Shown here: positions 1 through 64,000 of the stretch, piece after piece
Layout of the letters: each line of letters starts with the position of its first letter
How positions within the stretch are numbered: position 1 is the stretch's first letter
Assembly (NCBI GenBank): GCA_963827165.1
Contig: CAWGZR010000003.1
Span: 32,001-96,000 of the forward strand
DNA length: 64,000 nt
DNA from: Candidatus Bathyarchaeota archaeon
Lineage (GTDB): Archaea > Thermoproteota > Bathyarchaeia > Bathyarchaeales > Bathycorpusculaceae
Direction of reading: 5' to 3'
Program-made: the position numbers and the translations under genes
The notes under the pieces: model-generated
The model's database searches: none
The model's input: the letters and a program-made list of their open reading frames with translations, nothing else
Told to the model about the DNA's origin: nothing

Positions 1-176
1 TCATGGATAGCATGAAGATGCAGATTAAGAGCGTTGGCATCATTAAAGTCAATGCGGTTTTCTCAGCATCTCCAGGACAAAACAGCATGAAACTAGCTTA
101 GATGGGCATTATTGGAAACGTGCCATCAACCTTTTTCTTTTTTGACATTTTAAATAGAAAAAGATAGAAAAAGTGA

Positions 177-197
177 GTTCAAATCCCCTCAGGCCCG
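177..197 (+). other. tRNA 3'-end fragment (T-loop to discriminator), att-like scar, tRNA-Lys/Arg-like
   Basis: GTTCAAAT-CCCCT-CAGGCCC-G = T-loop, 3' T-stem strand, 3' acceptor strand, discriminator G; the upstream sequence is A-rich and cannot form the rest of a tRNA. Confidence 0.6.
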
Positions 198-425
198 TTA
201 TCGGTTTCCGCCCCTGTTTGGGGTTGGGCTTCGTTCCGCCATCTTTTGGTGTGGAACCCATAGAGACCCAAACTGCTTCAAGCTCGAATCCGATTAATTT
301 CGTTGAGGTCCTTCTTTCTTTTGCAGTCAGTCTTTATGTTTGCCAAGACAGATTGATTAAGGGCTTTGAAGAATTAGAAAAACAAGCTTTAAACAAAAGT
401 TGTACCAAAAGGGTAGGCGAGTGTT

Positions 426-1973
426 TTGGTTCCCAGCATAGAGCTCATTGTGGCAGCGTTCCTGCTTATAGCTTTCTTAGCCGCGGTCCTATCCACAAGG
501 CTCAAGATACCGTACACTCTTGTTTTGGTCTTAACAGGAGTTATAATCACCGTGGTCGCGTCCACGTTTACTATGCAGGGAGGTTCTTTCGAGACCCTGA
601 TTTCTCAATTGAGATCACTCTGCGCTCAACTTCTCCAAGGTGGCGGAGGTGGCCTTTTCGTGGGCGTAGTTGTTCCCCCATTGATATTCGAAGCCATGAT
701 TCACCTTCGCGCCAGTGATCTGCGGGCGGTAATCAAGCCTTCGTTAGCCTTAGCAACCGTTGGGGTCTTGATAGCGACTGGTGTCGGTGGGCTCATCTTG
801 TGGAAGATCGTTGGTCTTTCACCGTATGTTTCTTTTCTTTTCGCCGCGTTGATTGCGCCAACGGATACGGTTACGGTTTTGGAGGTTTTTCGACGGGTCA
901 AGGTTCCTTCCAAACTATCTACGCTGCTTGACACCGAAGCGGCCTTCAACGACGCCACCGGCATTGTTCTTTTCACAATAATCCTTTCAACTGTCGGGCT
1001 TCATGAGATCTCGGTAACGCAAACAGTGCTCAATTTCGGATTTACTCTTGGGGCAGGCGTCTTAATCGGGCTGGTAATCGCGTTTCTAGGCGAAGTACTT
1101 TCAAGCTTGATAGAAGATAGAGTGGCCGAAACCATCTTGGCGGTTGCAGTGGTGTACGGGTCGTACGCTTTGGCAACAGGAATAGGCGCCTCAGGGCTAA
1201 TAGCAGTCGCCGTGGCAGGGTTATACTTTGGCAACTTCACGATGCGATCAGCCATGGAACCAGCGTCAAAAGAAACTGTAACGACATTTTGGCAGATAGC
1301 AGCCTTCCTAGGCAACTCAATAGCGTTTCTAATTATTGGTTTCGAGACAAACATTATCACTCTTTCGCAATCAGTTCTACTTATTGCAGTCGCTTACGCC
1401 GCCGTAACCGTAGCTAGAGCGGCTACAGTGTACCCGATACTCGCCGTGTTCAACAAGTTCGGAGACAAAATATCCGCGGTTTGGCGCAACGTTGCCATGC
1501 TTGGAGGAGTCCGAGGCGCTTTGTCCATAGCGTTAGTAGCTACGATAACAACTTCCGCAGTAATTTCTAAAGGAGATATCAACACAATAGATACAATGGT
1601 GCTGGGAGTAGCCTTCATTTCAATCGTGTTTCAAGTGCCTTTGCTGTTTCGCTATGTAAGGAAAAAAATACCGCAAACCGAAGCCGTGGCAGAAACAGAA
1701 ATTGACGAACAATTCGAGTTAATAGCCTCACACATGGAAGAAGTAAGAAAACTAAAATCAGAAGGCAAAATATCCAATGCAGAATTCACAAAAAGAATTG
1801 AAGAAAACAAAAAGAAACTAGACCAGCTAATCGCAACCTCGCCCGTTACAATTGAAACAAGAAAAATTATACGCGCAAGAGCCTCCGCGTTATACAATTC
1901 TTTTCCAAAAATGCCCAAACACAAAATAAAAGACAAAAACAACGAACCAAAAAACAAAACCGAAAAAGAATAG
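426..1973 (+). CDS. CPA1/NhaP-family Na+(K+)/H+ antiporter
   Basis: About 12 hydrophobic segments; APTD, EAAFND and GVRGALS motifs; charged C-terminal tail. Confidence 0.9.
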   Translation: MVPSIELIVAAFLLIAFLAAVLSTRLKIPYTLVLVLTGVIITVVASTFTMQGGSFETLISQLRSLCAQLLQGGGGGLFVGVVVPPLIFEAMIHLRASDLRAVIKPSLALATVGVLIATGVGGLILWKIVGLSPYVSFLFAALIAPTDTVTVLEVFRRVKVPSKLSTLLDTEAAFNDATGIVLFTIILSTVGLHEISVTQTVLNFGFTLGAGVLIGLVIAFLGEVLSSLIEDRVAETILAVAVVYGSYALATGIGASGLIAVAVAGLYFGNFTMRSAMEPASKETVTTFWQIAAFLGNSIAFLIIGFETNIITLSQSVLLIAVAYAAVTVARAATVYPILAVFNKFGDKISAVWRNVAMLGGVRGALSIALVATITTSAVISKGDINTIDTMVLGVAFISIVFQVPLLFRYVRKKIPQTEAVAETEIDEQFELIASHMEEVRKLKSEGKISNAEFTKRIEENKKKLDQLIATSPVTIETRKIIRARASALYNSFPKMPKHKIKDKNNEPKNKTEKE

Positions 1974-2201
1974 TCGCACTATCCTTTTCAGCACAACAGA
2001 AGGTCTAATCAAAAAATCGAGCGCAATTTCAATACGAAAAAATCAATTATTCTCTTAGCTAATCAATACCTGAAACAATGTCTATAAATTTCTCTTCCCT
2101 CTCAAATAATTCGTTCGCTCTTGTCGACTGAGAACCGAGTCTACGCTCATCAAAGATAACCGATCGCTCCATTTATTATTTTTATTTACATATTTCCGTG
2201 C

Positions 2202-4067
2202 GTGCCGTTTATATCCGACTTCAATGTGCAAGGAATATTCGAGAAGGAAAAAAACGTGAAGTCACCCGGTGCTTCTCGCGAGTTTGGTTATCTTAGGAAA
2301 TGGGTTCCGATCGCTATTTTGATAGGGGTAGTCAGCGGGGTAGGCAGCATTGTTTTCTATGAAGCAATCAGACTTGCAAGCGCGGTCCTACTCGGGGGAG
2401 TAACTGGTTTTTTTGCACCTTCGCCACTCGGAGAAGGCGGAAGCTTAGGAGTAGTCGCTTCTCGTCTTTACTTGATTCCGTTGGTTACTGCTGTTGGAGG
2501 ACTTTGTTGTGGCATACTCGTCTATGGTTTGGCACCGGAAGCCGAGGGTCATGGAACTGACGCGGCAATAGATGCTTTTCACAATAAAAAGGGTGAAATT
2601 CGATCCAGAATACCTCTGGTTAAGGTTGTGGCCTCAGCAATAACGATTGGCTCTGGAGGAAGTGCAGGCAGGGAAGGTCCGACAGCGCAGATGGGGGCAG
2701 GCTTCGGCTCTTTCCTGGGCAGAAGATTTAATTTCAGTTTACATGACAGAAGAATTGCGGTTGCAGTTGGTATAGGTGCAGGAATTGGCTCCATTTTTAA
2801 GGCGCCGTTTGGAGGAGCCATAATGAGCGCTGAGATTCTTTACATGCAAGATTTTGAGGTGGAGACGTTGCTGCCCGCTTTCATAGCTTCGACCGTGGGC
2901 TACAGTATATTCGCGTCATATGCCGGATGGACGCCAATATTTGGCTACTTGAATCTAGGGGCTTTCAACAACCCAGTTGTTCTGCCTTTTTACGCTGTCT
3001 TGGGCATAATCTGCGGGTTAGTCGGCATTGTGTACGTCAAAGGGTTCTACGGCACGCGGGCTCTTTTTCAGCGTCTAAGAATACCGCGTTTCTTGAAGCC
3101 AGCTTTAGGCGGATTACTAGTGGGTATCATCGGAATGTTTCTCCCGCAAGTGCTCGGCATGGGCTATGGTTGGCTTCAGATATTGATGAGCGGCAACTTT
3201 CTCTTACTTCCTATAATTTTGATCCCAATAATCATCGTAGCCAAAATAGTTGCTACATCTCTTACGGTAGGTTCAGGAGGAAGCGGCGGAGTCTTCGCGC
3301 CAGCCTTGGTAATAGGCGGCTTTCTAGGTGCAGCACTCTGGATATTTCTAAACGGGCTTTTCCCGAATTCCGGGCTTGTCATCGCCGCATTTGTTATAGT
3401 GGGGATGATGGCGTTTTTTGGAGGCGTAGGCAAGGTTCCTGTTGCAGTCATAATCATGGTTAGCGAAATGACTGGAGGATTAACTCTGCTGGTTCCCTCA
3501 ATGATAGCAACTGCTATTGCCTATATAATCACCGGAAAGAATACTATCTATAGAAGCCAGGTTGAATCACGATCTGATTCTCCAGCCCACAGAAGTGAAT
3601 ACTCTACTCCTCTGCTGCAAAAGCTCTTTGTCAAAGACGCAATGACCAAAAAGGTCATCACAACTACCCTCAACTCACCGCTCTCAAAGGTCGCAGAGGT
3701 AATGGCAAAGAACACAATAAAAGGTAATCCAGTCTTGGATGATAATGGCAGGCTGGTAGGTATGGTCACACTTACGGATGTTCTAAAGATTAATCCAGAC
3801 CAGAGAGCTACTACAAAGGTAAGCTCCGTAATGACAAAAGAGTTGGTTACAACGATTCCCGATGAGAGTCTTTATGCTGCTTTTGGAAAGATGACAAGTA
3901 ACCAGATTGGACGCCTGCCCGTTGTTGAGCCAGGGGACAGCACAAAGCTGATAGGCATAATAACGCGAGAAGACGTCTGGCGAGTCTACAACATAGAGAT
4001 TATGTCAGAACTGGAAGAGACTAAACTTTCAGGAAGCGTCAAAGAGAATAGCGAAACAAAGTCTTGA
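2202..4067 (+). CDS. ClC-family Cl-/H+ antiporter with C-terminal CBS pair
   Basis: EAEGHGTD, GSAGREGP (gating Glu present), GGSGGVFAP, IYRSQ; two CBS domains; the start may be slightly downstream. Confidence 0.92.
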   Translation: MPFISDFNVQGIFEKEKNVKSPGASREFGYLRKWVPIAILIGVVSGVGSIVFYEAIRLASAVLLGGVTGFFAPSPLGEGGSLGVVASRLYLIPLVTAVGGLCCGILVYGLAPEAEGHGTDAAIDAFHNKKGEIRSRIPLVKVVASAITIGSGGSAGREGPTAQMGAGFGSFLGRRFNFSLHDRRIAVAVGIGAGIGSIFKAPFGGAIMSAEILYMQDFEVETLLPAFIASTVGYSIFASYAGWTPIFGYLNLGAFNNPVVLPFYAVLGIICGLVGIVYVKGFYGTRALFQRLRIPRFLKPALGGLLVGIIGMFLPQVLGMGYGWLQILMSGNFLLLPIILIPIIIVAKIVATSLTVGSGGSGGVFAPALVIGGFLGAALWIFLNGLFPNSGLVIAAFVIVGMMAFFGGVGKVPVAVIIMVSEMTGGLTLLVPSMIATAIAYIITGKNTIYRSQVESRSDSPAHRSEYSTPLLQKLFVKDAMTKKVITTTLNSPLSKVAEVMAKNTIKGNPVLDDNGRLVGMVTLTDVLKINPDQRATTKVSSVMTKELVTTIPDESLYAAFGKMTSNQIGRLPVVEPGDSTKLIGIITREDVWRVYNIEIMSELEETKLSGSVKENSETKS

Positions 4068-4129
4068 ACAGAAAAATGCACGATGTTATTGCCCAAAAAT
4101 TAGCAGCTGCTAGAAATGGTGTTAAACTC

Positions 4130-6694
4130 TTATTTTGCTCTTTCCATAGATGATAGGCGTTTAGCTCTCGTAATTTTTAGAGCTGGAAGATTTTTTGAAT
4201 TTTTGAAAAAGAATTGCTTAATAAGAGAAAATGCAGACGAATCAACATGAGGTTTTTGTCTGTTAGATAAGACTTCTTCGTGCCCCATTAATCTGAAGAA
4301 GTGAATCTTCAACTGATCCGTTATCAGGAAACTAAGCAATGCATAACTCCAGACGAAAGCGGCGAATCCCCACCCAATCGGATTCATAAACACACCGAAG
4401 ACAGCAAACAACGTACCAACAACTTGAGTTCCCTCTGTGGCTACAAAAAGAATACTAGCTGGAAGGGGACGTTTCCAGAAGTGGCGCACTCCAGTTCGCG
4501 CCAAATAAATAGTCAGGTGCCCAGCAACAGCCATTTTAAGAAAAATCAGCGTCTGCAACGTACCAACACTCAAGTGGAATACGTATAAGCCAATTATTAA
4601 GAGCCCAAAGCTTGAAACGACACCTGTTGTGCCAAGCAGAGAAGCAACTATCAGCACGCCACGCATGTTCCAGCGAACAGGTTTCTCTTGCACTCTCACA
4701 TTATCGTATGCAATGGTCATGATAGGTATGTCGTTGAGCAATGCCAAAATGACTATCATAACTGCCGTCACCGGATAGAAGTTAAAGAAAAGAATTGCAA
4801 GACTAATGAAAATCAGTACTCGAGAAGTCTCGGCGATGCGATAGACGGCGTAATTGGTCATGCGTTCAAAAATCTTACGGCTCTCTTTAATCGCGTCAAT
4901 GATAACCGAAAGCCCCGGCTTCGTTAGAACCACATCAGCTGCGGATTTAGCCGCGTCAGTTGCTCCATCAACTGCAACCCCCGCATCCGCTTTCTTTAAT
5001 GCTGGAGCATCGTTAACTCCGTCGCCTGTCATGCCGACAATATGCCCTTTTCCCTGAAGTAACTCAACTATGCGATATTTGTGCTCAGGAAAAACTTGGG
5101 CAAAACCATCCGCATTCTCAATAATGTCTTTTGCTTCGCTGTCTGGTTTGTCTATGAAATCGGAAGCGGGTATTATATTTGTGCCCAGATTAACTTCTTG
5201 AGCAATCTGCTTAGCTATTGCAATGTGGTCGCCAGTGACCATCTTGACGTTTATGCCCATCTGTTGGGCTGTTTTTATTGTCTGAGCAGAGTCTTCGCGG
5301 GGTGGGTCGTAAATTGCAAGCAGACCAACAAATTGCCAATTGCCTTTTTCGTCTCCCTTAATTACGCCTAGCGCTCGATGACCCTTGATTGCGAAAGTGT
5401 TTACAATTTCGTTAACTCTATCTTCGATTTCTGTCTTGTTGGAAACAAGAGACAAAACAATTTGCGGAGCACCCTTGGCCACTTTGAAGTGCCCGCCATC
5501 ACTGCTCTCTACAGTAGCTTCAGTTCTCTTCAAAATAGGGTCAAAGGGCTTAAAATCAACCACGCTGTATCGGCCAAGAACGTCAGCAACCGCTTTTATC
5601 GACTTGGCTTTGGTGATGACTGAATCGTCAATGGGATCACGGTTTTCTTCTCTAGAAGCTAAGGTTCCATACAGGAGGGCGTCGTTGATTTCGAATTTGC
5701 CTAAGGGTTGCGTTTCTGCAATGGTAAGTTCATTCTTCGTTATGGTGCCGGTTTTGTCTGAGCATAACACGTCAACTCCAGCCATTTCTTCAATTGAAAC
5801 CAGTTTGCTAACGATGGCTTCTTTTTTGGCGAGGACAATTGCTCCAACTGCCATGGTGACTGTCAAAACGGCAGGCAACGCTACAGGTATTGAAGCTACA
5901 ACCAAAACCAGTGCAAACTGCGTGATAACTAATGGGTTGACATGTCGAAAGAGCGATGCGATGACAACTGCGGAAACCATTATTGCCGCGAGGATGATCA
6001 GGTAGTTTCCTATTTTTATGACTGCTTTTTGGAAGTGGCTTGCGGTTCTGGCTTCTGACACGAGTTTGGCGGTTTTGCCAAAGAAGCTGCTTGTTCCTGT
6101 TGCTACGACGTAAGCGTCCATTTCGCCTTGTCTAATGATGGCTCCTGCGTATGCTACGTCAGATACATGTTTTTCTACCGGCAGGGATTCTCCAGTTAAT
6201 GCGGATTCGTCCGCGAGCAAGTAGTCGCCTTTTATAAGTTTAACGTCGGCAGGGACAATGTCACCTAAGCGGACACGTACGATGTCACCTGGGACAAGTT
6301 CCTTTGAGGGTATTTCATGCCATGTTCCGTCTCTTAGCACTCGGGCTTTTGGGGCAAGTCGCTTTTTCAATAATTCTATGGCGTTGTCGGCTTTCCGTTC
6401 TTGCCAAAATCCCACCACGGCGTTCACGATTAGTAACGTGAAAATTATTGCAAAATCGTCATAGTGCTGAATGATTATAGATAGTACTGAGGCAATTTCT
6501 ATCATCCAAGGAATGGGTCCCCAGAAATAGCCCAAAAACTTGCGAAAAGGATTAACTTTCTTTTCAGAAATTTCGTTAGGACCATTCTGTTGAAGCTTTT
6601 TCGCTGCCTCTTCTGAAGATAGCCCAGTCTTGGCGTATTCTGAAAATGGCTTCTCTACACCAGACTTCGTTGATGGCTGCTCAGATTCCACCAA
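4130..6694 (-). CDS. P-type (P3A) plasma-membrane proton-efflux ATPase
   Basis: LTGES, IPVALP, CSDKTGT, KGAP, MVTGD, VFPEHK, TGDGVNDAPALK, LLND, IAYD. Confidence 0.95.
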   Translation of the reverse strand: MVESEQPSTKSGVEKPFSEYAKTGLSSEEAAKKLQQNGPNEISEKKVNPFRKFLGYFWGPIPWMIEIASVLSIIIQHYDDFAIIFTLLIVNAVVGFWQERKADNAIELLKKRLAPKARVLRDGTWHEIPSKELVPGDIVRVRLGDIVPADVKLIKGDYLLADESALTGESLPVEKHVSDVAYAGAIIRQGEMDAYVVATGTSSFFGKTAKLVSEARTASHFQKAVIKIGNYLIILAAIMVSAVVIASLFRHVNPLVITQFALVLVVASIPVALPAVLTVTMAVGAIVLAKKEAIVSKLVSIEEMAGVDVLCSDKTGTITKNELTIAETQPLGKFEINDALLYGTLASREENRDPIDDSVITKAKSIKAVADVLGRYSVVDFKPFDPILKRTEATVESSDGGHFKVAKGAPQIVLSLVSNKTEIEDRVNEIVNTFAIKGHRALGVIKGDEKGNWQFVGLLAIYDPPREDSAQTIKTAQQMGINVKMVTGDHIAIAKQIAQEVNLGTNIIPASDFIDKPDSEAKDIIENADGFAQVFPEHKYRIVELLQGKGHIVGMTGDGVNDAPALKKADAGVAVDGATDAAKSAADVVLTKPGLSVIIDAIKESRKIFERMTNYAVYRIAETSRVLIFISLAILFFNFYPVTAVMIVILALLNDIPIMTIAYDNVRVQEKPVRWNMRGVLIVASLLGTTGVVSSFGLLIIGLYVFHLSVGTLQTLIFLKMAVAGHLTIYLARTGVRHFWKRPLPASILFVATEGTQVVGTLFAVFGVFMNPIGWGFAAFVWSYALLSFLITDQLKIHFFRLMGHEEVLSNRQKPHVDSSAFSLIKQFFFKNSKNLPALKITRAKRLSSMERAK

Positions 6695-6704
6695 TAAAAA
6701 ACCT

Positions 6705-8000
6705 CTATTTTTTAGACCTGTATCTCAAAAGAGCAGCAAAGCCTCCCAAAGCTACAAGTTTTGCTTTTTCTTCTGACTCTGTAGATATGACTTCAACCCT
6801 TGCGTCTGTCTGTGAAGCCAAATCCTCTAAGACATCAACTATGTCCTTCTCCTCCACCTCGTATTCTGCCGAGTTGCACTTCGCGCATGGGCTCGATATC
6901 ATTTCTTGCAAAGCTTGACTCTTATTGTTCTTATTTACTATGTTCGCTTTTGATAGTTCGCATTTTTTGCACATTACAATAATTTCAATCATATCAGTGC
7001 TATCCGTCACCAATACAACATCAACTTCGCCATTCTTTAGTGCATTCAACACTGGATCTAATCCGTAAATAGCCAAGTCATCTTGTTTGCCAATGGCTGC
7101 TAGAAGACGCTGCACGATCATCTTTTCATCTGGAGCACACATATTCTTCAGTGTCTCAGCTGACTTGTCAAGCACCTCTCTTACCGCTTCTTTGCCGGCG
7201 GATTGAGTATCCACAGTGCCCAGAATCGAATTCTTTAGTTCATAATTGAGGTAATCACCCTTCAAGAAATCCTCTTTAGTTTGTCCTGGACCTCCAACTA
7301 TCAGCGCCGTAACTTTGTGGTTCTCGAGAAATGCCTTTGCTGCATGTTCAGCGATCCTGTGGAAAAAGTAGTTAACATCCATGTCGCGTTCTCTTTCGTA
7401 TCTTCTCTGACTTGATCCACCCTTTCCAGATTTTCCTGGAACCCCAGAAGTGATATTTTCAAGTAATTCAAAACGTTCACCATTTAGTAGCCCAAAACTT
7501 GCCTCCTTAGAATCAACGGCCATTAGCCCAACAACATGTTGGTTTCTCAGCATATCCCTTAGAGGATCTAAATGGAAATGGTTGTCAACCTCGTAGAGAT
7601 AAGCAGTAATCGGCTCTGGTGGAATAATCTCTTCAACGTTCACACCTTCCCTTTCAAGATTGTTCGCAACAAAAGTTCCAGCAAATAATGCAAGCCCATT
7701 CTCGGGAATTTCCTTCTCCAACTTTATTCGCTGGATTACGTTTTTGAGGGCGTCTTGAAGGCGATCCCTGACGTCTCTTCCGCTCTCTGATTTTGTACCT
7801 TCTGAATCAGATTCACACTTGAGGTTTGCGACTATCTCATCTATTGATTTCACCTTCGGTATGTACAGCGAGATGAACTCCCTTCCCTTCCCCTCTTTGT
7901 CTGATAGGTACGCTATGAGTTTCCTTAGTTTGTGCTGTTTCACAGAGTTGGTTGTTGCTATCTGGCATCCATGAAAATGTGTAACTTTTTCAGAAACCAA
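6705..8000 (-). CDS. aRF1/eRF1-family paralog with degenerate catalytic and decoding motifs and a Zn-ribbon
   Basis: ISLYIP, PENGLALFAG, VPGK-x-x-KGG(S)SQRRY, IVGGPG, YG..V..AL..G.V, CxxC..CxxC, LGGFAALLRY; GGQ reads GGS and NIKS reads GTKS. Confidence 0.9.
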   Translation of the reverse strand: MVSEKVTHFHGCQIATTNSVKQHKLRKLIAYLSDKEGKGREFISLYIPKVKSIDEIVANLKCESDSEGTKSESGRDVRDRLQDALKNVIQRIKLEKEIPENGLALFAGTFVANNLEREGVNVEEIIPPEPITAYLYEVDNHFHLDPLRDMLRNQHVVGLMAVDSKEASFGLLNGERFELLENITSGVPGKSGKGGSSQRRYERERDMDVNYFFHRIAEHAAKAFLENHKVTALIVGGPGQTKEDFLKGDYLNYELKNSILGTVDTQSAGKEAVREVLDKSAETLKNMCAPDEKMIVQRLLAAIGKQDDLAIYGLDPVLNALKNGEVDVVLVTDSTDMIEIIVMCKKCELSKANIVNKNNKSQALQEMISSPCAKCNSAEYEVEEKDIVDVLEDLASQTDARVEVISTESEEKAKLVALGGFAALLRYRSKK

Positions 8001-8190
8001 ATTTGAGACACCTTAAACATTCAGTTACAGTTGAGCCTAATTTATCAGTTTTCCAAAATTACAGCAAATCGACTCCTTTCTCAAAGTTATTTTTGCATTA
8101 CCTTATTTCAAAACGCAAGAGTGCGGACGCAAACGAAGAGTCTAAACCCTTACTTTTTGTGGGAATGACTATTTTCTTCGATAGTTGGTG

Positions 8191-8363
8191 TGCTCTTGAT
8201 TTTTGAAGATTGCTTTCAATAGCGAATAACTCAAACTTTTTTAATATCAGAATGACTTTCCCTTACAGAGGGAGCGCTTTTGCTTTTTGGACACAAGAAT
8301 AAACCCAAAATGGAACTCAAAGTAGATTTAAACGATTTGCAAAGCGAAAAAGGTCTTGGTTAA
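8191..8363. pseudogene. Diverged copy of the 41410-41573 divergent promoter with 5' stubs of both flanking genes
   Basis: Plus-strand stub LLFGHKNKPKMELKVDLNDLQSEKGLG* (8280-8363) matches the N-terminus of 41502..41846; minus-strand stub has AIFKNQE like 41157..41456. Confidence 0.85.
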
Positions 8364-8395
8364 GTCCACTGCATTTTTAAGAGAAAAAAACGGTA

Positions 8396-8800
8396 TTGTT
8401 ATGCATGCAGACAGGCTATATTTTTCTTTGTGATAATGCTTCGATTACCAAGTGTATTAGCAACAAAAGTTTTAGTTGCGCAGGTAAACCAGTTAAAGTG
8501 CCCCAAGAATTAGAATTAAACACAGTTATTTTCTTGCTCAATCATGAAACAAAAACTCTTCTAGGTCCATTCACCGATGTTCAAGGCCCTGAAGATTTGG
8601 AGAAGGGAACCTGGTATAGTAGCGTGGATGAGCATAGTTTTTCCGAAAACATTAATGTCGAGTGGGAAAGACTACATGAACTTAAAAACGCAACCGACAA
8701 AGTACCATTCTTGAAAGAGATAAAAGAATGTGCCCTATCCGATCTACAAACTCAGGAGCTACTCTCAACATTGAAGAACGCTCCTTTATACGTTGAATAG
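8396..8800 (+). CDS. DCD (development and cell death)-like / PUA-EVE-fold domain protein
   Basis: GYIFLCDN..I..C, IFLLNHETKTLLGPF and LSDLQTQELL resemble the DCD pattern G.IF.CN..T..EC / LFLF.Y....L.G.F / LS..Q...L; likely ATG start at 8405. Confidence 0.55.
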   Translation: MLCMQTGYIFLCDNASITKCISNKSFSCAGKPVKVPQELELNTVIFLLNHETKTLLGPFTDVQGPEDLEKGTWYSSVDEHSFSENINVEWERLHELKNATDKVPFLKEIKECALSDLQTQELLSTLKNAPLYVE

Positions 8801-9067
8801 ACATTCGAGTAAGAAAAAACAATCTCAACAATCACAAAAAGTATACTTCACTCTGTGAAAGACGAATACCAAGAGCACTAGTTTGAAACGAAAATCTTCT
8901 GCTGAAGCTAACAGTTTTTGAAGATACGAATTTGGAGAACTAAGCCAAGCAGCAACACTTTCGAGTAATTGAAAACTTTTTCAAGATTGAGCAGTAAGTT
9001 AAAATCAGCGATTGATTCATAATACTTGTTAGTGTGTTTTGATTAATGTTTTTGGGTTGGTGTTTGT

Positions 9068-9568
9068 ATGTCGTCAGAATTGAAGGTTATGTTGAGTAAG
9101 GTAGCTGTAGAAGATAACGTGCGCAAAGAATTAGAGTTTGAGGAAGGGATAAATCGTTACAAATCTCTTCTGCTCAGGGTAGCAAAAGTTCAGCCATTTG
9201 ACGTACTGGTTTCGTCTGAAGGAACTGAACAGGGCAAGTTACACCAAAATGTGGTAGATTTGAACGTGCTTGAAAGAGCCCACTTAGTGAAAGGACATAC
9301 AAAAGAGACGGATCATAACGTGTACCGTGAATACGAGCTTACTACGGAAGGAGCTGAATTAGTGGAAAAGCTCTCAAAAGAAGCCATGAGCGGCAAAGAT
9401 CTTCATCAGCCCCACACGTTGGGCGCGCCGTCATCTCAAGAGATACCAGCAGGAGGGGTAGAACCAAACCAGATTCCTTGTCCAGAATGCGGAAAAACCT
9501 TCAAGACCAACTCAGAGATGGAGAGACACAGAGATACAACACATCACGAAACAAAAGGGCACGAGTAA
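9068..9568 (+). CDS. Winged-helix-like protein with C-terminal C2H2 zinc finger
   Basis: LERAHLV...YELTTEG wing motif; CPECGKTFKTNSEMERHRDTTH. Confidence 0.65.
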   Translation: MSSELKVMLSKVAVEDNVRKELEFEEGINRYKSLLLRVAKVQPFDVLVSSEGTEQGKLHQNVVDLNVLERAHLVKGHTKETDHNVYREYELTTEGAELVEKLSKEAMSGKDLHQPHTLGAPSSQEIPAGGVEPNQIPCPECGKTFKTNSEMERHRDTTHHETKGHE

Positions 9569-9571
9569 GAA

Positions 9572-9901
9572 ATGAGCAGATTGACGATATCTATTCCTGC
9601 TAAGCGGGAACAATACCTAAAACAGTTAGCTAACGATCACCAAGTTGACCTGAATAGCGTTTTCAGTGAATTGTGTGATTGGGCTTTTTCTAATCCTGAA
9701 GGCAAAAAACAGTTTAAACTCTGGTTAGATGATGCTTTTCCTCCAAAAGGCGAAGCTGAAGACAAAGCACGGGATGCAGGCGCCAGAGAAAGAGCCCGTG
9801 AAGAAGATGCAGAAGATAAGTCTGAAGAAGAAGCTCATGAAGACGAAAACTACAACGAGGACATCGCCGGAGAGGACGTCAACGGGAAATTTAATCCCTA
9901 A
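9572..9901 (+). CDS. Ribbon-helix-helix-like protein with acidic tail
   Basis: RLTISIP...YLKQLA....DLNSVFSEL pattern; E/D-rich C-terminus; starts 3 nt after the previous stop. Confidence 0.5.
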   Translation: MSRLTISIPAKREQYLKQLANDHQVDLNSVFSELCDWAFSNPEGKKQFKLWLDDAFPPKGEAEDKARDAGARERAREEDAEDKSEEEAHEDENYNEDIAGEDVNGKFNP

Positions 9902-10026
9902 ATTGGGCGATCAAAGTTTTCTAACCACCTGAGTCTTGTAGCAACGGTGACTCTGCTGTTGTCCGGCTACAGCCACAAATGTTTAAGAAAGCTGGAACTC
10001 TCTTTTAGAGTAGAGACTTCAAATAA

Positions 10027-10758
10027 GTGGGCATCATGTTACACAAAATCAAAACACTAAAAGGCTACAGATTGGACAGCCTTGATGGGGAAATAGGCAG
10101 AGTCAAGGAATTCTATTTCGATGACACGTACTGGACAATTCGCTATTTGGTTGCCGACTCAGGAAATTGGCTTTCGGACAGGCTGGTGCTGATTTCCCCG
10201 CATGCGTTGCTTGCAGTGAATAAAGAAGAGCAAAACATCGCCATTAATTTAACGAAAAAACAAATCGAGGACAGTCCACCATTGAAAAGCGACAAGCCCG
10301 TCTCCCAACAATACGAGAACGCATACTATATTTATTATGGCTGGCCGACGTATTGGATGGGACCATACCCGTGGGGACCTTATCCCTACATCGTGCATAA
10401 TCGCGGTGTCTTTTCTCGGGAGGATGCTGAGAAAAAAAAGTGGGATCCCCATTTGCGCAGCACTAACGTTGTGAGTGGTTATCATATCCAAGCCTCCAAC
10501 GGCGAGATTGGTAACGTTGAAGATTTTATTGTTGAGGACGAGACGTGGGCGATTCGTTATCTTATCATCAATACACGGAACTGGTGGCCGGGAAAAGAGG
10601 TACTGGTTTCGCCGAAATTGATCGAGCAAGTTAGTTGGGATGAGCCGAAGGTCTTTGTTAATCTTACCCGCGAGGCCATCATGCAGTCACCCGAATACAC
10701 TGAGTCTCTGCTAGTAGAGGTAAAATCTGATATTCCTGTACTACACTCTGGACTATGA
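10027..10758 (+). CDS. Tandem PRC-barrel domain protein
   Basis: Two repeats of GEIG.V.(E/D)F..(D/E)D..W.IRYL....GNW....VL.SP; W/P/Y-rich linker; DPHLRS. Confidence 0.85.
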   Translation: MGIMLHKIKTLKGYRLDSLDGEIGRVKEFYFDDTYWTIRYLVADSGNWLSDRLVLISPHALLAVNKEEQNIAINLTKKQIEDSPPLKSDKPVSQQYENAYYIYYGWPTYWMGPYPWGPYPYIVHNRGVFSREDAEKKKWDPHLRSTNVVSGYHIQASNGEIGNVEDFIVEDETWAIRYLIINTRNWWPGKEVLVSPKLIEQVSWDEPKVFVNLTREAIMQSPEYTESLLVEVKSDIPVLHSGL

Positions 10759-10933
10759 GCTGCGATTACCTCAACATTACAATCATCACTATGATACAGG
10801 TGCTATAAACTTGTGTAAGTTAGTTTCATAGTATAATCTATTGGCGTGAGTGCCCTTGGGTGGAATCGTCTTTGAGAGGCACCTAAAAGTTGTTGCCTCA
10901 AACGGAGACGAGGAAATGAAATGCCCATTCAGC

Positions 10934-13747
10934 TCAAGACTTGGCCTGCCTTGCAGGGGGCGCTTGCGCCTCTTTTTCCTTTGAACTGGCGATCTTGTGC
11001 AACTGCTCGACGCGCTTATTGATCATCGAGCTCACTTTATTCCTTAGTTTATCGGGAGAGATGTTCTTGTCGCGCAATGCGGTGACCTGACTTGCCAGCG
11101 ATTTGTCTCCCAGCATCGTGAACCAGTTTTCAAAGTCTCCCTCTTCAACGTGAAACTTGACTGAAGATGGCTCGATAGTCTTCACGCTGGCGGCAAGTTC
11201 ATCCAAGCTTTTTGAGGTGACACCGAGAGGTTGCCCGTAATCCCTGTAGAAAGTGAAGGCATCGTCGGGCGTTACCGTTCTGAGCACGTTGGTTGCCTCG
11301 TTTCTTCCAATTTTCCTGCCCTCGCGATTCAGAACTTTGTATAGGCGCACTTTTGCCAAATCAGTCATAAAGAAAAATGCAAACGCGTAACCCCACACAA
11401 AAGCGGCCAGTCCCCAACCCAGCGCAGGAAGCAAAATCCCGTACACCGTAAGTATTATAGCGGTAACTTGAACAGCTATGCATGCAATAAGAAGCTGCTT
11501 AGCAGGCTTCACAGACCAAAAATGACCCTTAGTCCTCGCGACAAACACAGTCATATTTCCCGCCACTGCAAGCTTCAAGTATATGAAAGATTGAAGCACC
11601 AGTAGGTTTAGCTTCAGCACATCTAATCCGATGTAGAGAATTCCGAAAGTTGAGAATACCCCGATTACTCCAAGAAACGTCGCTACACTTAACAGATTTC
11701 GCATATCCCATTTCTCAGGTTTATCCGAGTACTTCACGTTATCATAAGCTATAGTCATAATCGGCAGGTCGTTTAGAAGAGCCAACAAAACAAGCATCAG
11801 AGCAGTGATTGGGAAAAACTTGAAAACCAGGATAGAAGCAGTCATGAAAAGCAGAATTCGTATCGTTTCAGCGATGCGGTACGTGCAATAATTCGTCATA
11901 CGCTGGAAAATCTTGCGACTCTCCTTAATCGCATCAATAATAACTGAAAGACCAGGTTTAGTCAGAACTATTGCTGCTGCCGATTTTGCAGCGTCGGTGG
12001 CGCCTTCAACAGCAATGCCGGCGTTAGCTTTCTTCAAAGCAGGCGCATCATTAACCCCATCGCCTGTCATTCCCACTATGTGTCCTTTTTCTTGAAGAAG
12101 CTCCACAATTTTGTACTTATGTTCAGGGAAGACTTCTGCAAAACCTTCCGCCGCTTCAACCACGCCTTGAGCTTCACTGTCAGACTTATCCAAAAAAGCG
12201 GCTGGCAACACAATATTGTTACCAAGGTTTACTTGACTCGAAATTTCTTTGGCAATAGCAATGTGGTCCCCAGTGACCATTTTCACGTTAACGCCCATCG
12301 ATTGAGCCGTCTTTATTGTCTGAGCAGAATCTTCCCGTGGCGGATCAAATAAACCAATTAAACCCGCAAATTGCCACTTATTCTCCTTATCAGTTCGAGC
12401 AACAGCCAACGCGCGATACCCTTTCTTAGCGAATTCATTAACATCCTCGGTCAATTTGTCGTTAATTGATTTCTTGTCCTCTATCAATGCCAGAATCGCT
12501 TGAGGCGCCCCTTTGGTAACTTTAAATTGGCTTCCATCCTCTCCTTGCACGGTTGCCTCTGTTCTCTTTATGACAGGATCAAAGGGCTTAAAACCAGTCA
12601 CTTTAATGTGCTCAATTTTAACAGCAATATCGGGTGTACTCTTGGTTTTAGTTAAAATTGCAAGGTCAATTGGATCTTTATCTTCTTCTCTTGAAGCGAG
12701 CGCACTGAAAAGTAGTACGTCGTTTTCTGTGAATTTGGCATAAGGTTTGGTTCCACCCATAGTGAGCGCGTTTTTAGTGATAGTACCTGTTTTGTCTGAG
12801 CACAGCACATCCATGCTTGCCATTTCCTCAATCGCAACCAACTTGCTCACTATCGCTTCCTTCTTAGCGAGAGCTATTGCGCCTACGGCCATCGTAACTG
12901 AGAGAACCGCGGGAAGTGCCGCAGGTATCCCCGCAACAACTAAGATCAATGCAAACTGAATGATGCCTAAGATGTTTTGACCTCGAAAAATCGAGACTAC
13001 AACGATTATTGCTACTAGTCCTATCGCTAGGAAAATCAGGTAATCGCCTATTCTGCTAATGGCTTTTTGGAAGTGGCTTGGAGTTTTGGCTATTTCTACG
13101 AGTTTGGCGGTTTTACCGAAAAAAGTTTTGGCGGCGGTGTTAACAACGAGCGCGTTCATTTCGCCCTGTTTTACAATGGAGCTTGCGTATCCAATGTCAG
13201 AGAGATGTTTCTCTACAGGAAGAGATTCGCCAGTTAATGCAGATTCATCAGTTAAAAGGTAGTCTCCCTCAATTAGTTTCACGTCGGCGGGAATGATGTC
13301 TCCTAAACGCACTCGAACAACATCGCCTGGCACCAGTTTTTCCGCCGGTGTTTCCTGCCATTTTCCGTCTCGCAGAACTCGTGCTTTTAGGGCTAGTCTT
13401 TTCTTTAGCTGTTCTATGGCGTCTCCTGCTTTGCGTTCCTGCAAGGATCCGACTGTGGCGTTTACCAGTAATAGAGCTAAAATTATTGCAAAATCAGCCC
13501 AGCTGTGGATGACTGCAGACATTACTACTGCTGCTTCTATCATCCATGGAATTGGACCCCAAAAATAGCGAAGAAACTTTAGAAGCGGGTTAACTTTTTT
13601 CTCCTGAATCTCATTAGGACCATATTGCACAAGTCGTTTTTCAGCTTCTGAGGAAGAAAGACCCCCCTTGCCCGCCGAAAGCTTACTTAATAGTTCATCA
13701 ACATTGGCTTTCTTTGCCTCTTCTGTAGTTAAGGAGTCTTGACTCAT
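10934..13747 (-). CDS. P-type (P3A) proton-efflux ATPase with C-terminal DUF5752-like domain
   Basis: LTGES, IPAALP, CSDKTGT, TGDGVNDAPALK, LLND; extra ~100-aa tail LRTV...AFTFY..YG....SLDEL....SVKFH...GDFENW. Confidence 0.93.
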   Translation of the reverse strand: MSQDSLTTEEAKKANVDELLSKLSAGKGGLSSSEAEKRLVQYGPNEIQEKKVNPLLKFLRYFWGPIPWMIEAAVVMSAVIHSWADFAIILALLLVNATVGSLQERKAGDAIEQLKKRLALKARVLRDGKWQETPAEKLVPGDVVRVRLGDIIPADVKLIEGDYLLTDESALTGESLPVEKHLSDIGYASSIVKQGEMNALVVNTAAKTFFGKTAKLVEIAKTPSHFQKAISRIGDYLIFLAIGLVAIIVVVSIFRGQNILGIIQFALILVVAGIPAALPAVLSVTMAVGAIALAKKEAIVSKLVAIEEMASMDVLCSDKTGTITKNALTMGGTKPYAKFTENDVLLFSALASREEDKDPIDLAILTKTKSTPDIAVKIEHIKVTGFKPFDPVIKRTEATVQGEDGSQFKVTKGAPQAILALIEDKKSINDKLTEDVNEFAKKGYRALAVARTDKENKWQFAGLIGLFDPPREDSAQTIKTAQSMGVNVKMVTGDHIAIAKEISSQVNLGNNIVLPAAFLDKSDSEAQGVVEAAEGFAEVFPEHKYKIVELLQEKGHIVGMTGDGVNDAPALKKANAGIAVEGATDAAKSAAAIVLTKPGLSVIIDAIKESRKIFQRMTNYCTYRIAETIRILLFMTASILVFKFFPITALMLVLLALLNDLPIMTIAYDNVKYSDKPEKWDMRNLLSVATFLGVIGVFSTFGILYIGLDVLKLNLLVLQSFIYLKLAVAGNMTVFVARTKGHFWSVKPAKQLLIACIAVQVTAIILTVYGILLPALGWGLAAFVWGYAFAFFFMTDLAKVRLYKVLNREGRKIGRNEATNVLRTVTPDDAFTFYRDYGQPLGVTSKSLDELAASVKTIEPSSVKFHVEEGDFENWFTMLGDKSLASQVTALRDKNISPDKLRNKVSSMINKRVEQLHKIASSKEKEAQAPPARQAKS

Positions 13748-15066
13748 TCATTGACGCTCTTTATCAGTTTTGTCATTTCCTTCTTGAGCTCGTCAAGTCT
13801 TTTTTGGTCTCGTGCCTCTATCGATAAGCGGAGTATTGGTGATGTATTTGATGCTCTGATCAGAGCCCACGAATCTGGAAAAACAATTTTGACGCCGTCG
13901 ATGGTGTCTGTGTTTTTATATGTTTTCAATGCCTTTTCTTTTATCTTATTGATGACTTGAAACTTCGTTTCGTCAGAGCACTTTATTTCGATTCTTTCGA
14001 AAAGTCTTGAGGGCAGCTCTTTCACGGCTTCTGACAGCTTCTGCCCCATCTTAGAGACTATTTCTGCCATGTACATACTATTTATTATTGCATCGTCGAA
14101 CCAGAAGAACTTTGGAACACATATGTGCCCAGATTCTTCAACACCAATAACCGCGTTATGTTTCTTGGTTTCCTGCACCAAAAACGTGTGCCCAACTGGT
14201 ACTCGAAACACTTTTTCCCCATATTTCTTAACCTCGTCCTCTATAATGTCTGAGCATTCTATGTTGGCGACGACAGGGCCTCTCTGAGTTTTCATTATGT
14301 CCCTGATGAAGAGGATTGCACTTTGCTCGGTCGCGATGACTTTGCCTGTGTCATCAACGAAAATGGCTCTGTCGCCATCGCCATCAAACGCTATTCCAAG
14401 ATCTGCCTTCTCGGTCACAACCTTCTTGCAGAGAGCGGTCAAGGCTTCAGGTTTCGGTTCGGGGTCTCTGTTCGAGAACTTCGGGTCGGGCCAATCAAAA
14501 AGGAAAGTGGCTTTGACACCGATTTTCTTGAGTATCTTCGGTACCAGTAAGCATGCGGCTCCGTTTCCGAAGTCAGCGACCACGCCTATTTTCTCTGGTT
14601 TTATTTTTTCAGCCACGAAATTAGCGTATGCTGCGTCCATCCCCTCGAGCGGTTTTGCTGTTCCTGTGCCTGTTTTGAATTTTTCTGAGGCGCTTATTTC
14701 TCCCAGTTTTTTGTTTTCGTCTTCGAAGAAGCCGACTCCGTCTTGATGGAAGAATTTGACGCCGTTCCACTCCGCCGGGAGATGGGAAGCGGTTATGTAG
14801 GCGGTTGCGTTGTTTTTCATTTTCCAGTTTGCAAAGACGCAGAGACTCGCAGGGCAGGTTCCGATCAGATTTGCGTTTGACCCGGTTTTTTTTAATCCTG
14901 TAACGAACGCTTCTTCAAGTTGGGCTCCGTGTTCTCTGAAGTCTCTTCCAATGGTGAAGGTGCCGGGGCACAAAGTTCCGGCTGCCTGACCTATTCGGGT
15001 CATAATCTCTTCCGTCAAGTCTTTACCGTAAATTCCTCGTATGTCGTAAGCTCTAAAAATACTCAT
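13744..15066 (-). CDS. Phosphoglucomutase/phosphomannomutase
   Basis: IFRAYDIRG, TASHLP (phospho-Ser), FDGDGDR, EESGH, IRASNT; 4-nt ATGA overlap with the ATPase start. Confidence 0.92.
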   Translation of the reverse strand: MSIFRAYDIRGIYGKDLTEEIMTRIGQAAGTLCPGTFTIGRDFREHGAQLEEAFVTGLKKTGSNANLIGTCPASLCVFANWKMKNNATAYITASHLPAEWNGVKFFHQDGVGFFEDENKKLGEISASEKFKTGTGTAKPLEGMDAAYANFVAEKIKPEKIGVVADFGNGAACLLVPKILKKIGVKATFLFDWPDPKFSNRDPEPKPEALTALCKKVVTEKADLGIAFDGDGDRAIFVDDTGKVIATEQSAILFIRDIMKTQRGPVVANIECSDIIEDEVKKYGEKVFRVPVGHTFLVQETKKHNAVIGVEESGHICVPKFFWFDDAIINSMYMAEIVSKMGQKLSEAVKELPSRLFERIEIKCSDETKFQVINKIKEKALKTYKNTDTIDGVKIVFPDSWALIRASNTSPILRLSIEARDQKRLDELKKEMTKLIKSVNE

Positions 15067-15161
15067 TTTCTGTCACACCCTTTTCTTTGGTTCAAATTGC
15101 TGAAGCCGCTTTTCGGGTTCTGAAAAAGTGAGACTAAGCGGATTCGCGCGCGCTATTCCAT

Positions 15162-15315
15162 AAACAGGATCCTTAACAGACATAAAAACAAAAGCCTCGC
15201 TGTGATAAAGTGCCACCTTCACCAATAATTAGCTTTCGTTCAGACAAAAAACGCCTTTTAAAACGATTTATTGTTTGAGTTCAGCTGAGAACACCGTGTG
15301 AAACAAGTCTTCTGC
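15162..15315. pseudogene. Diverged copy of the 40601-40760 convergent gene-end junction
   Basis: Plus strand NRILNRHKNK vs NRIFNSRHKNK; minus strand HTVFSAELKQ* vs HTVYSSELKQ*; collinear nucleotide similarity. Confidence 0.75.
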
Positions 15316-15545
15316 GCGCGCGGCCATGCTTACAACTTCCGAGCCACTCTACATAGAGGATAGTTAAACTCTGCTTATAAAATAATTCATAGTACTAAAA
15401 AATAAAAATGACCTCTTCGGCCTAATCAAAAACAGACGGAAAAAGAGATTGTGATTCAATCTTGATGACGCAAGCGGTATGTTAAAAAATTGGCGCACCC
15501 TTAAGTGTAATTCAGAGATGAACTTTTGGAGAATGGTGAGTTTAA

Positions 15546-16565
<1,020 letters not shown>

Positions 16566-17129
16566 TCGAGCACCGCTTAGCACCGCTTAAACTTTAAAAA
16601 CCCTCAAATTTTTCTTTTGCCAGAAACTTGAAAGTCTTGAACAGATTGAAGAGCATTGGCGAGCAGGTAAGCATCCGCGGGAAATGGCTGAGAAATAAGC
16701 TAAGTTTCCTTGCTATCATACAGTGTTCCAGATTTTCATCCATGAATGTTTCGTCAATTCAATCGCGATACATTCACACCAAAGGACCATTTGCTGAGGA
16801 GAGTCTGGATGCTGAGACATAGTGCCCTTTTTTTGGCAGACTAAAAGGTACGTGCCTTTACAGATTAAGCTTGGCGCGCGCCGCGCTTTATCTTCTCATT
16901 TCACTTATTACAGACTTCTTGTTTCCAGAGGCTAAAGTTAGCTCTTCCATTCCAAAGTGTAATCTGCTAGCTGTATTATTTGAAACGGTTAGGCTTGCAG
17001 TAATCACGGAATTATCTGAACTGCTTTCTTGTTGTTTTTTAGGAATTTTATTGGGCAGTACGCGTAAAGTTTGCAAAAGAATATATTAACTGCTTTCAAG
17101 CTTCTGGAAAAATCTGGAGATAATAGAAA

Positions 17130-17312
17130 GTGGTTAAAATAATTGTCAACAACGATACTTGTACCGGATGCGAAAACTGCGTAAACACTTGCCCTGTAAG
17201 CGTCTACGAAATGAAGAACGGCAAATCGGTCCCAGTCAAAATAGATGATTGCTTAGTCTGCAGAGCATGCGAAGCCCAATGCCCAACTGGTTCAATTCAA
17301 GTAATTGAATAG
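17130..17312 (+). CDS. 2[4Fe-4S] ferredoxin
   Basis: CTGCENCVNTCP and CLVCRACEAQCP. Confidence 0.92.
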   Translation: MVKIIVNNDTCTGCENCVNTCPVSVYEMKNGKSVPVKIDDCLVCRACEAQCPTGSIQVIE

Positions 17313-17600
17313 TGCCAACACGCCTCCTTTCTTCAGTACACGCATCGAACATTTCTCGTTTATCAGTACATCAAATAGTTATATCTCGAATTTCAAAGGT
17401 TAAGCTGATAGTCAAAGCAAATCCTAAGCAATCCACAATCTTCTAATAACTTGTTTCCTCTTTCTCCGTCCAAGGTTTATCAATTTGGACATCAGGCTTC
17501 ATGTTTTTAACAAAACCTGTTTAGCAGATATTGAGAATGTTGGCAAGGGCTTAACTAAATAATAGGTAAGTAATAGCTATTGTTGGAGTAGGAGAATGTA

Positions 17601-20060
17601 ATGGAAAAGAAGTATAGATACATACGGTTCTTCAAGGAAATCGGGGTTGATGACGTAGCTCTAGTAGGAGGCAAAACATCTTCCCTGGGTGAACTGTATC
17701 GCAAGCTAACTCCGCAGGGAGTAAAAGTACCTAATGGCTTTGCCATAACTGCGCAGGCCTATCGTTACATTCTTGATAAGGCCAATGCCTGGGATGCCCT
17801 CCACAAAACAATGGAAGGTATTAATCCGGCTAATATGACAGACCTGTCAAACCGTGGAAAAGAAGCACGGGCGATTATCTATGGGGCTCCCTTCCCCGAC
17901 GACTTGAGGCAAGAGATACTCCAGGCCTACCACACTCTTCAGGACGAGTATGGGCATGACCTGAGCGTAGCAGTGCGCAGCTCTGCCACCGCAGAGGACT
18001 TGCCCAACGTCAGCTTTGCTGGTCAGCATGAGAGCTACCTAAACATATACGGTGATGAGTTGCTCATAGATTCCTGCAAACGTTGCTTTGCCAGCCTTTT
18101 TACCGACCGCGCCATTCATTACCGAATTGACCAAGGCTTCGATCACTTCAAGGTATACCTCTCCATTGCAGTCATGAAGATGGTTCGTTCGGATTTGGCC
18201 GCAAGCGGCGTCATATTCTCATTAGACACGGAGTCAGGCTTCCGAGACGTGGTATTCATAACCGGCGCCTATGGACTCGGCGAGAATATGGTTCAGGGCG
18301 CGGTGGATCCGGACGAGTTCTATGTCTTCAAACCAACTCTGGAGCAAGGTTACCGAAAGATCCTGCGGCGCGTACTCGGAAACAAAGAAATCAAGATGGT
18401 TTACCGCGAAGGAGGGACCCGTGAAGCCACCCACAACATTCCTACACCCCAAGCTGACCGCGAGCATTTCTGCATCTCCGACGAAGAGGCACTCATCTTG
18501 GCGGACTACGCGGTAAAAGTAGAAAAGCACTACACGCTGAAAGCGGGACATCCTTTGCCCATGGATATGGAATGGGCAAAAGATGGCAAAGATGGACAGC
18601 TTTACATGGTCCAAGCACGACCCGAAACTGTTATCTCGCAAAGGCAAGTAAGCATGCTTGAAGAGTATGTGCTTCAGGGCACTGGAAAGGTTTTGGCGAC
18701 GGGCCGCTCCGTTGGCGAAAAAATTGCCAGCGGTACAGCTCACAAAATTTTAGACACAGTTCACCTTTCTGAATTTAAGCCCGGGGAAGTCTTGGTGGCC
18801 GATACCACATCTCCTGACTGGGAACCCATAATGAAAACAGCGGCAGCCATTGTCACTAACCGGGGCGGACGCACATGCCATGCGGCAATAGTTAGCCGTG
18901 AGCTGGGCATACCCGCGGTAGTTGGAGCTGAAAACGCTACAACAAATATCCCGAGCGGGGAAAAAGTTACTGTCTCTTGTGCTGAGGGAGATGTTGGCAA
19001 GGTGTACCAAGGCGAGATTCCCTTTGTGGTGAACAAAACAGACCTCAGCTCTCTGAAACAGCCCAACACCGAGATAATGATTAACCTGGGTAATCCAGAA
19101 CTGGCCTTCAAAACAAGCTTTATCCCTAATGATGGGATAGGCTTGGCCCGCATGGAGTTTATTATCAGTGAATACATCAAAATCCACCCTATGGCTCTTG
19201 TACATCCCGAACGTGTAACCGATACCAAGGAACGTTCAGCCATCGATCGTATCACCCAAGGTTATAGCCAGCCCGCTGCATTCTTTATCGAACGCCTTTC
19301 AGAGGGTGTAGGCACTATTGCCGCGGCTTTTTACCCGAAACCAGTAGTAGTGCGTATGTCTGACTTTAAGAGCAATGAGTACGCGAGTCTTTTGGGCGGG
19401 AAATTCTTTGAGCCTGCTGAGAACAATCCGATGCTGGGTTTTCGTGGGGCATCGCGCTATGCTCACCCCGATTATGTTGAGGGCTTCGCGCTTGAATGTG
19501 CGGCTATGAAACGGGTTCGAGACGAGATGGGGCTTACCAATGTTAAGCTCATGATTCCCTTCTGTCGGCGAGTTGAGGAAGCCGCTAAGGTAATTGGGAA
19601 AATGGCGGAATTTGGTTTGGAGCGTGGCAAAAATGGCCTCGAAATCTATGTTATGTGTGAAATCCCAAATAATGTCATTCAGATCGATGCCTTTGCCAAG
19701 CATTTCGACGGTTTCTCAATTGGTTCCAATGATCTTGCCCAGCTTGTGCTGGGGGTGGATCGCGACTCCGCAATCGTGGCTTTTGACTATGACGAGCGTG
19801 ACGTCGGAGTAAAAGAAATGATCCGGCTCTCAGTCGAAGGTTGTAAGCGTAACAAGCGGCACTCGGGGCTCTGTGGCCAGGCCCCCTCGGACTATCCGGA
19901 GATGGCCGAGTACCTAGTTGAGCTCGGCATAGACTCCATAAGTCTCAATCCTGATGCTGTGCTTAAAACCATCTTACATGTGCTGGAAATCGAAAAAAGA
20001 CTTGGCCGCAAACAACGAGATGAGAAACAGGCAAAAATCTCAACCGAGAAAGCGACTTGA
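17601..20060 (+). CDS. ppsA: Phosphoenolpyruvate synthase
   Basis: VGGK, AVRSSATAEDL, QARPET, GGRTCHAAI (phospho-His), ENNPMLGFRG, FSIGSNDL, GLCGQ. Confidence 0.97.
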   Translation: MEKKYRYIRFFKEIGVDDVALVGGKTSSLGELYRKLTPQGVKVPNGFAITAQAYRYILDKANAWDALHKTMEGINPANMTDLSNRGKEARAIIYGAPFPDDLRQEILQAYHTLQDEYGHDLSVAVRSSATAEDLPNVSFAGQHESYLNIYGDELLIDSCKRCFASLFTDRAIHYRIDQGFDHFKVYLSIAVMKMVRSDLAASGVIFSLDTESGFRDVVFITGAYGLGENMVQGAVDPDEFYVFKPTLEQGYRKILRRVLGNKEIKMVYREGGTREATHNIPTPQADREHFCISDEEALILADYAVKVEKHYTLKAGHPLPMDMEWAKDGKDGQLYMVQARPETVISQRQVSMLEEYVLQGTGKVLATGRSVGEKIASGTAHKILDTVHLSEFKPGEVLVADTTSPDWEPIMKTAAAIVTNRGGRTCHAAIVSRELGIPAVVGAENATTNIPSGEKVTVSCAEGDVGKVYQGEIPFVVNKTDLSSLKQPNTEIMINLGNPELAFKTSFIPNDGIGLARMEFIISEYIKIHPMALVHPERVTDTKERSAIDRITQGYSQPAAFFIERLSEGVGTIAAAFYPKPVVVRMSDFKSNEYASLLGGKFFEPAENNPMLGFRGASRYAHPDYVEGFALECAAMKRVRDEMGLTNVKLMIPFCRRVEEAAKVIGKMAEFGLERGKNGLEIYVMCEIPNNVIQIDAFAKHFDGFSIGSNDLAQLVLGVDRDSAIVAFDYDERDVGVKEMIRLSVEGCKRNKRHSGLCGQAPSDYPEMAEYLVELGIDSISLNPDAVLKTILHVLEIEKRLGRKQRDEKQAKISTEKAT

Positions 20061-20090
20061 GGCATAACAGGATAGGGACTGGGGGAGAAT

Positions 20091-20222
20091 ATGAAAAGAA
20101 TAGCAATTAACGGACTGGGGCGTATAGCTCATGGATACCTTTCGGCTTGTTGCTTTGTTGACGAAAATGAAAATATTTTAAGACCTGAGAATGGGCTAAG
20201 AGCCTGTGGTAGGGATAAATAG
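20091..20222 (+). pseudogene. 5' stub of a type I GAPDH gene
   Basis: SD-like GGAGA, then MKRIAINGLGRI followed by unrelated sequence and a stop. Confidence 0.75.
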
Positions 20223-22758
20223 CGAGGAGACTATCATGACTGTACCCAGCAATTATCTGTTACCTACCTTGCCGAAAGGACTCGAAGGACTCGTTGAGTT
20301 AGCCCTCGATCTTCGTTGGTCATGGAATCACGCCGCTGATAAGCTATGGCAATATGTTGATCCAGAGTTATGGAGTATGACCTCTAACCCGTGGCTCATG
20401 CTTCAAACAGTTAAAACGGATCGCCTTAAAGCGCTGTCGACCGATTCCACTTTCCGGGGACTGATGGATAAACTTGTGGAAGAACATCGCGAGGCGATAG
20501 GAGAGAAGGCTTGGTTTCAACAGACCCATTCTCAATCGACACTAAAAGTAGCCTATTTCAGCATGGAGTATGGACTTGGTGAAGCTCTGCCGATTTACTC
20601 GGGCGGTCTCGGGATTCTAGCTGGCGATTATCTTAAGACTGCCAGTGATCTGGGCGTTCCAGTAATTGGAGTTGGTCTTCTCTATCAGCAGGGCTATTTC
20701 CGTCAAGCAGTAGATGCCCATGGTGACCAGACCGAGTTTTACCCCTACAACGACCCCGGCCAGCTTCCAGTCATGCCAGTACGCGACCAGAATGGACAGT
20801 GGCTCCGGATAAAGATAGATTTTCCCGGTGGCGCCTTATGGTTGCGTGCCTGGGAAGCCATAGTGGGACGGGTGAAGCTTTACCTCCTGGACAGTAATGA
20901 TCCTATCAACAGTCCTACTGACCGTGGGATTACCAGCGAACTCTACGGGGGAGGACCAGAACTGCGCCTGCAACAAGAGATTGTGCTGGGAATCGGAGGC
21001 TGGCGACTGCTCAATGCAGTTGGTATTCAACCTGAAGTATGTCACCTCAATGAGGGACATGCGGCATTAGCTGTGGTCGAGCGGGCACGCAGCTTTATGT
21101 TGAGTGAACATCAGCCTTTCAAGGTGGCTTTGGCCGCAACTCGTGCGGGCAACATCTTTACCACGCATACACCTGTTGAGGCGGGTTTCGATCGATTCGC
21201 ACCAGAACTAGTTAGCCGTTATCTGGCAGATTATGCGGATCAACTGGGTATTGGATTGGGCGGTCTTCTAGCTTTAGGCCGCCAGGATCCTGCGAACTCA
21301 CAGGAACCACTCAACATGGCCTTTCTGGCCATGCGGGGTTCAGGAGTGGTCAACGGTGTCAGTCGTCTTCATGGAGAGGTAAGCCGACAAATTTTCCAAC
21401 CATTATTCCCTCGCTGGTCCAAGGGCGAGGTACCAATCACCCACGTTACCAACGGTGTTCACATGCCGTCATGGGACTCTGCACCGGCTGATACGACTTG
21501 GACTAATGCCTGCGGGAAAGAGCGTTGGCTAAATACCATGGATACGATTAAAGACGATTTGAAGAAGATAACCGATGAGTCGTTGTGGCAACTACGTAGG
21601 GAAGAAGCAGAGCAACTGATCCATTACGTGCGTGCACGTCTTGGTCGTCAGCTAGCGAGAGCAGGTGCCTCGGTGCAACTCATAAAGCAGTCCAACCAAA
21701 TACTGGACCCTGACGTTCTCACAATGGGTTTTGCCCGGCGTTTCACTGCATACAAAAGGCCAAATCTTTTGCTCCATGATCCCGATCGGCTAAGCAAGAT
21801 ACTGAACCACCCTCATCGGACTGTTCAACTCGTTATTGCCGGTAAAGCCCATCCTCACGATGAAGAAGGCAAAGCCCTGGTGCGCGCTTGGTGGGAGTAT
21901 TCGCTTCGTTCCGATGTGCAAAACAAGGTAGTCTTCCTCTCTGACTACGATATGGCTCTGGCTGAGCAGTTGGTACAAGGCGTGGACCTTTGGATAAACA
22001 CACCCCGCCGCCCCTGGGAGGCTTGCGGTACCAGCGGGATGAAGGTTTTGGTAAACGGTGGCTTGAACTTATCGGAGCTGGATGGGTGGTGGGCAGAAGC
22101 TTACCGGACCGAGGTTGGCTGGTCCATAGGCGATGGGCAGGAGCATGGTGATGACCCTAACTGGGATGCACAAGAGGCGGCTGATACTTACCGTCTCCTC
22201 GAGGAGGAGATTATTCCGTGTTTCTATGAACGTGATGGCCGAGGCATCCCTACCGCCTGGATAGCACGTATACGAACGAGTATGGCTGAGCTCACCCCGC
22301 AATTCAGTTCGAACCGAATGCTGCGAGAGTATGTTGATAGATTATACCTCGAGGCTGCCCAGAGTTATCATAAACGCTCTGCCGACGGAGCAAATGAGTC
22401 AGTGCGATTATGCAACTGGCGAGAGTTACTGGAGACATATTGGCAGAAATTATACTTCGGAAGGCTGGATGTGCACAAGGAAGGTGACAAATATATTATG
22501 ACGTTAAAAGTGTATCTTGATAAGCTTGATCCGAAGGCAGTGCAGGTTCAGCTATTCGCTGAGCCTCAGGGTAATGGACAATCCGAAATTCATGTCATGG
22601 AGGTAGCTGAGGCTGCTGGAACAGAGAATGGCATTCTCTATCGTGCCAGTATCCCAGCCCTTCGGCCAGCAGAACACTATACGCCACGCATCATTCCTTA
22701 TTTTGATGGGGCTGCGGTGCCTCTGGAAGCCAGACAAATATTATGGTATGAATCATAG
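20206..22758 (+). CDS. glgP: Alpha-glucan (glycogen) phosphorylase
   Basis: AYFSMEYG, YSGGLGILAGD, HLNEGH, FARRFTAYKR, EACGTSGMK (PLP Lys); likely ATG start at 20236. Confidence 0.96.
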   Translation: MVGINSEETIMTVPSNYLLPTLPKGLEGLVELALDLRWSWNHAADKLWQYVDPELWSMTSNPWLMLQTVKTDRLKALSTDSTFRGLMDKLVEEHREAIGEKAWFQQTHSQSTLKVAYFSMEYGLGEALPIYSGGLGILAGDYLKTASDLGVPVIGVGLLYQQGYFRQAVDAHGDQTEFYPYNDPGQLPVMPVRDQNGQWLRIKIDFPGGALWLRAWEAIVGRVKLYLLDSNDPINSPTDRGITSELYGGGPELRLQQEIVLGIGGWRLLNAVGIQPEVCHLNEGHAALAVVERARSFMLSEHQPFKVALAATRAGNIFTTHTPVEAGFDRFAPELVSRYLADYADQLGIGLGGLLALGRQDPANSQEPLNMAFLAMRGSGVVNGVSRLHGEVSRQIFQPLFPRWSKGEVPITHVTNGVHMPSWDSAPADTTWTNACGKERWLNTMDTIKDDLKKITDESLWQLRREEAEQLIHYVRARLGRQLARAGASVQLIKQSNQILDPDVLTMGFARRFTAYKRPNLLLHDPDRLSKILNHPHRTVQLVIAGKAHPHDEEGKALVRAWWEYSLRSDVQNKVVFLSDYDMALAEQLVQGVDLWINTPRRPWEACGTSGMKVLVNGGLNLSELDGWWAEAYRTEVGWSIGDGQEHGDDPNWDAQEAADTYRLLEEEIIPCFYERDGRGIPTAWIARIRTSMAELTPQFSSNRMLREYVDRLYLEAAQSYHKRSADGANESVRLCNWRELLETYWQKLYFGRLDVHKEGDKYIMTLKVYLDKLDPKAVQVQLFAEPQGNGQSEIHVMEVAEAAGTENGILYRASIPALRPAEHYTPRIIPYFDGAAVPLEARQILWYES

Positions 22759-22890
22759 TTGGCCACACTTCGACAACAGTATCTGGAAGATAATAGGACT
22801 CACCTGTTAAGCTTGGACGTTACACAAAATACGAGACTTCGCTTCTTAAAATAAACTTTTCAATTTCGGGACAAACTAGCGCGCTTAATC

Positions 22891-23493
22891 TTAGCTTGGA
22901 ATTTTAGTTATAACGCCAATGGGCATCACGGTTTTGTTATAGACTTCGTTTAGCACTTCAGCAATGCCTAGATAGATTGCGCTTGATCCGCAGATTATGC
23001 CTTCGTAGCCAGCGAGTTCATCTATCTTAAAATTTCCAAGTAATGCTGTGTTTCCCGTCAGGTCTCTTGCCGCGAGGAGGAAGAACAGCACGGTCACGCT
23101 TATGAAGACGAATTGCAGTGCTCGGTTGGCTTTGAGTGTCCCAAAGAACATTGCAAAACTGAAGATGCCCCACATAATGAAGTACGCTCCTATGGCGGTT
23201 CCCGTGGGGGTTTTGATTCCTGTGAAGACTGCTGTATTGGGTAGCACAATGAGTATCACGAGGGACAGCCAGAAGAGCCCATAAGAGGTGAACGTTGTAG
23301 TTCCGAAGGTGTTGCCGCGTCTGTACTCCATTATGCCTACTATTACTTGGGCGATTCCGCCATAGACTAAGCCCATGGCAAGAATCATGGAGTCCAGGGG
23401 GAAAAGGCCAATGTTAACTAGATTCAACAAAACCGTAGTAAGTCCGAACCCCAACAATCCAAGTGGCGCTGCATTAGCTAATTTCTCTGACAT
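22891..23493 (-). CDS. satP: GPR1/FUN34/YaaH (SatP) family short-chain carboxylate transporter
   Basis: ANAAPLGL, YGGIAQ, GNTFG, SYGLFW; six TM segments. Confidence 0.9.
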   Translation of the reverse strand: MSEKLANAAPLGLLGFGLTTVLLNLVNIGLFPLDSMILAMGLVYGGIAQVIVGIMEYRRGNTFGTTTFTSYGLFWLSLVILIVLPNTAVFTGIKTPTGTAIGAYFIMWGIFSFAMFFGTLKANRALQFVFISVTVLFFLLAARDLTGNTALLGNFKIDELAGYEGIICGSSAIYLGIAEVLNEVYNKTVMPIGVITKIPS

Positions 23494-23690
23494 GTCTTAT
23501 GTCCTCTTTCTTTGTCGCTAAATTCTTATGATAAGAAAAACAGATTGCTATTGTTTTCATGATTCTTGCAGACACCATTCATTCGAAATTGCCATTTAAC
23601 ATCGATAAGCGTTTCTCAAGTTTGCGCTTAAAAATATTGCTTCAATAGTTAAAGTCACAACCTACAACCTTAACATAATGGCTAAACTAA

Positions 23691-24970
23691 CTGAGTGTTT
23701 GCGTTTTATCGTTGTTTCGTGTCCAAAGCTTATCTTTCCATTGAAAGATACATGACTGCATGTTCGGATTCATAGCGGGTATACCGCGCAGATTGAAGCA
23801 TCTTTTTTCAAAGTTTAAACCATTCTTCACCAAACCTCAATACGAGAACTTCTGCAGAACAGAGCTGGGCCTCATGGTCGCCGGCAAAAGTGAGCATGAC
23901 GTCAAAAGCATAAACGAGTTGTTCATCGACAGAAAAGATCAGAGTAGCCTAAACCGCTTTGTCACTGAATCAAAATGGGACGTCCAAGCGGTAGTCAAGG
24001 AAGGAAGAGACCTGCTTTTGAATGAAGCAGAGCTAAACTCAGCCCTCGAGTACAAAGTGATTGATGATTCGGTCTGCAGAAAGTACAGCATACACACCGA
24101 GATGGCATGCTACAACCATTCCTCAACGATGGGAACGGTGCTAAGCCATGACTATGTGACCTCGCTTTACGTTAACAATGAAGTCGCCCTCTCTGACGGC
24201 CTCAAACTCTATGGAAACGAGAGAAAATGCGAAGAGAAAAACGTTGAGTTCAAGACCAAAGTCCAGCTTGCATGCGAACTAATCCGAGACCATGTTTCCA
24301 GAGCTAAACAGACCATTTGCATGTGGGATTCCTGGTTTATGTGCCAAGACACCGTTGCTCAATGTCGGGCTCAGGGGTACAACTGGATAGGCGAGATCAA
24401 AAGCAACAGAATCGTGTTCTATTTGGGAAAGCGTTCCGTCTAGACGAGCTCTTTGATGGGTTATGCTGTGAGGGAGCTTTCTTTGACGTTGTTGTGAACG
24501 GTGAGGTCTATGCGGCGTCAAGAGCTGAAGTGTTCATGCCTAAGGTAGGCAAGGTGTCAATAGTGATGAATGCGAAGGCAGGCACTAAGGATGTTCATTT
24601 TCTCTGCGCTGACTTGACTGATTTTAGCCTATACGAGATAGTTGCGCATGCGTTGGAGAGGCATAGGATAGAAGATTTCTATAAGGAGGCTAAGGCTTTA
24701 GGTTTGGGTGAGTACAGGTTCAGGGAGAGCGAAGCGGCGCTTATACACGCGCACCTAGTCTCTCTGGCTTGTACTCTCCTTGACGTTTTGAGGCGTAGAC
24801 TCGTGAGGTATTCTATCATGAGGCGCCTGCTCTCCTTTGAGGCTACTGTTGAATGGCTACGCAGAAAAGCCATGCACTTTTTCATGCACAAACTGCGAAA
24901 CACAAACCTATCAACTAGAAGCCTACTAAAGCTCATAGACACAAGGTAACATGAAAACGCAAACAATCAG
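23691..24970 (+). mobile_element. IS701-family insertion sequence (1280 bp)
   Basis: TIRs CTGAGTGTTTGCGTTTT (23691-23707) and AAAACGCAAACAATCAG (24954-24970), 16/17 match; 4-bp CTAA direct repeat on both sides. Confidence 0.88.
23760..24949 (+). CDS. IS701-family DDE transposase split over two frames (-1 shift near 24430)
   Basis: VIDDS, WDSWF, IKSNR in frame 1; RHRIEDFYKEAK..LGL in frame 2. Confidence 0.8.
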
Positions 24971-25216
24971 CTAAATTAGAGACAGAGCCATTTAAAAAGA
25001 AAAAACAAATAAAGAACTTCAAAGGCGAATATGCGCTAGTTTTTCCTTCGATTCTGAAACTTTTTCAATATTCTCTTTTTAGGAAGCTTCGGTCTTTCCA
25101 CACGTTCCTCATCAGTAGTTTCCAAAAATAACTCACCGACCTAACAGTGCAGTATGTTCTTTTTATGCATTACTACCAGTGATACACGTATTCTCAAATA
25201 AGCGAGTTATGGTGAG

Positions 25217-25324
25217 ATGAGGATAAGAGTGACGGTAAATGGATTTGACAGATTTAGGCGCCTCTCGTGCCGAGTAACTACAAAAAGAAAAGCCTGGTTT
25301 CTGAGCATGACCCAAAACGCTTAA
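25217..25324 (+). pseudogene. Eroded 5' stub of a type I GAPDH gene upstream of pgk
   Basis: GGTGAG SD + MRIRVTVNGFDRFRRLSCRVTTKRKA aligns with [26 protein letters not shown] of 15546. Confidence 0.6.
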
Positions 25325-25355
25325 GACTCAATTTTCCTTTAATTACCATGAAGAT

Positions 25356-26591
25356 GTGAGAATGGCGAAGTTTCTAACTTTAGACGATGTGGAAGTTAAG
25401 AACAAAGTAGTACTTGTTAGAGTTGACTTCAACTCGCCCATAGACCCCGAAACCAAGAAAATTCTAGACGACTCGAGAATTCGAGCGCATGGAGAATCAA
25501 CAATAAAAGAGCTATCTGAAAAAGGGGCAAAAGTTGTTATTTTGGCGCATCAAGGACGCAAGGGTGATTCAGATTTTATACCCTTAAAACAACACGCTGA
25601 AATCCTTGCTAAGGTTCTGGGCAAACCAGTCAAATACATAGATGACCTTTACGGAGAAAAAGCAAAAGCGGCCATCAAAGAATTGAAGAGCGGAGAAGTC
25701 CTCGTTTTAGAAAATGTTAGAATGTTCGATGCGGAAACTGAAGAAGGAACGCCTGAAGAACAAGCAAAAAAACCCCTGGTTGTTAATCTTGCCCCGCTAG
25801 CCGACTTGTTTGTAAACGACGCCTTTTCGGCAGCCCACAGAGCACACGTATCAATCATAGGCTTCACAGCCGTGTTACCAAGTGTTGCAGGGCGCGTAAT
25901 GGAAAGAGAGCTTAAGTCCTTGAGAAAGATTTTGGAAAAACCAGAGAAGCCATGCTTATTTATTTTGGGCGGAGCAAAAGCAGATGACTCCCTTGAAATT
26001 TCAAGCTACGTATTAAACAACACAATAGCAGATTTTGTACTCACAGGCGGAGTTGTTGGCCACGTTTTCCTAGTGGCGATGGGCTTTGACCTGGGCAAAC
26101 AGAACATGTCTTTCTTAGAGAACAAAAATTTCACGGACATAGTATCAGGCATAAAAGAACTTATGCACAAGTATCCAGATAAAATCAAAACCCCAAAAGA
26201 TTTGGCCGTAGAAGTCAATGGAAAAAGAAAAGAGATTTCTGTTCATGAACTCCCAACAGATTTTCCAATATTTGATATTGGAAAAGAAACGGTTGAGGAT
26301 TATGCCAAGATAATTAGGGTTGCGAAGTCAATTGTGGTCAGTGGACCAATGGGCGTTTTTGAAAATAGCGAATTTATCTTCGGAACGAAAAGAATTTTTG
26401 AAGAAATCGCGAATTCGAAAGCCTTCTCCATTGCAGGTGGTGGCCACACAACTGCAGCATTACATGAGCTCAAGATAGCAGACAAGATTTCCTATGTTAG
26501 CACTGCTGGCGGCGCGTTAACAGAGTTTCTGATGGGCAAACAGTTGCCAGGTGTTACAGCACTAGAGAAGGCAGCTGCCAGAGAAACTTAG
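25356..26591 (+). CDS. pgk: Phosphoglycerate kinase (archaeal-type)
   Basis: VRVDFNSP, LAHQGR, LENVR, DAFSAAHR, LGGAK, GPMGVFE, STAGGA; likely ATG start at 25362. Confidence 0.97.
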   Translation: MRMAKFLTLDDVEVKNKVVLVRVDFNSPIDPETKKILDDSRIRAHGESTIKELSEKGAKVVILAHQGRKGDSDFIPLKQHAEILAKVLGKPVKYIDDLYGEKAKAAIKELKSGEVLVLENVRMFDAETEEGTPEEQAKKPLVVNLAPLADLFVNDAFSAAHRAHVSIIGFTAVLPSVAGRVMERELKSLRKILEKPEKPCLFILGGAKADDSLEISSYVLNNTIADFVLTGGVVGHVFLVAMGFDLGKQNMSFLENKNFTDIVSGIKELMHKYPDKIKTPKDLAVEVNGKRKEISVHELPTDFPIFDIGKETVEDYAKIIRVAKSIVVSGPMGVFENSEFIFGTKRIFEEIANSKAFSIAGGGHTTAALHELKIADKISYVSTAGGALTEFLMGKQLPGVTALEKAAARET

Positions 26592-26621
26592 CAAACAATT
26601 TTCCTTTTCTTTTCTGATTAC

Positions 26622-27557
26622 TCAATTGGCATTATTTTTCAAAAGTTTCTCTTTATCTGCGAACTCTGCCATTAAGATCTTGATTCGTTCGGTTATTTCT
26701 AAAGCATTTTTGAAGGGTCGCTGCCAAAGGTTTCTTCCAAATACTAATCCAGTTGCTCCTGCACCTAAAGAGATTCTGACCTTTTCTAAGAGTTCATCAT
26801 CTCCCATTTCTTCTCCCCCAGATATTAGCGCCATCGTTTTTCCTGCTGACCCAATTACTTTTTCAAGGGCTTCTTTTGTGTTAAGCTGGAGCGCGTCATA
26901 CGGTTTAGGATACAGTCGACTTCGCTCTTTATCATATTTGGGAACGTTCATTTTAACCATATCAGCGCCCAGTTCGTTGGCTACTCGTGCAGCATAGTCA
27001 ACAGCGTAAAGGCTATCCCTACCGCCCTTAGCTTCAATCGCCTCACCCCTTGGATAAGCCCAAACAATAAGAGGCATACCAAACCTTTGGCTATCCTCCC
27101 TAATTTTGGCGAATTGAATGAAATCCTTATCTTGGGCAGGCGAGCCCACAAACAAGGTATATCCAACAGCGTCAGCGCCAAGACGAACTGCATCCTCTAC
27201 GGAAGCGGTTTGAGGTGAAAAGGCACAAGTATCTGGAGGGATCGATGTTTTTCCATTCAGTTTAAGAATCAAGGGAATTTCACCAGTGAACTCCTTCATG
27301 TATTTTTCAGCCAGGCCAATGTGAAGGACTATGGCTGAAAAACCGCCCTCTTTTGCCAATTTCAACTGGTAGGCAGGATCAACGCTTTCTGGATTTGCAA
27401 AGAAATCTCTCGGGCCATGCTCCAATCCATGATCAATTGGAAGAATAAGCGCCATTCCGTTACCCACTCCATGCTCATACAAGATTCGATGAAGCCTAGT
27501 CCTCTTACCGAGATTAAGGTTCAAATCTTTAAGCAAAGGTCTCTTAACTTGAATCAT
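26622..27557 (-). CDS. Class I fructose-bisphosphate aldolase (DhnA/FbaB type)
   Basis: DHGLEHGP, KLNGKT, AYPRG, GADMVK (Schiff-base Lys), SGG, FGRN. Confidence 0.9.
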   Translation of the reverse strand: MIQVKRPLLKDLNLNLGKRTRLHRILYEHGVGNGMALILPIDHGLEHGPRDFFANPESVDPAYQLKLAKEGGFSAIVLHIGLAEKYMKEFTGEIPLILKLNGKTSIPPDTCAFSPQTASVEDAVRLGADAVGYTLFVGSPAQDKDFIQFAKIREDSQRFGMPLIVWAYPRGEAIEAKGGRDSLYAVDYAARVANELGADMVKMNVPKYDKERSRLYPKPYDALQLNTKEALEKVIGSAGKTMALISGGEEMGDDELLEKVRISLGAGATGLVFGRNLWQRPFKNALEITERIKILMAEFADKEKLLKNNAN

Positions 27558-27774
27558 TGTCCAAAACCAGCTATACTGAATAGGTCTTTACGTTATAAGT
27601 TTAACCTGCTAGCCTCATAAATCGAACTGGTACGAGAACATGCTCTAAATAAACCTTAATATCAAAATCGAATTTTAAATTCCAGACCGAAGAGATACTC
27701 TCAGATCCGCTAGCATAAGCGAGGTGTCAAAGGATAAAAGTGGCAAAATCACATTATCTTGATGAAGCGAGATC

Positions 27775-29040
27775 ATGTCCAGGATAAATAAGATCAGGGC
27801 AAGGGAAATCCTTGATTCGAGAGGCAACCCAACCGTTGAAGCTGACGTATTCACAAAAGGAGGGCTGTCAAGGGCTTCTGTTCCTTCTGGTGCAAGCACA
27901 GGCAAGCACGAGGCTTTGGAACTCAGAGACGGCGGAAGGCGTTACTTGGGACAGGGAGTTCTGAAAGCTGTTAGCAATGTAAACAATATCATAGCAGAGA
28001 AGCTTGTAGGACAGGATTGTACTAAACAGAAAGAGGTCGACGAGTTGATGATAGATTTGGATGGAACGCCTAACAAGTCCAACTTGGGGGCCAATGCTAT
28101 TCTCGCGGTCAGCATGGCAGTATGCAAAGCGGGAGCATTGGAGTCAAACTTGCCGCTTTATGAATATGTCGCTGAGCTTGTTGATTCAAGAGGTGTGACT
28201 TTACCCATCCCACAGATGAACGTGATCAACGGTGGAGTGCACGCTGGTATAGCCAATGATTTTCAAGAGCACATGATAATCCCTTTTGGAGCTAAAACTT
28301 ACTCTGACGCGCTAAGAATGTGCTCGGAAACTTACCATACTTTAAAGAAAAACCTGAAAGAAAAATTTGGCAGCTCCGCGATACTGGTCGGGGATGAAGG
28401 CGGCTTTGTTCCTCCCTTGAAAAGCGTTGATGAAAGGCTCAAATTCATATCAGAAGCGATAGAAGAACTTGGCTACACAAAAGAGTTCGGTCTAGCGATA
28501 GATGCTGCATCATCTGAATTCTATAGTAAGGGGCGTTATAGCATCATGGAGAAAGATTACTCTTCTGCTGAATTAACGGATTTCTACTCGGACCTGTGTG
28601 AAAAATTCAGGATAATTTCAATCGAAGATGGCTTGAGTGAAGATGATTGGGATGGCTGGATTAAGTTGAAATCTGAGTTGAGGGAAAAAATTCAGATTGT
28701 TGGAGACGATCTTCTGGTTACGAATGTCGAGAGAATTAAGAAAGCAATCAAATTAGATGCTTGCAACGCTTTGCTGCTGAAACTTAATCAGATCGGGACC
28801 GTTACCGAAGCCTTAGCTGCTTTTAGGTCAGCCAGAGACGCTGGGTGGAACGTTATCGTTTCTCACAGATCAGGAAGTACGGAAGAAACTTTCTTTGCGG
28901 ATTTGGTTGTTGGCTTAGATGCGGGGCAATTCAAGTATGGCGCTCCCGCAAGAAGCGAGAGAACTTGTAACTATAATCAACTGCTCAGGATTGAAGAAGA
29001 ATTAGGCGGAAAGGCGAAGTACTCAAAGATTTTTGGGTAA
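27775..29040 (+). CDS. eno: Enolase
   Basis: DSRGNPTVE, PSGASTG, GDEGG, VGDDL, LLKLNQIG, SHRS, RSER. Confidence 0.97.
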   Translation: MSRINKIRAREILDSRGNPTVEADVFTKGGLSRASVPSGASTGKHEALELRDGGRRYLGQGVLKAVSNVNNIIAEKLVGQDCTKQKEVDELMIDLDGTPNKSNLGANAILAVSMAVCKAGALESNLPLYEYVAELVDSRGVTLPIPQMNVINGGVHAGIANDFQEHMIIPFGAKTYSDALRMCSETYHTLKKNLKEKFGSSAILVGDEGGFVPPLKSVDERLKFISEAIEELGYTKEFGLAIDAASSEFYSKGRYSIMEKDYSSAELTDFYSDLCEKFRIISIEDGLSEDDWDGWIKLKSELREKIQIVGDDLLVTNVERIKKAIKLDACNALLLKLNQIGTVTEALAAFRSARDAGWNVIVSHRSGSTEETFFADLVVGLDAGQFKYGAPARSERTCNYNQLLRIEEELGGKAKYSKIFG

Positions 29041-30430
29041 ACAAGGTTTTGGAGATGACTTCTGGGTGAAGGATATAGAATTTTCTTTTGAAGATGCAAT
29101 TGTCCCTCAACATGTGATTAGCGAAACAGCAGAACGATTGAGACCTGAGATTAAAAATATGGCAACTGCTATTTCTGAAGGTTACGAAAGTGATCTGGCT
29201 TCGCTATTCCTGCCTGATGACAGACTCATATTGGGCAAAGTTAGACAAGTTATAGGCGAGAATCTGCAACTGAAGCCGGTTTACCTCATTGTCATTGGTA
29301 TTGGCGGCAGCAATCTAGGAACGATAGGTGTTCAGGAAGCTGTTCTTGGAAAGATGTACAATCAATTGACGGCGGCTCCAAAGGTGTTATATGCCGACAC
29401 AGTTGACTCGGACAACATTGACAACATAATCACTCTTGTCAAGCCTGTTTTAGAAAGAGGAGACAACATCGTACTGAATGTGATAAGTAAGTCTGGAGCT
29501 ACTACGGAAACGATAGCTAACGCTGAGGTGCTTATAGATTTATTAAGAAGGCACAAGAAAGATTACAAAAATTGCATTACTGTTACTTCAGATAAAGACT
29601 CAGAACTATGGAACATTGCAGTCAAAGAAGGAATCAAGGTTTTAGAAATACCAAAGAAAGTTGGTGGAAGGTACTCTGTTTTTTCGCCTGTAGGTCTGTT
29701 TCCTCTTGGATTGTTGGGAATAGATATCGAGCGGTTATTGGATGGAGCAAAATGCATGAAAGCCGCCTGTATCGAAACAAATATTGAAAAAAACCCTGCA
29801 GCGATAAGCGCAGCTATCCAGTACTTACATTATGAGAGCGGTAAGAACATTTCTGACTTGTTTCTATTCGCGAATGACTTAGAGTCTTTGGGCAAATGGT
29901 GCAGGCAATTAATGGCTGAAAGCTTGGGCAAAGAATTCAACAGGAAGGCGGAAAAAGTGAACATAGGCATAACTCCAGACATTTCAATTGGCTCAACTGA
30001 TTTGCATTCAATGGCGCAGCTTTATCTGGGAGGGCCATATGACAAATTTACGACGTTTCTAAGCGTCGAAAATAGTAATTCCCACATAAATGTGCCAACG
30101 CTAAAAGAGTACTCTAAACTTGTCGATGGAATTCAAGGTAAGAGTTTGGAAAGTATAATGAGCGCAATAATAGACGGGACAAAGGCCGCTTTCAGGAAAG
30201 GTAAACGCCCATTTGTGGAGATAAAGCTACCGTGCATATCGGAATATTCCGTAGGACAGTTTCTGCAGTTCAAGATGATAGAGACGATCTATTTGGGATA
30301 TCTGTTAGGCGTAAATCCTTTTGATCAGCCAAACGTTGAAAGCTACAAGGAGGAAACCCGAAAAATATTGCAGGAAAATGACACTAACTTTGGTAAAACA
30401 TTTCATGATTTAAGTCCTGAGAATACTTGA
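29033..30430 (+). CDS. pgi: Glucose-6-phosphate isomerase (bacterial/eukaryotic PGI superfamily)
   Basis: GIGGSNLG, SKSGATTET, VGGRYS, QLMAESLGK, DLHS, NPFDQPNVE; the true start may be GTG 29066. Confidence 0.92.
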   Translation: MGKQGFGDDFWVKDIEFSFEDAIVPQHVISETAERLRPEIKNMATAISEGYESDLASLFLPDDRLILGKVRQVIGENLQLKPVYLIVIGIGGSNLGTIGVQEAVLGKMYNQLTAAPKVLYADTVDSDNIDNIITLVKPVLERGDNIVLNVISKSGATTETIANAEVLIDLLRRHKKDYKNCITVTSDKDSELWNIAVKEGIKVLEIPKKVGGRYSVFSPVGLFPLGLLGIDIERLLDGAKCMKAACIETNIEKNPAAISAAIQYLHYESGKNISDLFLFANDLESLGKWCRQLMAESLGKEFNRKAEKVNIGITPDISIGSTDLHSMAQLYLGGPYDKFTTFLSVENSNSHINVPTLKEYSKLVDGIQGKSLESIMSAIIDGTKAAFRKGKRPFVEIKLPCISEYSVGQFLQFKMIETIYLGYLLGVNPFDQPNVESYKEETRKILQENDTNFGKTFHDLSPENT

Positions 30431-30514
30431 ATAGCATCTATCAAAACAAACGTCAAAATGAAAATTTCTGGTGTCGCATTTCCAGTTCCTTATTCTGAAA
30501 CTGCTATCACTGAT

Positions 30515-31792
30515 CTAAGCATCTATTCTGCTGGGTTTTTCTTCTAGGATATTGTGTTTCTCAAGTATTCGAAGAACCTCTGCAACACTCCATGCTTGAG
30601 AAGTGGTTCCTCCTGGCGTGTAAGGTGGATCGCCAGAAAACACTTCTGGAAGGGACTTATAGGGGCTTTCCACACGAAACCTCACAAGGGGGCCAATGTT
30701 TCGGGTAATTTCATCGCGAATGGATGTAGTGCTTTCCCCTTGATATAGGCGAACACTTGCTAGAGCATCACAATAGGGTCCAATTAGCCATGGCCAAGCA
30801 GTGCCTTGATGGTATGCCAGATCTTTTTTATTCGCAGGTAGATAGGTATCATAAATTCCTCTGTATTGGGAATCTCTGGGCGAGAGTGTGCGTAATCCTC
30901 CGGGCGTAAGCAAATCCCTTTTTGCTGATTCGACTACCCCAGTCTGACGGTTCTGGGGAAGTAGGTCTCCCCCGTGACTCACAGCGAGAACCATGTTAGG
31001 TCGAATTGCTCCTCCATGGGGGTCTCCTTCAATAACATCTAGCAAAGCATTTTCAGACCAATTCCAAAATTTGCTATTGAAAGATTTTTTAATGTCGTCA
31101 GCGAGTGAATCATAATCTTTTGCTTTAAGTAAATTCTTTTCCTGCCTTTCTAACGTTGCCAAAAATCTCATGTTATCATACCAAAGGGCATTGATTTCGA
31201 CTGCCTTACCATTTCTTGGAGTCACGATTGTTTTGCCAGTGCCCGACGGGTCGGCATCCATCCATGTTGCTTGGGGTGGACTTACAATAAGCGCGTCATT
31301 TTCATCCATCTTGATAGTTTGTTTCTTTCCAAAACGTTCATAACTTGTGCCATGCTTGTACGCATCTATTATCCTTCTTAGAACAGGTAGCATTTCTGTC
31401 ACAAAGTTACAATCGCCCGTATATTTCCAGTACGACTTCATTGCTTGGATGAACCACAGTGGAGCACCCACACTATTGTATTCAATCGTATTCTTCTTTA
31501 TCCTATTTGGGATCAAACCGTTTTTCTCATATGTAGCAAAATCTCTTACAACTTGTTTCGCTTCATCAAATCTTTTAGTGACGAGAAGAATCCCCGTAAA
31601 TGAAATGAAAGTGTCTCTTCCCCATTCTTCAAGAAACCAGTCCCTGTTAGCCGCCCATATTTGTACGTCTCCACCTACATGTTTAACGAAAGAATCCGCA
31701 GCGTGCATAAAAGTTTCAAGAACGGGATATTTCTCCCAAAAAGAATCGTCATCTTCACCGTATACGAGTCTGGTGGGTTGATTTCCTACCAT
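30515..31792 (-). CDS. Amylo-alpha-1,6-glucosidase (glycogen debranching enzyme, C-terminal catalytic domain)
   Basis: WGRDTFIS, GLIPN, TWMDA, TPRNGKAVEINALW, GLRTLSP, YHQGTAWPWL, QAWSVAE. Confidence 0.88.
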   Translation of the reverse strand: MVGNQPTRLVYGEDDDSFWEKYPVLETFMHAADSFVKHVGGDVQIWAANRDWFLEEWGRDTFISFTGILLVTKRFDEAKQVVRDFATYEKNGLIPNRIKKNTIEYNSVGAPLWFIQAMKSYWKYTGDCNFVTEMLPVLRRIIDAYKHGTSYERFGKKQTIKMDENDALIVSPPQATWMDADPSGTGKTIVTPRNGKAVEINALWYDNMRFLATLERQEKNLLKAKDYDSLADDIKKSFNSKFWNWSENALLDVIEGDPHGGAIRPNMVLAVSHGGDLLPQNRQTGVVESAKRDLLTPGGLRTLSPRDSQYRGIYDTYLPANKKDLAYHQGTAWPWLIGPYCDALASVRLYQGESTTSIRDEITRNIGPLVRFRVESPYKSLPEVFSGDPPYTPGGTTSQAWSVAEVLRILEKHNILEEKPSRIDA

Positions 31793-31842
31793 GGAAAAAC
31801 CTCTTTTTCTCGGATAATTTTAGTCGAATGGCCTAAAACGCT

Positions 31843-32832
31843 TTATGTCGCCAATACTCTTGCAAGGTTTAGTAGGCTCAAATCAATTGGTTTCTCTGTC
31901 TTGCATGATTCCTCAAGCTCCATGCTCGTTATTTTGCCATTTTGCAACACAACCGCCCTGCTTTTTTGTCGTTCAGATATTAGTTCAACCGCTTTGTCCG
32001 CGAATAGGCTGGCCAGAAGCCTGCTTCTCGCCGACGGATTACCACCTCTCTGGGTATAGCCCAAAACGCTAAGCCTCACCTCTGCTTCAGTGGCTTTCTC
32101 GATTTCATTCGCAAGCTGACGATTGTCTCCGATTCCTTCCGCTGCAACAATTATGGCTGATCTTTTTCCTCTTTCTTTGCTTTCTTTGATAGTGTTGAAG
32201 ATTTTTTCATTTTCGTATTTTACCTCTGGAACCAGAATCATTTCGGCTCCAACGGTGACCCCCACATTTAGTGCAAGGAACCCTCTTGTTCGCCCCATGA
32301 CTTCAACTATGAAGATTCTTTCAAGGGAGACTGCTGTATCTCGAATCTTGTCGATTGCGTTTACTGCCGTATTTACTGCGGTGTCGAATCCTATAGTTTC
32401 GTCCGTTCCGAAAACGTCGTTATCGATTGACGCTGGAACCCCCACGATTGACGTGCCGGTTTCTTTGCTTAGTTCTAGAGCCCCTTGGAGAGAGCCGTTA
32501 CCGCCAATAACAACAAGGCCATCGACATTGTTTAATGCAAGAGTCTGGGCAGCTTTCTTGATTGCTTCATCTTTTTTGAACTCTAGGCATCTTGACGTAT
32601 GAAGGATTGTTCCTCCCAGATGTAATATTCCGCCAACGGAGCGTGGAGCCAATCGTCTAAACGAGTTTGTTAGTAAGCCTTCCCAGCCCCTTTCGAACCC
32701 TATAACCTCCATGTTTTTTGAGTTAGCAATGCGAACAACGCCTCGAATAGCTGCGTTCATGCCTGGCGCATCTCCGCCACTTGTAACAACGCCTATAATC
32801 TTCATTTTCATTCCTTCATATCGACAAAACAC
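31843..32832 (-). CDS. pfkA: ATP-dependent 6-phosphofructokinase (PfkA family)
   Basis: TSGGDAPGMN, GGNGS, SIDND, EVMGR, LGYTQRGG; likely start near 32811. Confidence 0.93.
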   Translation of the reverse strand: MFCRYEGMKMKIIGVVTSGGDAPGMNAAIRGVVRIANSKNMEVIGFERGWEGLLTNSFRRLAPRSVGGILHLGGTILHTSRCLEFKKDEAIKKAAQTLALNNVDGLVVIGGNGSLQGALELSKETGTSIVGVPASIDNDVFGTDETIGFDTAVNTAVNAIDKIRDTAVSLERIFIVEVMGRTRGFLALNVGVTVGAEMILVPEVKYENEKIFNTIKESKERGKRSAIIVAAEGIGDNRQLANEIEKATEAEVRLSVLGYTQRGGNPSARSRLLASLFADKAVELISERQKSRAVVLQNGKITSMELEESCKTEKPIDLSLLNLARVLAT

Positions 32833-32843
32833 ATAGTAATGTT

Positions 32844-33659
<816 letters not shown>

Positions 33660-34922
33660 TCAAGTCGTTTTCTTGCTGGCATAGCTGTCATAGATGGCGA
33701 GAGTTTGCTCGGCAACAATTCTCCAAGTGAAATGCTTCAAGACTACTTTTCGCCCATTAATACCCCACTGCTTGGCTCTAGACGGGTCTTTGAGCACCTC
33801 TTTGATGCCCCACGCAATGTCAACTGGGCTCCCACCATCCACGTGAACACCGTTTTGCTCCGGACCCGCTGGAATGACTTGCTCACGAAAACCAACCACG
33901 CCCTTAGCGCCGACCACCACAGGTTTTTCCATAGACATAGCTTCCAAGCTCACAATGCCAAACGGCTCATAGACAGAAGGGAAAACGCACAAATCAGAAG
34001 CAGCATAATGCAAAATCCTCTCTTCCTCAGACACAAATTCAGGACGGTATACTACGTTCTTACTAATGCCAAGTCGATCCGCAAGTTCAGTTATATCCTG
34101 CTGTTCCTCGCCCTTTCCAAGTATCACCAGCTTCGCCTTTGGATATTCAGCCAAGACCAAAGGCATCCCCTGAACAAGATTCCTAACACCCTTCACCCAC
34201 GTCAAACGACCTAGAAAAAGTATCATAGTTTCATCTTTGGCTATTCCATATCTCTGCCTGAGCTTCTGCACATCTTCTGACTTGGCTTTTTGAGGATCGT
34301 ATTTTTCTGGATCAACGCCGTTCCAAACCACATGAATTTTTGACTCTGGCCACCCATGCTTAGCTAAATCTTCCTTCATCACGTGACTTACAGTGATGAT
34401 GCCGTCTGCTTTTTCAGCCATCATAGACTCCAGATGATTCACAGTTGCTGAGCCTTCTCCACCGCTTCTTCCCCACTCTGTGGAGTGCACATGAAATATT
34501 ACAGGTATTTTCAACTCGTTCTTGCAGATTATTCCTGCTATGCTGCTCAACCAGTCGTTAATTGAAACTACGGCGTAGTCGCAGTTCTCCTTCTTTATGA
34601 CGTCGTTTATCATTTTTGCGGCTGACAACATATTGTAAGCGAATATGTCGGTGAAGAATTTTATGTTTGTACCCCATCTTTTAAGGTCGTTTGCCACAAA
34701 CAACGGAAATACATTGCTAGCTTCCACAAGGAGTGGCCTATGAATTTCCACCCCGCCCAAGATTTCGCTTGTTTTCAGGTTTCCAGGGTTAAGCGTGTAA
34801 ACGCTGACATCCCGTCCCAAAGCCACAAACTCCTTCGTTATATACTCAGCATAGGTTCCCAATCCACCAACAATCGCAGGCGGATACTCCATCACAAAAA
34901 ACGCAATTCTCAAACAGTTCAC
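33660..34922 (-). CDS. GT4 glycosyltransferase, probable glycogen synthase
   Basis: EYPP..VGGLG, NDWL, HSTEWGR, PSVYEPFGIVSLEAM; glycogen gene context. Confidence 0.8.
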   Translation of the reverse strand: MNCLRIAFFVMEYPPAIVGGLGTYAEYITKEFVALGRDVSVYTLNPGNLKTSEILGGVEIHRPLLVEASNVFPLFVANDLKRWGTNIKFFTDIFAYNMLSAAKMINDVIKKENCDYAVVSINDWLSSIAGIICKNELKIPVIFHVHSTEWGRSGGEGSATVNHLESMMAEKADGIITVSHVMKEDLAKHGWPESKIHVVWNGVDPEKYDPQKAKSEDVQKLRQRYGIAKDETMILFLGRLTWVKGVRNLVQGMPLVLAEYPKAKLVILGKGEEQQDITELADRLGISKNVVYRPEFVSEEERILHYAASDLCVFPSVYEPFGIVSLEAMSMEKPVVVGAKGVVGFREQVIPAGPEQNGVHVDGGSPVDIAWGIKEVLKDPSRAKQWGINGRKVVLKHFTWRIVAEQTLAIYDSYASKKTT

Positions 34923-35003
34923 CTTATGATTCCATAATTATTTTCACTTTCGTTACGCCGCAAGTTGACAAATTCCAATAATTGTCCGCCATTCTGCCAA
35001 TAA

Positions 35004-36023
35004 CTATGTCGCGTTGGGTTGAACAACATTTTGTGGTTTCCCAGAAACGAAAGCAGCTATGTTTTCTACTGTTGTTTCAAGTATTCTTTCTAGGGCTTCT
35101 TTGCTGTAGAAAGCTATGTGAGGAGTAAAAACAACATTGTCTTTGCTCAGCAGAATGTGATCCTTAACCAAGCTGGCCAAGACTTCGAGATTCTTAGGCT
35201 CGTATAACAGCTGCTTTTCCTCCTTTATAACTTCCTCGCCCTCAAAGACATCAAGACCCGCACCAGCCAGTATTTTGTTGTCAAGAGCCTCGATTAATGC
35301 TTCAGTATCCACAATACTTCCTCTTGCAGTGTTTATTAGAATAGCACCTTTCTTAACAAGCTTAAACGTATCTTTGTTCATAAGATGATGCGTGGCTTTC
35401 ATGTACGGCACATGCAGCGTAATTACATCTGAGCCAGCTAAAAGGTTCTCCAGCGAAACATATTCAAAACCCAAGACCTCAGATAGAAGTTTGTTTTGAC
35501 GGACATCATATGCTACAACGTTCATGCCGAAGCCTTTTGCAATCCTGATGACATGCAAACCGATTTGACCAGTTCCGATGACACCTATAGTTTTTCCTTT
35601 CAAGTCGAACCCCTCTAACCCCTCTATTGAGAAATCTTGTTCAAAACGTCTAATGCATGCCTTGCACATGTTTCTCGACAAAGACAGAATCAAAGCAAAC
35701 GTGTGCTCAGCAACAGTATTCTCCCCGTAAGATGGAACATTGCAAATTGTAATTCCCTGTTTCTTGCATGCTTCTAAATCGATGTGGTCGAAGCCGGTGG
35801 ATCTTGTTGTTACTAGTTTCAAATTTGGAATTTCCCGAATGATTTGCTCATCTATTTTAGAATAGATGAACACTGAAAGGGCATCAAAATCTTTTATTTG
35901 AGCGGCATTTTCCAAACTTAGCTTTTCATTTGAAAATTTCAGTTGGTGACCGTTCAGCTTCTTTTTGAGGTATTCTTCTTCCCATTCTTCGACTTCGAAA
36001 AACGCTATTTTCATCTTTTCCAC
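35004..36023 (-). CDS. D-2-hydroxyacid dehydrogenase, probable D-lactate dehydrogenase
   Basis: RSTGFDHID, NVPSYG..VAEH, GTGQIG, INTARG, LDVFEGE, TPHIAF. Confidence 0.85.
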   Translation of the reverse strand: MEKMKIAFFEVEEWEEEYLKKKLNGHQLKFSNEKLSLENAAQIKDFDALSVFIYSKIDEQIIREIPNLKLVTTRSTGFDHIDLEACKKQGITICNVPSYGENTVAEHTFALILSLSRNMCKACIRRFEQDFSIEGLEGFDLKGKTIGVIGTGQIGLHVIRIAKGFGMNVVAYDVRQNKLLSEVLGFEYVSLENLLAGSDVITLHVPYMKATHHLMNKDTFKLVKKGAILINTARGSIVDTEALIEALDNKILAGAGLDVFEGEEVIKEEKQLLYEPKNLEVLASLVKDHILLSKDNVVFTPHIAFYSKEALERILETTVENIAAFVSGKPQNVVQPNAT

Positions 36024-36124
36024 TTACCTAACATAATATATTGTGTTGAAGATATTCAATATTGGCTTTTTCAGAGGGAGAGAGCAGAGTGCACATTATT
36101 ATATTATCAGGCTTGGAGAAATGC

Positions 36125-36592
36125 TTACGGGTGTTGTAATTCGGCAATGCGGTTTTGAACAGTTTGGGAAAGCTCTTTCCTCAAGTCCTCTTCTTGAGGA
36201 CTGGCTTTAATCTGGTCAATTCTTTTTCCTAGTTCTTCATCGCCAATTGTGTTTTTGAACCATTTTTGAAAATCTTGACGCTGAAAATGAAACATGACAG
36301 ACTGAACGGGTACTGTTTGGAGTTTTTCAGCGAACTCAACCATGCTACATGCGGTTATTCCATTGTATTTTCCGAGTTCTGTGTAAAAATGAAAGCCGCT
36401 TTCAAAGGGAACAGTGTTCAGTAGGTTTAGGTTTTTAGGTTTTTCTATAGGCTGTTTTTTGGTTATTGCTATCTTGGACAAAATATGGACACGACCTGAA
36501 ATAAAGGGAGAATAGGGGTAGACCCTTATAACTTCTTGTGATTGTGAAGGCGCAGCTACATTTTCAAAGTGAGTCAAGGAGGAGATAGTCAT
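36125..36592 (-). CDS. Stand-alone DUF5752-like domain protein
   Basis: LLNTVP...GFHFY..LG...G.TA.S..EF...L..V...SV.FH..R.DF..W....IGD.EL; start uncertain. Confidence 0.7.
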   Translation of the reverse strand: MTISSLTHFENVAAPSQSQEVIRVYPYSPFISGRVHILSKIAITKKQPIEKPKNLNLLNTVPFESGFHFYTELGKYNGITACSMVEFAEKLQTVPVQSVMFHFQRQDFQKWFKNTIGDEELGKRIDQIKASPQEEDLRKELSQTVQNRIAELQHP

Positions 36593-36775
36593 GTTTCTTA
36601 AAGTATTTGAGTTCGCGCCAAGTGCACTTTATTTGAAATATGTCTAAATTGATTAAATCAAAGCAGAGAAGACTCGTGTTATTTCAAGAAGCTATCGCTG
36701 TCTTTTCTGAAAACAGCCATAACCAAATTTTCAGGCTTAAGTCTTAATTGCTCTCCGTTAACTTTAACTTGGAAT

Positions 36776-38203
36776 GTGTGTTGTTCTAGGATGCGTGGCG
36801 ATGTTTTGTTGAAGAAAACAAAGATTATATGCACTTTGGGTCCCGCTAGTTTTTCAAAGCAAGTGATTGAAAAAATGTTTCAAGCGGGCATGAACGGTGC
36901 AAGGATAAATACTGCTTATGGAAATCTCGCTCAATACCAGTCGGTTATAGAGACAGTGCGGGAAGTTGCGGATATCCCCGTAATAATTGATATCAAAGGA
37001 CCAGAAATTAGAATCAGGGCATCTCAACAAAAGGTCTTCAGCAAAGGAGATATTTTGGAAGTTGGCTTCAACGGGGAAGAAGTCAGTTTCAATCACGATT
37101 TCTATGACGAAATGAGAGTTGATGACGAAGTATACATCGATAATGGAAAAATTAGAACACGCGTAGTTGAATTGAAAGATCGCAAACTTCGGCTTCTCAC
37201 CTTGGACGGCGGCGTCATAGAAGATGGAAAAGGCGTTAACATTCCCAACAAGCATCTTTCAGTTCCCACTTTCCCCGAAAAAGACTTGGAGATTATAAGT
37301 TTTGCAAAAAAACAAGACGTGGAATACGTTGCGCTTTCATTCACAAGGAATGCCGAAGACGTGAAAAACTTGTCCCAGACCAATGGTTTTGGAGGCGGAA
37401 TAATCGCCAAGATTGAGAACTCTGAGGGCGTTCAAAACGTCAAAGAAATTTTAGACGCCGCTAGTGGATTAATGGTTGCAAGAGGCGATTTGGCAGTTGA
37501 AATCGAACCTGAAAAAGTACCTTTGGTTCAGAAATCCCTAATCAAACTGTGCAATCAGAAGGGTAAGCTTGTTGTAACTGCAACCGAGATGCTTGAATCG
37601 ATGATTAATGAACCCAGTCCAACCAGAGCTGAAGTCAGTGACGTTGCAAACGCAATACTAGATGGGTCAGACGCCATTATGCTTTCTGGAGAAACAGCTA
37701 TGGGTCAGTATCCTGTGGATGCCGTTGAGATGATGACTCGTATAGCGAACGAAACCGAGAAGGCCGTCAAAAGCAATGTTGAGGATACAACGTTTATCAA
37801 CATTTCTGATACGGTAAGCAGGGCAATCCAGAGAATATGTCAAAGTATGCCGATTCACACAGTTGTACCTTTGACGCACTCAGGCTATACAGCCCGAATG
37901 ATAGCTCGCTTCAAGATTGCACAGCCGATAATTGCTGTCACTCGTGATATTAAAGTTAAAAAACAACTGGAACTCATATTCGGCGTTTATCCAGTGTTGA
38001 TAAATTACCGTGAAGAAAAAGATAGATTATTGACGGTTGCAAACCAACTTCATAAAATGCATCTGGTTGATGATGAAGATATAGTCTTGTTCACTGAGGG
38101 TGTAAGAACTACTATGGAGCACGCCAGCAACTCAATAGAGATACATAAAATAAAAGAATTAAGAGAATTTGCGGCGTCCTCAGAGCTGACAACGTTTTGG
38201 TGA
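36776..38203 (+). CDS. pyk: Pyruvate kinase
   Basis: KTKIICTLGPA, DIKGPEIR, AKIE, MVARGDL, PTRAEVSD, MLSGETA; the start is probably a few codons downstream. Confidence 0.96.
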   Translation: MCCSRMRGDVLLKKTKIICTLGPASFSKQVIEKMFQAGMNGARINTAYGNLAQYQSVIETVREVADIPVIIDIKGPEIRIRASQQKVFSKGDILEVGFNGEEVSFNHDFYDEMRVDDEVYIDNGKIRTRVVELKDRKLRLLTLDGGVIEDGKGVNIPNKHLSVPTFPEKDLEIISFAKKQDVEYVALSFTRNAEDVKNLSQTNGFGGGIIAKIENSEGVQNVKEILDAASGLMVARGDLAVEIEPEKVPLVQKSLIKLCNQKGKLVVTATEMLESMINEPSPTRAEVSDVANAILDGSDAIMLSGETAMGQYPVDAVEMMTRIANETEKAVKSNVEDTTFINISDTVSRAIQRICQSMPIHTVVPLTHSGYTARMIARFKIAQPIIAVTRDIKVKKQLELIFGVYPVLINYREEKDRLLTVANQLHKMHLVDDEDIVLFTEGVRTTMEHASNSIEIHKIKELREFAASSELTTFW

Positions 38204-38212
38204 AAATAGTTT

Positions 38213-38902
38213 ATGATCTGCAATCTGTTTGTCTTTAGACACGCTGAGACTACCGATAACTGCAACCAAATATTCTCCGGCTGGCGTGACCCTGACTTAA
38301 CTTCAAAGGGACTTTTGCAGGCGCAAGAAGTTGCTCAACAGTTGGAACAAGAAAGAATTGACTACGCGTTTACCTCACATCTTTTGCGAGCTAAAAGAAC
38401 CCTTGAAATTGTCCTAAAACCGCACCTCAACGTTCCAGTTTTCGTGGACGACCGCCTGATTGAACGTTGTTATGGTACGTTGCAGGGCAAAAGCAAGGTC
38501 GAGATTGCAGCTGAAAAACCTGAGTGGTTTGCCAAAGTTCACCGGGGTTTCGATTTTGCGCCTCCTGAAGGTGAAAGCCTCAAGATGGTGGAAAGCCGGA
38601 CTTTGCCCTTTATTGTGCAGCTTGAAAAGTGGCTTCAACAGCATCCGGGCAATGTGGCTATCTCGTGTCATGGCAATTCAATGCGGCCGATTAGAAGGGT
38701 CTTTGAACACTTAAGCCTTAAGCAGATGCTTCAGCTTGAGAACCCACAGGACCAAGCGATGGAATACGCTCTTCACATACACCGCGTCAATGTTAACGAA
38801 GTTGAAGAGGGCAAACCCGAAAAGGATTGGCAAAGCGTTGTGGTCCCATCTTCTGTAAAGTTAGCTACGGACCCACGAAACCCATTAATGCAATACTATT
38901 AA
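38213..38902 (+). CDS. gpmA: 2,3-BPG-dependent phosphoglycerate mutase (histidine phosphatase family)
   Basis: FRHAET, FSGW.D, LIERCYGTLQG..K, PPEGESL, HGNSMR. Confidence 0.8.
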   Translation: MICNLFVFRHAETTDNCNQIFSGWRDPDLTSKGLLQAQEVAQQLEQERIDYAFTSHLLRAKRTLEIVLKPHLNVPVFVDDRLIERCYGTLQGKSKVEIAAEKPEWFAKVHRGFDFAPPEGESLKMVESRTLPFIVQLEKWLQQHPGNVAISCHGNSMRPIRRVFEHLSLKQMLQLENPQDQAMEYALHIHRVNVNEVEEGKPEKDWQSVVVPSSVKLATDPRNPLMQYY

Positions 38903-39423
38903 GTCCAAAAAGATTCTGTCGCGCTCGCAGTACCTAGATCCGCCTTAGGCTTGGCGATACATAGATCCAGAAAAACATTCAGGAGGCTCTTTCATAAAGT
39001 CAGAGCCAAAATAGATAATGCTTTTAAAGCAAACAGCGTTTATTCCAAAGTAAAAGAGGCAACGTGGTGCGAAAATTAAACGCAATCATAGTGGCCGTTG
39101 GTGCAATAGCGCTTGCTTTTGCCTGGCTAAACAACGTCTCTGTCCAGACCGAGCTTGTTCCAACAATAGTCAACGGCGAAGTCATCGCCACTTCCATCGC
39201 AATAATATTAACCGGCATATTCTTCACAATAGGCTGCTCTAACAGACTGGTGGAGCTTCAAAAAAAGAAAGACCACCCGGACTTTATTCTTGCTTTTCTA
39301 GGATTAGCTTCATTTTTTGTTGTAAGCACTTTCCTATGTATGATGGTTAACAATTTCAGCATTGCCCTAAGGCTGAGCTTCACAGGCTTGGTACTCGCCA
39401 CCGGAACTTTCATGAGCCTAGTA

Positions 39424-40503
39424 GACCTTAGGCGTTATTATTTTCCGAGTTTTTCTGTCGATTCCCTCGCTTCTGCCCAGCTCTCCTAAACAATCAATGC
39501 CTTAGATATCCTAAAATTCACCAAACCGCACACAACATCAGTCATAACATCATAGTGTTTAAGGCGATTCCTAAACTCGCCACCCCAAATCAGAAACTTC
39601 TTCAACCTAGAATTCACATGCTCCACCACAACACGCTCCCCATTAAACACCCTATTGAAAGCTTTCTGCTCAACCGAAAGGTCACTTCCTTTAACACCAC
39701 GCTTACCTGACCCCTTCCGCTTACATGGCACCACAAAATTCAGCCATGGACAAGCCTTCTTCACGCCCTCATAACCAAGGTCACCCCCCATTCGAATCAG
39801 CCAAGGCAAAGACGGGTGACTATGCATAAAAAGTGGGTAATCCTGCATGCTTCCCCTAACATGCCTGCTCTTATGAACAATCAAGCCGTCCGCGTTAACA
39901 GCTAACTGCGTCTTAACGGTGTGCCGCTTCTTTTTGCCGCTGTAATGGGTTTTGCGTCTGCGCCTATTTTTTGGCCTTGGAATCTCCTGTTCAGTTGAAT
40001 CCAAGAAAGCCCTAAAACCCGGAAACATCACTTCGATTTCATCGATAGTTTCTAGCCGCTTGACCTTGGTATGCATCTTTCTAGGCAAGGGTAGAACTTC
40101 ACATACGAGGGGTTCGAGTTTTCTGATGTCTTTTAGTATGTTGGATTGTGTGAGGTTGAAGAGGTAAGCCATAAGGTTGGATGAGAGGTAGAGGTGGTAG
40201 TAGACTAGTAGCATTAGCAGTCGGTCTGTTAGTGTGAGGTTGAAGGGGTGGCCTGCGCCTGCTGCTCTTTTTCTATCTGTTCTAGCGAGTCTTTTTTGCT
40301 CGAAAGCTTGGTAGCTGGCTGTTATCTGCGAGTTCAGGGTGTCGAATTCTGATACTTCTAAGCCTGAGAAATTCTTAAAATGTGAGGGGCTTTTTGATAA
40401 CACGCTGTAATTTAGCATGAAATCATCCTGAGAGCCAAGTATTGAGCTTATATGCTAATAAAACCTTTGTTTCAGCCCTAAAACGTCAATTACGACTAAG
40501 GTC
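39424..40503 (-). mobile_element. IS5-family (ISL2-like) insertion sequence
   Basis: Imperfect TIRs GACCTTAGGCGTTATT and AATTACGACTAAGGTC; TA duplication at 39422-39423 and 40504-40505. Confidence 0.82.
39486..40418 (-). CDS. IS5-family DDE transposase with N-terminal HTH
   Basis: LDSTEQEIPRP, YSGKKKRHTVK, GDLGYEG, RVVVEHVNSRLK. Confidence 0.9.
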   Translation of the reverse strand: MLNYSVLSKSPSHFKNFSGLEVSEFDTLNSQITASYQAFEQKRLARTDRKRAAGAGHPFNLTLTDRLLMLLVYYHLYLSSNLMAYLFNLTQSNILKDIRKLEPLVCEVLPLPRKMHTKVKRLETIDEIEVMFPGFRAFLDSTEQEIPRPKNRRRRKTHYSGKKKRHTVKTQLAVNADGLIVHKSRHVRGSMQDYPLFMHSHPSLPWLIRMGGDLGYEGVKKACPWLNFVVPCKRKGSGKRGVKGSDLSVEQKAFNRVFNGERVVVEHVNSRLKKFLIWGGEFRNRLKHYDVMTDVVCGLVNFRISKALIV

Positions 40504-40710
40504 TAATAGCATTGCTCATTCAACAGTTAACTCTACTAAACTCAAACTCTGGGCAACTACAGGGTAATCTGAGTTTTAGACGGGTCGAAAGGCAATTCTC
40601 AAACAGGATCTTTAACAGTAGACATAAGAATAAACGCCTCACTCTGAAGGAGTACCATTTCCGTCGATAAATTAAGGTTCCGTTTAGCCAAAAAAACTCT
40701 TTAGCACGAT

Positions 40711-41016
40711 TTATTGTTTTAGTTCAGATGAGTAAACTGTGTGATGTGTTACCTCTGGTGGACCCATGACGAAAGGTTCAAGTTCTTGAACGGCTTTTTT
40801 GAAAACGTCCTCAGCGAAAATCTTTTCCGATTCTTCGTTATTCCAGAGGGTTATTATGATGCCTAAATTCGCATCGTCGCGCGAAAGTAGGATAAGACTT
40901 TCTCTGAAACCTTCCGTTCTACGCACAAGTTCCGCGACTGAATTTGCTAACACATCCAAACCTCTTTTTCTTTGGTCAGGTTTGAACTTCCAAGAGGCCA
41001 CTCTTGCAAAAACCAT
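40711..41016 (-). CDS. Antibiotic biosynthesis monooxygenase (ABM)-like dimeric alpha-beta barrel protein
   Basis: FARV...FKP, EGFR..L.L, IITLW, PPEV pattern. Confidence 0.65.
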   Translation of the reverse strand: MVFARVASWKFKPDQRKRGLDVLANSVAELVRRTEGFRESLILLSRDDANLGIIITLWNNEESEKIFAEDVFKKAVQELEPFVMGPPEVTHHTVYSSELKQ

Positions 41017-41156
41017 ACTTTTAACCTCTTTGAAACTGCTCAGCATAGAATATTATTTTTCGTTAAGATTAACTTATTGCACATTACTTATTTTCTGAAA
41101 AATTAGGCGTTTCTGAATTCAACTATAAAAGACTTAGAAATGCACTAAGATACTGA

Positions 41157-41456
41157 TTATTGTTTTATATTTTTGTTTCTGGAGGACAATGAGTTCAATC
41201 TATTTTTGAAAGATGCAGCAGATTGGTTATCGGCAAGTACGTAGACGAAGTCTCCTTTTTGGAGCTCAAAGTCCGCGGTCAAGTTATGAATAGTTTCATT
41301 ATTTCGGTAAACTAATAATATTGGGTCGCCTTTATCGAGGTCTCCGTATTTTATGCCTTCAGAATTTATTTCGTATTTTGCAATGGTCCTTAGTACTGTC
41401 TTGTGCGTTTGCTCTTGGTTTTTGAAGATCGCTTCTTCAATTGTGGGGTTACTCAA
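41157..41456 (-). CDS. Small TrkA-C (RCK_C)-like domain protein
   Basis: ILLVYRNNETI....DFELQKGDFVYVL. Confidence 0.55.
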   Translation of the reverse strand: MSNPTIEEAIFKNQEQTHKTVLRTIAKYEINSEGIKYGDLDKGDPILLVYRNNETIHNLTADFELQKGDFVYVLADNQSAASFKNRLNSLSSRNKNIKQ

Positions 41457-41501
41457 ACTTTTTTAATGTCAAAATAGCTTACCCTTATCGAGGGAACACT
41501 T

Positions 41502-41846
41502 TTGCTTTTTGGGCAGAAAAATAAATCTCAAATGGAACTCAAAGTCGATTTAGGCGATTTGCAAAGCGAAAAAGAAAACCTAACCAGCTTTCTTCAATTA
41601 CACCTCAAAGTGCCCATTTCCCAAGTTGAGGACAAGGTAACGGTGAATTCGGAAAAGGTTTCTGTGAGAGAACTGGAGCATGTAGTGAACAAGTTTGTTT
41701 ACCATCGAGACCTAAACCTCACTCACTGGGTCTCCGTTGAAGATGCTACAACCGTAAAAATTAACAGGTTTAAGGTCACCGAGAAAAAGAAGAAAGAAAA
41801 GAAAGAGCCGCCGCACCAAACCGCTGCACAAAGCTGGGGGCTTTAA
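41502..41846 (+). CDS. Ribosomal protein eL22-like protein
   Basis: LKVDL..L......L.SFL...L, then LEHVVNKFVYHRDL...WV....TVKI..F, resembling eL22 LK.L.KK.L....L....RV......YEL..F. Confidence 0.45.
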   Translation: MLFGQKNKSQMELKVDLGDLQSEKENLTSFLQLHLKVPISQVEDKVTVNSEKVSVRELEHVVNKFVYHRDLNLTHWVSVEDATTVKINRFKVTEKKKKEKKEPPHQTAAQSWGL

Positions 41847-42114
41847 AAAACAACGCTAAATTCGCTACTTCTTTTCGGGTAATGACAGCAAAACACGCCA
41901 GCGACTCCAAAACATGGGCTAAACTCAAAAAGAAATAACTTTTAAAGTTTAAGCAAAGGGACTCAGACTGTTTCAAGACTGTGTAAAAACTATTTTTAAT
42001 TTCAGAAAAATGCTTGTTTTATGTGAATAATTTTGGTTACAAGATGCTATTTATACACATATAGAGCAACTTTTTGGACGCGATTTTAGTTTTCACACAG
42101 GCTGTTTCGGGGGT

Positions 42115-42134
42115 AAGCCCGGTCCGGCCCACCA
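42115..42134 (+). other. tRNA 3'-end fragment with CCA, att-like scar
   Basis: AAGC-CCGGT-CCGGCCC-A-CCA = end of T-loop, T-stem strand, acceptor strand, discriminator, CCA; no 5' half upstream. Confidence 0.55.
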
Positions 42135-42145
42135 CTAATGCCTCT

Positions 42146-42580
42146 TCATTTGAGATCACTTAGACGCGCGGCAGCCGCAAGTTTTTTCATCTTAGTTCTT
42201 CTGCCGAACATGTTCCTAACTTGCTCTTCTGTCATCGCAACCACGATAGTCGTCGGTTTACCTTCCCAACTACTGTCAACTTCCAGCAACTGAATTTCCT
42301 GCGTCAATTCATTGGTAATGATGCTGAACTCCGCGACGCTAAGTTCACCCATAAGAAAAGTCACTGGAAAGTCCTCCGAGATATCCTCGACAAACACCTT
42401 CTTTCCGGTCTTCTTGTTTCTGAAAGAGTCCATCTCCATTTCCTCATCGGTTCCTTGGAACTCCCAACTTTCGCTCGTCAGGAACTCGCGAACTCTGGAA
42501 TGGGTCACCGCTATTTTGAACACGTTTTCTGCTTTCAAGACCAACGCCTCTCCCAATCTCTTATTGCATACTTTAACCAA
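42146..42580 (-). CDS. Hypothetical protein
   Basis: 144-aa acidic ORF, no recognisable motif. Confidence 0.45.
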   Translation of the reverse strand: MVKVCNKRLGEALVLKAENVFKIAVTHSRVREFLTSESWEFQGTDEEMEMDSFRNKKTGKKVFVEDISEDFPVTFLMGELSVAEFSIITNELTQEIQLLEVDSSWEGKPTTIVVAMTEEQVRNMFGRRTKMKKLAAAARLSDLK

Positions 42581-42746
42581 ATAATAATATGTCGCTTGTA
42601 TCGTACGCGGACGCTATTCTAACCTATCAAGGCTTATGAGGCTCGTACATTAAACCAAAGGCTGCTGGGTTTGCATCGATTATTTCATGGGTTTTTCGGT
42701 CCATGACAATGATTCTTGAATGAACTGAATTTAGAAGCGTTTCAAA

Positions 42747-44354
42747 CTATGTCTTGTTGTTCTCAAGTTCTTTTTCTGCTTCTTTGCAGTCAATTATTTC
42801 GCGGATTGCGGTTACTCTTGCTGGACGATCTTTGAAGGTTATGCACCTAGCTCGTACTTCAACCGGAAAAACGGAACCATCTTTTCTCTTCGCTAAATGC
42901 TCGTAAGGTCCTTCGACCATTTTCTTCATGTTAGCCATTACGAGATTCAACGATTCTGGAGCGACAAAATCGGATACACTTGCCCCGACAAGTTCGTTTT
43001 CTTCGTATCTGACCATCTTCGCAAATTGCTCATTGACGTCTAAGATCTTGCCTTCCTGGCTGATCACGATTCCTTCAAAAGTGGCAGAGGATAAGCTGCG
43101 ATAACGTTCCTGACTTTCCATCAAAGCATCTTCAGCTTTTTTTCGCTCTGTTATGTCTATGACTGATCCTTCCAAGATGCCTTTTTCTGGACAAATGTTA
43201 ATCGAACCAGTGCAAGCTTTTATCTCGCCTTGCTTGTTTAACAACTTGCATTCAAAGCCGTTTATCCGGCCATTGATTTGAAGCAAGCGAAGCATTTCTT
43301 GCCTTTCAAGAGGGTCAGCCCAATGAATTATTGATGGGTTACCTTTCACCTCTTCTTGGGACCGGTTGAAAATTTTGAGAAACTTTTCGTTGCATTCAAG
43401 GATTTCGGATCCATCGATCTTTGTTCTGAACATTCCAGCTTCAGCGTTGTCGAAAATGCTTCGATATTTTGATTCGCTTTCAACCAGTTTTATTTCGATG
43501 TTTTTACGCTGCGTAATGTCCAGAAAGACGCCTTGTACAACTCGCTGACCGTTGTACTCTATGAGACTGCTACAAACCTCAAGCCAAGTCATTGAGCCAT
43601 CCTTTCGTATTCCTTTAAATTCATACGCTGCTTCCTCTTGTTTTTCTCCTGCCAATCGTTGGCTTAACCGTTTCAGGAAATTTTCTCTATCATCTGGATG
43701 AATCAGCTTCGCAATTTCAGCGGGCGAAAAAGCAAATAGTTCCTGACTTGAAAAACCTGTCATTTTTTCCATTGCGAAGTTGGCGAAGACAATGCGTGGC
43801 GGAGGCCCCTGAACAATAATTACTCCTTGAACCATGTCTTCTATAAGTCTACGATATTTCCGTTCAGAATCAGCAAGCAGTTTTTTCGATCGCCTGCGAT
43901 CTAATGTTTTGTAAAGAGCGTCTGATAATTCGCCATAAACCGTTTCTGGGCAGCCTTGCTTATTGATGTAGGCATCTGCCCCGAGGTTTAGGGCTTTTAT
44001 CGCTACCTCCTCTCTTCCTTTTCCAGTGAATAGTATAAAGGGAATTTCGTTTTTGCTTTCCCTTAGTTCTTTCAAGAATTCTAGTCCATTTTTCTGAGGC
44101 ATTTCATAATCGGAAACAATCACGTCATAATAGCATGCTTCAAGTTTCCTCAATGCTTCTTGGACGCAGACGGCGTGATCAATTTCGAAATTGCCAATGT
44201 CTATTAAAATCTGCTTCGAAATTTCTAGAATTGAGGTGTCATCGTCAACATGCAAAATATGGATGCGATCAGTCAAACTTGAAGAACCCAAATGTGTCAA
44301 ATTCACGTTAATTTGTTGCTGCTGATTTGTAGTTTGCAATAGCGTGGCTTCCAA
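42747..44354 (-). CDS. Receiver domain + three PAS domains, no kinase domain
   Basis: ILHVDDD, VSDYEMP, FTGKG, INK; three PAS/PAC blocks (RKDGS, DIT.RK). Confidence 0.88.
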   Translation of the reverse strand: MEATLLQTTNQQQQINVNLTHLGSSSLTDRIHILHVDDDTSILEISKQILIDIGNFEIDHAVCVQEALRKLEACYYDVIVSDYEMPQKNGLEFLKELRESKNEIPFILFTGKGREEVAIKALNLGADAYINKQGCPETVYGELSDALYKTLDRRRSKKLLADSERKYRRLIEDMVQGVIIVQGPPPRIVFANFAMEKMTGFSSQELFAFSPAEIAKLIHPDDRENFLKRLSQRLAGEKQEEAAYEFKGIRKDGSMTWLEVCSSLIEYNGQRVVQGVFLDITQRKNIEIKLVESESKYRSIFDNAEAGMFRTKIDGSEILECNEKFLKIFNRSQEEVKGNPSIIHWADPLERQEMLRLLQINGRINGFECKLLNKQGEIKACTGSINICPEKGILEGSVIDITERKKAEDALMESQERYRSLSSATFEGIVISQEGKILDVNEQFAKMVRYEENELVGASVSDFVAPESLNLVMANMKKMVEGPYEHLAKRKDGSVFPVEVRARCITFKDRPARVTAIREIIDCKEAEKELENNKT

Positions 44355-44692
44355 TCTAACGAAATCTGAATGGATTAATTATAAAGATATTATGAATCGA
44401 AAATACTTAGTAGGAATTTCTTGACAAATATGCGTTTAATCAAGGTTGTACCCATGATAACCCTCATTCGATCTGAAGGCTAATAGGCTTCTTTTGATAA
44501 ATGTAAAATATTCATTACGGGGTTCGTTAGGTCAGTGGTTTTATGGAATGGTCCGGCTTAAAGGGATTGTTTGTGTAGCTTTGAAATTGCGGAAGACCTC
44601 ACGGCATGTCATCGCGATATTTGAGGAGAGGGTTCATCCATAGCGAAGCCGTGATTGCTTTTGAGCTCTAAGAGAGACTAAGAATGCACATT

Positions 44693-45457
44693 TCAAAACT
44701 TGCCGTTTGAATTCTTCCATTCTTCACGTGGAGGAATTGGTTGCATGGTATCCCAATGTTCAGCGATTTTGCCATTTTGTATTCTGTATAAGTCATAATA
44801 CGAGGATGGCTTGTCGCCGAAGGTACCTTCCGAAACGACGAGTACAAAATTTCCTTCTCCTAAAATTTTATGAACCTTAGTGAACTTCACAGCTAACCCC
44901 TGCGATGCCAAAGCCTCCAATCCGGCTAACAACCCCGTAAGATTATCAGCAACTGATGGATTATGTTGTATGTACTTATCTCCATCAAAATAGTTCGTGA
45001 ACTTCTCCTTGCGCCAATTGAGTAGGTTATCCGTAAAACTTTGTATAAGTGCTTTGTTCGCTTCTGTTTTGTCAATGTCCGAAACGTCGGTTGGTCCGTC
45101 TGTCATGGTGTGTCCGCTGGGGCTTGGTTTTGCAGCTTTCGGCTGAAAATTGTCCCAGTGCTCCACAATTTTTTCATCTTCAAAACGGAAGATATCAAAG
45201 CCTACTAAAGAAACATTTGGGACGCTGAACTCTGAGTGCACAAATACAAAATTTTCATCTTGAAACGCACGTATTGGATTGACTTTAAACGAAATTTTCT
45301 TGTTAATCGCTCTGCGCTCAATTAATCCTTCAATGCCATCTTTCAATGTTAGATTGTGCTGAGTGTAATTGTGGGGGTTTATGTACGAAAGCGGTGCGTC
45401 TTCACCTGTTTCGCCGCTCTTTAATAGTTCCAGCGCCTCTTGTTTGTAATTGTTCAT
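44693..45457 (-). CDS. Tandem SnoaL/NTF2-like domain protein
   Basis: Repeated YTQHN/YIQHN and KIVEHWD/KIAEHWD. Confidence 0.85.
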   Translation of the reverse strand: MNNYKQEALELLKSGETGEDAPLSYINPHNYTQHNLTLKDGIEGLIERRAINKKISFKVNPIRAFQDENFVFVHSEFSVPNVSLVGFDIFRFEDEKIVEHWDNFQPKAAKPSPSGHTMTDGPTDVSDIDKTEANKALIQSFTDNLLNWRKEKFTNYFDGDKYIQHNPSVADNLTGLLAGLEALASQGLAVKFTKVHKILGEGNFVLVVSEGTFGDKPSSYYDLYRIQNGKIAEHWDTMQPIPPREEWKNSNGKF

Positions 45458-45772
45458 ATTTTGTGGTACGGATTTGTGGTTCTTATTTCTTTGTGATAGC
45501 TGTAATGCACCAACAAACTACTCGTTTAATCTGCTGATTCAATCTAAGCGATTATTCATGTTGCGTGTCGATTATATTCCACCTCTCGGGTCACTGCCTG
45601 CAACAGACATACATTTCCCACACGCCATCCTGCGAAGTCACGAAAAATTTGAAGAACTATCCGTCTGACCCTAAAATTCAAAATGTATTTTGAAGCAACC
45701 TCGCTCAGTTAACCTTTTGTAAATGGTTTTTAAGGTTGATAACGATTATTTTTAGTGAGAGTGTTGGTGTTT

Positions 45773-45916
45773 TTGTCTAAAAGAGTTATTTCAAAAACAG
45801 AAAAGACTAAAGAAGGCAAGTTTCGATGCGATTTAGATGGGCAGCTTTTTGATACAAAAGCGGATTTAGATAGACATTTCCGTACAGTCCACATCGCAGA
45901 GGAAGGACTGCTGTAG
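45773..45916 (+). CDS. Small zinc-finger-like protein (C-x2-D...H-x4-H), not in the ORF track
   Basis: TTG start after GGTG; MSKRVISKTEKTKEGKFRCDLDGQLFDTKADLDRHFRTVHIAEEGLL*; TATA-like TTTTAAG upstream. Confidence 0.6.
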   Translation: MSKRVISKTEKTKEGKFRCDLDGQLFDTKADLDRHFRTVHIAEEGLL

Positions 45917-46225
45917 AGTTCTAGAACGGACTAATCTAAACTTTTTAGGCATCAATATAGCGTCATCTAGCATCCAGTGCGTACCTTCGAAACGTAACAC
46001 AAAACACAAAAAAATGACACAAAAAACCTCAACGCTGAGCACAGCTTATATACAAAACAGCGGTAGCCTGCAGTCCGTCTGTTGAAGCGTCACGTAAATC
46101 AAGCAGCCGGCTGGACAGATTCTTTAAAGCGAAGTTTAAATATGAGTTGTGGTCAACCTCGAAGTTTAACCTTATAACTCAATCACTCTTTTATTGCTGG
46201 TTTTTCTAGGACAGACAATAGTGAG

Positions 46226-46885
46226 TTGACTAATTTGGGTAACCGTTTCATTGATAGGTGGAAAAAGAAAGAAGAGCAGCCGTCGCTTGTATCGAAAGTC
46301 AAAAACGTTGTTAAACCACAGGAAAATCTCAAGGCACAAATCACTCTGGTGATTCAACGCATAGACGTTCAAACAAGAACGTTGGACAGCGCGGTGCAAC
46401 GTTTTCAAAACCGCGACGCTGACATCTTCGGTCGCGTCGTGAAAGCTTTTTCAGAACGAGATGAGGCACGAGCTCACATTCTTGCAACAGAACTCTCTGA
46501 GATACGTAAAATCGAAAAGATGCTAACAACCGCCTCATTAGCAATGCAAAGCGTATCCATGCGTCTCAACACAGTTCAAGAAATGGGCGACATCGTATCA
46601 GTTCTAAGCCCCGCCAAAAATGTTATAAACAGCATTCGTTCGGGAATGTGCGATATCATGCCTGAAGCAAGCGCAGAACTTGGAAACATCGGAAATCTTC
46701 TGGGCGACATAGTTGGCTCAACATGCCAAACCGCAGACATACAACTTAATACCGCCAGGATAGATCCTGAGACAGAAGCAATCCTGAAAGAAGCAGAAGT
46801 AGCCACAGAAAGAAAACTCAAACAACAACTACCTGAAGTAGCCCCTGACTACACAGGAAAACGACTAAGCAGCATAGAAGCCTAG
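46226..46885 (+). CDS. Snf7/ESCRT-III (CdvB-like) protein
   Basis: RF..RW N-terminus, helical hairpin, A.EL.EIRK, RL.TV.E.GD, P....V, MPEA..EL, ILKEA...ERK...LPE; likely start TTG 46235. Confidence 0.85.
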   Translation: MTNLGNRFIDRWKKKEEQPSLVSKVKNVVKPQENLKAQITLVIQRIDVQTRTLDSAVQRFQNRDADIFGRVVKAFSERDEARAHILATELSEIRKIEKMLTTASLAMQSVSMRLNTVQEMGDIVSVLSPAKNVINSIRSGMCDIMPEASAELGNIGNLLGDIVGSTCQTADIQLNTARIDPETEAILKEAEVATERKLKQQLPEVAPDYTGKRLSSIEA

Positions 46886-46933
46886 CAGCTTCTTCCCTAC
46901 TCATCCCTTTTTTGGACAAACAAAAAATAGATT

Positions 46934-47263
46934 TTAAGCTATTCTTACTATAGCCCTTTTCCTAGTGTCATTCATCTTGCTCGTCATTTCTTGAAAAACC
47001 GAATAGTTCTCTTCCATCGGCTGAGACAGGAAATAAACCGTGGAATAATGCGTTCCTACGGGGATGATCAGCTTGTTTTTCTCAAGAATTGTTAAATGAT
47101 GGCGAATTGTTTTGTAATCGACTTTGAGCTGTGTGGCCAGTTGGTTTGCGTTTCGAGGGTTGCTTTTCACGCTTTTGATTATTTTAGCGCGTGTCTTTCC
47201 TCCTTTTGTTCCGATGATTAACCATCCGAGTAGCTGTTTGAGGGGTTGACCGTTGGTTATCAT
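46934..47263 (-). CDS. ArsR-like winged-helix transcription regulator
   Basis: GTKGGKTRAKII, NANQLA..LKVDYKTIRHHL..L. Confidence 0.88.
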   Translation of the reverse strand: MITNGQPLKQLLGWLIIGTKGGKTRAKIIKSVKSNPRNANQLATQLKVDYKTIRHHLTILEKNKLIIPVGTHYSTVYFLSQPMEENYSVFQEMTSKMNDTRKRAIVRIA

Positions 47264-47304
47264 GTGGGTTTACCTTTTTGTCCTTGCTATCTACATATCA
47301 CACT

Positions 47305-47325
47305 GCTACTATTTAAGGTAGTAGC
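47305..47325. promoter_or_regulatory. Predicted BlaI operator 1 (ArsR promoter)
   Basis: GCTACTA-N7-TAGTAGC perfect palindrome next to TATA-like TTTAAA at 47332-47337. Confidence 0.75.
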
Positions 47326-47412
47326 TGCTATTTTAAATGATAGCATGTGCACGGCGGCGATGGTCTTGGTTAGTTGGAAGTTGGGTGTCATCTGGAATAG
47401 CGTTTAAATGTG

Positions 47413-47439
47413 GTTGCTACTACCATTGATAGTAACAAC
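47413..47439. promoter_or_regulatory. Predicted BlaI operator 2 (htrA promoter)
   Basis: GTTGCTACTA-N7-TAGTAACAAC (9/10) just downstream of TTTAAAT at 47403-47409. Confidence 0.75.
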
Positions 47440-47507
47440 TATTTGTGTGAGGAGGAAACAAAACGTTACCCATACCCAAAAAACCAAAAAGGACTAAACT
47501 TGCTATT

Positions 47508-48665
47508 ATGATCGCAACAATGTTCATCATAGCAACTTTAGTCGCAGGAGTGGCCGGCTACGCAATAGGACACCCAGCCACTAATAGCCCAATTCAACCC
47601 ACCGCATCCACAACCGGATCAATCCAAACAGGTGATAACGCATTAACTGACAATACTTCGCTTCCAATTATTTATCAGGAAGTTGCGCCCTCAGTTGTGG
47701 TTGTCCAAGACTTTCAACCAGAGACAAGCATCTTCAATCAAGTTGTTTACACTCAGGTTCAAGGTTCAGGTTTCACCTACAGCCTGAACGGTCAAGATGT
47801 CATAGTCACAAATTACCATGTAGTGGATGATGCCGTTAACGTGACCGTTACCTTCCAAGATGGAAGTTCGTACACTGCAAAGGTGCTTGGCTCAGACCCT
47901 TATTCGGACCTAGCGGTACTTTCAACAACTGCACCTCAAAGCGAGCTTGTGCCTCTGACAATAGCCAGCTCATCAACCTTGCAGGTTGGAGAACAAGTAG
48001 TAGCAATTGGAAGCCCCTACGGATTAACTGGCTCCATGACAACGGGGATAGTTAGTGCCCTTAACAGAACAATAACTGAAGAAACCACAGGGGGCTACGA
48101 CATCGCGGATGTAATTCAGACAAGCACGGCAATCAACCCTGGCAACTCAGGCGGACCACTACTCAACGACCAAGGTCAAGTCATAGGCATAACCACCGCT
48201 ATAGTAAGTAACTCAGACGGCTTAGGATTCGCCATTCCTTCAGACACGATCCTTAGAGAAATCACCGACTTGTTATCTACAGGAAGTTACAGCCAACACT
48301 CGTACCTGGGGATAAGCGGAGTAGACATGACCTACGACATCGCATCAGCAATGAAAACAAGTGTAACATACGGCGTCTTGATACAGCAGGTCACAAGCGG
48401 CGGACCAGCGGATAAAGCAGGAGTCAAAGTTGGCTCTACCCAAGCAACAATTGATGGCAACCAAATAACTTTAGGCGGCGACATTATCGTAGCAATTAAC
48501 GGAAACCGAGTTAGGACATCCGACGATTTGTCAAGTTACCTAGAAGAATACACATCGCCGGGGCAGACCGTCAGCTTGACAGTAATCAGGAACGGCCAGA
48601 ACACAAGCATTTCAGTCGTCTTAGGCACTAGGCCCGCTCCGTCTGTTGATGGAATGTCATCCTAA
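47508..48665 (+). CDS. HtrA/DegP-family serine protease with PDZ domain
   Basis: N-terminal TM, GSGF, TNYHVV, DLAVL, AINPGNSGGPL, PDZ. Confidence 0.94.
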   Translation: MIATMFIIATLVAGVAGYAIGHPATNSPIQPTASTTGSIQTGDNALTDNTSLPIIYQEVAPSVVVVQDFQPETSIFNQVVYTQVQGSGFTYSLNGQDVIVTNYHVVDDAVNVTVTFQDGSSYTAKVLGSDPYSDLAVLSTTAPQSELVPLTIASSSTLQVGEQVVAIGSPYGLTGSMTTGIVSALNRTITEETTGGYDIADVIQTSTAINPGNSGGPLLNDQGQVIGITTAIVSNSDGLGFAIPSDTILREITDLLSTGSYSQHSYLGISGVDMTYDIASAMKTSVTYGVLIQQVTSGGPADKAGVKVGSTQATIDGNQITLGGDIIVAINGNRVRTSDDLSSYLEEYTSPGQTVSLTVIRNGQNTSISVVLGTRPAPSVDGMSS

Positions 48666-48667
48666 AT

Positions 48668-48701
48668 GGGGTCGAGGTCCATTCCCCTTCTTTCTTTTGT
48701 T
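48668..48701 (+). terminator. Hairpin plus T-tract terminator after htrA
   Basis: GGGG...CCCC followed by TTCTTTCTTTTGTT. Confidence 0.45.
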
Positions 48702-48740
48702 AATTGAGTTGATTGGTGTTTGTTGCGAAAGCTTAAAGAG

Positions 48741-48759
48741 CTACTAAGGTTGGTAGTAG
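48741..48759. promoter_or_regulatory. Predicted BlaI operator 3 (autoregulatory)
   Basis: CTACTA-N7-TAGTAG just after TATA-like CTTAAA at 48732-48737 and immediately before the blaI-like gene. Confidence 0.8.
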
Positions 48760-48760
48760 T

Positions 48761-49222
48761 GTGGTTCACGCTATGACAGAAGACAAAAAACCCGAGTTCT
48801 CACAATACAACATAGACGGCAAAGCACTAGAAGCATTCCTAGGGCCGCTAGAAGCCAACGTCATGGAATCAATCTGGGGTTGGAGGAAAACGCCCGTCAC
48901 AGTGAGAGAAATCTTTGAAGCACTCAAAAAAACCAGAGGCTTAGCCTATACGACCGTAATGTCTACTATGGATAGGTTGTTTGAGAAGCATCTTCTTGAC
49001 CGCAAAATAGAGAAGGGCAGAGGTGGACTCTTCTATGTTTATTGGCCAGCGCTTGAGAAGCAGTCCTTTCAAAAATCCGCTGTTCGCGAGGTTCTTTCAA
49101 GCCTTATTGACAATTTTGGCGAAGTGGTTGCTAACTGTTTAGTCGACGAAACAAGTTTAACCGAAGAAGAACGTACTGCCCTAAAAGATCAATTGAACAA
49201 GAACATATCTATGAAGAAGTAA
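48761..49222 (+). CDS. BlaI/MecI/CopY-family repressor
   Basis: LGPLEANVM..IW, TVREI, LAYTTVMSTMDRL..K..L.R; likely ATG start at 48773. Confidence 0.92.
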   Translation: MVHAMTEDKKPEFSQYNIDGKALEAFLGPLEANVMESIWGWRKTPVTVREIFEALKKTRGLAYTTVMSTMDRLFEKHLLDRKIEKGRGGLFYVYWPALEKQSFQKSAVREVLSSLIDNFGEVVANCLVDETSLTEEERTALKDQLNKNISMKK

Positions 49223-49241
49223 ATTTGGACGGTGCATTCGA

Positions 49242-50669
49242 ATGGGTTTTGAAGGCGTCCTGAACCAGATCTTTCAACCATATTTCTACTATTCAGTCAT
49301 ATTCCTCGTTGTTTCGTTTTTATGCGTCAAAATCCTAACTAAGTACTGCAGCTTTATTGGTCAAAGAACAAAAAGCCTCCTATACATTATCCCATTAGTA
49401 CTTCCTTTGGCCGTCATGCTTGCCGCTTTCCCATCGACAGCAATCCAAACGAGCTACCAGCAAATCAAGGCCATAACAGTAACCAGCACGGCATCTGTCG
49501 GTCCATTTCTTTTGCCTGCCACACACACATTATACATGCCGATCACTCTAACAAGCACCGTAATTTCGGTGACAGGGATAGTATGCTATATCGGGTTGAT
49601 TGCAGGCGCAGTATTTGCTTTCTCGATGGTTCTTGCCGATGATCGATTAGCCCGAAGAGTTCTACACGTGATCCTGCTGTCGCCTGAAGAGCATCCTTGG
49701 CTGCAGGTGAAGGTAGCTGAATCGTCCAAAAAATTAGCCATCGCCGCGCCCAAAATCGGAGTGGTTGAAGATTTGCGACCTAACGCGTTCACAATTGGGT
49801 ACGGTCGAAAAGCAACAATCGTTTTCTCAATCGGGCTACTTAACATATTGAGCAAAGATGAAGTCGTCGCTGTCGCTTCTCATGAGTTGGCACACGTTAA
49901 AAATAATGATTTCTTCTTCAAGGTCATATCTAATGCCCTGACAACTGTTTCGTTTTTCAACCCGCTCTCGTATATTTCGTCTTCATGTGCTCAGCGAGAG
50001 AGGGAGATGCTTGCCGATGAACGGGCAATTGAACTTCTTGAAAAACCTTCAACTTTAGGAGACGCTCTCGCAAAGATCTGCAAGGCGATCCAGAACCTGC
50101 CAAAAGAAAGCGTTCTAATCAATTTCTCGTCGAATCTTCTTGTCTCCTCTTCAGTTCTGCATAGAGTTGGAATACTTTCAACCCACCCGAGATTAGACAC
50201 GAGGCTTAGGCACATCTCTGCGCCTAAACCAAAAAGCAAACGCTGGAGCCGCTACAACATACATGTGACTCTTCTGCTTTCTCTTCTTTTGATTTTATCC
50301 GCCATCGTAGTGGGTTTGGCAATGGCTGATGTGCAATTGAATTTCACCGCGGATTTGAAAGCTGCGCGGTACGTCCCAAGTGTTCTTGGCAATGTCCAGG
50401 GCTTGGATTACCAGATGGGTTCAAGTAACGTCACGATGTTCCCAGACGTCTTTACTTCGCCTTTCAACGGATCTCAAACAGCGCATGTGTTGCTTTATAG
50501 TCCTATTCCGACAGAGAATACCTGCGACAGTTATTCATACATGGGTTATGCTGGTTTCAACGCGCAGCAAACTCCCGAGGGAGGGCTTGTAGTGGTACCT
50601 CCGCAGAGTTTTTCGTATGCTGAGATGCGGGCATCTGTTAGTCCACCTGGCGCTGTATGGATAGGGTAG
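49242..50669 (+). CDS. M56/M48 (BlaR1/HtpX-like) membrane zinc peptidase
   Basis: TM segments, PNAF, HELAH, REMLADE, STHP; adjacent to blaI-like gene. Confidence 0.88.
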   Translation: MGFEGVLNQIFQPYFYYSVIFLVVSFLCVKILTKYCSFIGQRTKSLLYIIPLVLPLAVMLAAFPSTAIQTSYQQIKAITVTSTASVGPFLLPATHTLYMPITLTSTVISVTGIVCYIGLIAGAVFAFSMVLADDRLARRVLHVILLSPEEHPWLQVKVAESSKKLAIAAPKIGVVEDLRPNAFTIGYGRKATIVFSIGLLNILSKDEVVAVASHELAHVKNNDFFFKVISNALTTVSFFNPLSYISSSCAQREREMLADERAIELLEKPSTLGDALAKICKAIQNLPKESVLINFSSNLLVSSSVLHRVGILSTHPRLDTRLRHISAPKPKSKRWSRYNIHVTLLLSLLLILSAIVVGLAMADVQLNFTADLKAARYVPSVLGNVQGLDYQMGSSNVTMFPDVFTSPFNGSQTAHVLLYSPIPTENTCDSYSYMGYAGFNAQQTPEGGLVVVPPQSFSYAEMRASVSPPGAVWIG

Positions 50670-50718
50670 ACCCTTCTGCTGCTAACCCTGAAAAGGAAAT
50701 AGAGTTCGCGTTTTCCAC

Positions 50719-50985
50719 AAATTTTTTTCTTTGTGTTTTAAGTTGGTTTTTTGCTTTGGGGCTTGGATTGGTCGCAACTGGTCTCTAAAAACATCTATAA
50801 ACATCTAAAAAGATCTAAAAACATCCATAAACGTCTAGAAACATCTAAGAACATCGCATTGGGCGAATTTTAGTTACATGCTTCCGATAAGGAAAATTTT
50901 TTTGTCTGCATTTTTGGTTGCTTTTTTGGTTTGGGGCTTGGATCAGTTGTAAATTGCGGTTAGAAATGGTTGAGAATGGTTAAAG
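50719..50985. repeat. Two 50-bp direct repeats, each followed by a 10-bp tandem array
   Basis: 50719-50768 vs 50894-50943 (42/50 identical); ACATCTAAAA-like x~7 (50783-50855); ATGGTTAGAA-like x3 (50956-50985). Confidence 0.85.
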
Positions 50986-51187
50986 TCCAAAATAATCTAA
51001 AAAGCAATACCTGTCAACGGTAATAGAAAACAAAAAAGAAGCCCTAAGAGGTCCGGTTGATGAGACAACTTAAATCTTTGGAGCAGAAGATTCCTTTTGT
51101 CTTTGATTTACTGCCGGTTAAGGCTTTCATTGCCTGCAGAGCGTTAATTGAAAAGATGCCGTTGCCCTTCAAATCCCGCTTGATTTT

Positions 51188-52174
51188 TTATGTGGTTTGC
51201 GTTTTTTCCAAGGTCTTAGTTTTGTCGCTAAAGAGAATATTTAGGTGAATTCCTCGACTACCTAGTACCGTTAATAATTCCGCTATGGTTAACGCTGCAA
51301 CAGAGTAGATGGGAATCCAATCGTAAGGGTACATCTGCGAAACGATGTTTCCGTTTACTTCAGCATGCAAAAACGCGTAGCCGATCCCGTAGTAAAAAAA
51401 GAACGGCAGATTTGTAGCCGCCAAAAAAACAGCCGAACCCGCGGCAAACCGAACAATCGAATGCCTATTATACCAAATCAGCAACGGCAACGCCAAAATA
51501 GCTGCTCTGGGGTCAAGTGCGCCAAAAGCAAACATCAAAGCTGAAAGCCACGGCTTTTTGGCGTATCCAAAGTACAAGGCGCCGACTAGAAGGATGGTTT
51601 GGAGGACATGGGCGTTTCCCAACATGTACCCGCAGAAGTAGGTTGGAGAAAAAGTCTGAGCGTTAAGGCTTTGCACGCGGATCATGAGGAGGTTAACGCT
51701 TGAGCTGCTGAATTCAAACGAGGGAAGCGGCTCTATCAAAACAATCGCTGCGGCGACTGAGGCGACAACTAAGTTTTTATCTTTTACAAGTTTGAAAACA
51801 AAGAAGGCCAAAGCTCCGATCAGAGCGAACTCCAATATGTCAAAAACGGCGAGCGCATTAGGGTAACTTAATGCGAGGAAGGGCGCGAAAAGAATTAAGA
51901 ATGACGGCGTGTACTTGAAAGTTTGAGGTTTAGGCGGTATAGAGTACTCTTTTGGTATGAATGCTCCGTTATAAACTTGTGTTGGGTTATGAAATAGTCT
52001 CCATTCTCCAATGTAGTACGCCGAGAAATCCCTCGCGTATTCCGATGATTTAGGAAGTTGGAAAGCAAGGGGGAACGAAAGGGCAAAAGTGAATGCGTTA
52101 AGCGCAACCGCTATTAGAATGACGGTTAGGATTTTTCTTTTTTCAGGTTCCATCTTTTCCCAAATTTTGTTCAT
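51188..52174 (-). CDS. GT-C fold membrane glycosyltransferase (GT87-like)
   Basis: DFSAYY after TM1, FKYTP..L..F.P, multiple TM segments. Confidence 0.7.
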   Translation of the reverse strand: MNKIWEKMEPEKRKILTVILIAVALNAFTFALSFPLAFQLPKSSEYARDFSAYYIGEWRLFHNPTQVYNGAFIPKEYSIPPKPQTFKYTPSFLILFAPFLALSYPNALAVFDILEFALIGALAFFVFKLVKDKNLVVASVAAAIVLIEPLPSFEFSSSSVNLLMIRVQSLNAQTFSPTYFCGYMLGNAHVLQTILLVGALYFGYAKKPWLSALMFAFGALDPRAAILALPLLIWYNRHSIVRFAAGSAVFLAATNLPFFFYYGIGYAFLHAEVNGNIVSQMYPYDWIPIYSVAALTIAELLTVLGSRGIHLNILFSDKTKTLEKTQTT

Positions 52175-52320
52175 CTTGCAGAAAACTTCATTTGATTAAT
52201 GATTTTTTTGCCATAGTAACTGATAGGCTCGGCAAATGTTTTGTCGGCAATCTAAGCCGGTTGTAGGTTAATCTTCGTTTGAGTAATAATAAATTTGTGG
52301 AACGACTCCAAAAAAAGGGG

Positions 52321-52962
52321 TTAATAATAGTATGTAATCGTTACCGTTATTGCATCTGCGATCTTGTCAGTGGTTCCAACTCTTATTTCTAATGTTGTCG
52401 GCAGCACAGGAAATGCGGCGGTTCCCGATTTTCCCACTGTTACGTTCTGGTTGTAGTTGACGCCGGAAACACCGTAAATCGTTTGAACATAGGTTGTGGT
52501 TGAATTCGATGTTGCTTGAACTACAACGTAACCTGAGTACGGAACAGTGTTGTCAAAGGCCACAGTATAGTTCGCTGTAGTCTCTGCGGCTGAACTAATA
52601 ATGGCTTCAGATGACTGCATCGTCAATATGCTTTGAGCAGAATTCAATTGAGCGGTCAAGTTGTTTAACTCGGTATCTATCGATGTAACCTGAGTTTGAA
52701 GGGTTGTTTTGTCGCTGTCAGCCGAGGAGAGCTGGCTTGTGAGGTTCGCAACTTGTGTTTGCAAATTGGTAATTAAACTATCTTTATCGTTTAATTGAGA
52801 TTGCAAACTGTTCGCCGCTGGGTTAATCGCAATAAAACCCACAAGGCTGGCGGCAAGAACAACGCATACCACCACCAACGCGATTACTTTCATGTTTCTT
52901 TTGCCCGCCGAAGGCGGAGGAGGAGGCAAAGGTAAATCCTCTGAATTATAGCCTTGACTCAT
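52321..52962 (-). CDS. Membrane-anchored coiled-coil protein
   Basis: Pro-rich N-terminus, one TM, heptad Q/L/S repeats, beta-rich C-terminus ending YYY. Confidence 0.75.
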   Translation of the reverse strand: MSQGYNSEDLPLPPPPPSAGKRNMKVIALVVVCVVLAASLVGFIAINPAANSLQSQLNDKDSLITNLQTQVANLTSQLSSADSDKTTLQTQVTSIDTELNNLTAQLNSAQSILTMQSSEAIISSAAETTANYTVAFDNTVPYSGYVVVQATSNSTTTYVQTIYGVSGVNYNQNVTVGKSGTAAFPVLPTTLEIRVGTTDKIADAITVTITYYY

Positions 52963-53086
52963 TGTTACCGTACACCCGAGTTTCTATTTTGTGTAGTGAC
53001 TGATTAATAATTATTTCCACATTCGACCCAAAGCCACATCTATGCAAGTTTTGTCGCGCCAATTACACATTTTTATAGTTTTTTTT

Positions 53087-53536
53087 CTAGTACTTCGCGC
53101 TCAGATACAACAGCACAGATAACGCGACTAACTCGAATAAGCTTGGTAGAAACGCGAATGGTCCTAGTCCGTAGGCCCTGAATCCGTAAATTTTAGTTAT
53201 AAACGGGCTTGAGGTTAAATCTCTGACGAGGAAGACAAACGCGAATATCACGAGTCCAATTGTGAATGGTGAACGGGTTTTAACGTAGATGTTAACGTAA
53301 ATTACGATTAAGATAACCAGCAGTGCGATGTTGATTGTCGAGATTATTGTGTTGGCTACGTAGAAGAACTCGAGGTCTCCTGAAACCATGCCTGGAGAAG
53401 TGACGTGCCTCCCGAAGTACCCAATGTGCTGCTGAATGAACGTTAGTGCCAAAACCGTCGCTACAACTGCAACTATCGCTAAAACTGCGATAATCAAGCC
53501 AAGTCTCAGTCTTTTACTGCTCATTTGTTTTTCCAT
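53087..53536 (-). CDS. Small multi-pass membrane protein, partner of the ArsR-like regulator
   Basis: Four TM segments, Y.NIY.KTRS.FT.GL motif; directly downstream of the wHTH gene. Confidence 0.75.
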   Translation of the reverse strand: MEKQMSSKRLRLGLIIAVLAIVAVVATVLALTFIQQHIGYFGRHVTSPGMVSGDLEFFYVANTIISTINIALLVILIVIYVNIYVKTRSPFTIGLVIFAFVFLVRDLTSSPFITKIYGFRAYGLGPFAFLPSLFELVALSVLLYLSAKY

Positions 53537-53555
53537 GTTCTGTTTTCTCCTTTTT

Positions 53556-53858
53556 CTACTTTTTCCCGATTTTCTTCGTAATCTCCTCAAACATTTGGTA
53601 ATTGTCTTCCATCACTTGTGACAAAAAATAGGTGGCGCCGTACCTGTCTCCGATTGAACTAATAATCTTGTTCTTTTCTAAGACTTCAAGATGGTGTCTC
53701 ATTGTTTTGTAATCCATCTTTAAAGATATGGCGAGTTGATTGGCGTTTTGTGGCGTTTGCCTTAGTGACTCTATTATTTTCGCTCGGGTAGGACCGCCTC
53801 GTGTTCCTGCGATAAGCCATCCTAATAAGTATCTTAGCGAGCGAGCATTACTAGACAT
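53556..53858 (-). CDS. ArsR-like winged-helix regulator (paralog of 46934..47263)
   Basis: GTRGGPTRAKII, NANQLA..LKMDYKTMRHHL. Confidence 0.9.
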   Translation of the reverse strand: MSSNARSLRYLLGWLIAGTRGGPTRAKIIESLRQTPQNANQLAISLKMDYKTMRHHLEVLEKNKIISSIGDRYGATYFLSQVMEDNYQMFEEITKKIGKK

Positions 53859-54065
53859 TGGGGGGCTCCTTGCTGAAGAGATTCTTTGAAACTCTAATCT
53901 GAATCAGGTAATAAACCTGTCTTTCCCTTCAGGACCCGCAATCTTCATTGTTAAGGTAAGATTCGGTCTAACCTGTGTTCTCTTATAATGTCGAAAGTTT
54001 AAATTGGGTGGGATTTGGGTAACATTATGAAAAATCGTTTAATAGTCTTACGTAATACTTTGTGG

Positions 54066-54161
54066 AAGGCAGTCAGAAACGAGAATGGGAATCAACAGAG
54101 GCCATAAGCCCAAAAAAACTGCCCAAAATAAATACCCCTTCGTTCTCTATCTGACTGCCTT
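54066..54161 (+). promoter_or_regulatory. Long stem-loop in the leader of the ABC operon
   Basis: AAGGCAGTCAGA (54066-54077) is the perfect reverse complement of TCTGACTGCCTT (54150-54161); inner AACGA/TCGTT pairing. Confidence 0.55.
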
Positions 54162-54187
54162 ATTATGATAAATGAAAGGTGTACCCG

Positions 54188-55631
54188 ATGGGTGTAATGA
54201 ATCGAGCTATAAGAAACATATCAAGAAGAAAGATTCGAGCTTTACTTGTAATAATAGCGCTTGGTTTTTCCATGGCGATATTAGTTACAATTCCAGCCGG
54301 TGTTATGGCAAACCAGAAAACCGCCAACAACGTCACATCAGGTCTTAGCAGCGCTATTAACCAAACTGGTCAATCAATAAACCAAACGTTGTCTCAAATC
54401 GACGTTTCCCTAGGATCGGGCATGTCAGGTTTCGGTTTCACCCCGCCTTCAGGGACCACGGGTAACGGCGGATACGGTGGAGGCTTCGGCGGCGGATATG
54501 CCGGTGGAACCACCGGAGGCGGCTTTTTCAGGCAATTTGGCGCAGGACAACCATCAATGATGAACGAGAGCGAATACAGTGACATCAGCAGTATCAGCGG
54601 CGTTGCGGCTGTCGAGCCTGAACTCCAAGTCAACGAGGGATCTCACAACGAAACAGTTACAGCTCCCTTTGGCGACCGAACATTCACGGAGTCGGTTCCT
54701 ACTTACGTAGTTGAAGGTATACCATTAACTTCTGAATTCATCAACACTTACGGAATGCTACCAACAAACGTTACTTCAGGGCAAAACTTGCAGGTGGGCG
54801 AAACCGGTGACGTTTTGCTGAGCCAAAGCGACGCAACCTACTTTGGCGTAACTGTGGGACAGACGGTAAGTATTCTAGGTGAAAACTTCCAAGTTGTCGG
54901 TATTGTTGGGACCACCGCCTTTGGAAACTCTAGGCAACTTGGATTCGAAAGTACTGTACATGAACCTGGCTGATGCCCAAGCAATAACCGACAACCAAGG
55001 AAACGTAACCAGCCTGATCGTTTATGCACAAAACCCAGGTCTTGTAAGCCAAGTAAGCACTGCAATAACTTCGGCTCATCCTGAAGTTACAGCCAGCCAG
55101 CCTGTCGGTGCAACGCTTGAATCCAGCCAATCTAACTCCACAACTGTTGAAGAAAGCGCGGCTGCGGCGCTTACCTCGTCTAACCAGACAGCCGTTGAAG
55201 AAATCGTCATAGTAGTTATAGCTACCAGCCTCATAGTTCTCTTTGTCATGCTCTATACCGTACGCGAGAGAACCCGCGAAATCGGCACGCTAAAAGCGAT
55301 AGGGTTCAGCAATGCCACAGTCATGAGCCAATTCCTAATCGAAGGCATCTTCTTAAGCGTAATAGCAGGCGTCGTCGGCATCGCAATCGGAGTTTTGGCA
55401 GCGCCAAAGTTAGCAGCGCTGTTGCTTCCGATGAATCTGTTTGGAAGCTCCAATACGGGTGCAGCAGGAGTCGCGCGGTTCACCTCTTCATTGACTGCTT
55501 CTGTAACGGTAAGCCCCGAACTTGTCGGAATAATATTTGGGGCTGCAGTAGCACTTGGAGCTTTAGGTAGCCTTTACCCTGCGTGGAGAGCAGCCAAGAT
55601 TAAACCAGCAGAGGCGATGAAATATGAGTAA
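54188..55631 (+). pseudogene. MacB/FtsX-family ABC permease with one frameshift near 54925 (real or sequencing error)
   Basis: RNISRRKIRALL N-terminus in one frame; LYMNLADAQ...VRERTREIGTLKAIG...YPAWRAA in the +1 frame. Confidence 0.8.
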
Positions 55632-56427
55632 GCCAGTTTTGCAACTCGAAAAGCTGGGCAAAACCTACATGCTAGGCAAACGAGGCGTTCCCGCCCTTTC
55701 CAACTTGAACCTCACGGTGAATCAAGGAGAGTTCATTGCGATCATGGGTCCTTCAGGGTCAGGCAAAACAACATTGCTTAACGTAATTGGTTGCATCGAT
55801 AAACCGACTAATGGCAAGATTATCTTAGATGGCGTTGATGTTACCGGCATGCCAGAAAACGATCTTTACAAGATTAGACGAGACAAGATGGGTTTCGTGT
55901 TTCAAACTTTTAATCTGCTGCCTTACCTTAACGCGAGGGAAAATGTTGAGTTACCAATGGAAGGCAAAATCAATTCTAAGGATGAGCGAAAGAAAAAAGC
56001 AAGTGAACTCTTGGCGAAGGTTGGTCTTTCGGGAAGAGAAGAACATCGTCCAAGTCGGCTCAGTGCTGGTGAGCAGCAACGAGTTGCTATAGCACGCGCC
56101 TTAGCTAATGACCCGGCAATAATCTTAGCTGATGAGCCAACAGGAAACTTGGACGGTCAAAACAAGCAGGGAATCATAAAGCTGCTGGCTAACCTCAACA
56201 TCACGCAAGGCACCACGATAATCATGGTTACCCATGATGGAGAAGCCGCGAATCACACCGAAAGAATGCTTCTTCTGAGAGATGGAAAAATAATCAAGGA
56301 AAAGCAAGGTTCGCATGCATTGAAAAAGAAGAATGTTTGTCCACGATGCGGAAACCCAATCAAGCCAAGCGACGACGTATGCCCAAGCTGCCAAAAACCA
56401 ATCTATTCAACTGAAGAAGCATTCTGA
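55624..56427 (+). CDS. MacB/LolD-type ABC ATPase with C-terminal Zn ribbon
   Basis: [39 protein letters not shown]. Confidence 0.94.
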
Positions 56428-56464
56428 CTGAAACTAATTACCCCCCTCAAAACCCTTTAATTTT

Positions 56465-57757
56465 ATGAGGCTGACAAGTCTTTTCATGGAACCCCCCGCA
56501 ATTCCCCAATTTCCTCCTCAGATTCCTCCAATACAGCCACCGCAGCCACCTCCTGAACAACCTCGTGAGCATCCTTCAGAACCGAAAAAGAAACGTTTTT
56601 CAGCAGTATTGATAGTTGCTCTTCTGCTCGTTTGTTTGGTTGCGGGCGGCTTTATCGGCTACGCCATAAGCTATTCTTCTTTCAACAGTAAACTTACAAG
56701 CATCCAGAATCAACTGGCGGCACATTCTCAAAACGACACGTATAACACTTATCCTAATGCCACCTACGTGATAGGTGAAAACGTTTCCTTATCTTCTCTT
56801 TACGCCGAAGTTAAGTCGTCAGTTGTCGTAATAGAAGACTTGGTGCCTACGCAAACGCTGTTTTTCGAAGGTTACTCTCAGCAGCAAGGCTCAGGCTTCA
56901 TAACCGCCGTCAACAATCAACTTGTCATAGTTACCAACAACCACGTCGTCAATGGCGCCTCAAACATAACAGCAACTTTCGCTGACGGAGCAACCTATCC
57001 CGCAACAGAAATAGGGTCCGACCCGCTGGCAGATATCGCAGTCCTCACTATCACCCCCATGCCAAGCGGGTTAACACCTCTAACCCTTGTCAGTTCCAAC
57101 GGTTTGCAGGTCGGTCAATCCGTCGTCGCGGTTGGTTCACCTTACGGGTTGCAGGGTACATTGACTACGGGCGTAATCAGCTCGCTGGAGAGAACCCTTA
57201 CTGAAACTGAACCCGACGGCAGCCAAGGTCCAACAATCCCCGATACCCTCCAAACAAGCACCGCCATCAATCCTGGCAACTCAGGCGGGCCGCTCCTTAC
57301 TTATGCTGGCGAAGTCGTTGGCATAACCACAGCGGCGGTCAGCAACTCAAACGGTTTGGGCTTCGCAATTCCATCCGCCACCATTATACGTGAACTCAGC
57401 TCGATCGTAACGACAGGAACATACAACAACCATCCGTCAATAGACACGTCAGGAACAGACATGAACTACCAACTTGCCCAAGCAATGCATACAGATGTGA
57501 CTTATGGGTACCTAGTAGAAAGTGTCTCAACTCAGAACGGACTCCAAGGCGGCAAAACCCAAGTCACAATTTTAGATCAGAATTACATCATCGGTGGCGA
57601 CATCATAATAAGCGCCAACGGAACCCCAATAACCAACACCGATTCGCTTCTCTCATACCTTGAACGAAACACGCTACCCGGACAAACTGTCGACTTCACA
57701 GTAGTGCGGGGCGGGGCAACACAGACAGTTTCAGTTACAATAGACAAGTTGACTTAG
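56465..57757 (+). CDS. HtrA/DegP-family serine protease with PDZ domain (second copy)
   Basis: Pro-rich N-terminus, TM, GSGF, TNNHVV, DIAVL, AINPGNSGGPL; likely ATG start at 56486. Confidence 0.93.
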   Translation: MRLTSLFMEPPAIPQFPPQIPPIQPPQPPPEQPREHPSEPKKKRFSAVLIVALLLVCLVAGGFIGYAISYSSFNSKLTSIQNQLAAHSQNDTYNTYPNATYVIGENVSLSSLYAEVKSSVVVIEDLVPTQTLFFEGYSQQQGSGFITAVNNQLVIVTNNHVVNGASNITATFADGATYPATEIGSDPLADIAVLTITPMPSGLTPLTLVSSNGLQVGQSVVAVGSPYGLQGTLTTGVISSLERTLTETEPDGSQGPTIPDTLQTSTAINPGNSGGPLLTYAGEVVGITTAAVSNSNGLGFAIPSATIIRELSSIVTTGTYNNHPSIDTSGTDMNYQLAQAMHTDVTYGYLVESVSTQNGLQGGKTQVTILDQNYIIGGDIIISANGTPITNTDSLLSYLERNTLPGQTVDFTVVRGGATQTVSVTIDKLT

Positions 57758-57798
57758 AAATCCCCAACTTTTTGTCGAGTAGCCGCCTATTTTGAATT

Positions 57799-59638
57799 CT
57801 AAGCTGATCCTCTTAGCCGTTTAATGGAAAGTACCAAGCCACTTGCTAATGCAGCTGCAACTATGATTACCCACACCCACCATTGCATCCACAAAGGTTC
57901 GGTTTGCTGTCCCGCAGTGTTGCTGATTTGTAAGTCTTGAATTTCTGTTTTTGAGTCGTGTCCAATGTAGATGTCGGTTGGGTTCGGGATCTTACCTGTG
58001 GGGTTGGCGGATCCGGAGGCAACGGTTACGGCTTGTTCTTGTCCATTGACGTAAATGTGCATTCCTGTGGTTGTGCTACGGGTGAAAACCACGTGGACCC
58101 ACGTGTCGTTAGGAAGCGGTGCCACAGTGTCAATTTCGTTCAAACCGCTTGGTGTCACAACATAGCCGCGGAGTGATCCTATGACTGGACTGCTTGCGTT
58201 TGTTGGGGTTTGGCCGTTAATGGCGAGCCCAAGGGTTCTGGTTGGCAAAGCGGCTGTGGTTCGAACGGCTTCGATGTAGATGTTGTTGTAGGCTACGCCG
58301 CTTTTGATTGCTTGAATGTTCACCCAAGCATCAATTGTTATTTCGTTGGGTGTTAGAAGGCTTGGTGAAGTTTGTACTGTTGCAAAGACGTTTCCGGTGA
58401 AGTTTAGTGCTTCTCCGAACTTGCCCTGAACTAATCCGGGGGTGTTGTTGTAAACGGGTGTTTCGGAGCCCAAGATAGCGGGGTTATTGCCGGTTGAATC
58501 TGGGGAGACGAGGCTGGGTTCAACAGTACCCAGTGACCATGAAGCAACAATGCTGTTTGATTGTGCGGTGGGCGGATTGATTGTCTTTGGTGGGTTGATC
58601 AGGTTTGCAGTATTGAGCTGGGTCATGAGTGGGTAATTGTCCATGTTGCTCGTGTTGATCACGTACGGTGTGTTTCCAAATCCTGACGAGCCAGCTTGAG
58701 AGGCATCAGGGTACTTGGTTAGGTAGTCGCTCCAGTAGTTTCCGCCTGCCTTGACGCCGTTATCCCAGTACTCTGTCATGGCTGAGGAGTTGTCCCATGC
58801 GTTGATGTTGTTTACAAAGTTGTTTTGGTAAATTCTGTTTTAGGGGTGCAGTGAGTTGCAATGTGACAAAGACGCCGTATTTGTTGCCTTGTATGTCGTT
58901 TGCAGAAATGATGTTTTCAGATCCTGCGAGAAAGATGCCTGATTCAGTGTTGGACTCGATGTTGTTGCCAAAAACTAATGAGTAAGATACGCCTAAGCCG
59001 ATTCCTCGGTAGTCGCTTACAATATTGTTTTTGGAGATCACATCTGAGTAACCTCTCATTTCGATGCCTGACACCGCGTTTCCTATGATGTTGTTGTCTG
59101 AAACGGTGTTTTCTGCTCCGCCGTAGAAGCAGATGCCGTTTTTAAGGCTGGATTTTACGGTGTTCTGGGTTATGGTTGTGTAGGCTTGTGTTGAGCAGAA
59201 GATGCCGGTGTAAGTGTTCTGCACGATGTTGCTGGTTATTGTGCAGTTGTCGCCTTCAACCCAGATGCCGTAGGCGTACATGGCGGTTTGCGAGTAGTTT
59301 AGGCTCTCAATTGTGAAGCCTGAAACTTTCACGTTGTCTGCCGCCAAAACCAGCACTGCCGTTGGAGTTGAGCCGCCGCTTCCGATAATGCTGGTGTCGG
59401 TGTTATTCTGCCCCTCAAGCGCCAAAGGTTTATCGATTACCACGTTTTCGTGATAAACGCCGCTTTGAACAAAGACAGTGTCGCCAGCGGATGCTTGACT
59501 AACCGCTGCACTTATCGTTGGGTACTCTTCTGGAACAGTGAGTGTCTTGGAGGCCTTGGATTCGTGAATGGTCGCCATCCCAAGGGTTGCTAATAAAACT
59601 GCAATTAATGCCAGACTTTTGATGAGTTCTCTCTTCAT
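57799..59638 (-). pseudogene. Surface protein (NosD-type beta-helix + LamG + TM anchor) split by a frameshift near 58840
   Basis: Signal peptide, VPEEYPTI, beta-helix repeats; the frame switch restores NRIYQNNFVNN..WD..GNYWSDY; LamG W.HV..T..YVNG; C-terminal TM. Confidence 0.8.
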
Positions 59639-59819
59639 ACCATCGCATCCCGCTAAAGCTTTCTAAGCTTAAATGGATACGGTAAAATATTACTCTCCCT
59701 AAAGAACAAACTGTTCCGCCAAAAGAACACCCCTACCCAACCGTGCAGAGCTGATTTTGGGCTTTTCCCCGCCAGACGCTTCTGTTGGGATAGCTGCGTC
59801 GAGTTGTTTGCAGTCTCAT

Positions 59820-61010
59820 TTATCGGCGGAAGAGTCTTCGAACGACAAAAACAATGAATTGCCCATGCATTGTTTTCACCAAGTTCGCGTAAACTTTCAC
59901 GGGCATTTCTGAGCCGTCCTTTTTGAGGTGTACCATTTCGAGGCTTGCATCCTTCTTTTCCATGATATGCCTCAAGAGACCTTCGAGCGCAGCCGCGTCT
60001 TTAGGCGGCATCAGCACGCGAATGTTTACATTGAGGAATTCGTCGAGGCTGTAACCGTAGGCTTCGGATGCGGCGACGTTGGCATAGACAAAATCGCCTT
60101 TGACGTTGGCGAGAAAAATCGCTTCCTTCGCGTTATCCAAGATTGTAGCTCTGAGCTTTAGTCCTTCGTCTGTTTTCTGCTGTTCCTGAATCTTCCTCGT
60201 CAATTCCTCATTTGTCTCTGCGCATTCTGCGGTCCGTTGAGCCACAACCTGCTCAAGTCTTCCACGATAAGCCGCAAGCTCAGCTTCAATTGACTTGTTC
60301 CTCGTAATATCCATGGACAAAATCAAGAGGCCTTCAGGTACAGGTTCTATATGAAGTTCAAACCAGGATTTGGATCCGTCTGAAAAAGTAAATTCGTTGT
60401 CCATTTGATGAGGAACGCGGTTTGTCATGCAGTTTCTAAGGTGTCTGAACAAGTCGGTTTTGTCAATGTCTGGGTAAACTTGCATCATATGGTAGCCGAT
60501 TAGTTCCTGCTTTTTCTTTCGTCCCTGCTTAGCTGCCGCGTCATTTATGTATAGGTAGCGCCAGTCAAAATCGATGATTTGGCATCCTTCAATCATGAAG
60601 TCTAACGCGCCTTGGAGACGATTCTCAACTTCTCTTGCCGGCGACCACTCTGTTATGTCGTTGCCTGAGGAAAGCATGCCAATTGTGTTTCCGCCTTTGT
60701 CACTGACTAATATAATGTGGAAATCAAATGTTCGATCCACGCCGCTACGTGTTAGAACCGGGTATTTGCTGTGAACGTGGCGAAGGGAACCTTTCAGTAT
60801 GTCGTGGAAGAGGCGTCTTGTGGTTTCTCTTTCTTTTTCTGGGACAAATGTGTCAAACCAGTTTTTGCCAACAACCTCAGATTTTGCGTAACCCACTATT
60901 TCAGATGCTTTAATGTTTATATCCATGATTGACTCGTCGCTGCCGATTACTATCATTAGGGCATCTGCAAGGTCGAAATATTTTTGGGCTAAGTTATTTT
61001 GTTTCTCCAA
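59820..61010 (-). CDS. Multi-PAS domain protein without kinase or output domain
   Basis: Three PAS blocks (GKNWFD, YLYINDAA, KKDGS), coiled coil LEQVVAQRT; 17-nt overlap with the glgP end. Confidence 0.85.
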   Translation of the reverse strand: MEKQNNLAQKYFDLADALMIVIGSDESIMDINIKASEIVGYAKSEVVGKNWFDTFVPEKERETTRRLFHDILKGSLRHVHSKYPVLTRSGVDRTFDFHIILVSDKGGNTIGMLSSGNDITEWSPAREVENRLQGALDFMIEGCQIIDFDWRYLYINDAAAKQGRKKKQELIGYHMMQVYPDIDKTDLFRHLRNCMTNRVPHQMDNEFTFSDGSKSWFELHIEPVPEGLLILSMDITRNKSIEAELAAYRGRLEQVVAQRTAECAETNEELTRKIQEQQKTDEGLKLRATILDNAKEAIFLANVKGDFVYANVAASEAYGYSLDEFLNVNIRVLMPPKDAAALEGLLRHIMEKKDASLEMVHLKKDGSEMPVKVYANLVKTMHGQFIVFVVRRLFRR

Positions 61011-63183
61011 CTTTAGTTCCTTCAGCCGGAATAATGTTTGCTGCTTGCTGTCCGGCGGCAGGCAAATACATTTCGCGATTATACTCTTCCATCATTCGGC
61101 AGGCGTTAAACGCCGGCGTCACCGTTTTGATCGCTTCTTTCACCATCTGCATCCACCTGTGAGGGACCCCTTTGCGATCACGATCGTAGAACATCGGGAC
61201 AATCTCGTTTTCCAATAGACTATATAGTGATTCCGCGTCTTTTCTGTCTTCTTCTGCAGGATTATCAACCTCAAGGTCTCCTATCGCCCACCCGTTTTTG
61301 CCGTTGTATGCCTCATCCCACCATCCGTCGCGTACGCTCAAGTTAAGAACGCCGTTCATGGATGCTTTCATGCCGCTTGTTCCGCATGCCTCTTGTAGCC
61401 TCCTGGGATTGTTCAGCCAGATGTCAACGCCGCGTACTAGTTCGCGTGCAACATTAAGGTCGTAGTCTTCGACAAAAGCGATCCGACCCTGAAACCCTCT
61501 GTCCAAAGCCGCCGAATAAACCTGCTTGAGAAGGATCTTTGATTGGTAATCCGCCGGATGAGATTTTCCTGCGAAAACTAGCTGGACTGGTCTCTCGGGG
61601 TTAGTTATAATGCGTTTAAGCCTCTCGGTGTTGGAGAGGATCAGATATGGTCTTTTATACGCGGTGAATCGGCGCACAAAAGCGAGGGTTAAAGCATAAG
61701 GGTCAAGCAACGAACCCATGGCGATGACTTGTTGCGTAGTCACTTGGTCCTGGGTCCACCGTTGCTGCGCTCGATCCTGAATCGCAGTTATTAGTTTCCT
61801 CTTCAGGTTCTGACGAATCTGCCAAAGTTCATCATCCGATACGGTATCGAGGCAGCTCCAATATTCCTTGTTATCTTGATCCTCAACCCATTTGGAATCA
61901 AGGTATTTTTGGCAAAGCGACCCGACTTCAGGCGACTGCCACGTAGGAAGATGCACACCGTTCGTAACAGATTTAATTGGCACATCATCCTCCCTTTTGT
62001 CTGGCCAAAGCCCCTGCCACATGCGCCTCGTGACTCTGCCATGCAGCTTAGATACCGCATTAGCTTGCCCAGCTAAACGAAAAGCAAAAGCCGTAAGATT
62101 GAAGCTTTCCGCGCCTGACATGTCGGATTGACCAAGTTTAAGGAAGACATCTCGGTTTACTCCGAGGGGTTCCCAAAGGCTGCCGGCGTAGCGATCCATT
62201 AGCTGATATGAGAAGACGTGGTGTCCTGCGGCAACTGGAGTGTGAGTTGTGAAAACCGTGCTTTTGCGGACGTTTTCTATCGCTGCTTCCAGTGAGGCAC
62301 CGTTTGCACGCTCCAGCCTGAGCCGCTCAAGCATCATAAACGCAGTGTGGTCTTCGTTAGCGTGCCAAACGACGGGTTCGATGTGGAGTTCCCGAAGAGC
62401 CCGCACTCCGCCGACGCCTAAAACAATTAGCTGCCGCAAACGCTCCTCTTGGTCAGCTGTGTACAGCCGCGCCGAAAGCATCTTGTCTTCAGGCCTGTTT
62501 TCATCCACGTTCGTATCCATTAAGTACATGTTCACGCGACCAACATGCGCTTCCCAAATCTTAACGTAAACCAAGCGATCGGCAAGTTGAACTGGAATGA
62601 GCGGACCGCAACCGTATGGCCAAGCACACGGTGAAATCGGTGCGTCGTCAAAATCTAGTTGCATGTAAATTTCTTGTTGGTCCCCTTGAGGAGAAATTTG
62701 CTGGCGAAAGTAGCCTTGAGGATACATGAATCCAACTGCTACCACTGGCAAACCACGGTCTGAAGATTCCTTGCAGATGTCCCCAGCCAATACGCCTAAA
62801 CCGCCAGCGTAAATCGGCAATGAATAATGGATGGCATATTCAGCTGAGAAATAAGCGATTTGCCTTGGTCTATCCATTTTTATGTCGCCACACCATTCGT
62901 GGCCTTTTGTCATCTCTTCATCGAACTTTGCCATCACTGTGTCGTAGAGCTCGAGAAAAGCTGGGTCCCTGCTCGCCGCCTCCAAATCCTGAGTTTTCAT
63001 ACTACGTAACTGCTTTACCGGGTTGTGCCCGCTGGTTCTCCAAAGCGCATAGTCAAGCGCACGAAAAATTTCGCGCCCCTCCTCATGCCAACTCCACCAC
63101 AGGTTATTAGCAAGCTCGAATAGTCTGCCGATTCGCAAAGGCAGCTTCAACGGCGGTGCTTCTTCAGGGTAATTTGGTATCAT
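60994..63183 (-). CDS. glgP: Alpha-glucan (glycogen) phosphorylase, second copy
   Basis: AYFSAEY, YAGGLGVLAGD, RRFTAYKR, EACGTSGMK. Confidence 0.95.
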   Translation of the reverse strand: MIPNYPEEAPPLKLPLRIGRLFELANNLWWSWHEEGREIFRALDYALWRTSGHNPVKQLRSMKTQDLEAASRDPAFLELYDTVMAKFDEEMTKGHEWCGDIKMDRPRQIAYFSAEYAIHYSLPIYAGGLGVLAGDICKESSDRGLPVVAVGFMYPQGYFRQQISPQGDQQEIYMQLDFDDAPISPCAWPYGCGPLIPVQLADRLVYVKIWEAHVGRVNMYLMDTNVDENRPEDKMLSARLYTADQEERLRQLIVLGVGGVRALRELHIEPVVWHANEDHTAFMMLERLRLERANGASLEAAIENVRKSTVFTTHTPVAAGHHVFSYQLMDRYAGSLWEPLGVNRDVFLKLGQSDMSGAESFNLTAFAFRLAGQANAVSKLHGRVTRRMWQGLWPDKREDDVPIKSVTNGVHLPTWQSPEVGSLCQKYLDSKWVEDQDNKEYWSCLDTVSDDELWQIRQNLKRKLITAIQDRAQQRWTQDQVTTQQVIAMGSLLDPYALTLAFVRRFTAYKRPYLILSNTERLKRIITNPERPVQLVFAGKSHPADYQSKILLKQVYSAALDRGFQGRIAFVEDYDLNVARELVRGVDIWLNNPRRLQEACGTSGMKASMNGVLNLSVRDGWWDEAYNGKNGWAIGDLEVDNPAEEDRKDAESLYSLLENEIVPMFYDRDRKGVPHRWMQMVKEAIKTVTPAFNACRMMEEYNREMYLPAAGQQAANIIPAEGTKVGETK

Positions 63184-63388
63184 GCGGTCAATATCCTCAG
63201 GTCACATGGTTTCTTCTTTGATCACAATTAAAAAAGTCAAAATGTTGACTCCTAACTTATTATTCGAAACGCCAATTAATATACGTGCTGACTTTTCGTC
63301 ACCATGCATTTTCCTATTTTTGGTCAACGGTAACTTGGCAAAAAAGTTAAAAACTCTTTTCATAATGTTTTTTAAAGGTGATTTTTTT

Positions 63389-63784
63389 ATGGAATCAAAA
63401 GTAAGAAACACAAAACAAAAAATGATTATTCCAGCATCGCCTAAAGAAGTTTATGATGCCTATGTCGACCCGAAAAAACGTAGCAAGTTTACAGGATACA
63501 AAGCCTCTGGTAAACCTGTGGTTGGCGGTAAATTCACTGGGATAGATGAGCACATTTCTGGGAAGTTCCTAGAGCTAGAGGATGGAAAACGGGTAGTTGT
63601 GGAATGGAAATCCATCGATTACGATTATGGCCCTTCAAAGTTAGAATTATGTTTTAATAAAGTGCCTGAAGGAACAGAACTCGTTATTGCATTGTCGAAC
63701 GTCCCAGAAGACCAAATTAATGAGGCCGCCGATGCTTGGAAAGAATATTGGTGGAACCCGCTAAAAAAATACTTTAGCAAATAA
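63389..63784 (+). CDS. SRPBCC/AHSA1-like domain protein
   Basis: ASPKEVYDA, VGGKF, GKFLEL..GKRVV.EW, W.EYWW.PLK.YF. Confidence 0.85.
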   Translation: MESKVRNTKQKMIIPASPKEVYDAYVDPKKRSKFTGYKASGKPVVGGKFTGIDEHISGKFLELEDGKRVVVEWKSIDYDYGPSKLELCFNKVPEGTELVIALSNVPEDQINEAADAWKEYWWNPLKKYFSK

Positions 63785-64000
63785 ACTAAAACTTAATGCA
63801 CGGGTTCCCTTCAAAAGGTGGAAAGGGATAGAAAAAAATCTCCAATCCTGTTTAGATCGGTGCCAGCATTAGTAGGGATTAGTTAGGGTCGGCTGTTTGC
63901 AGTGTTGCGCCGATTTTCAATGCGACTCTTGCCAGCAAGCCTCAGCTTGGGGTCTGTCAATTTTCAATCTTCATCTTTCCCAATCAGACTGGGACGGCGA

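What the first reader, a model, noticed from the sequence alone, without database searches (positions are those of the whole stretch)
6705..8000. aRF1 paralog with all four signature motifs altered: candidate ribosome hibernation or rescue factor
Seen: a full three-domain aRF1 with an intact ORF, but GGQ reads GGS (7413-7421), NIKS reads GTKS followed by an apparent short insertion (7788-7799), YxCxxxF reads YEVDNHF and the GTS/GTE loop reads GRE. It ends 10 nt before the H+-ATPase gene (operon). Established: these motifs carry out stop decoding and peptidyl-tRNA hydrolysis; aeRF1-fold proteins lacking them (Pelota, bacterial Balon) do ribosome rescue or hibernation, and Balon genes occur in stress loci. 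Inference: a recently derived A-site binder that shuts down or rescues ribosomes when the island is active. Caveat: small residues replacing Gln can keep partial hydrolysis, so a codon-independent release factor is also possible.
Basis: partly seen in the sequence, partly recalled or inferred. Interest (0 to 1): 0.8.

Follow-up and report, generated by a model that had tools for sequence, protein, structure and literature searches.

The report
Decoding-deficient aRF1 paralog of Bathyarchaeia
This gene is an extra, diverged copy of the archaeal translation release factor that has lost the parts that read stop codons but keeps the loop that reaches the ribosome's catalytic centre, so it probably acts on ribosomes in a way unrelated to normal termination.

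Summary
Window 6705-8000 (-) is an intact 431-aa, three-domain aRF1 homologue with GGS for GGQ, -TKS plus a 3-residue insertion for NIKS, YEVDNHF for YxCxxxF and GRE for the GTx loop. It ends 10 nt before a proton-efflux P-type ATPase gene.

It is not the genome's release factor. The same genome holds a canonical aRF1 with all motifs intact, a second GGS paralog (69% identity) and Pelota.

The gene belongs to an accessory paralog family. In 401 Bathyarchaeia genomes it was seen only in one family, plus two genomes of a neighbouring family.

- dN/dS is about 0.21 for the family and 0.06 for canonical aRF1.
- The former NIKS tip is the least constrained region (0.42; 0.009 in canonical).
- The GG loop is the most constrained region (0.09).
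- Only the old Gln position varies: Q, S, E, M, W or A.
- Basal members keep GGQ, so the family is older than "recently derived" implies.

My best reading is a stop-codon-independent A-site factor that still inserts its loop into the peptidyl-transferase centre, probably non- or weakly hydrolytic in this copy, with a recurrent but loose link to proton and cation transporters. Rescue or hibernation remains inference. A still-catalytic GGxSQ form is the main rival. My literature searches found no description of this family.

The parts
6705..8000 (-). aRF1 paralog CDS, 431 aa, TTG start, TAG stop at 6705-6707
   Evidence: In the 58 locus-derived homologues aligned, nearly all have a start codon (mostly TTG, some ATG, one GTG) in this column; L021 and L022 have CTG there.
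7950..8000 (-). N-terminal extension (residues 1-17, SEKVTHFHGCQ...) that canonical aRF1 lacks. It is predicted disordered.
   Evidence: conserved at the amino-acid level; pLDDT below 50 for residues 1-16; dN/dS 0.40
8009..8014 (-). AAGGTG Shine-Dalgarno-like hexamer 8 nt upstream of the TTG start; the same codons recur in most homologues
   Evidence: read from the sequence
7878..7886 (-). GRE in place of the GTx loop. The canonical Thr is replaced, and this position varies across the family (M 86, R 11, I 7, K 6 ... of 120).
7773..7811 (-). Tip of the domain-N helical hairpin: ESDSEG-TKSES + GRD in place of EYGTASNIKS. This is the fastest-evolving part of the protein.
7575..7595 (-). YEVDNHF in place of YxCxxxF (Cys replaced by Val)
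   Evidence: V in 119 of 120, A in 1 of 120
7407..7421 (-). GGSSQ catalytic-loop motif: G194, G195, S197 and Q198 are invariant; S196 sits at the former Gln position
6695..6704 (-). 10-nt spacer AGGTTTTTTA. With the last G of the stop codon it forms a GAGGT Shine-Dalgarno-like sequence for the ATPase gene. It also holds a T6 run.
   Evidence: read from the sequence
4130..6694 (-). Plasma-membrane proton-efflux P-type ATPase (854 aa), directly downstream on the same strand
   Evidence: TIGR01647, 1029 bits, cut-off 615.5
8396..8800 (+). Divergently transcribed upstream gene, a 134-aa DCD-domain protein. Its homologues occur in 4 of 47 paralog loci.

Best explanation
The gene encodes a member of an accessory, lineage-restricted aRF1 paralog family of peat and soil Bathyarchaeia. 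The family no longer decodes stop codons but still uses the aRF1 body to enter the ribosomal A site and put its conserved GG loop into the peptidyl-transferase centre.

Shown:
- It is a three-domain aRF1 fold.
- A canonical aRF1 and Pelota coexist in the same genome.
- All four decoding motifs are gone family-wide, and domain N has changed from basic to acidic.
- Selection on the former NIKS tip is relaxed, while the GG loop is the most constrained segment.
- The side chain at the old Gln position is free to vary.

Inferred:
- Binding is independent of the A-site codon.
- Delivery is by aEF1A, as for aRF1 and Pelota.
- In copies such as this one (GGS; relatives have GGE, GGM, GGW, GGA), peptidyl-tRNA hydrolysis through that residue is not the selected activity. 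The protein would then work mainly by occupying the A site and peptidyl-transferase centre of stalled or idle ribosomes, parking, protecting or helping to split them. That is functionally like Dom34 or Balon rather than like a release factor.
- The placement in front of a proton pump, within a cluster of Na+/H+ exchanger, ClC and two H+-ATPase genes, suggests use under acid or ion stress.
For: Identity and fold.

Own genome: canonical aRF1 at 38% identity with NIKS, YRCDSRF and GGQ; a second paralog at 69% identity, also GGS; and a 363-aa Pelota.

Distribution:
- Paralog-level matches (53% identity or more) occur in 18 of 25 genomes of the genus. Canonical aRF1 is found in 24 of 25.
- Across the class, 31 of 401 genomes have it: 22 in the own genus, 7 in three sister genera and 2 in a neighbouring family. 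All other listed matches are 43% identity or less.

Motifs in the 120 listed relatives: 0 of 120 have NIKS at the hairpin tip; 119 of 120 have Val for the YxC Cys; G194, G195, S197 and Q198 are each 120 of 120; position 196 reads S 60, Q 46, E 7, M 3, W 3, A 1.

Selection by pairwise Nei-Gojobori:
- Paralogs, 423 pairs: overall 0.21, hairpin tip 0.42, GG loop 0.089.
- Canonical, 23 pairs: overall 0.057, NIKS tip 0.009, GGQ loop 0.027.

Parsimony on 50 unique sequences: 7 changes at position 196, against 0 at K193, G194, G195, S197, Q198 and R199.

Ser codons at 196 include both TCN and AGT.

Domain N net charge is -3.7 in paralogs and +3.4 in canonical aRF1.

Context:
- A P-type ATPase homologue is found in 8 of 47 paralog loci, in at least five different arrangements.
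- A Na+/H+ exchanger is near the paralog in 5 loci.
- Window neighbours are named.

Precedents, from passages read:
- Balon lacks NIKS and GGQ, is delivered by EF-Tu, sits in stress operons including acid stress, and is often multi-copy (bioRxiv 10.1101/2022.11.24.517861).
- aeRF1-superfamily families without the Gln are predicted to be non-catalytic A-site blockers (PMC6514570).
Against: - No result here shows ribosome binding, aEF1A binding or any activity.
- Basal family members, and 46 of 120 relatives, keep GGQ. The ancestral paralog could therefore still hydrolyse, and the family may be functionally mixed.
- The two glycines and the loop length are strictly invariant. Burroughs and Aravind associate that pattern with catalytically active families, whereas inactive families show loop decay (PMC6514570, passages).
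- The invariant Q198 gives a GGxSQ motif, which that paper names as the catalytic motif of aVLRF-1 and acVLRF-1.
- The transporter link is loose. The 10-nt arrangement occurs only in the window and its nearest relative. Another subclade, including this genome's second copy, sits in a housekeeping locus, HisRS-MTase-EndA-paralog-IF2B.
- The spacer's T6 run could terminate transcription.
- The loci are related by descent, so the locus counts are not independent.
Confidence: 0.5

Rival explanations
1. It is still a peptidyl-tRNA hydrolase: a stop-codon-independent release or rescue factor, working like ArfB/ICT1 or Vms1/VLRF1. The catalytic Gln would have moved two residues, from GGQSA to GGxSQ, or Ser196 would suffice. 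That would make the old Gln position dispensable.
For: - Q198 is invariant in 120 of 120 relatives, where the genus's canonical aRF1 has Ala.
- Basal paralogs carry both glutamines (GGQSQ), so the second Gln is present wherever the first has been lost.
- The GG loop is the most constrained segment (dN/dS 0.089) and has no length variation.
- PMC6514570 (passages) states that aVLRF-1 and acVLRF-1 carry a GGxSQ catalytic motif and that active families keep a fixed loop length.
- Ser is kept through TCN and AGT codons.
Against: - GGQSQ also occurs in 11 NIKS-bearing, presumably ordinary aRF1 representatives. Gln at +2 is therefore not a paralog innovation and has no shown catalytic role.
- The paralog does not score better on the acVLRF1 model than the canonical aRF1 does: 40.8 against 44.3 bits.
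- It fails the NCBIfam acVLRF1 cut-off: 35.2 against 125.
- Trp, Met and Glu at 196 would be expected to disturb a catalytic pocket two residues away, yet those genes are intact and under selection.
Confidence: 0.25
2. It is a release factor with a changed codon specificity, terminating at a subset of stop codons or at some other codon, as once proposed for second aRF1 copies in pyrrolysine users.
For: - It has a full three-domain architecture.
- The equivalents of Glu55, Lys63, Tyr125 and Phe131 are mostly kept: E 113, K 116, Y 118, F 120 of 120.
- Some relatives keep GGQ.
Against: - The hairpin tip that would read a codon is the least constrained part of the protein (dN/dS 0.42, with indels of 0 to 3 residues) and is acidic.
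- This copy lacks the Gln.
- No PylS or PylB was found above cut-off in the 94.5%-complete genome.
- A canonical aRF1 is present.
Confidence: 0.05
3. It is a decaying or functionless duplicate.
For: - The family is accessory: not found in 7 of 25 genomes of the genus.
- Broken copies exist: G009:C280 has an in-frame TAG plus a frameshift, and G404 has a copy with a TAA.
- dN/dS is about four times that of canonical aRF1.
Against: - The ORF is open in 58 locus-derived homologues and in the 120 listed proteins.
- dN/dS is 0.21 overall and 0.089 in the GG loop.
- The start codon and the Shine-Dalgarno-like sequence are conserved.
- 68 of 157 canonical-invariant positions are retained.
Confidence: 0.03
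4. It has some other role not centred on the A site. Examples are titrating aEF1A or ABCE1, regulating translation of the adjacent pump, or serving as a component of a conflict or defence system.
For: - The genomic context is variable, alleles are mosaic, and for some genome pairs paralog dS is lower than canonical dS, which suggests exchange between genomes.
- The tip evolves fast.
- A DCD-domain gene lies divergently upstream.
Against: - None of the five window proteins searched hit PADLOC.
- dN/dS at the tip is below 1, which points to relaxation rather than clear positive selection.
- The conserved GG loop and basic helix argue for engagement of the peptidyl-transferase centre.
Confidence: 0.12

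Closest known systems
Canonical archaeal aRF1 (TIGR03676; PDB 4AF1, 3AGK)
   Same: - Same three-domain fold.
- Zn-ribbon insertion in domain C: CxxC...CxxC, all four Cys invariant.
- GG dipeptide, the basic helix RRYERxRD and the C-terminal GGxAAxLRY.
- It scores above the family cut-off.
   Different: - It lacks NIKS, the Cys of YxCxxxF, the Thr of GTx and, in this copy, the Gln of GGQ.
- Domain N is acidic.
- It has a 17-residue N-terminal extension.
- It is accessory and evolves about four times faster.
- It coexists with the real aRF1.
Methanosarcina aRF1-2, the second aRF1 copy
   Same: It is a second aRF1 homologue beside an active one. Reviews report that the second copy had no release activity in vitro and that its function is open (passages of PMC2933860, PMC2943090, PMC12626013).
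   Different: - The lineages differ, and no pyrrolysine machinery was found here.
- I did not see the Methanosarcina sequence or its motifs, so neither relatedness nor motif state was tested.
- The primary paper (FEBS Lett 2009) was not available and is known to me only through these citations.
Balon (Rv2629-family ribosome hibernation factor, bacteria)
   Same: An aeRF1-fold protein without NIKS or GGQ. It is often multi-copy and lies near stress genes, including acid stress. Its proposed delivery by the EF-Tu/EF1A-type GTPase is the mechanistic model used here (bioRxiv 10.1101/2022.11.24.517861, passages).
   Different: - Balon is bacterial.
- It is defined by an HP motif, a lasso loop and a bL27 trap, none of which were examined here.
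- NF052289 scores 36.6 bits against a cut-off of 320.
- Foldseek ranks Balon chains far below aRF1 and eRF1: E 1e-19 against 1e-39.
- The present family keeps the GG loop intact.
Pelota / Dom34
   Same: An aeRF1 superfamily member without stop decoding and without a catalytic Gln. It acts on stalled ribosomes.
   Different: - Pelota has an Sm-like N domain and a truncated, poorly conserved loop (PMC2613156, PMC6514570, passages).
- Here the N domain is eRF1-type and the loop is full-length and invariant.
- TIGR00111 scores 73 bits against a cut-off of 177.65.
- The genome already has a Pelota.
aVLRF-1 / acVLRF-1 (Vms1-like release factors)
   Same: The loop motif has the form GGxSQ, named as the catalytic motif of these families in PMC6514570 (passage). 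Their proposed action is codon-independent.
   Different: - By that paper, aVLRF-1 lacks the C-terminal Pelota-type domain and has an N-terminal coiled coil, and acVLRF-1 lacks domain N. The paralog has all three classical domains.
- NF041024 scores 35.2 bits against a cut-off of 125.
- Its Pfam acVLRF1 score is no higher than that of the canonical aRF1.

Membership tests
Class-1 release factor aRF1/eRF1 | Three-domain aeRF1 architecture (N, M, C) | tested here: met
   Pfam eRF1_1/2/3 and TIGR03676 at 377.7 bits, cut-off 234.7. The model is closest to 4AF1.
Class-1 release factor aRF1/eRF1 | NIKS motif at the tip of the domain-N hairpin | tested here: not met
   The tip reads -TKS with an adjacent 3-residue insertion. 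0 of 120 relatives have NIKS there.
Class-1 release factor aRF1/eRF1 | YxCxxxF motif | tested here: not met
   YEVDNHF. Val is at the Cys position in 119 of 120 relatives.
Class-1 release factor aRF1/eRF1 | GTx loop | tested here: not met
   GRE. The canonical-invariant Thr is replaced, and the position varies across the family.
Class-1 release factor aRF1/eRF1 | GGQ catalytic motif | tested here: not met
   GGS in this copy and in the genome's second copy. 46 of 120 relatives keep GGQ.
Class-1 release factor aRF1/eRF1 | Stop-codon-dependent peptide release | not testable with these tools
   This needs an in vitro release assay.
Pelota/Dom34 | Match to the family model above cut-off; Sm-like N domain; truncated loop | tested here: not met
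   TIGR00111 scores 73 bits, cut-off 177.65, covering domains M and C only. The N domain matches eRF1_1 and the loop is full-length.
Balon / Rv2629-family hibernation factor | Match to the family model above cut-off | tested here: not met
   NF052289 scores 36.6 bits, cut-off 320. Balon chains rank 20 and lower in Foldseek.
Balon / Rv2629-family hibernation factor | HP motif, lasso loop, bL27 trap | not tested
   These features are named in the preprint passages. I did not compare them residue by residue.
aVLRF-1 / acVLRF-1 | GGxSQ loop motif | tested here: met
   GGSSQ. G, G, S and Q are invariant in 120 of 120 relatives. The motif name comes from PMC6514570. The match is at motif level only; I did not check alignment to VLRF-1 members.
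aVLRF-1 / acVLRF-1 | Family model above cut-off; architecture lacking the C domain (aVLRF-1) or the N domain (acVLRF-1) | tested here: not met
   NF041024 scores 35.2 bits, cut-off 125. All three classical domains are present.

The most novel reading that the evidence does not exclude
An independently evolved archaeal counterpart of Balon: a release-factor duplicate caught partway through conversion into a non-hydrolytic plug of the A site and peptidyl-transferase centre. Decoding would already be lost and the catalytic Gln dispensable, with the factor co-expressed with proton pumps to park or protect ribosomes during acid or ion stress in peat Bathyarchaeia. The same pattern of Gln loss (W, F, E or S at the GGQ position) in other aRF1 homologues would then mark a wider, unrecognised class of archaeal A-site factors.
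Probability: 0.3. Interest if true: 0.8.

Novelty: new variant of a known kind. Interest (0 to 1): 0.6.

Why it matters
Archaea are thought to manage termination and rescue with one aRF1 and one Pelota. The one other second aRF1 copy met in the papers read here (Methanosarcina) has had no known function since 2009, and the papers I read describe the NIKS, YxCxxxF and GGQ motifs as universal in a/eRF1.

This family is a natural experiment. Decoding has been erased and the catalytic Gln toggles, while the loop that reaches the peptidyl-transferase centre stays frozen. That gives a concrete candidate for an archaeal hibernation or rescue factor derived from aRF1. It also gives a set of natural Gln-position variants (Q, S, E, M, W, A) for testing what the GGQ loop does beyond hydrolysis.

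Databases currently name these proteins 'peptide chain release factor aRF-1', which is probably wrong as a statement of function.

Tried and rejected
- Complex prediction of the paralog with the genome's own aEF1A, both given as alignments, returned 'no answer' (score 0.00). It says nothing about binding either way.
- Pyrrolysine link: PylS_Cterm and PylB models found only sub-threshold hits in the own genome. I dropped this idea.
- Defence link: none of the 5 window proteins searched hit PADLOC.
- RNA elements: no Rfam family reached its gathering score in window 1-16000.
- Expression: the only RNA run offered held 0.06 of the sampled words.
  - Laid at 90% or more likeness, it gave 7 short contigs from relatives at 90-97% identity. 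One of 254 nt spans 6615-6868, across the paralog/ATPase junction. One of 351 nt spans 7242-7592 and shows no change in the GGS codons.
  - The tool warns that contigs in an RNA library may be DNA and that a bridging contig is not a single transcript. I treat this as no more than a hint.
- VLRF-1 membership: the paralog's Pfam acVLRF1 score (40.8) is not higher than the canonical aRF1's (44.3).
- Gene conversion from the genome's own second copy: a sliding-window comparison shows only 61-77% nucleotide identity to it throughout. The window allele is instead a mosaic of alleles from other genomes.
- Origin of the paralog: in a FastTree of 67 sequences the paralog clade (support 1.0) is sister to two unnamed NIKS/GGQ representatives (P0124, P0143), not to the genus's own aRF1. 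With such a long stem I leave duplication versus horizontal acquisition open. The listing of cluster members gave no taxon for those two.
- The listing of cluster members gave only generic names for the Gln-less homologues elsewhere.
- Supplementary tables of PMC12626013, a list of archaeal genomes with two aRF1 copies, could not be seen. They may already list these Bathyarchaeia genomes.

Rows dropped before counts:
- dN/dS pairs were limited to stated dS ranges: 0.05-1.2; 0.1-1.0 for paralogs and 0.1-1.3 for canonical.
- Identical nucleotide sequences were collapsed, 58 to 50.
- Paralog ORFs under 380 aa (fragments and pseudogenes) were left out of the alignments.
- The canonical gene of G015 was fetched but not recovered by my regular expression, so 20 canonical sequences were used.
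Full report
**What is there.** Window 6705-8000 on the minus strand is an open frame of 431 codons starting with TTG. Pfam finds eRF1 domains 1, 2 and 3. NCBIfam places it above the cut-off of the aRF1/eRF1 equivalog (377.7 bits against 234.7). It falls far below the cut-offs for Pelota (73 against 177.65), the Balon/Rv2629 family (36.6 against 320) and acVLRF1 (35.2 against 125).

An AlphaFold2 model built on an 84-row alignment has mean pLDDT 81.9. Only residues 1-16 are disordered. Foldseek ranks archaeal aRF1 4AF1 first (E 1.2e-39, TM 0.68/0.71), then eRF1 chains. Balon and Pelota chains follow at E 1e-19 and weaker.

- GGS at 7413-7421.
- GTKS at 7788-7799, followed by three extra residues.
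- YEVDNHF.
- GRE.

The gene stops with TAG at 6705-6707. A gene scoring 1029 bits on the proton-efflux P-type ATPase model (cut-off 615.5) starts with TTG at 6694.

**It is a paralog, not the release factor.** The assembly (3.13 Mb, 14 contigs, 94.5% complete) holds four aeRF1-superfamily genes:
- This gene.
- A second copy, 69% identical, which also reads GGSSQ and lacks NIKS.
- A 422-aa aRF1, 38% identical, with TASNIKS, YRCDSRF and GGQSARR intact.
- A 363-aa Pelota.

**Family and distribution.** A protein search listed 120 relatives at 74-100% identity. The named ones are annotated 'peptide chain release factor aRF-1', mostly from Candidatus Bathyarchaeia MAGs.

In the genus of the window's genome, 18 of 25 genomes have a paralog-level match (53-100% identity) and 24 of 25 have the canonical gene (36-40% identity to the query). 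None of 16 genomes from other families of the order has the paralog.

Across 401 genomes of the class, 31 carry it: 22 in the genus, 7 in three sister genera and 2 in a neighbouring family. Every other listed match is 43% identical or less. The scan of named genomes returned 46 loci, nearly all from peat, palsa and soil MAGs.

Copies can be lost or broken. One genome has a second copy with an in-frame TAG and a frameshift. Another has a copy with a TAA. The family is therefore accessory.

**Age and origin.** Rooted on canonical sequences, the paralogs form one clade on a very long stem. In a 67-sequence tree the clade has support 1.0. It is sister to two unnamed, motif-intact aRF1 representatives rather than to the genus's own aRF1. 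I do not resolve duplication versus acquisition. Basal paralogs keep GGQ, so 'recently derived' is not right for the family. The split between the genome's two copies is younger.

**What selection keeps and what it has let go.** Pairwise Nei-Gojobori estimates give dN/dS 0.21 for the paralogs (423 pairs) and 0.057 for canonical aRF1 of the same genus (23 pairs) (compare). The regional pattern is inverted between the two:

| Region | Paralog dN/dS | Canonical dN/dS |
|---|---|---|
| Hairpin tip (NIKS in canonical) | 0.42 | 0.009 |
| GG loop (GGQ loop in canonical) | 0.089 | 0.027 |

In canonical aRF1 the NIKS tip is the most constrained region. In the paralog the same tip is the least constrained. 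It carries indels of 0-3 residues and holds several of the most changeable sites of the protein. The GG loop stays the most constrained part.

On a tree of 50 unique sequences, K193, G194, G195, S197, Q198 and R199 never change. Position 196 changes seven times, close to the average for the protein, 7.2.

In 120 relatives:
- Position 196 reads S 60, Q 46, E 7, M 3, W 3, A 1.
- The Cys of YxC is Val in 119.
- None has NIKS at the tip.

Ser196 is encoded by TCN and by AGT. Domain N has gone from net +3.4 to -3.7. In the 58 homologues aligned, nearly all keep a start codon in the same column (two have CTG there), and the Shine-Dalgarno-like AAGGTG recurs upstream in most. The 17-residue N-terminal extension is therefore real.

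**Reading.** The decoding function has been erased, not retuned. The body, the Zn ribbon of domain C, the C-terminal motif and the loop with its two glycines and basic helix are kept. This argues that the protein still goes where aRF1 goes.

Intact, selected genes tolerate Trp, Met, Glu, Ala, Ser or Gln at position 196. Hydrolysis through that side chain therefore cannot be the conserved activity. Two mechanisms remain.

1. **Non-hydrolytic occupancy of the A site and peptidyl-transferase centre.** The precedents are Dom34, Balon and the Gln-less bacterial aeRF1 families. Burroughs and Aravind predicted the latter to be non-catalytic blockers linked to hibernation factors (passages of PMC6514570, PMC2613156 and bioRxiv 10.1101/2022.11.24.517861).
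2. **Continued catalysis from the invariant Q198.** This would be a GGxSQ motif, which the same paper gives as the catalytic motif of aVLRF-1 and acVLRF-1. The strict invariance of the glycines and of the loop length fits that paper's signature of active families. Against it, GGQSQ also occurs in 11 ordinary NIKS-bearing aRF1 representatives, and the paralog has no special similarity to VLRF1 models.

I put the first at about 0.5 and the second at about 0.25.

**Context.** The window's gene lies in a cluster of ion and pH-homeostasis genes:
- Na+/H+ exchanger, 426-1973.
- ClC with CBS domains, 2202-4067.
- H+-ATPase, 4130-6694.
- The paralog.
- A second H+-ATPase, 10934-13747.

Among 47 paralog loci (46 plus the window), a P-type ATPase homologue is found in 8, in at least five arrangements. 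It lies directly downstream on the same strand at an 11-base offset only in the window and its 93%-identical relative. A Na+/H+ exchanger lies near the paralog in 5 loci.

Another subclade, including this genome's second copy, sits in a conserved HisRS-methyltransferase-EndA-paralog-IF2B/MtnA locus. The transporter link is therefore recurrent but loose. The loci are related by descent, so I give no statistic.

The 10-nt spacer carries a GAGGT that could serve the ATPase start. It also carries a T6 run, which (from my own knowledge of archaeal terminators) could end transcription. A 254-nt contig in one metatranscriptome, 97% identical, bridges the junction, but the tool warns that this does not show a single transcript.

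**Exchange between genomes.** For several genome pairs the paralogs are closer at synonymous sites than the canonical genes are. For G000 against G019, dS is 0.61 for the paralogs and 1.38 for the canonical genes. The window allele is also a mosaic of alleles from other genomes. This fits an accessory, exchangeable gene. It also means that the nesting of the window's GGS allele inside a GGQ subclade should not be read as a simple reversal.

**Literature.** Four searches (aRF1 with pyrrolysine, Methanosarcina and homolog; aRF1 with paralog and GGQ; Bathyarchaeota with peptide chain release factor; hibernation with aRF1 and archaea) found no description of this family.
- Atkinson et al. 2008 (passages) state that NIKS, YxCxxxF and GGQ are universal in a/eRF1.
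- Reviews and a 2025 PNAS paper (passages) report that the second Methanosarcina aRF1 was inactive in vitro and remains unexplained.
- The same PNAS paper reports that 4.3% of sampled archaeal genomes have two copies. Its supplementary list could not be seen.
- Statements about partial activity of Gln-position mutants come from recall, not from a paper seen here.

**Verdict.** It is unproven in mechanism and wrong on recency. I rate the finding a new variant of a known kind, with interest 0.6.

Noticed in passing
proteins P0142, P0179, P0265, P0211, P0155, P0218, P0146, P0150, P0167, P0169, P0183, P0214, P0225, P0263: Outside this family, aRF1-like cluster representatives carry W, F, E or S at the Gln position of GGQ; most of them keep a NIKS-type motif. 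They include intein-bearing forms in which the residue before the intein Cys is W or F. Gln-less aRF1 homologues may therefore be more widespread than the papers read here state.
   Followed up: partly
representatives of 500-1450 aa (e.g. P0121, P0123, P0129): Many long aRF1 representatives match the query in two stretches that break at about residue 196, and continue with Cys straight after GGQ. This is what an intein inserted at the catalytic motif would look like.
   Followed up: no
window 426-13747: A cluster of ion and pH-homeostasis genes: Na+/H+ exchanger (426-1973, +), ClC channel with CBS domains (2202-4067, +), and two plasma-membrane-type H+-ATPases (4130-6694 and 10934-13747, both -). 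Together these look like an acid-tolerance locus of a peat archaeon.
   Followed up: partly
window 8396-8800 (+): A 134-aa protein with a DCD (development and cell death) domain is divergently transcribed from the paralog. Homologues occur in 4 of 47 paralog loci, directly upstream of the paralog in the window and in L051.
   Followed up: partly
window 9068-9568 (+) and 10027-10758 (+): Between the paralog and the second ATPase lie a 166-aa protein ending in a C2H2 zinc finger and a 243-aa PRC-barrel protein. Their function is unknown.
   Followed up: no
L081 (G009:C280:1244-2495): A second paralog copy in a relative is a pseudogene, with an in-frame TAG in the hairpin region and a frameshift in domain C. 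A copy in G404 has an internal TAA.
   Followed up: partly
L049, L056, L068, L070, L072; proteins P0095, P0100: Contigs and proteins carrying this archaeal paralog are labelled Acidoferrum, Limnocylindrales, Zixibacteria, Betaproteobacteria, Conexivisphaerales or Nitrososphaerales in their records. These are probably binning or labelling errors.
   Followed up: no
genome pairs; window 6705-8000: For several genome pairs the paralog's synonymous divergence is about half that of the canonical aRF1, and the window allele is mosaic. Both suggest recombination or transfer of the paralog among genus members.
   Followed up: partly

Follow-up and report, generated by a model that had tools for sequence, protein, structure and literature searches.

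A probably accessory cluster of glycogen and Embden-Meyerhof genes in peat-soil Bathyarchaeia

In the gap operon of Bacillus (cggR-gapA-pgk-tpiA-gpmI-eno), only the lower trunk of glycolysis, five to six genes which are the sole core copies, is gathered under a dedicated repressor. Archaea, as Brasen et al. reportedly laid out in 2014, run modified Embden-Meyerhof (EMP) pathways encoded by dispersed genes. ADP-dependent kinases, GAPOR/GAPN and FBP aldolase/phosphatase, likewise from dispersed genes, are described in a further source (PMC12525153), and another describes the glycogen operon glgBCDAP-amy-pgm of Lactobacillus acidophilus (PMC4282360). The locus presented here, from a peat-soil archaeon of a Bathyarchaeia genus, shares features with each of them: positions 13744-38902 of the window (the whole stretch of 64,000 nucleotides analysed) hold an intact gene for each step from glycogen to pyruvate, namely phosphorylase, debranching-type hydrolase, PGM, PGI, ATP-type PFK, class I aldolase, TIM, type I GAPDH, PGK, a dPGM-like mutase, enolase and pyruvate kinase, together with a D-lactate-dehydrogenase (D-LDH)-like enzyme (Table 1). 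As in Bacillus, trunk glycolysis genes are clustered, apparently in part co-transcribed, and include type I GAPDH with PGK; the island, however, comprises 13 pathway steps plus glycogen enzymes, a dehydrogenase, a channel and a pump in about nine short transcription units of mixed orientation, and appears accessory, redundant and patchy in occurrence. With the L. acidophilus operon (PMC4282360) it has in common the clustering of a phosphorylase, a synthase-type glycosyltransferase and pgm, but its phosphorylase is of the archaeal DUF3417 type, its transferase is GT4-like and no clear GlgA, a whole EMP pathway is attached, and Pfam scans of the window found neither a glgC-type (NDP-glucose) pyrophosphorylase nor a branching enzyme. 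Compared with the modified archaeal EMP (PMC12525153), aldolase and TIM are of archaeal types and phosphorolytic entry of glycogen avoids hexokinase, whereas the clustering, a PFK-A with ATP-type signature, type I GAPDH and dPGM set the island apart, and no ADP-PFK/GK or FBP aldolase/phosphatase was found in its genome. We consider it rather probable that this peat/soil Bathyarchaeia genus possesses, beside a dispersed core glycolysis, an accessory supercluster combining glycogen with Embden-Meyerhof enzymes, of which the island is an example; the individual enzymes are ordinary, and what distinguishes the locus is their organisation.

The original prediction had named 15 genes in one block of mixed orientation, and all of them are present as uninterrupted ORFs (as are all 17 metabolic ORFs of this copy), with block ends falling exactly on the first ORF (pgm, minus strand) and the last one (gpmA, plus strand). 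Three adjacent pairs (pgm/H+-ATPase, eno/pgi, pyk/gpmA) overlap or lie 10 nt apart; no promoter motif shared among the island units rose above shuffled controls, and neither a repressor gene nor a shared operator was found for the island. Near-full-profile Pfam matches were obtained for PGM/PMM domains I-IV, Gp_dh_N/C, PPDK_N with PEP-utilizers, Phosphorylase with DUF3417, PGK, DeoC/LacD aldolase, enolase, PGI, GDE_C, PFK, TIM, GT4/Glycos_transf_1, 2-Hacid_dh, PK and His_Phos_1. Curated NCBIfam cut-offs were passed by type I GAPDH, PEP synthase, alpha-glucan phosphorylase, enolase, the ATP-PFK subfamily, archaeal-type TIM, pyruvate kinase and the dPGM subfamily, and missed by aldolase, PGI, GDE, GT4 and the 2-hydroxyacid dehydrogenase. 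The archaeal GlmM/PGM-type model gives pgm 386 bits where 439 are required; for fba, the class I FBA model gives 212.7 bits (cut-off 277), and the best solved structure is the Thermoproteus tenax class I FBA 1ojx (178 bits). The gde product lacks the N-terminal half of archaeal GDE (its TIGR01561 match spans model positions 260-566 only, below cut-off), gt4 matches GlgM (6tvp, 107.7 bits) and Pyrococcus GlgA (2bis, 75 bits) in the PDB, and the match of gpmA to TIGR01258 (94.9 bits, cut-off 81.7) is limited to residues 5-119; tblastn found no other copy of gpmA in the genome. The PFK carries the motifs GGNGS and PASIDND, as against GGDDT and PKTIDND in a PPi-type outgroup. ATP-PFKs usually have Asp in GGDGS; the island enzyme has Asn at that position.

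Pfam scans of 60 window frames agree with the earlier statement that the window holds no glucokinase, FBPase, GAPOR or GAPN. The reported IS is represented by a broken DDE transposase inside the block and an intact DDE_Tnp_4 element just outside its right end. Gene stubs had also been noted: the intergenic DNA of the window yielded no stub of a glycolytic gene, but stubs of pps, tpi, satP and pgi do occur in a paralogous copy on contig C6 and in relatives. Three genes had escaped the first reading, those for the AceTr/SatP channel, the DUF5752 protein and the H+-ATPase. The 1-kb stretch that separates gap from pps contains a ferredoxin frame with 73% identity to C5:244117-244293.

Table 1. Features of the island and its flanks, in window coordinates
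Feature	Position	Strand	Basis
H+-efflux P-type ATPase, type IIIA, plasma-membrane type (predicted)	10934..13747	-	TIGR01647 1052.7 bits (cut-off 615.5); Pfam E1-E2_ATPase
pgm, phosphoglucomutase/phosphomannomutase (G1P <-> G6P)	13744..15066	-	Pfam PGM_PMM domains I-IV
gap, type I (bacterial/eukaryotic-type) GAPDH	15546..16565	+	TIGR01534 446.9 bits (cut-off 367.2)
Small 2x[4Fe-4S] ferredoxin frame, upstream of pps	17127..17309	+	Pfam Fer4_7, E 1.3e-11
pps, phosphoenolpyruvate synthase (pyruvate, water dikinase)	17601..20060	+	NF005057 1149.5 bits (cut-off 598)
glgP, alpha-glucan (glycogen/maltodextrin) phosphorylase, archaeal DUF3417 type	20206..22758	+	TIGR02094 809.9 bits (cut-off 191.7); Pfam Phosphorylase + DUF3417
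AceTr/SatP (GPR1/FUN34/YaaH) organic-acid channel	22891..23493	-	NF038013 247.5 bits (cut-off 50); PF01184
Broken DDE transposase, two overlapping frames	23760..24949	+	Pfam DDE_5, DDE_Tnp_2 on 23760-24443; no Pfam family on 24317-24949
pgk, phosphoglycerate kinase	25356..26591	+	Pfam PGK 404.7 bits, full length
fba, archaeal-type class I fructose-bisphosphate aldolase (DhnA/FbaB family)	26622..27557	-	Pfam DeoC
eno, enolase, 8-nt overlap with pgi	27775..29040	+	TIGR01060 546.4 bits (cut-off 300)
pgi, glucose-6-phosphate isomerase, PF00342 type	29033..30430	+	Pfam PGI
gde, amylo-alpha-1,6-glucosidase (GDE_C) debranching-type hydrolase	30515..31792	-	Pfam GDE_C 349 bits
pfk, PFK-A family 6-phosphofructokinase, ATP-type signature	31843..32832	-	NF002872 389.9 bits (cut-off 253)
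tpi, archaeal-type triosephosphate isomerase	32844..33641	-	NF003302 309.3 bits (cut-off 132)
gt4, GT4 glycosyltransferase like glycogen synthase/maltose-1-phosphate synthase	33660..34922	-	Pfam Glycos_transf_1, Glyco_transf_4, weak Glyco_transf_5
hadh, D-isomer 2-hydroxyacid dehydrogenase, D-LDH-like	35004..36023	-	D-LDH structure matches
DUF5752/OrfY-like single-repeat protein	36125..36592	-	Pfam PF19027
pyk, pyruvate kinase	36776..38203	+	TIGR01064 442.3 bits (cut-off 306.4)
gpmA, histidine-phosphatase-family, cofactor-dependent phosphoglycerate mutase-like	38213..38902	+	Pfam His_Phos_1
Intact IS transposase (DDE_Tnp_4 with HTH_Tnp_4), just past right end	39486..40418	-	Pfam

The genome (G000), a metagenome-assembled genome (MAG) of 94.5% completeness and 3.92% estimated contamination, encodes a dispersed second set for every step, so that the island genes are not the only copies and the island is redundant. 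Identities to the core paralogs are 85% for gap, 75% for pyk, 70% for tpi, 67% for pgk, 64% for pfk and 51% for gt4, and lower for gde (41%), pps (40%), eno and pgm (33% each) and fba (29%); core gap lies at C5:279814-280815 with core pgk adjoining it, and core pyk on C12. For three steps (served in the core by PGI/PMI, metal-dependent PGM and the 33%-identical enolase) island and core enzymes belong to different families or are only distantly related, and these three therefore are not duplicates of core genes: the core counterparts include a PGI/PMI (PF10432) on C2 and two metalloenzyme-type PGMs, and PF00342 genes occur in this genome in the two island copies only. The original prediction had set classical enzymes against modified archaeal ones, but classical GAPDH, PGK and ATP-PFK are core enzymes of the genus as well, and therefore are not what distinguishes the island.

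All genomes in our sample of about 100 congeneric Bathyarchaeia species are metagenome bins, and in these the island is patchy. Of 101 genus genomes, 7 have its type of PGI (PF00342) and 13 its type of enolase (≥85% identity); among the matches listed, an island segment of at least 1 kb at ≥82% nucleotide identity occurs in at least 31 of 100 congeners. Of 24 congeners, 22 have core-type PFK and three have island-type PFK (≥86% identity), two further copies of the latter type being those of G000. Island-like synteny surrounds PGI at 10 of 43 related loci, nine recorded as Bathyarchaeia/-ota and one (L024) as Ca. Acidoferrum; order and content vary between G000, G003, G012 and these PGI loci, and several genomes have two diverged island copies each. 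That the block should be just the usual core glycolysis cluster of its lineage, passed on vertically and in no way accessory, is thus already contradicted, since other copies exist and the order differs in relatives, and we regard it as very improbable, even though the core genome is itself partly clustered (DUF5752-gt4-gap-pgk at C5:276-282 kb, tpi near gde on C9), a gt4-pfk pair also occurs in another family (G030) and the island has the G+C content of its genome. The gene trees add to this contradiction, as those of PFK and pyruvate kinase part island from core copies: island PFKs form a clade (100/99) sister to the PFK of another family (90/87), apart from the core clade of the genus (100/100), and the pyk of the window groups with those of G103 and G014 (99/99), a clade of the window and C6 copies being rejected in the AU test (p = 0.004). 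Recent duplication within the genome as the origin of the two copies is rejected by both trees. Distances between species are smaller for island than for core copies in six of six species pairs, for which slower evolution of the island copies could be an alternative cause.

The earlier suggestion of a possibly mobile module is strengthened in part: an exchangeable accessory module is compatible with the patchy presence, the several diverged copies in single genomes, the IS elements and the incongruent trees, but the search of the island turned up neither an integrase nor a tRNA target nor a clear att site, and its G+C (0.446) equals that of the genome (0.445), so that mobility is argued for by distribution and trees only. 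The island may have spread between species of the genus by transfer or recombination, and would decay where it is not needed.

The second island copy in G000, on C6, is 88-96% identical at the nucleotide level over 20.7 kb; it lacks the transposase stretch, pps except its last 28 codons and the 5' part of satP, tpi is reduced to a stub (34-43 codons here and in G012), and 1-nt insertions shift the frame of gap, glgP, hadh and pyk. These losses, and the broken pgk, pgm, hadh, pgi and tpi in the copies of G003 and G012, are what one would expect if island copies were neutral leftovers of segmental duplication, heading for loss and having no role of their own. We find this improbable, in view of the intact metabolic ORFs of the window copy, the dN/dS of 0.04-0.24 between the window and C6 copies (14 genes), the three enzymes of other or distant families and island-type sequence in peat RNA libraries, where contigs from three libraries of two studies cover 24-28 of 30 island bins at ≥90% identity; the RNA evidence is weak because DNA carry-over and relatives may contribute. 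It is unlikely, to a lesser degree, that the island is real but its several copies per genome are a binning artefact (contigs of congeners), each cell holding one island at most. MAGs throughout, the contamination estimate, a C6 copy no closer to the window copy than those of other species, and many copies at contig ends (C6 starts and G012:C11 ends inside pyk; G101:C52, G004:C10 and G010:C15 have the island at their start) speak for such an artefact, but C6 (142 kb) is without counterpart in the genome beyond its first 26 kb and carries its only core-type PFK, and a genome-wide self-comparison, in which a mixed bin should show up as pervasive doubling, gave no more than 37 repeat pairs of ≥800 bp. 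Co-binned relatives could in part account for two-copy states, and assembly errors for the single-base frameshifts.

Taking the island as an accessory module, the claim that it is self-contained holds on paper, since everything from phosphorylase to a D-LDH-like reductase is present. The module would draw on stored glycogen without hexokinase and yield a net 3 ATP per glucosyl unit; NADH would be re-oxidised by reducing pyruvate to D-lactate, and the acid exported. The genome yielded no hexokinase and no glucokinase of either the ROK or the ADP-dependent type; it has three AOR-family genes, among which there could be a GAPOR. The block is not purely catabolic: PEP synthase is an anabolic step, and with the GT4 glucan-synthase-like gene it might let the same block refill the glycogen store. 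GAPDH/PGK serve gluconeogenesis in many archaea, and the direction of flux is not fixed by gene content, pps and GT4 being anabolic and GAPDH/PGK reversible. One could accordingly see in the island a glycogen-cycling or gluconeogenic store manager, neither a fermentation nor an acid-stress device, whose dehydrogenase acts on another 2-oxoacid. PEP synthase, GT4, GDE, PGM and PGI in one block, the presence elsewhere in the genome of a GlpX FBPase and an IMPase-type phosphatase, and a gluconeogenic reading of the EMP of peat Bathyarchaeia in a published account (PMC11619403) favour such a role. We judge it unlikely, though worth keeping in mind, as ATP-type PFK and pyruvate kinase, catabolic-only enzymes, both lie in the island, the window contains neither FBPase nor NDP-glucose pyrophosphorylase, and the island is linked with both an organic-acid channel and a proton pump. 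The dehydrogenase speaks to both sides: its nine best solved structures are D-LDHs or D-LDH-type 2-hydroxyacid dehydrogenases, all matched over full length (3kb6, 254 bits), with the GxGxxG motif and the Arg, Glu and His positions conserved, but it misses every curated NCBIfam D-LDH cut-off and scores equally well on glyoxylate reductase and PGDH models. Lactate is a possible product, suggested by similarity to D-LDH structures.

For the fermentative, glycogen-fed reading, the guess of acid stress is strengthened by the pump gene next to pgm, which encodes an H+-efflux P-type ATPase; its start codon and the pgm stop codon share bases in the sequence ATGA. This ATPase was duplicated along with the island on C6, adjoins pgm in C6, G012, L031 and L056 and lies about 0.3 kb from it in G003. 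Part of the ATP might thus drive the linked pump, which would help cells in acidic, anoxic peat to keep up their membrane potential and cytoplasmic pH; fermentative ATP feeding proton extrusion is a coupling we infer from gene order, and H+ is the ion predicted by the family model. Type IIIA ATPases have an archaeal member in Methanocaldococcus jannaschii. The flanking ATPase passes the curated model (TIGR01647) for plasma-membrane H+-ATPases of this type (such as fungal Pma1 and plant AHA), and its C-terminal extension sits where the regulatory tail of the eukaryotic pumps lies; unlike theirs, the tail (about residues 820-917) is not an R-domain but aligns as a homologue of DUF5752/OrfY, and the gene start overlaps pgm. 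The domain thus occurs both in the ATPase tail and in a free-standing island gene. A literature search found no paper on OrfY or DUF5752. The predicted core of the free-standing protein (AF2 pLDDT >90) superposes on OrfY of Thermoproteus tenax (4cso; Foldseek probability 1.00, rmsd 1.6-1.7 A over 83-86 columns, 21-22% identity; profile E-value 5.9e-8), named by the depositors 'OrfY protein, transcription factor'; 4cso, however, has the repeat twice in tandem, against a single unit in both the island protein and the ATPase tail. The real start of the free-standing gene probably lies later than annotated, because the conserved core covers residues ~56-152.

The gene list originally predicted for the island, a block at window 13744-38902 proposed to lead from glycogen to lactate, was borne out by an ORF listing and Pfam scans (see the table). 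All 13 steps, namely phosphorylase, debranching, PGM, PGI, PFK, FBA, TPI, GAPDH, PGK, PGAM, enolase, PK and LDH, are represented by a Pfam family member on an uninterrupted ORF. Of the 13, eight score above a curated NCBIfam threshold, the exceptions being PGM, FBA, PGI, GDE and the dehydrogenase. Counted over all island genes, the cut-offs were cleared for GAPDH-I, PEP synthase, phosphorylase, AceTr, enolase, ATP-PFK, archaeal-type TIM, pyruvate kinase and the dPGM subfamily, and missed for PGM, aldolase, PGI, GDE, GT4 and dehydrogenase; the identities of the dehydrogenase, GT4, GDE, aldolase and PGI are therefore putative, being similarities below curated thresholds. Gene stubs had also been noted within the block, but tblastx of the 13 intergenic stretches against the genome revealed none, the matches being solely counterparts on contig C6 of the same genome, a ferredoxin paralog and small repeats.

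Features of the island and its immediate flanks (window coordinates)
Feature	Position	Strand	Basis
Plasma-membrane H+-efflux P-type ATPase (type IIIA; pump), directly left of the island	10934-13747	-	TIGR01647
pgm	13744-15066	-	ORF + Pfam
gap, type I	15546-16565	+	ORF + Pfam
Ferredoxin, small 2x[4Fe-4S] frame, unannotated, between gap and pps	17127-17309	+	Pfam on stop-to-stop frames
pps	17601-20060	+	ORF + Pfam
Alpha-glucan phosphorylase (glgP), DUF3417-type	20206-22758	+	ORF + Pfam
AceTr/SatP channel	22891-23493	-	ORF + Pfam
DDE transposase, broken	23760-24949		ORF + Pfam
pgk	25356-26591	+	ORF + Pfam
Class I aldolase, DhnA-type	26622-27557	-	ORF + Pfam
eno	27775-29040	+	ORF + Pfam
pgi	29033-30430	+	ORF + Pfam
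GDE_C hydrolase (gde)	30515-31792	-	ORF + Pfam
pfk	31843-32832	-	ORF + Pfam
tpi	32844-33641	-	ORF + Pfam
GT4 transferase (gt4)	33660-34922	-	ORF + Pfam
D-2-hydroxyacid dehydrogenase (hadh)	35004-36023	-	ORF + Pfam
DUF5752 protein	36125-36592	-	ORF + Pfam
pyk	36776-38203	+	ORF + Pfam
His_Phos_1 mutase-like protein (gpmA)	38213-38902	+	ORF + Pfam
Intact IS, right of the island	39486-40418		Pfam

Three neighbouring gene pairs (pgm/ATPase, eno/pgi and pyk/gpmA) overlap or sit 10 nt apart, and the six genes gde-pfk-tpi-gt4-hadh-DUF5752 form a minus-strand run with gaps of 11-101 nt, divergent from pyk-gpmA. The small ferredoxin frame shares 73% identity with a paralog at C5:244117-244293; the island copy on C6 lacks both this frame and pps. 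No RNA families or tRNAs were found in the window (0 tRNAs), and a k-mer search for a shared promoter motif in 10 upstream regions (k = 8-12, one mismatch, both strands) returned no word that beat shuffled sequences.

For the dehydrogenase, the best nine PDB sequences are D-LDHs or D-LDH-type enzymes matched over the full length (3kb6 with 254 bits), and alignment with 3kb6 and 5z20 shows GVIGTGQIG, NTARG, LDVFE and TPHIA conserved, the Rossmann GxGxxG being kept together with the catalytic Arg-Glu-His positions of the D-2-hydroxyacid dehydrogenase family. It stays below the curated D-LDH cut-offs (NF006374, 219 bits vs 356; NF009127, 197 vs 579), and scores similarly on glyoxylate reductase (229.9 vs a cut-off of 455) and PGDH (220.7 vs 454). 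The island PFK reaches 389.9 bits on NF002872 (cut-off 253) and carries the motifs GGNGS and PASIDND. By the rule for PFK-A enzymes (ATP-type GGDGS/PGTIDND, PPi-type GGDDT/PKTIDND, with small residues where PPi-PFKs have Asp/Lys), this is an ATP-type signature, as is that of the core PFK, the Asn replacing Asp being atypical. Many genomes of the order (G016:C5:533464-534138, G026:C2, G030:C27 and others) have yet another PFK-A paralog, the third, at 40-45% identity, whose motifs GGDDT or GGEDT/PKTIDND are of the PPi type; it was not found in the genome holding the window. The aldolase has its nearest solved structure in the class I FBA of Thermoproteus tenax (1ojx, 178 bits), and the GT4 appears intermediate between mycobacterial GlgM and Pyrococcus glycogen synthase in a structure search, scoring 168 bits on TIGR02149 (cut-off 302), 107.7 bits in a partial match to GlgM (6tvp) and 75 bits over the full length of Pyrococcus GlgA (2bis).

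When the genome (3.13 Mb, 14 contigs, 94.5% complete) was searched by tblastn with the island proteins, further copies of almost all of them came to light, both in a second island on C6 and as dispersed core paralogs; the island is thus a redundant, accessory set. The second island is near-complete (C6:1-25810) and shares 88-96% nucleotide identity with the window copy in five blocks totalling 20.7 kb. Core genes for the same steps comprise gap (85%) and pgk (67%) beside gt4 (51%) and DUF5752 on C5, tpi (70%) near gde (41%) on C9, pyk (75%) on C12 and a core-type PFK (64%), the only one in this genome, at 35 kb on C6, together with pps (40%), eno (33%), pgm (33% and 30%) and aldolase-family genes (29%). 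For the PF00342 PGI and the His_Phos_1 mutase no other homolog was found in the genome, the core instead having a crenarchaeal-type PGI/PMI (PF10432) and two metalloenzyme-type PGMs. Also located outside the window are a GlpX FBPase, an IMPase-type phosphatase, three AOR-family genes and NDP-sugar pyrophosphorylases beside the pgm paralogs; a ROK glucokinase, an ADP-dependent kinase, a cupin PGI and an FBP aldolase/phosphatase were not found in the 94.5% complete genome. All genomes compared are metagenome bins, and copy numbers as well as single-base frameshifts are provisional; self-comparison of this genome gave only 37 repeat pairs of at least 800 bp, so two strains have not been mixed wholesale in this bin. 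Two of the core groups form small clusters of their own, DUF5752-gt4-gap-pgk at C5:276500-282130 and gde near tpi at C9:211246-214833, and the island may have been built up from such beginnings.

The eRF1-family gene at 6705-8000 marks the host as archaeal, and related contigs bear titles of Candidatus Bathyarchaeia or Bathyarchaeota MAGs originating from peat, bog and soil. Comparison of synteny and of presence and absence among relatives reveals a patchy island varying in content and order, which argues against an ordinary core cluster. Throughout, absence means not found in the genomes sampled, and the relatives are not independent of each other. Of 24 further congeneric species, 22 have a core-type PFK that is 60-66% identical to that of the island, and only three (G003, G012 and G020; 87-89%) have the island type; G030, from another family, has a 73% identical copy beside a gt4. 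The PF00342 PGI occurs in six of 100 congeners (7/101 with the present genome), and island-type enolase (at least 85% identity) in 13 of 101 genomes, this one included. At least 31 of 100 congeners share some island segment (at least 1 kb at 82% or more nucleotide identity); among the matches listed, hadh-DUF5752-pyk-gpmA is the most widespread part, and four bins (G012, G020, G045 and G101) hold two island copies on separate contigs. Island-type neighbours surround the PGI relatives at 10 of 43 loci in named records; at the remaining 33, mostly from Thermoplasmatota and bacteria (45-63% identity), the PGI stands without them. A 7152-base contig in a record titled Candidatus Acidoferrum sp. 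(L024) carries pgm-fbaI-eno-pgi in island order, with 84, 84, 80 and 65% protein identity, and is explained by misplacement of a Bathyarchaeia contig in an acidobacterial bin or else by gene transfer across domains.

In a tree of 30 PFK sequences, the five island copies form a clade (support 100/99), sister to the copy of G030 (90/87); the genus's core PFKs, ten in number, stand separately (100/100). In all six species pairs the patristic distance between island PFKs is shorter than that between core PFKs (0.11-0.18 vs 0.21-0.37). This fits a spread of the island among species after their divergence; slower evolution of the island copies is the alternative. In the pyruvate kinase tree (20 sequences), the window copy groups with those of G103 and G014 (99/99) and not with the C6 copy, and a clade uniting the two copies of the genome is rejected by the AU test (p = 0.004); they therefore do not stem from a recent in-place duplication. 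Between the two islands, dN/dS lies at 0.04-0.24 for 14 genes, so both lineages were constrained for most of their separation. The C6 island has since decayed: 28 codons remain of pps and 43 of tpi, and satP is missing its 5' part. Insertions of 1 nt occur once each in gap, hadh and pyk and twice in glgP; they lie outside long homopolymers and could be assembly errors. The island of G003 is rearranged, with pgk and pgm broken and gpmA reduced to a stub; that of G012 has stubs of pgi and tpi and a split hadh, and no aldolase in the stretch fetched. Judging by the stubs, the common ancestor of the island copies had the full gene set, and the window copy is the best-preserved among those seen.

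Whether the block is also a possibly mobile module, as was proposed, receives a divided answer. Signs of a genomic island, which speak for it, are that close relatives have the block only patchily and that its gene trees conflict with those of core genes. Against it, the window yielded no integrase or recombinase, no target site such as a tRNA, and no att repeats at the flanks; mechanistic hints are confined to IS elements and repeats. What the window does contain is DDE transposases, a broken one within the island and an intact one outside. Base composition is not deviant (island G+C 0.446, genome 0.445); the ferredoxin-pps-glgP-satP part alone is higher (0.49), and as this part lies on another contig than the rest of the island in G103, the island looks modular. 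An empty insertion site could not be defined across the 100 congeners, the right flank (40419-50700) being not syntenic and recurring in scattered pieces of 68-90% identity. A direct repeat of 168 nt (83% identity, 8188-8352 and 41407-41574) brackets 33 kb containing pump, island and IS, and sequence around 41375-41975 recurs in many congeners at 76-90% identity, often 2-20 kb from island copies (G020, G054, G012, G023, G001 and G010).

The P-type ATPase adjoining the island scores 1052.7 bits on TIGR01647 (equivalog cut-off 615.5) over the full-length model, and we hypothesise that it transports H+, as predicted from this match. The start codon of the pump and the stop codon of pgm overlap as ATGA, which strongly points to co-transcription. 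The pump is co-duplicated on C6, adjoins the island pgm in G012 and in two named-record loci (L031 and L056), and lies about 0.3 kb from it in G003. Its last ~100 residues are homologous to the free DUF5752 protein of the island. The latter scores 34.3 bits on PF19027 (cut-off 23), and its AlphaFold model is confident in the core, where residues ~60-155 have pLDDT above 90. Foldseek matches this core to the Thermoproteus tenax protein OrfY (4cso) with a probability of 1.00 and an rmsd of 1.6-1.7 A, and a profile search does so with an E value of 5.9e-8; OrfY has two tandem units, the free island protein and the pump tail one. The domain is associated with glucan metabolism, since further copies in this genome adjoin the core gt4 on C5 and, on C9, lie close to a pgm-pyrophosphorylase pair. 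A search of the ESM Atlas with DUF5752 returned its own family only (scores below 0.9), and we found no paper on DUF5752 or OrfY.

In the window, the pump tail (10934-11350) and the free gene are 28-29% identical as proteins. The C6 pump tail is 83% identical in nucleotides to the free gene of the window, and on C6 itself free gene and pump tail form a 318-nt direct repeat (82%; C6:1790-2107 and 25848-26165) bracketing the island. This points to recombination or an exchange of the domain between tail and free gene. ATPases with a DUF5752 tail were seen on only 12 protein clusters, all from close relatives, and no wider pattern is therefore drawn. One could go further and regard island and pump as one regulated acid-survival device, in which OrfY/DUF5752 would sense the glycogen or sugar-phosphate state, the tail would gate H+ extrusion by glycolytic supply as an archaeal counterpart of the glucose activation of yeast Pma1, and the free form would control the divergent pyk and gt4-pfk units. 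Within this scheme, the exchange of domain sequence and the bracketing repeats would suggest that free and fused forms are interchangeable parts. We consider the scheme improbable. Left of the island lies an ion-homeostasis block (window 426-6694) that is duplicated at C7:37214-43528 with 80-86% nucleotide identity; it encodes a Na+/H+ exchanger, a CBS-domain ClC channel and another P-type ATPase, which shares 63% identity with the pump.

Bathyarchaeia are among the most abundant archaea of anoxic peat and sediments, and to our knowledge none is in pure culture. Phosphorolysis combined with ATP-PFK, GAPDH/PGK and PK nets 3 ATP per glucosyl unit, and an NADH-dependent lactate dehydrogenase closes the redox balance. 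Cells without a recognisable hexokinase would thus ferment their own glycogen via the island, the acid would leave through the AceTr-type channel, and the ATP may be spent on proton extrusion in acidic peat; pps and GT4, helped by the core FBPase and pyrophosphorylase genes, could refill the store. The role of DUF5752 and the physiological trigger of the island are offered as hypotheses. Contigs of at least 90% identity from three peat RNA libraries (two studies) cover 24-28 of 30 bins of 19000-38950, where uncovered bins in X16, X17 and X20 carry no meaning; island-type sequence is present in RNA libraries, which is not proof of transcription and cannot rank genes. The best DNA holder of the sequence, X1, covers 30/30 bins, with 43 of 63 contigs at least 99% alike; it may be the source sample and is hence not independent.

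Bacteria are known to have clustered trunk-glycolysis operons and glg operons. In archaea, glycolysis is as a rule portrayed as scattered and modified (PMC12525153); the EMP of peat Bathyarchaeia was called partial and gluconeogenic because hexokinase is missing (PMC11619403), and glycogen phosphorylase is mentioned for bacterial MAGs only (PMC8130349). We found no description in the literature of a full glycogen-to-lactate block, its accessory status or its link to a P-type proton pump, where supplementary tables may list single genes. As the enzymes are ordinary members of known families, the novelty lies in organisation and population dynamics. In some members of the genus, internal glycogen could be the entry point of sugar catabolism, a testable alternative to the partial gluconeogenic reading: a start by phosphorolysis needs no hexokinase, and the yield would be 3 ATP per glucosyl unit. 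A whole central pathway as an exchangeable accessory block, beside a core set with other enzyme families at three steps, is an unusual redundancy at the pathway level, and the overlap of pgm with the pump gene provides a concrete hypothesis for survival in acidic peat.

Some neighbouring genes deserve mention. Some 22 kb right of the island there is a second alpha-glucan phosphorylase (window 60994-63183, minus strand; TIGR02094, 794 bits), which shares 39% identity with that of the island; a PAS-domain protein (59820-61010) comes next upstream. Small proteins at 8396-8800, 9068-9568 and 46226-46885 match the development-and-cell-death (DCD) domain, a C2H2 zinc finger and Snf7/ESCRT-III (weak, E 6.5e-4, below cut-off), domains better known from eukaryotes. 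An eRF1-family gene (6705-8000, minus strand) has a paralog at C9:270044-271372 with 71% nucleotide identity, giving this genome two fairly similar release-factor-like genes.
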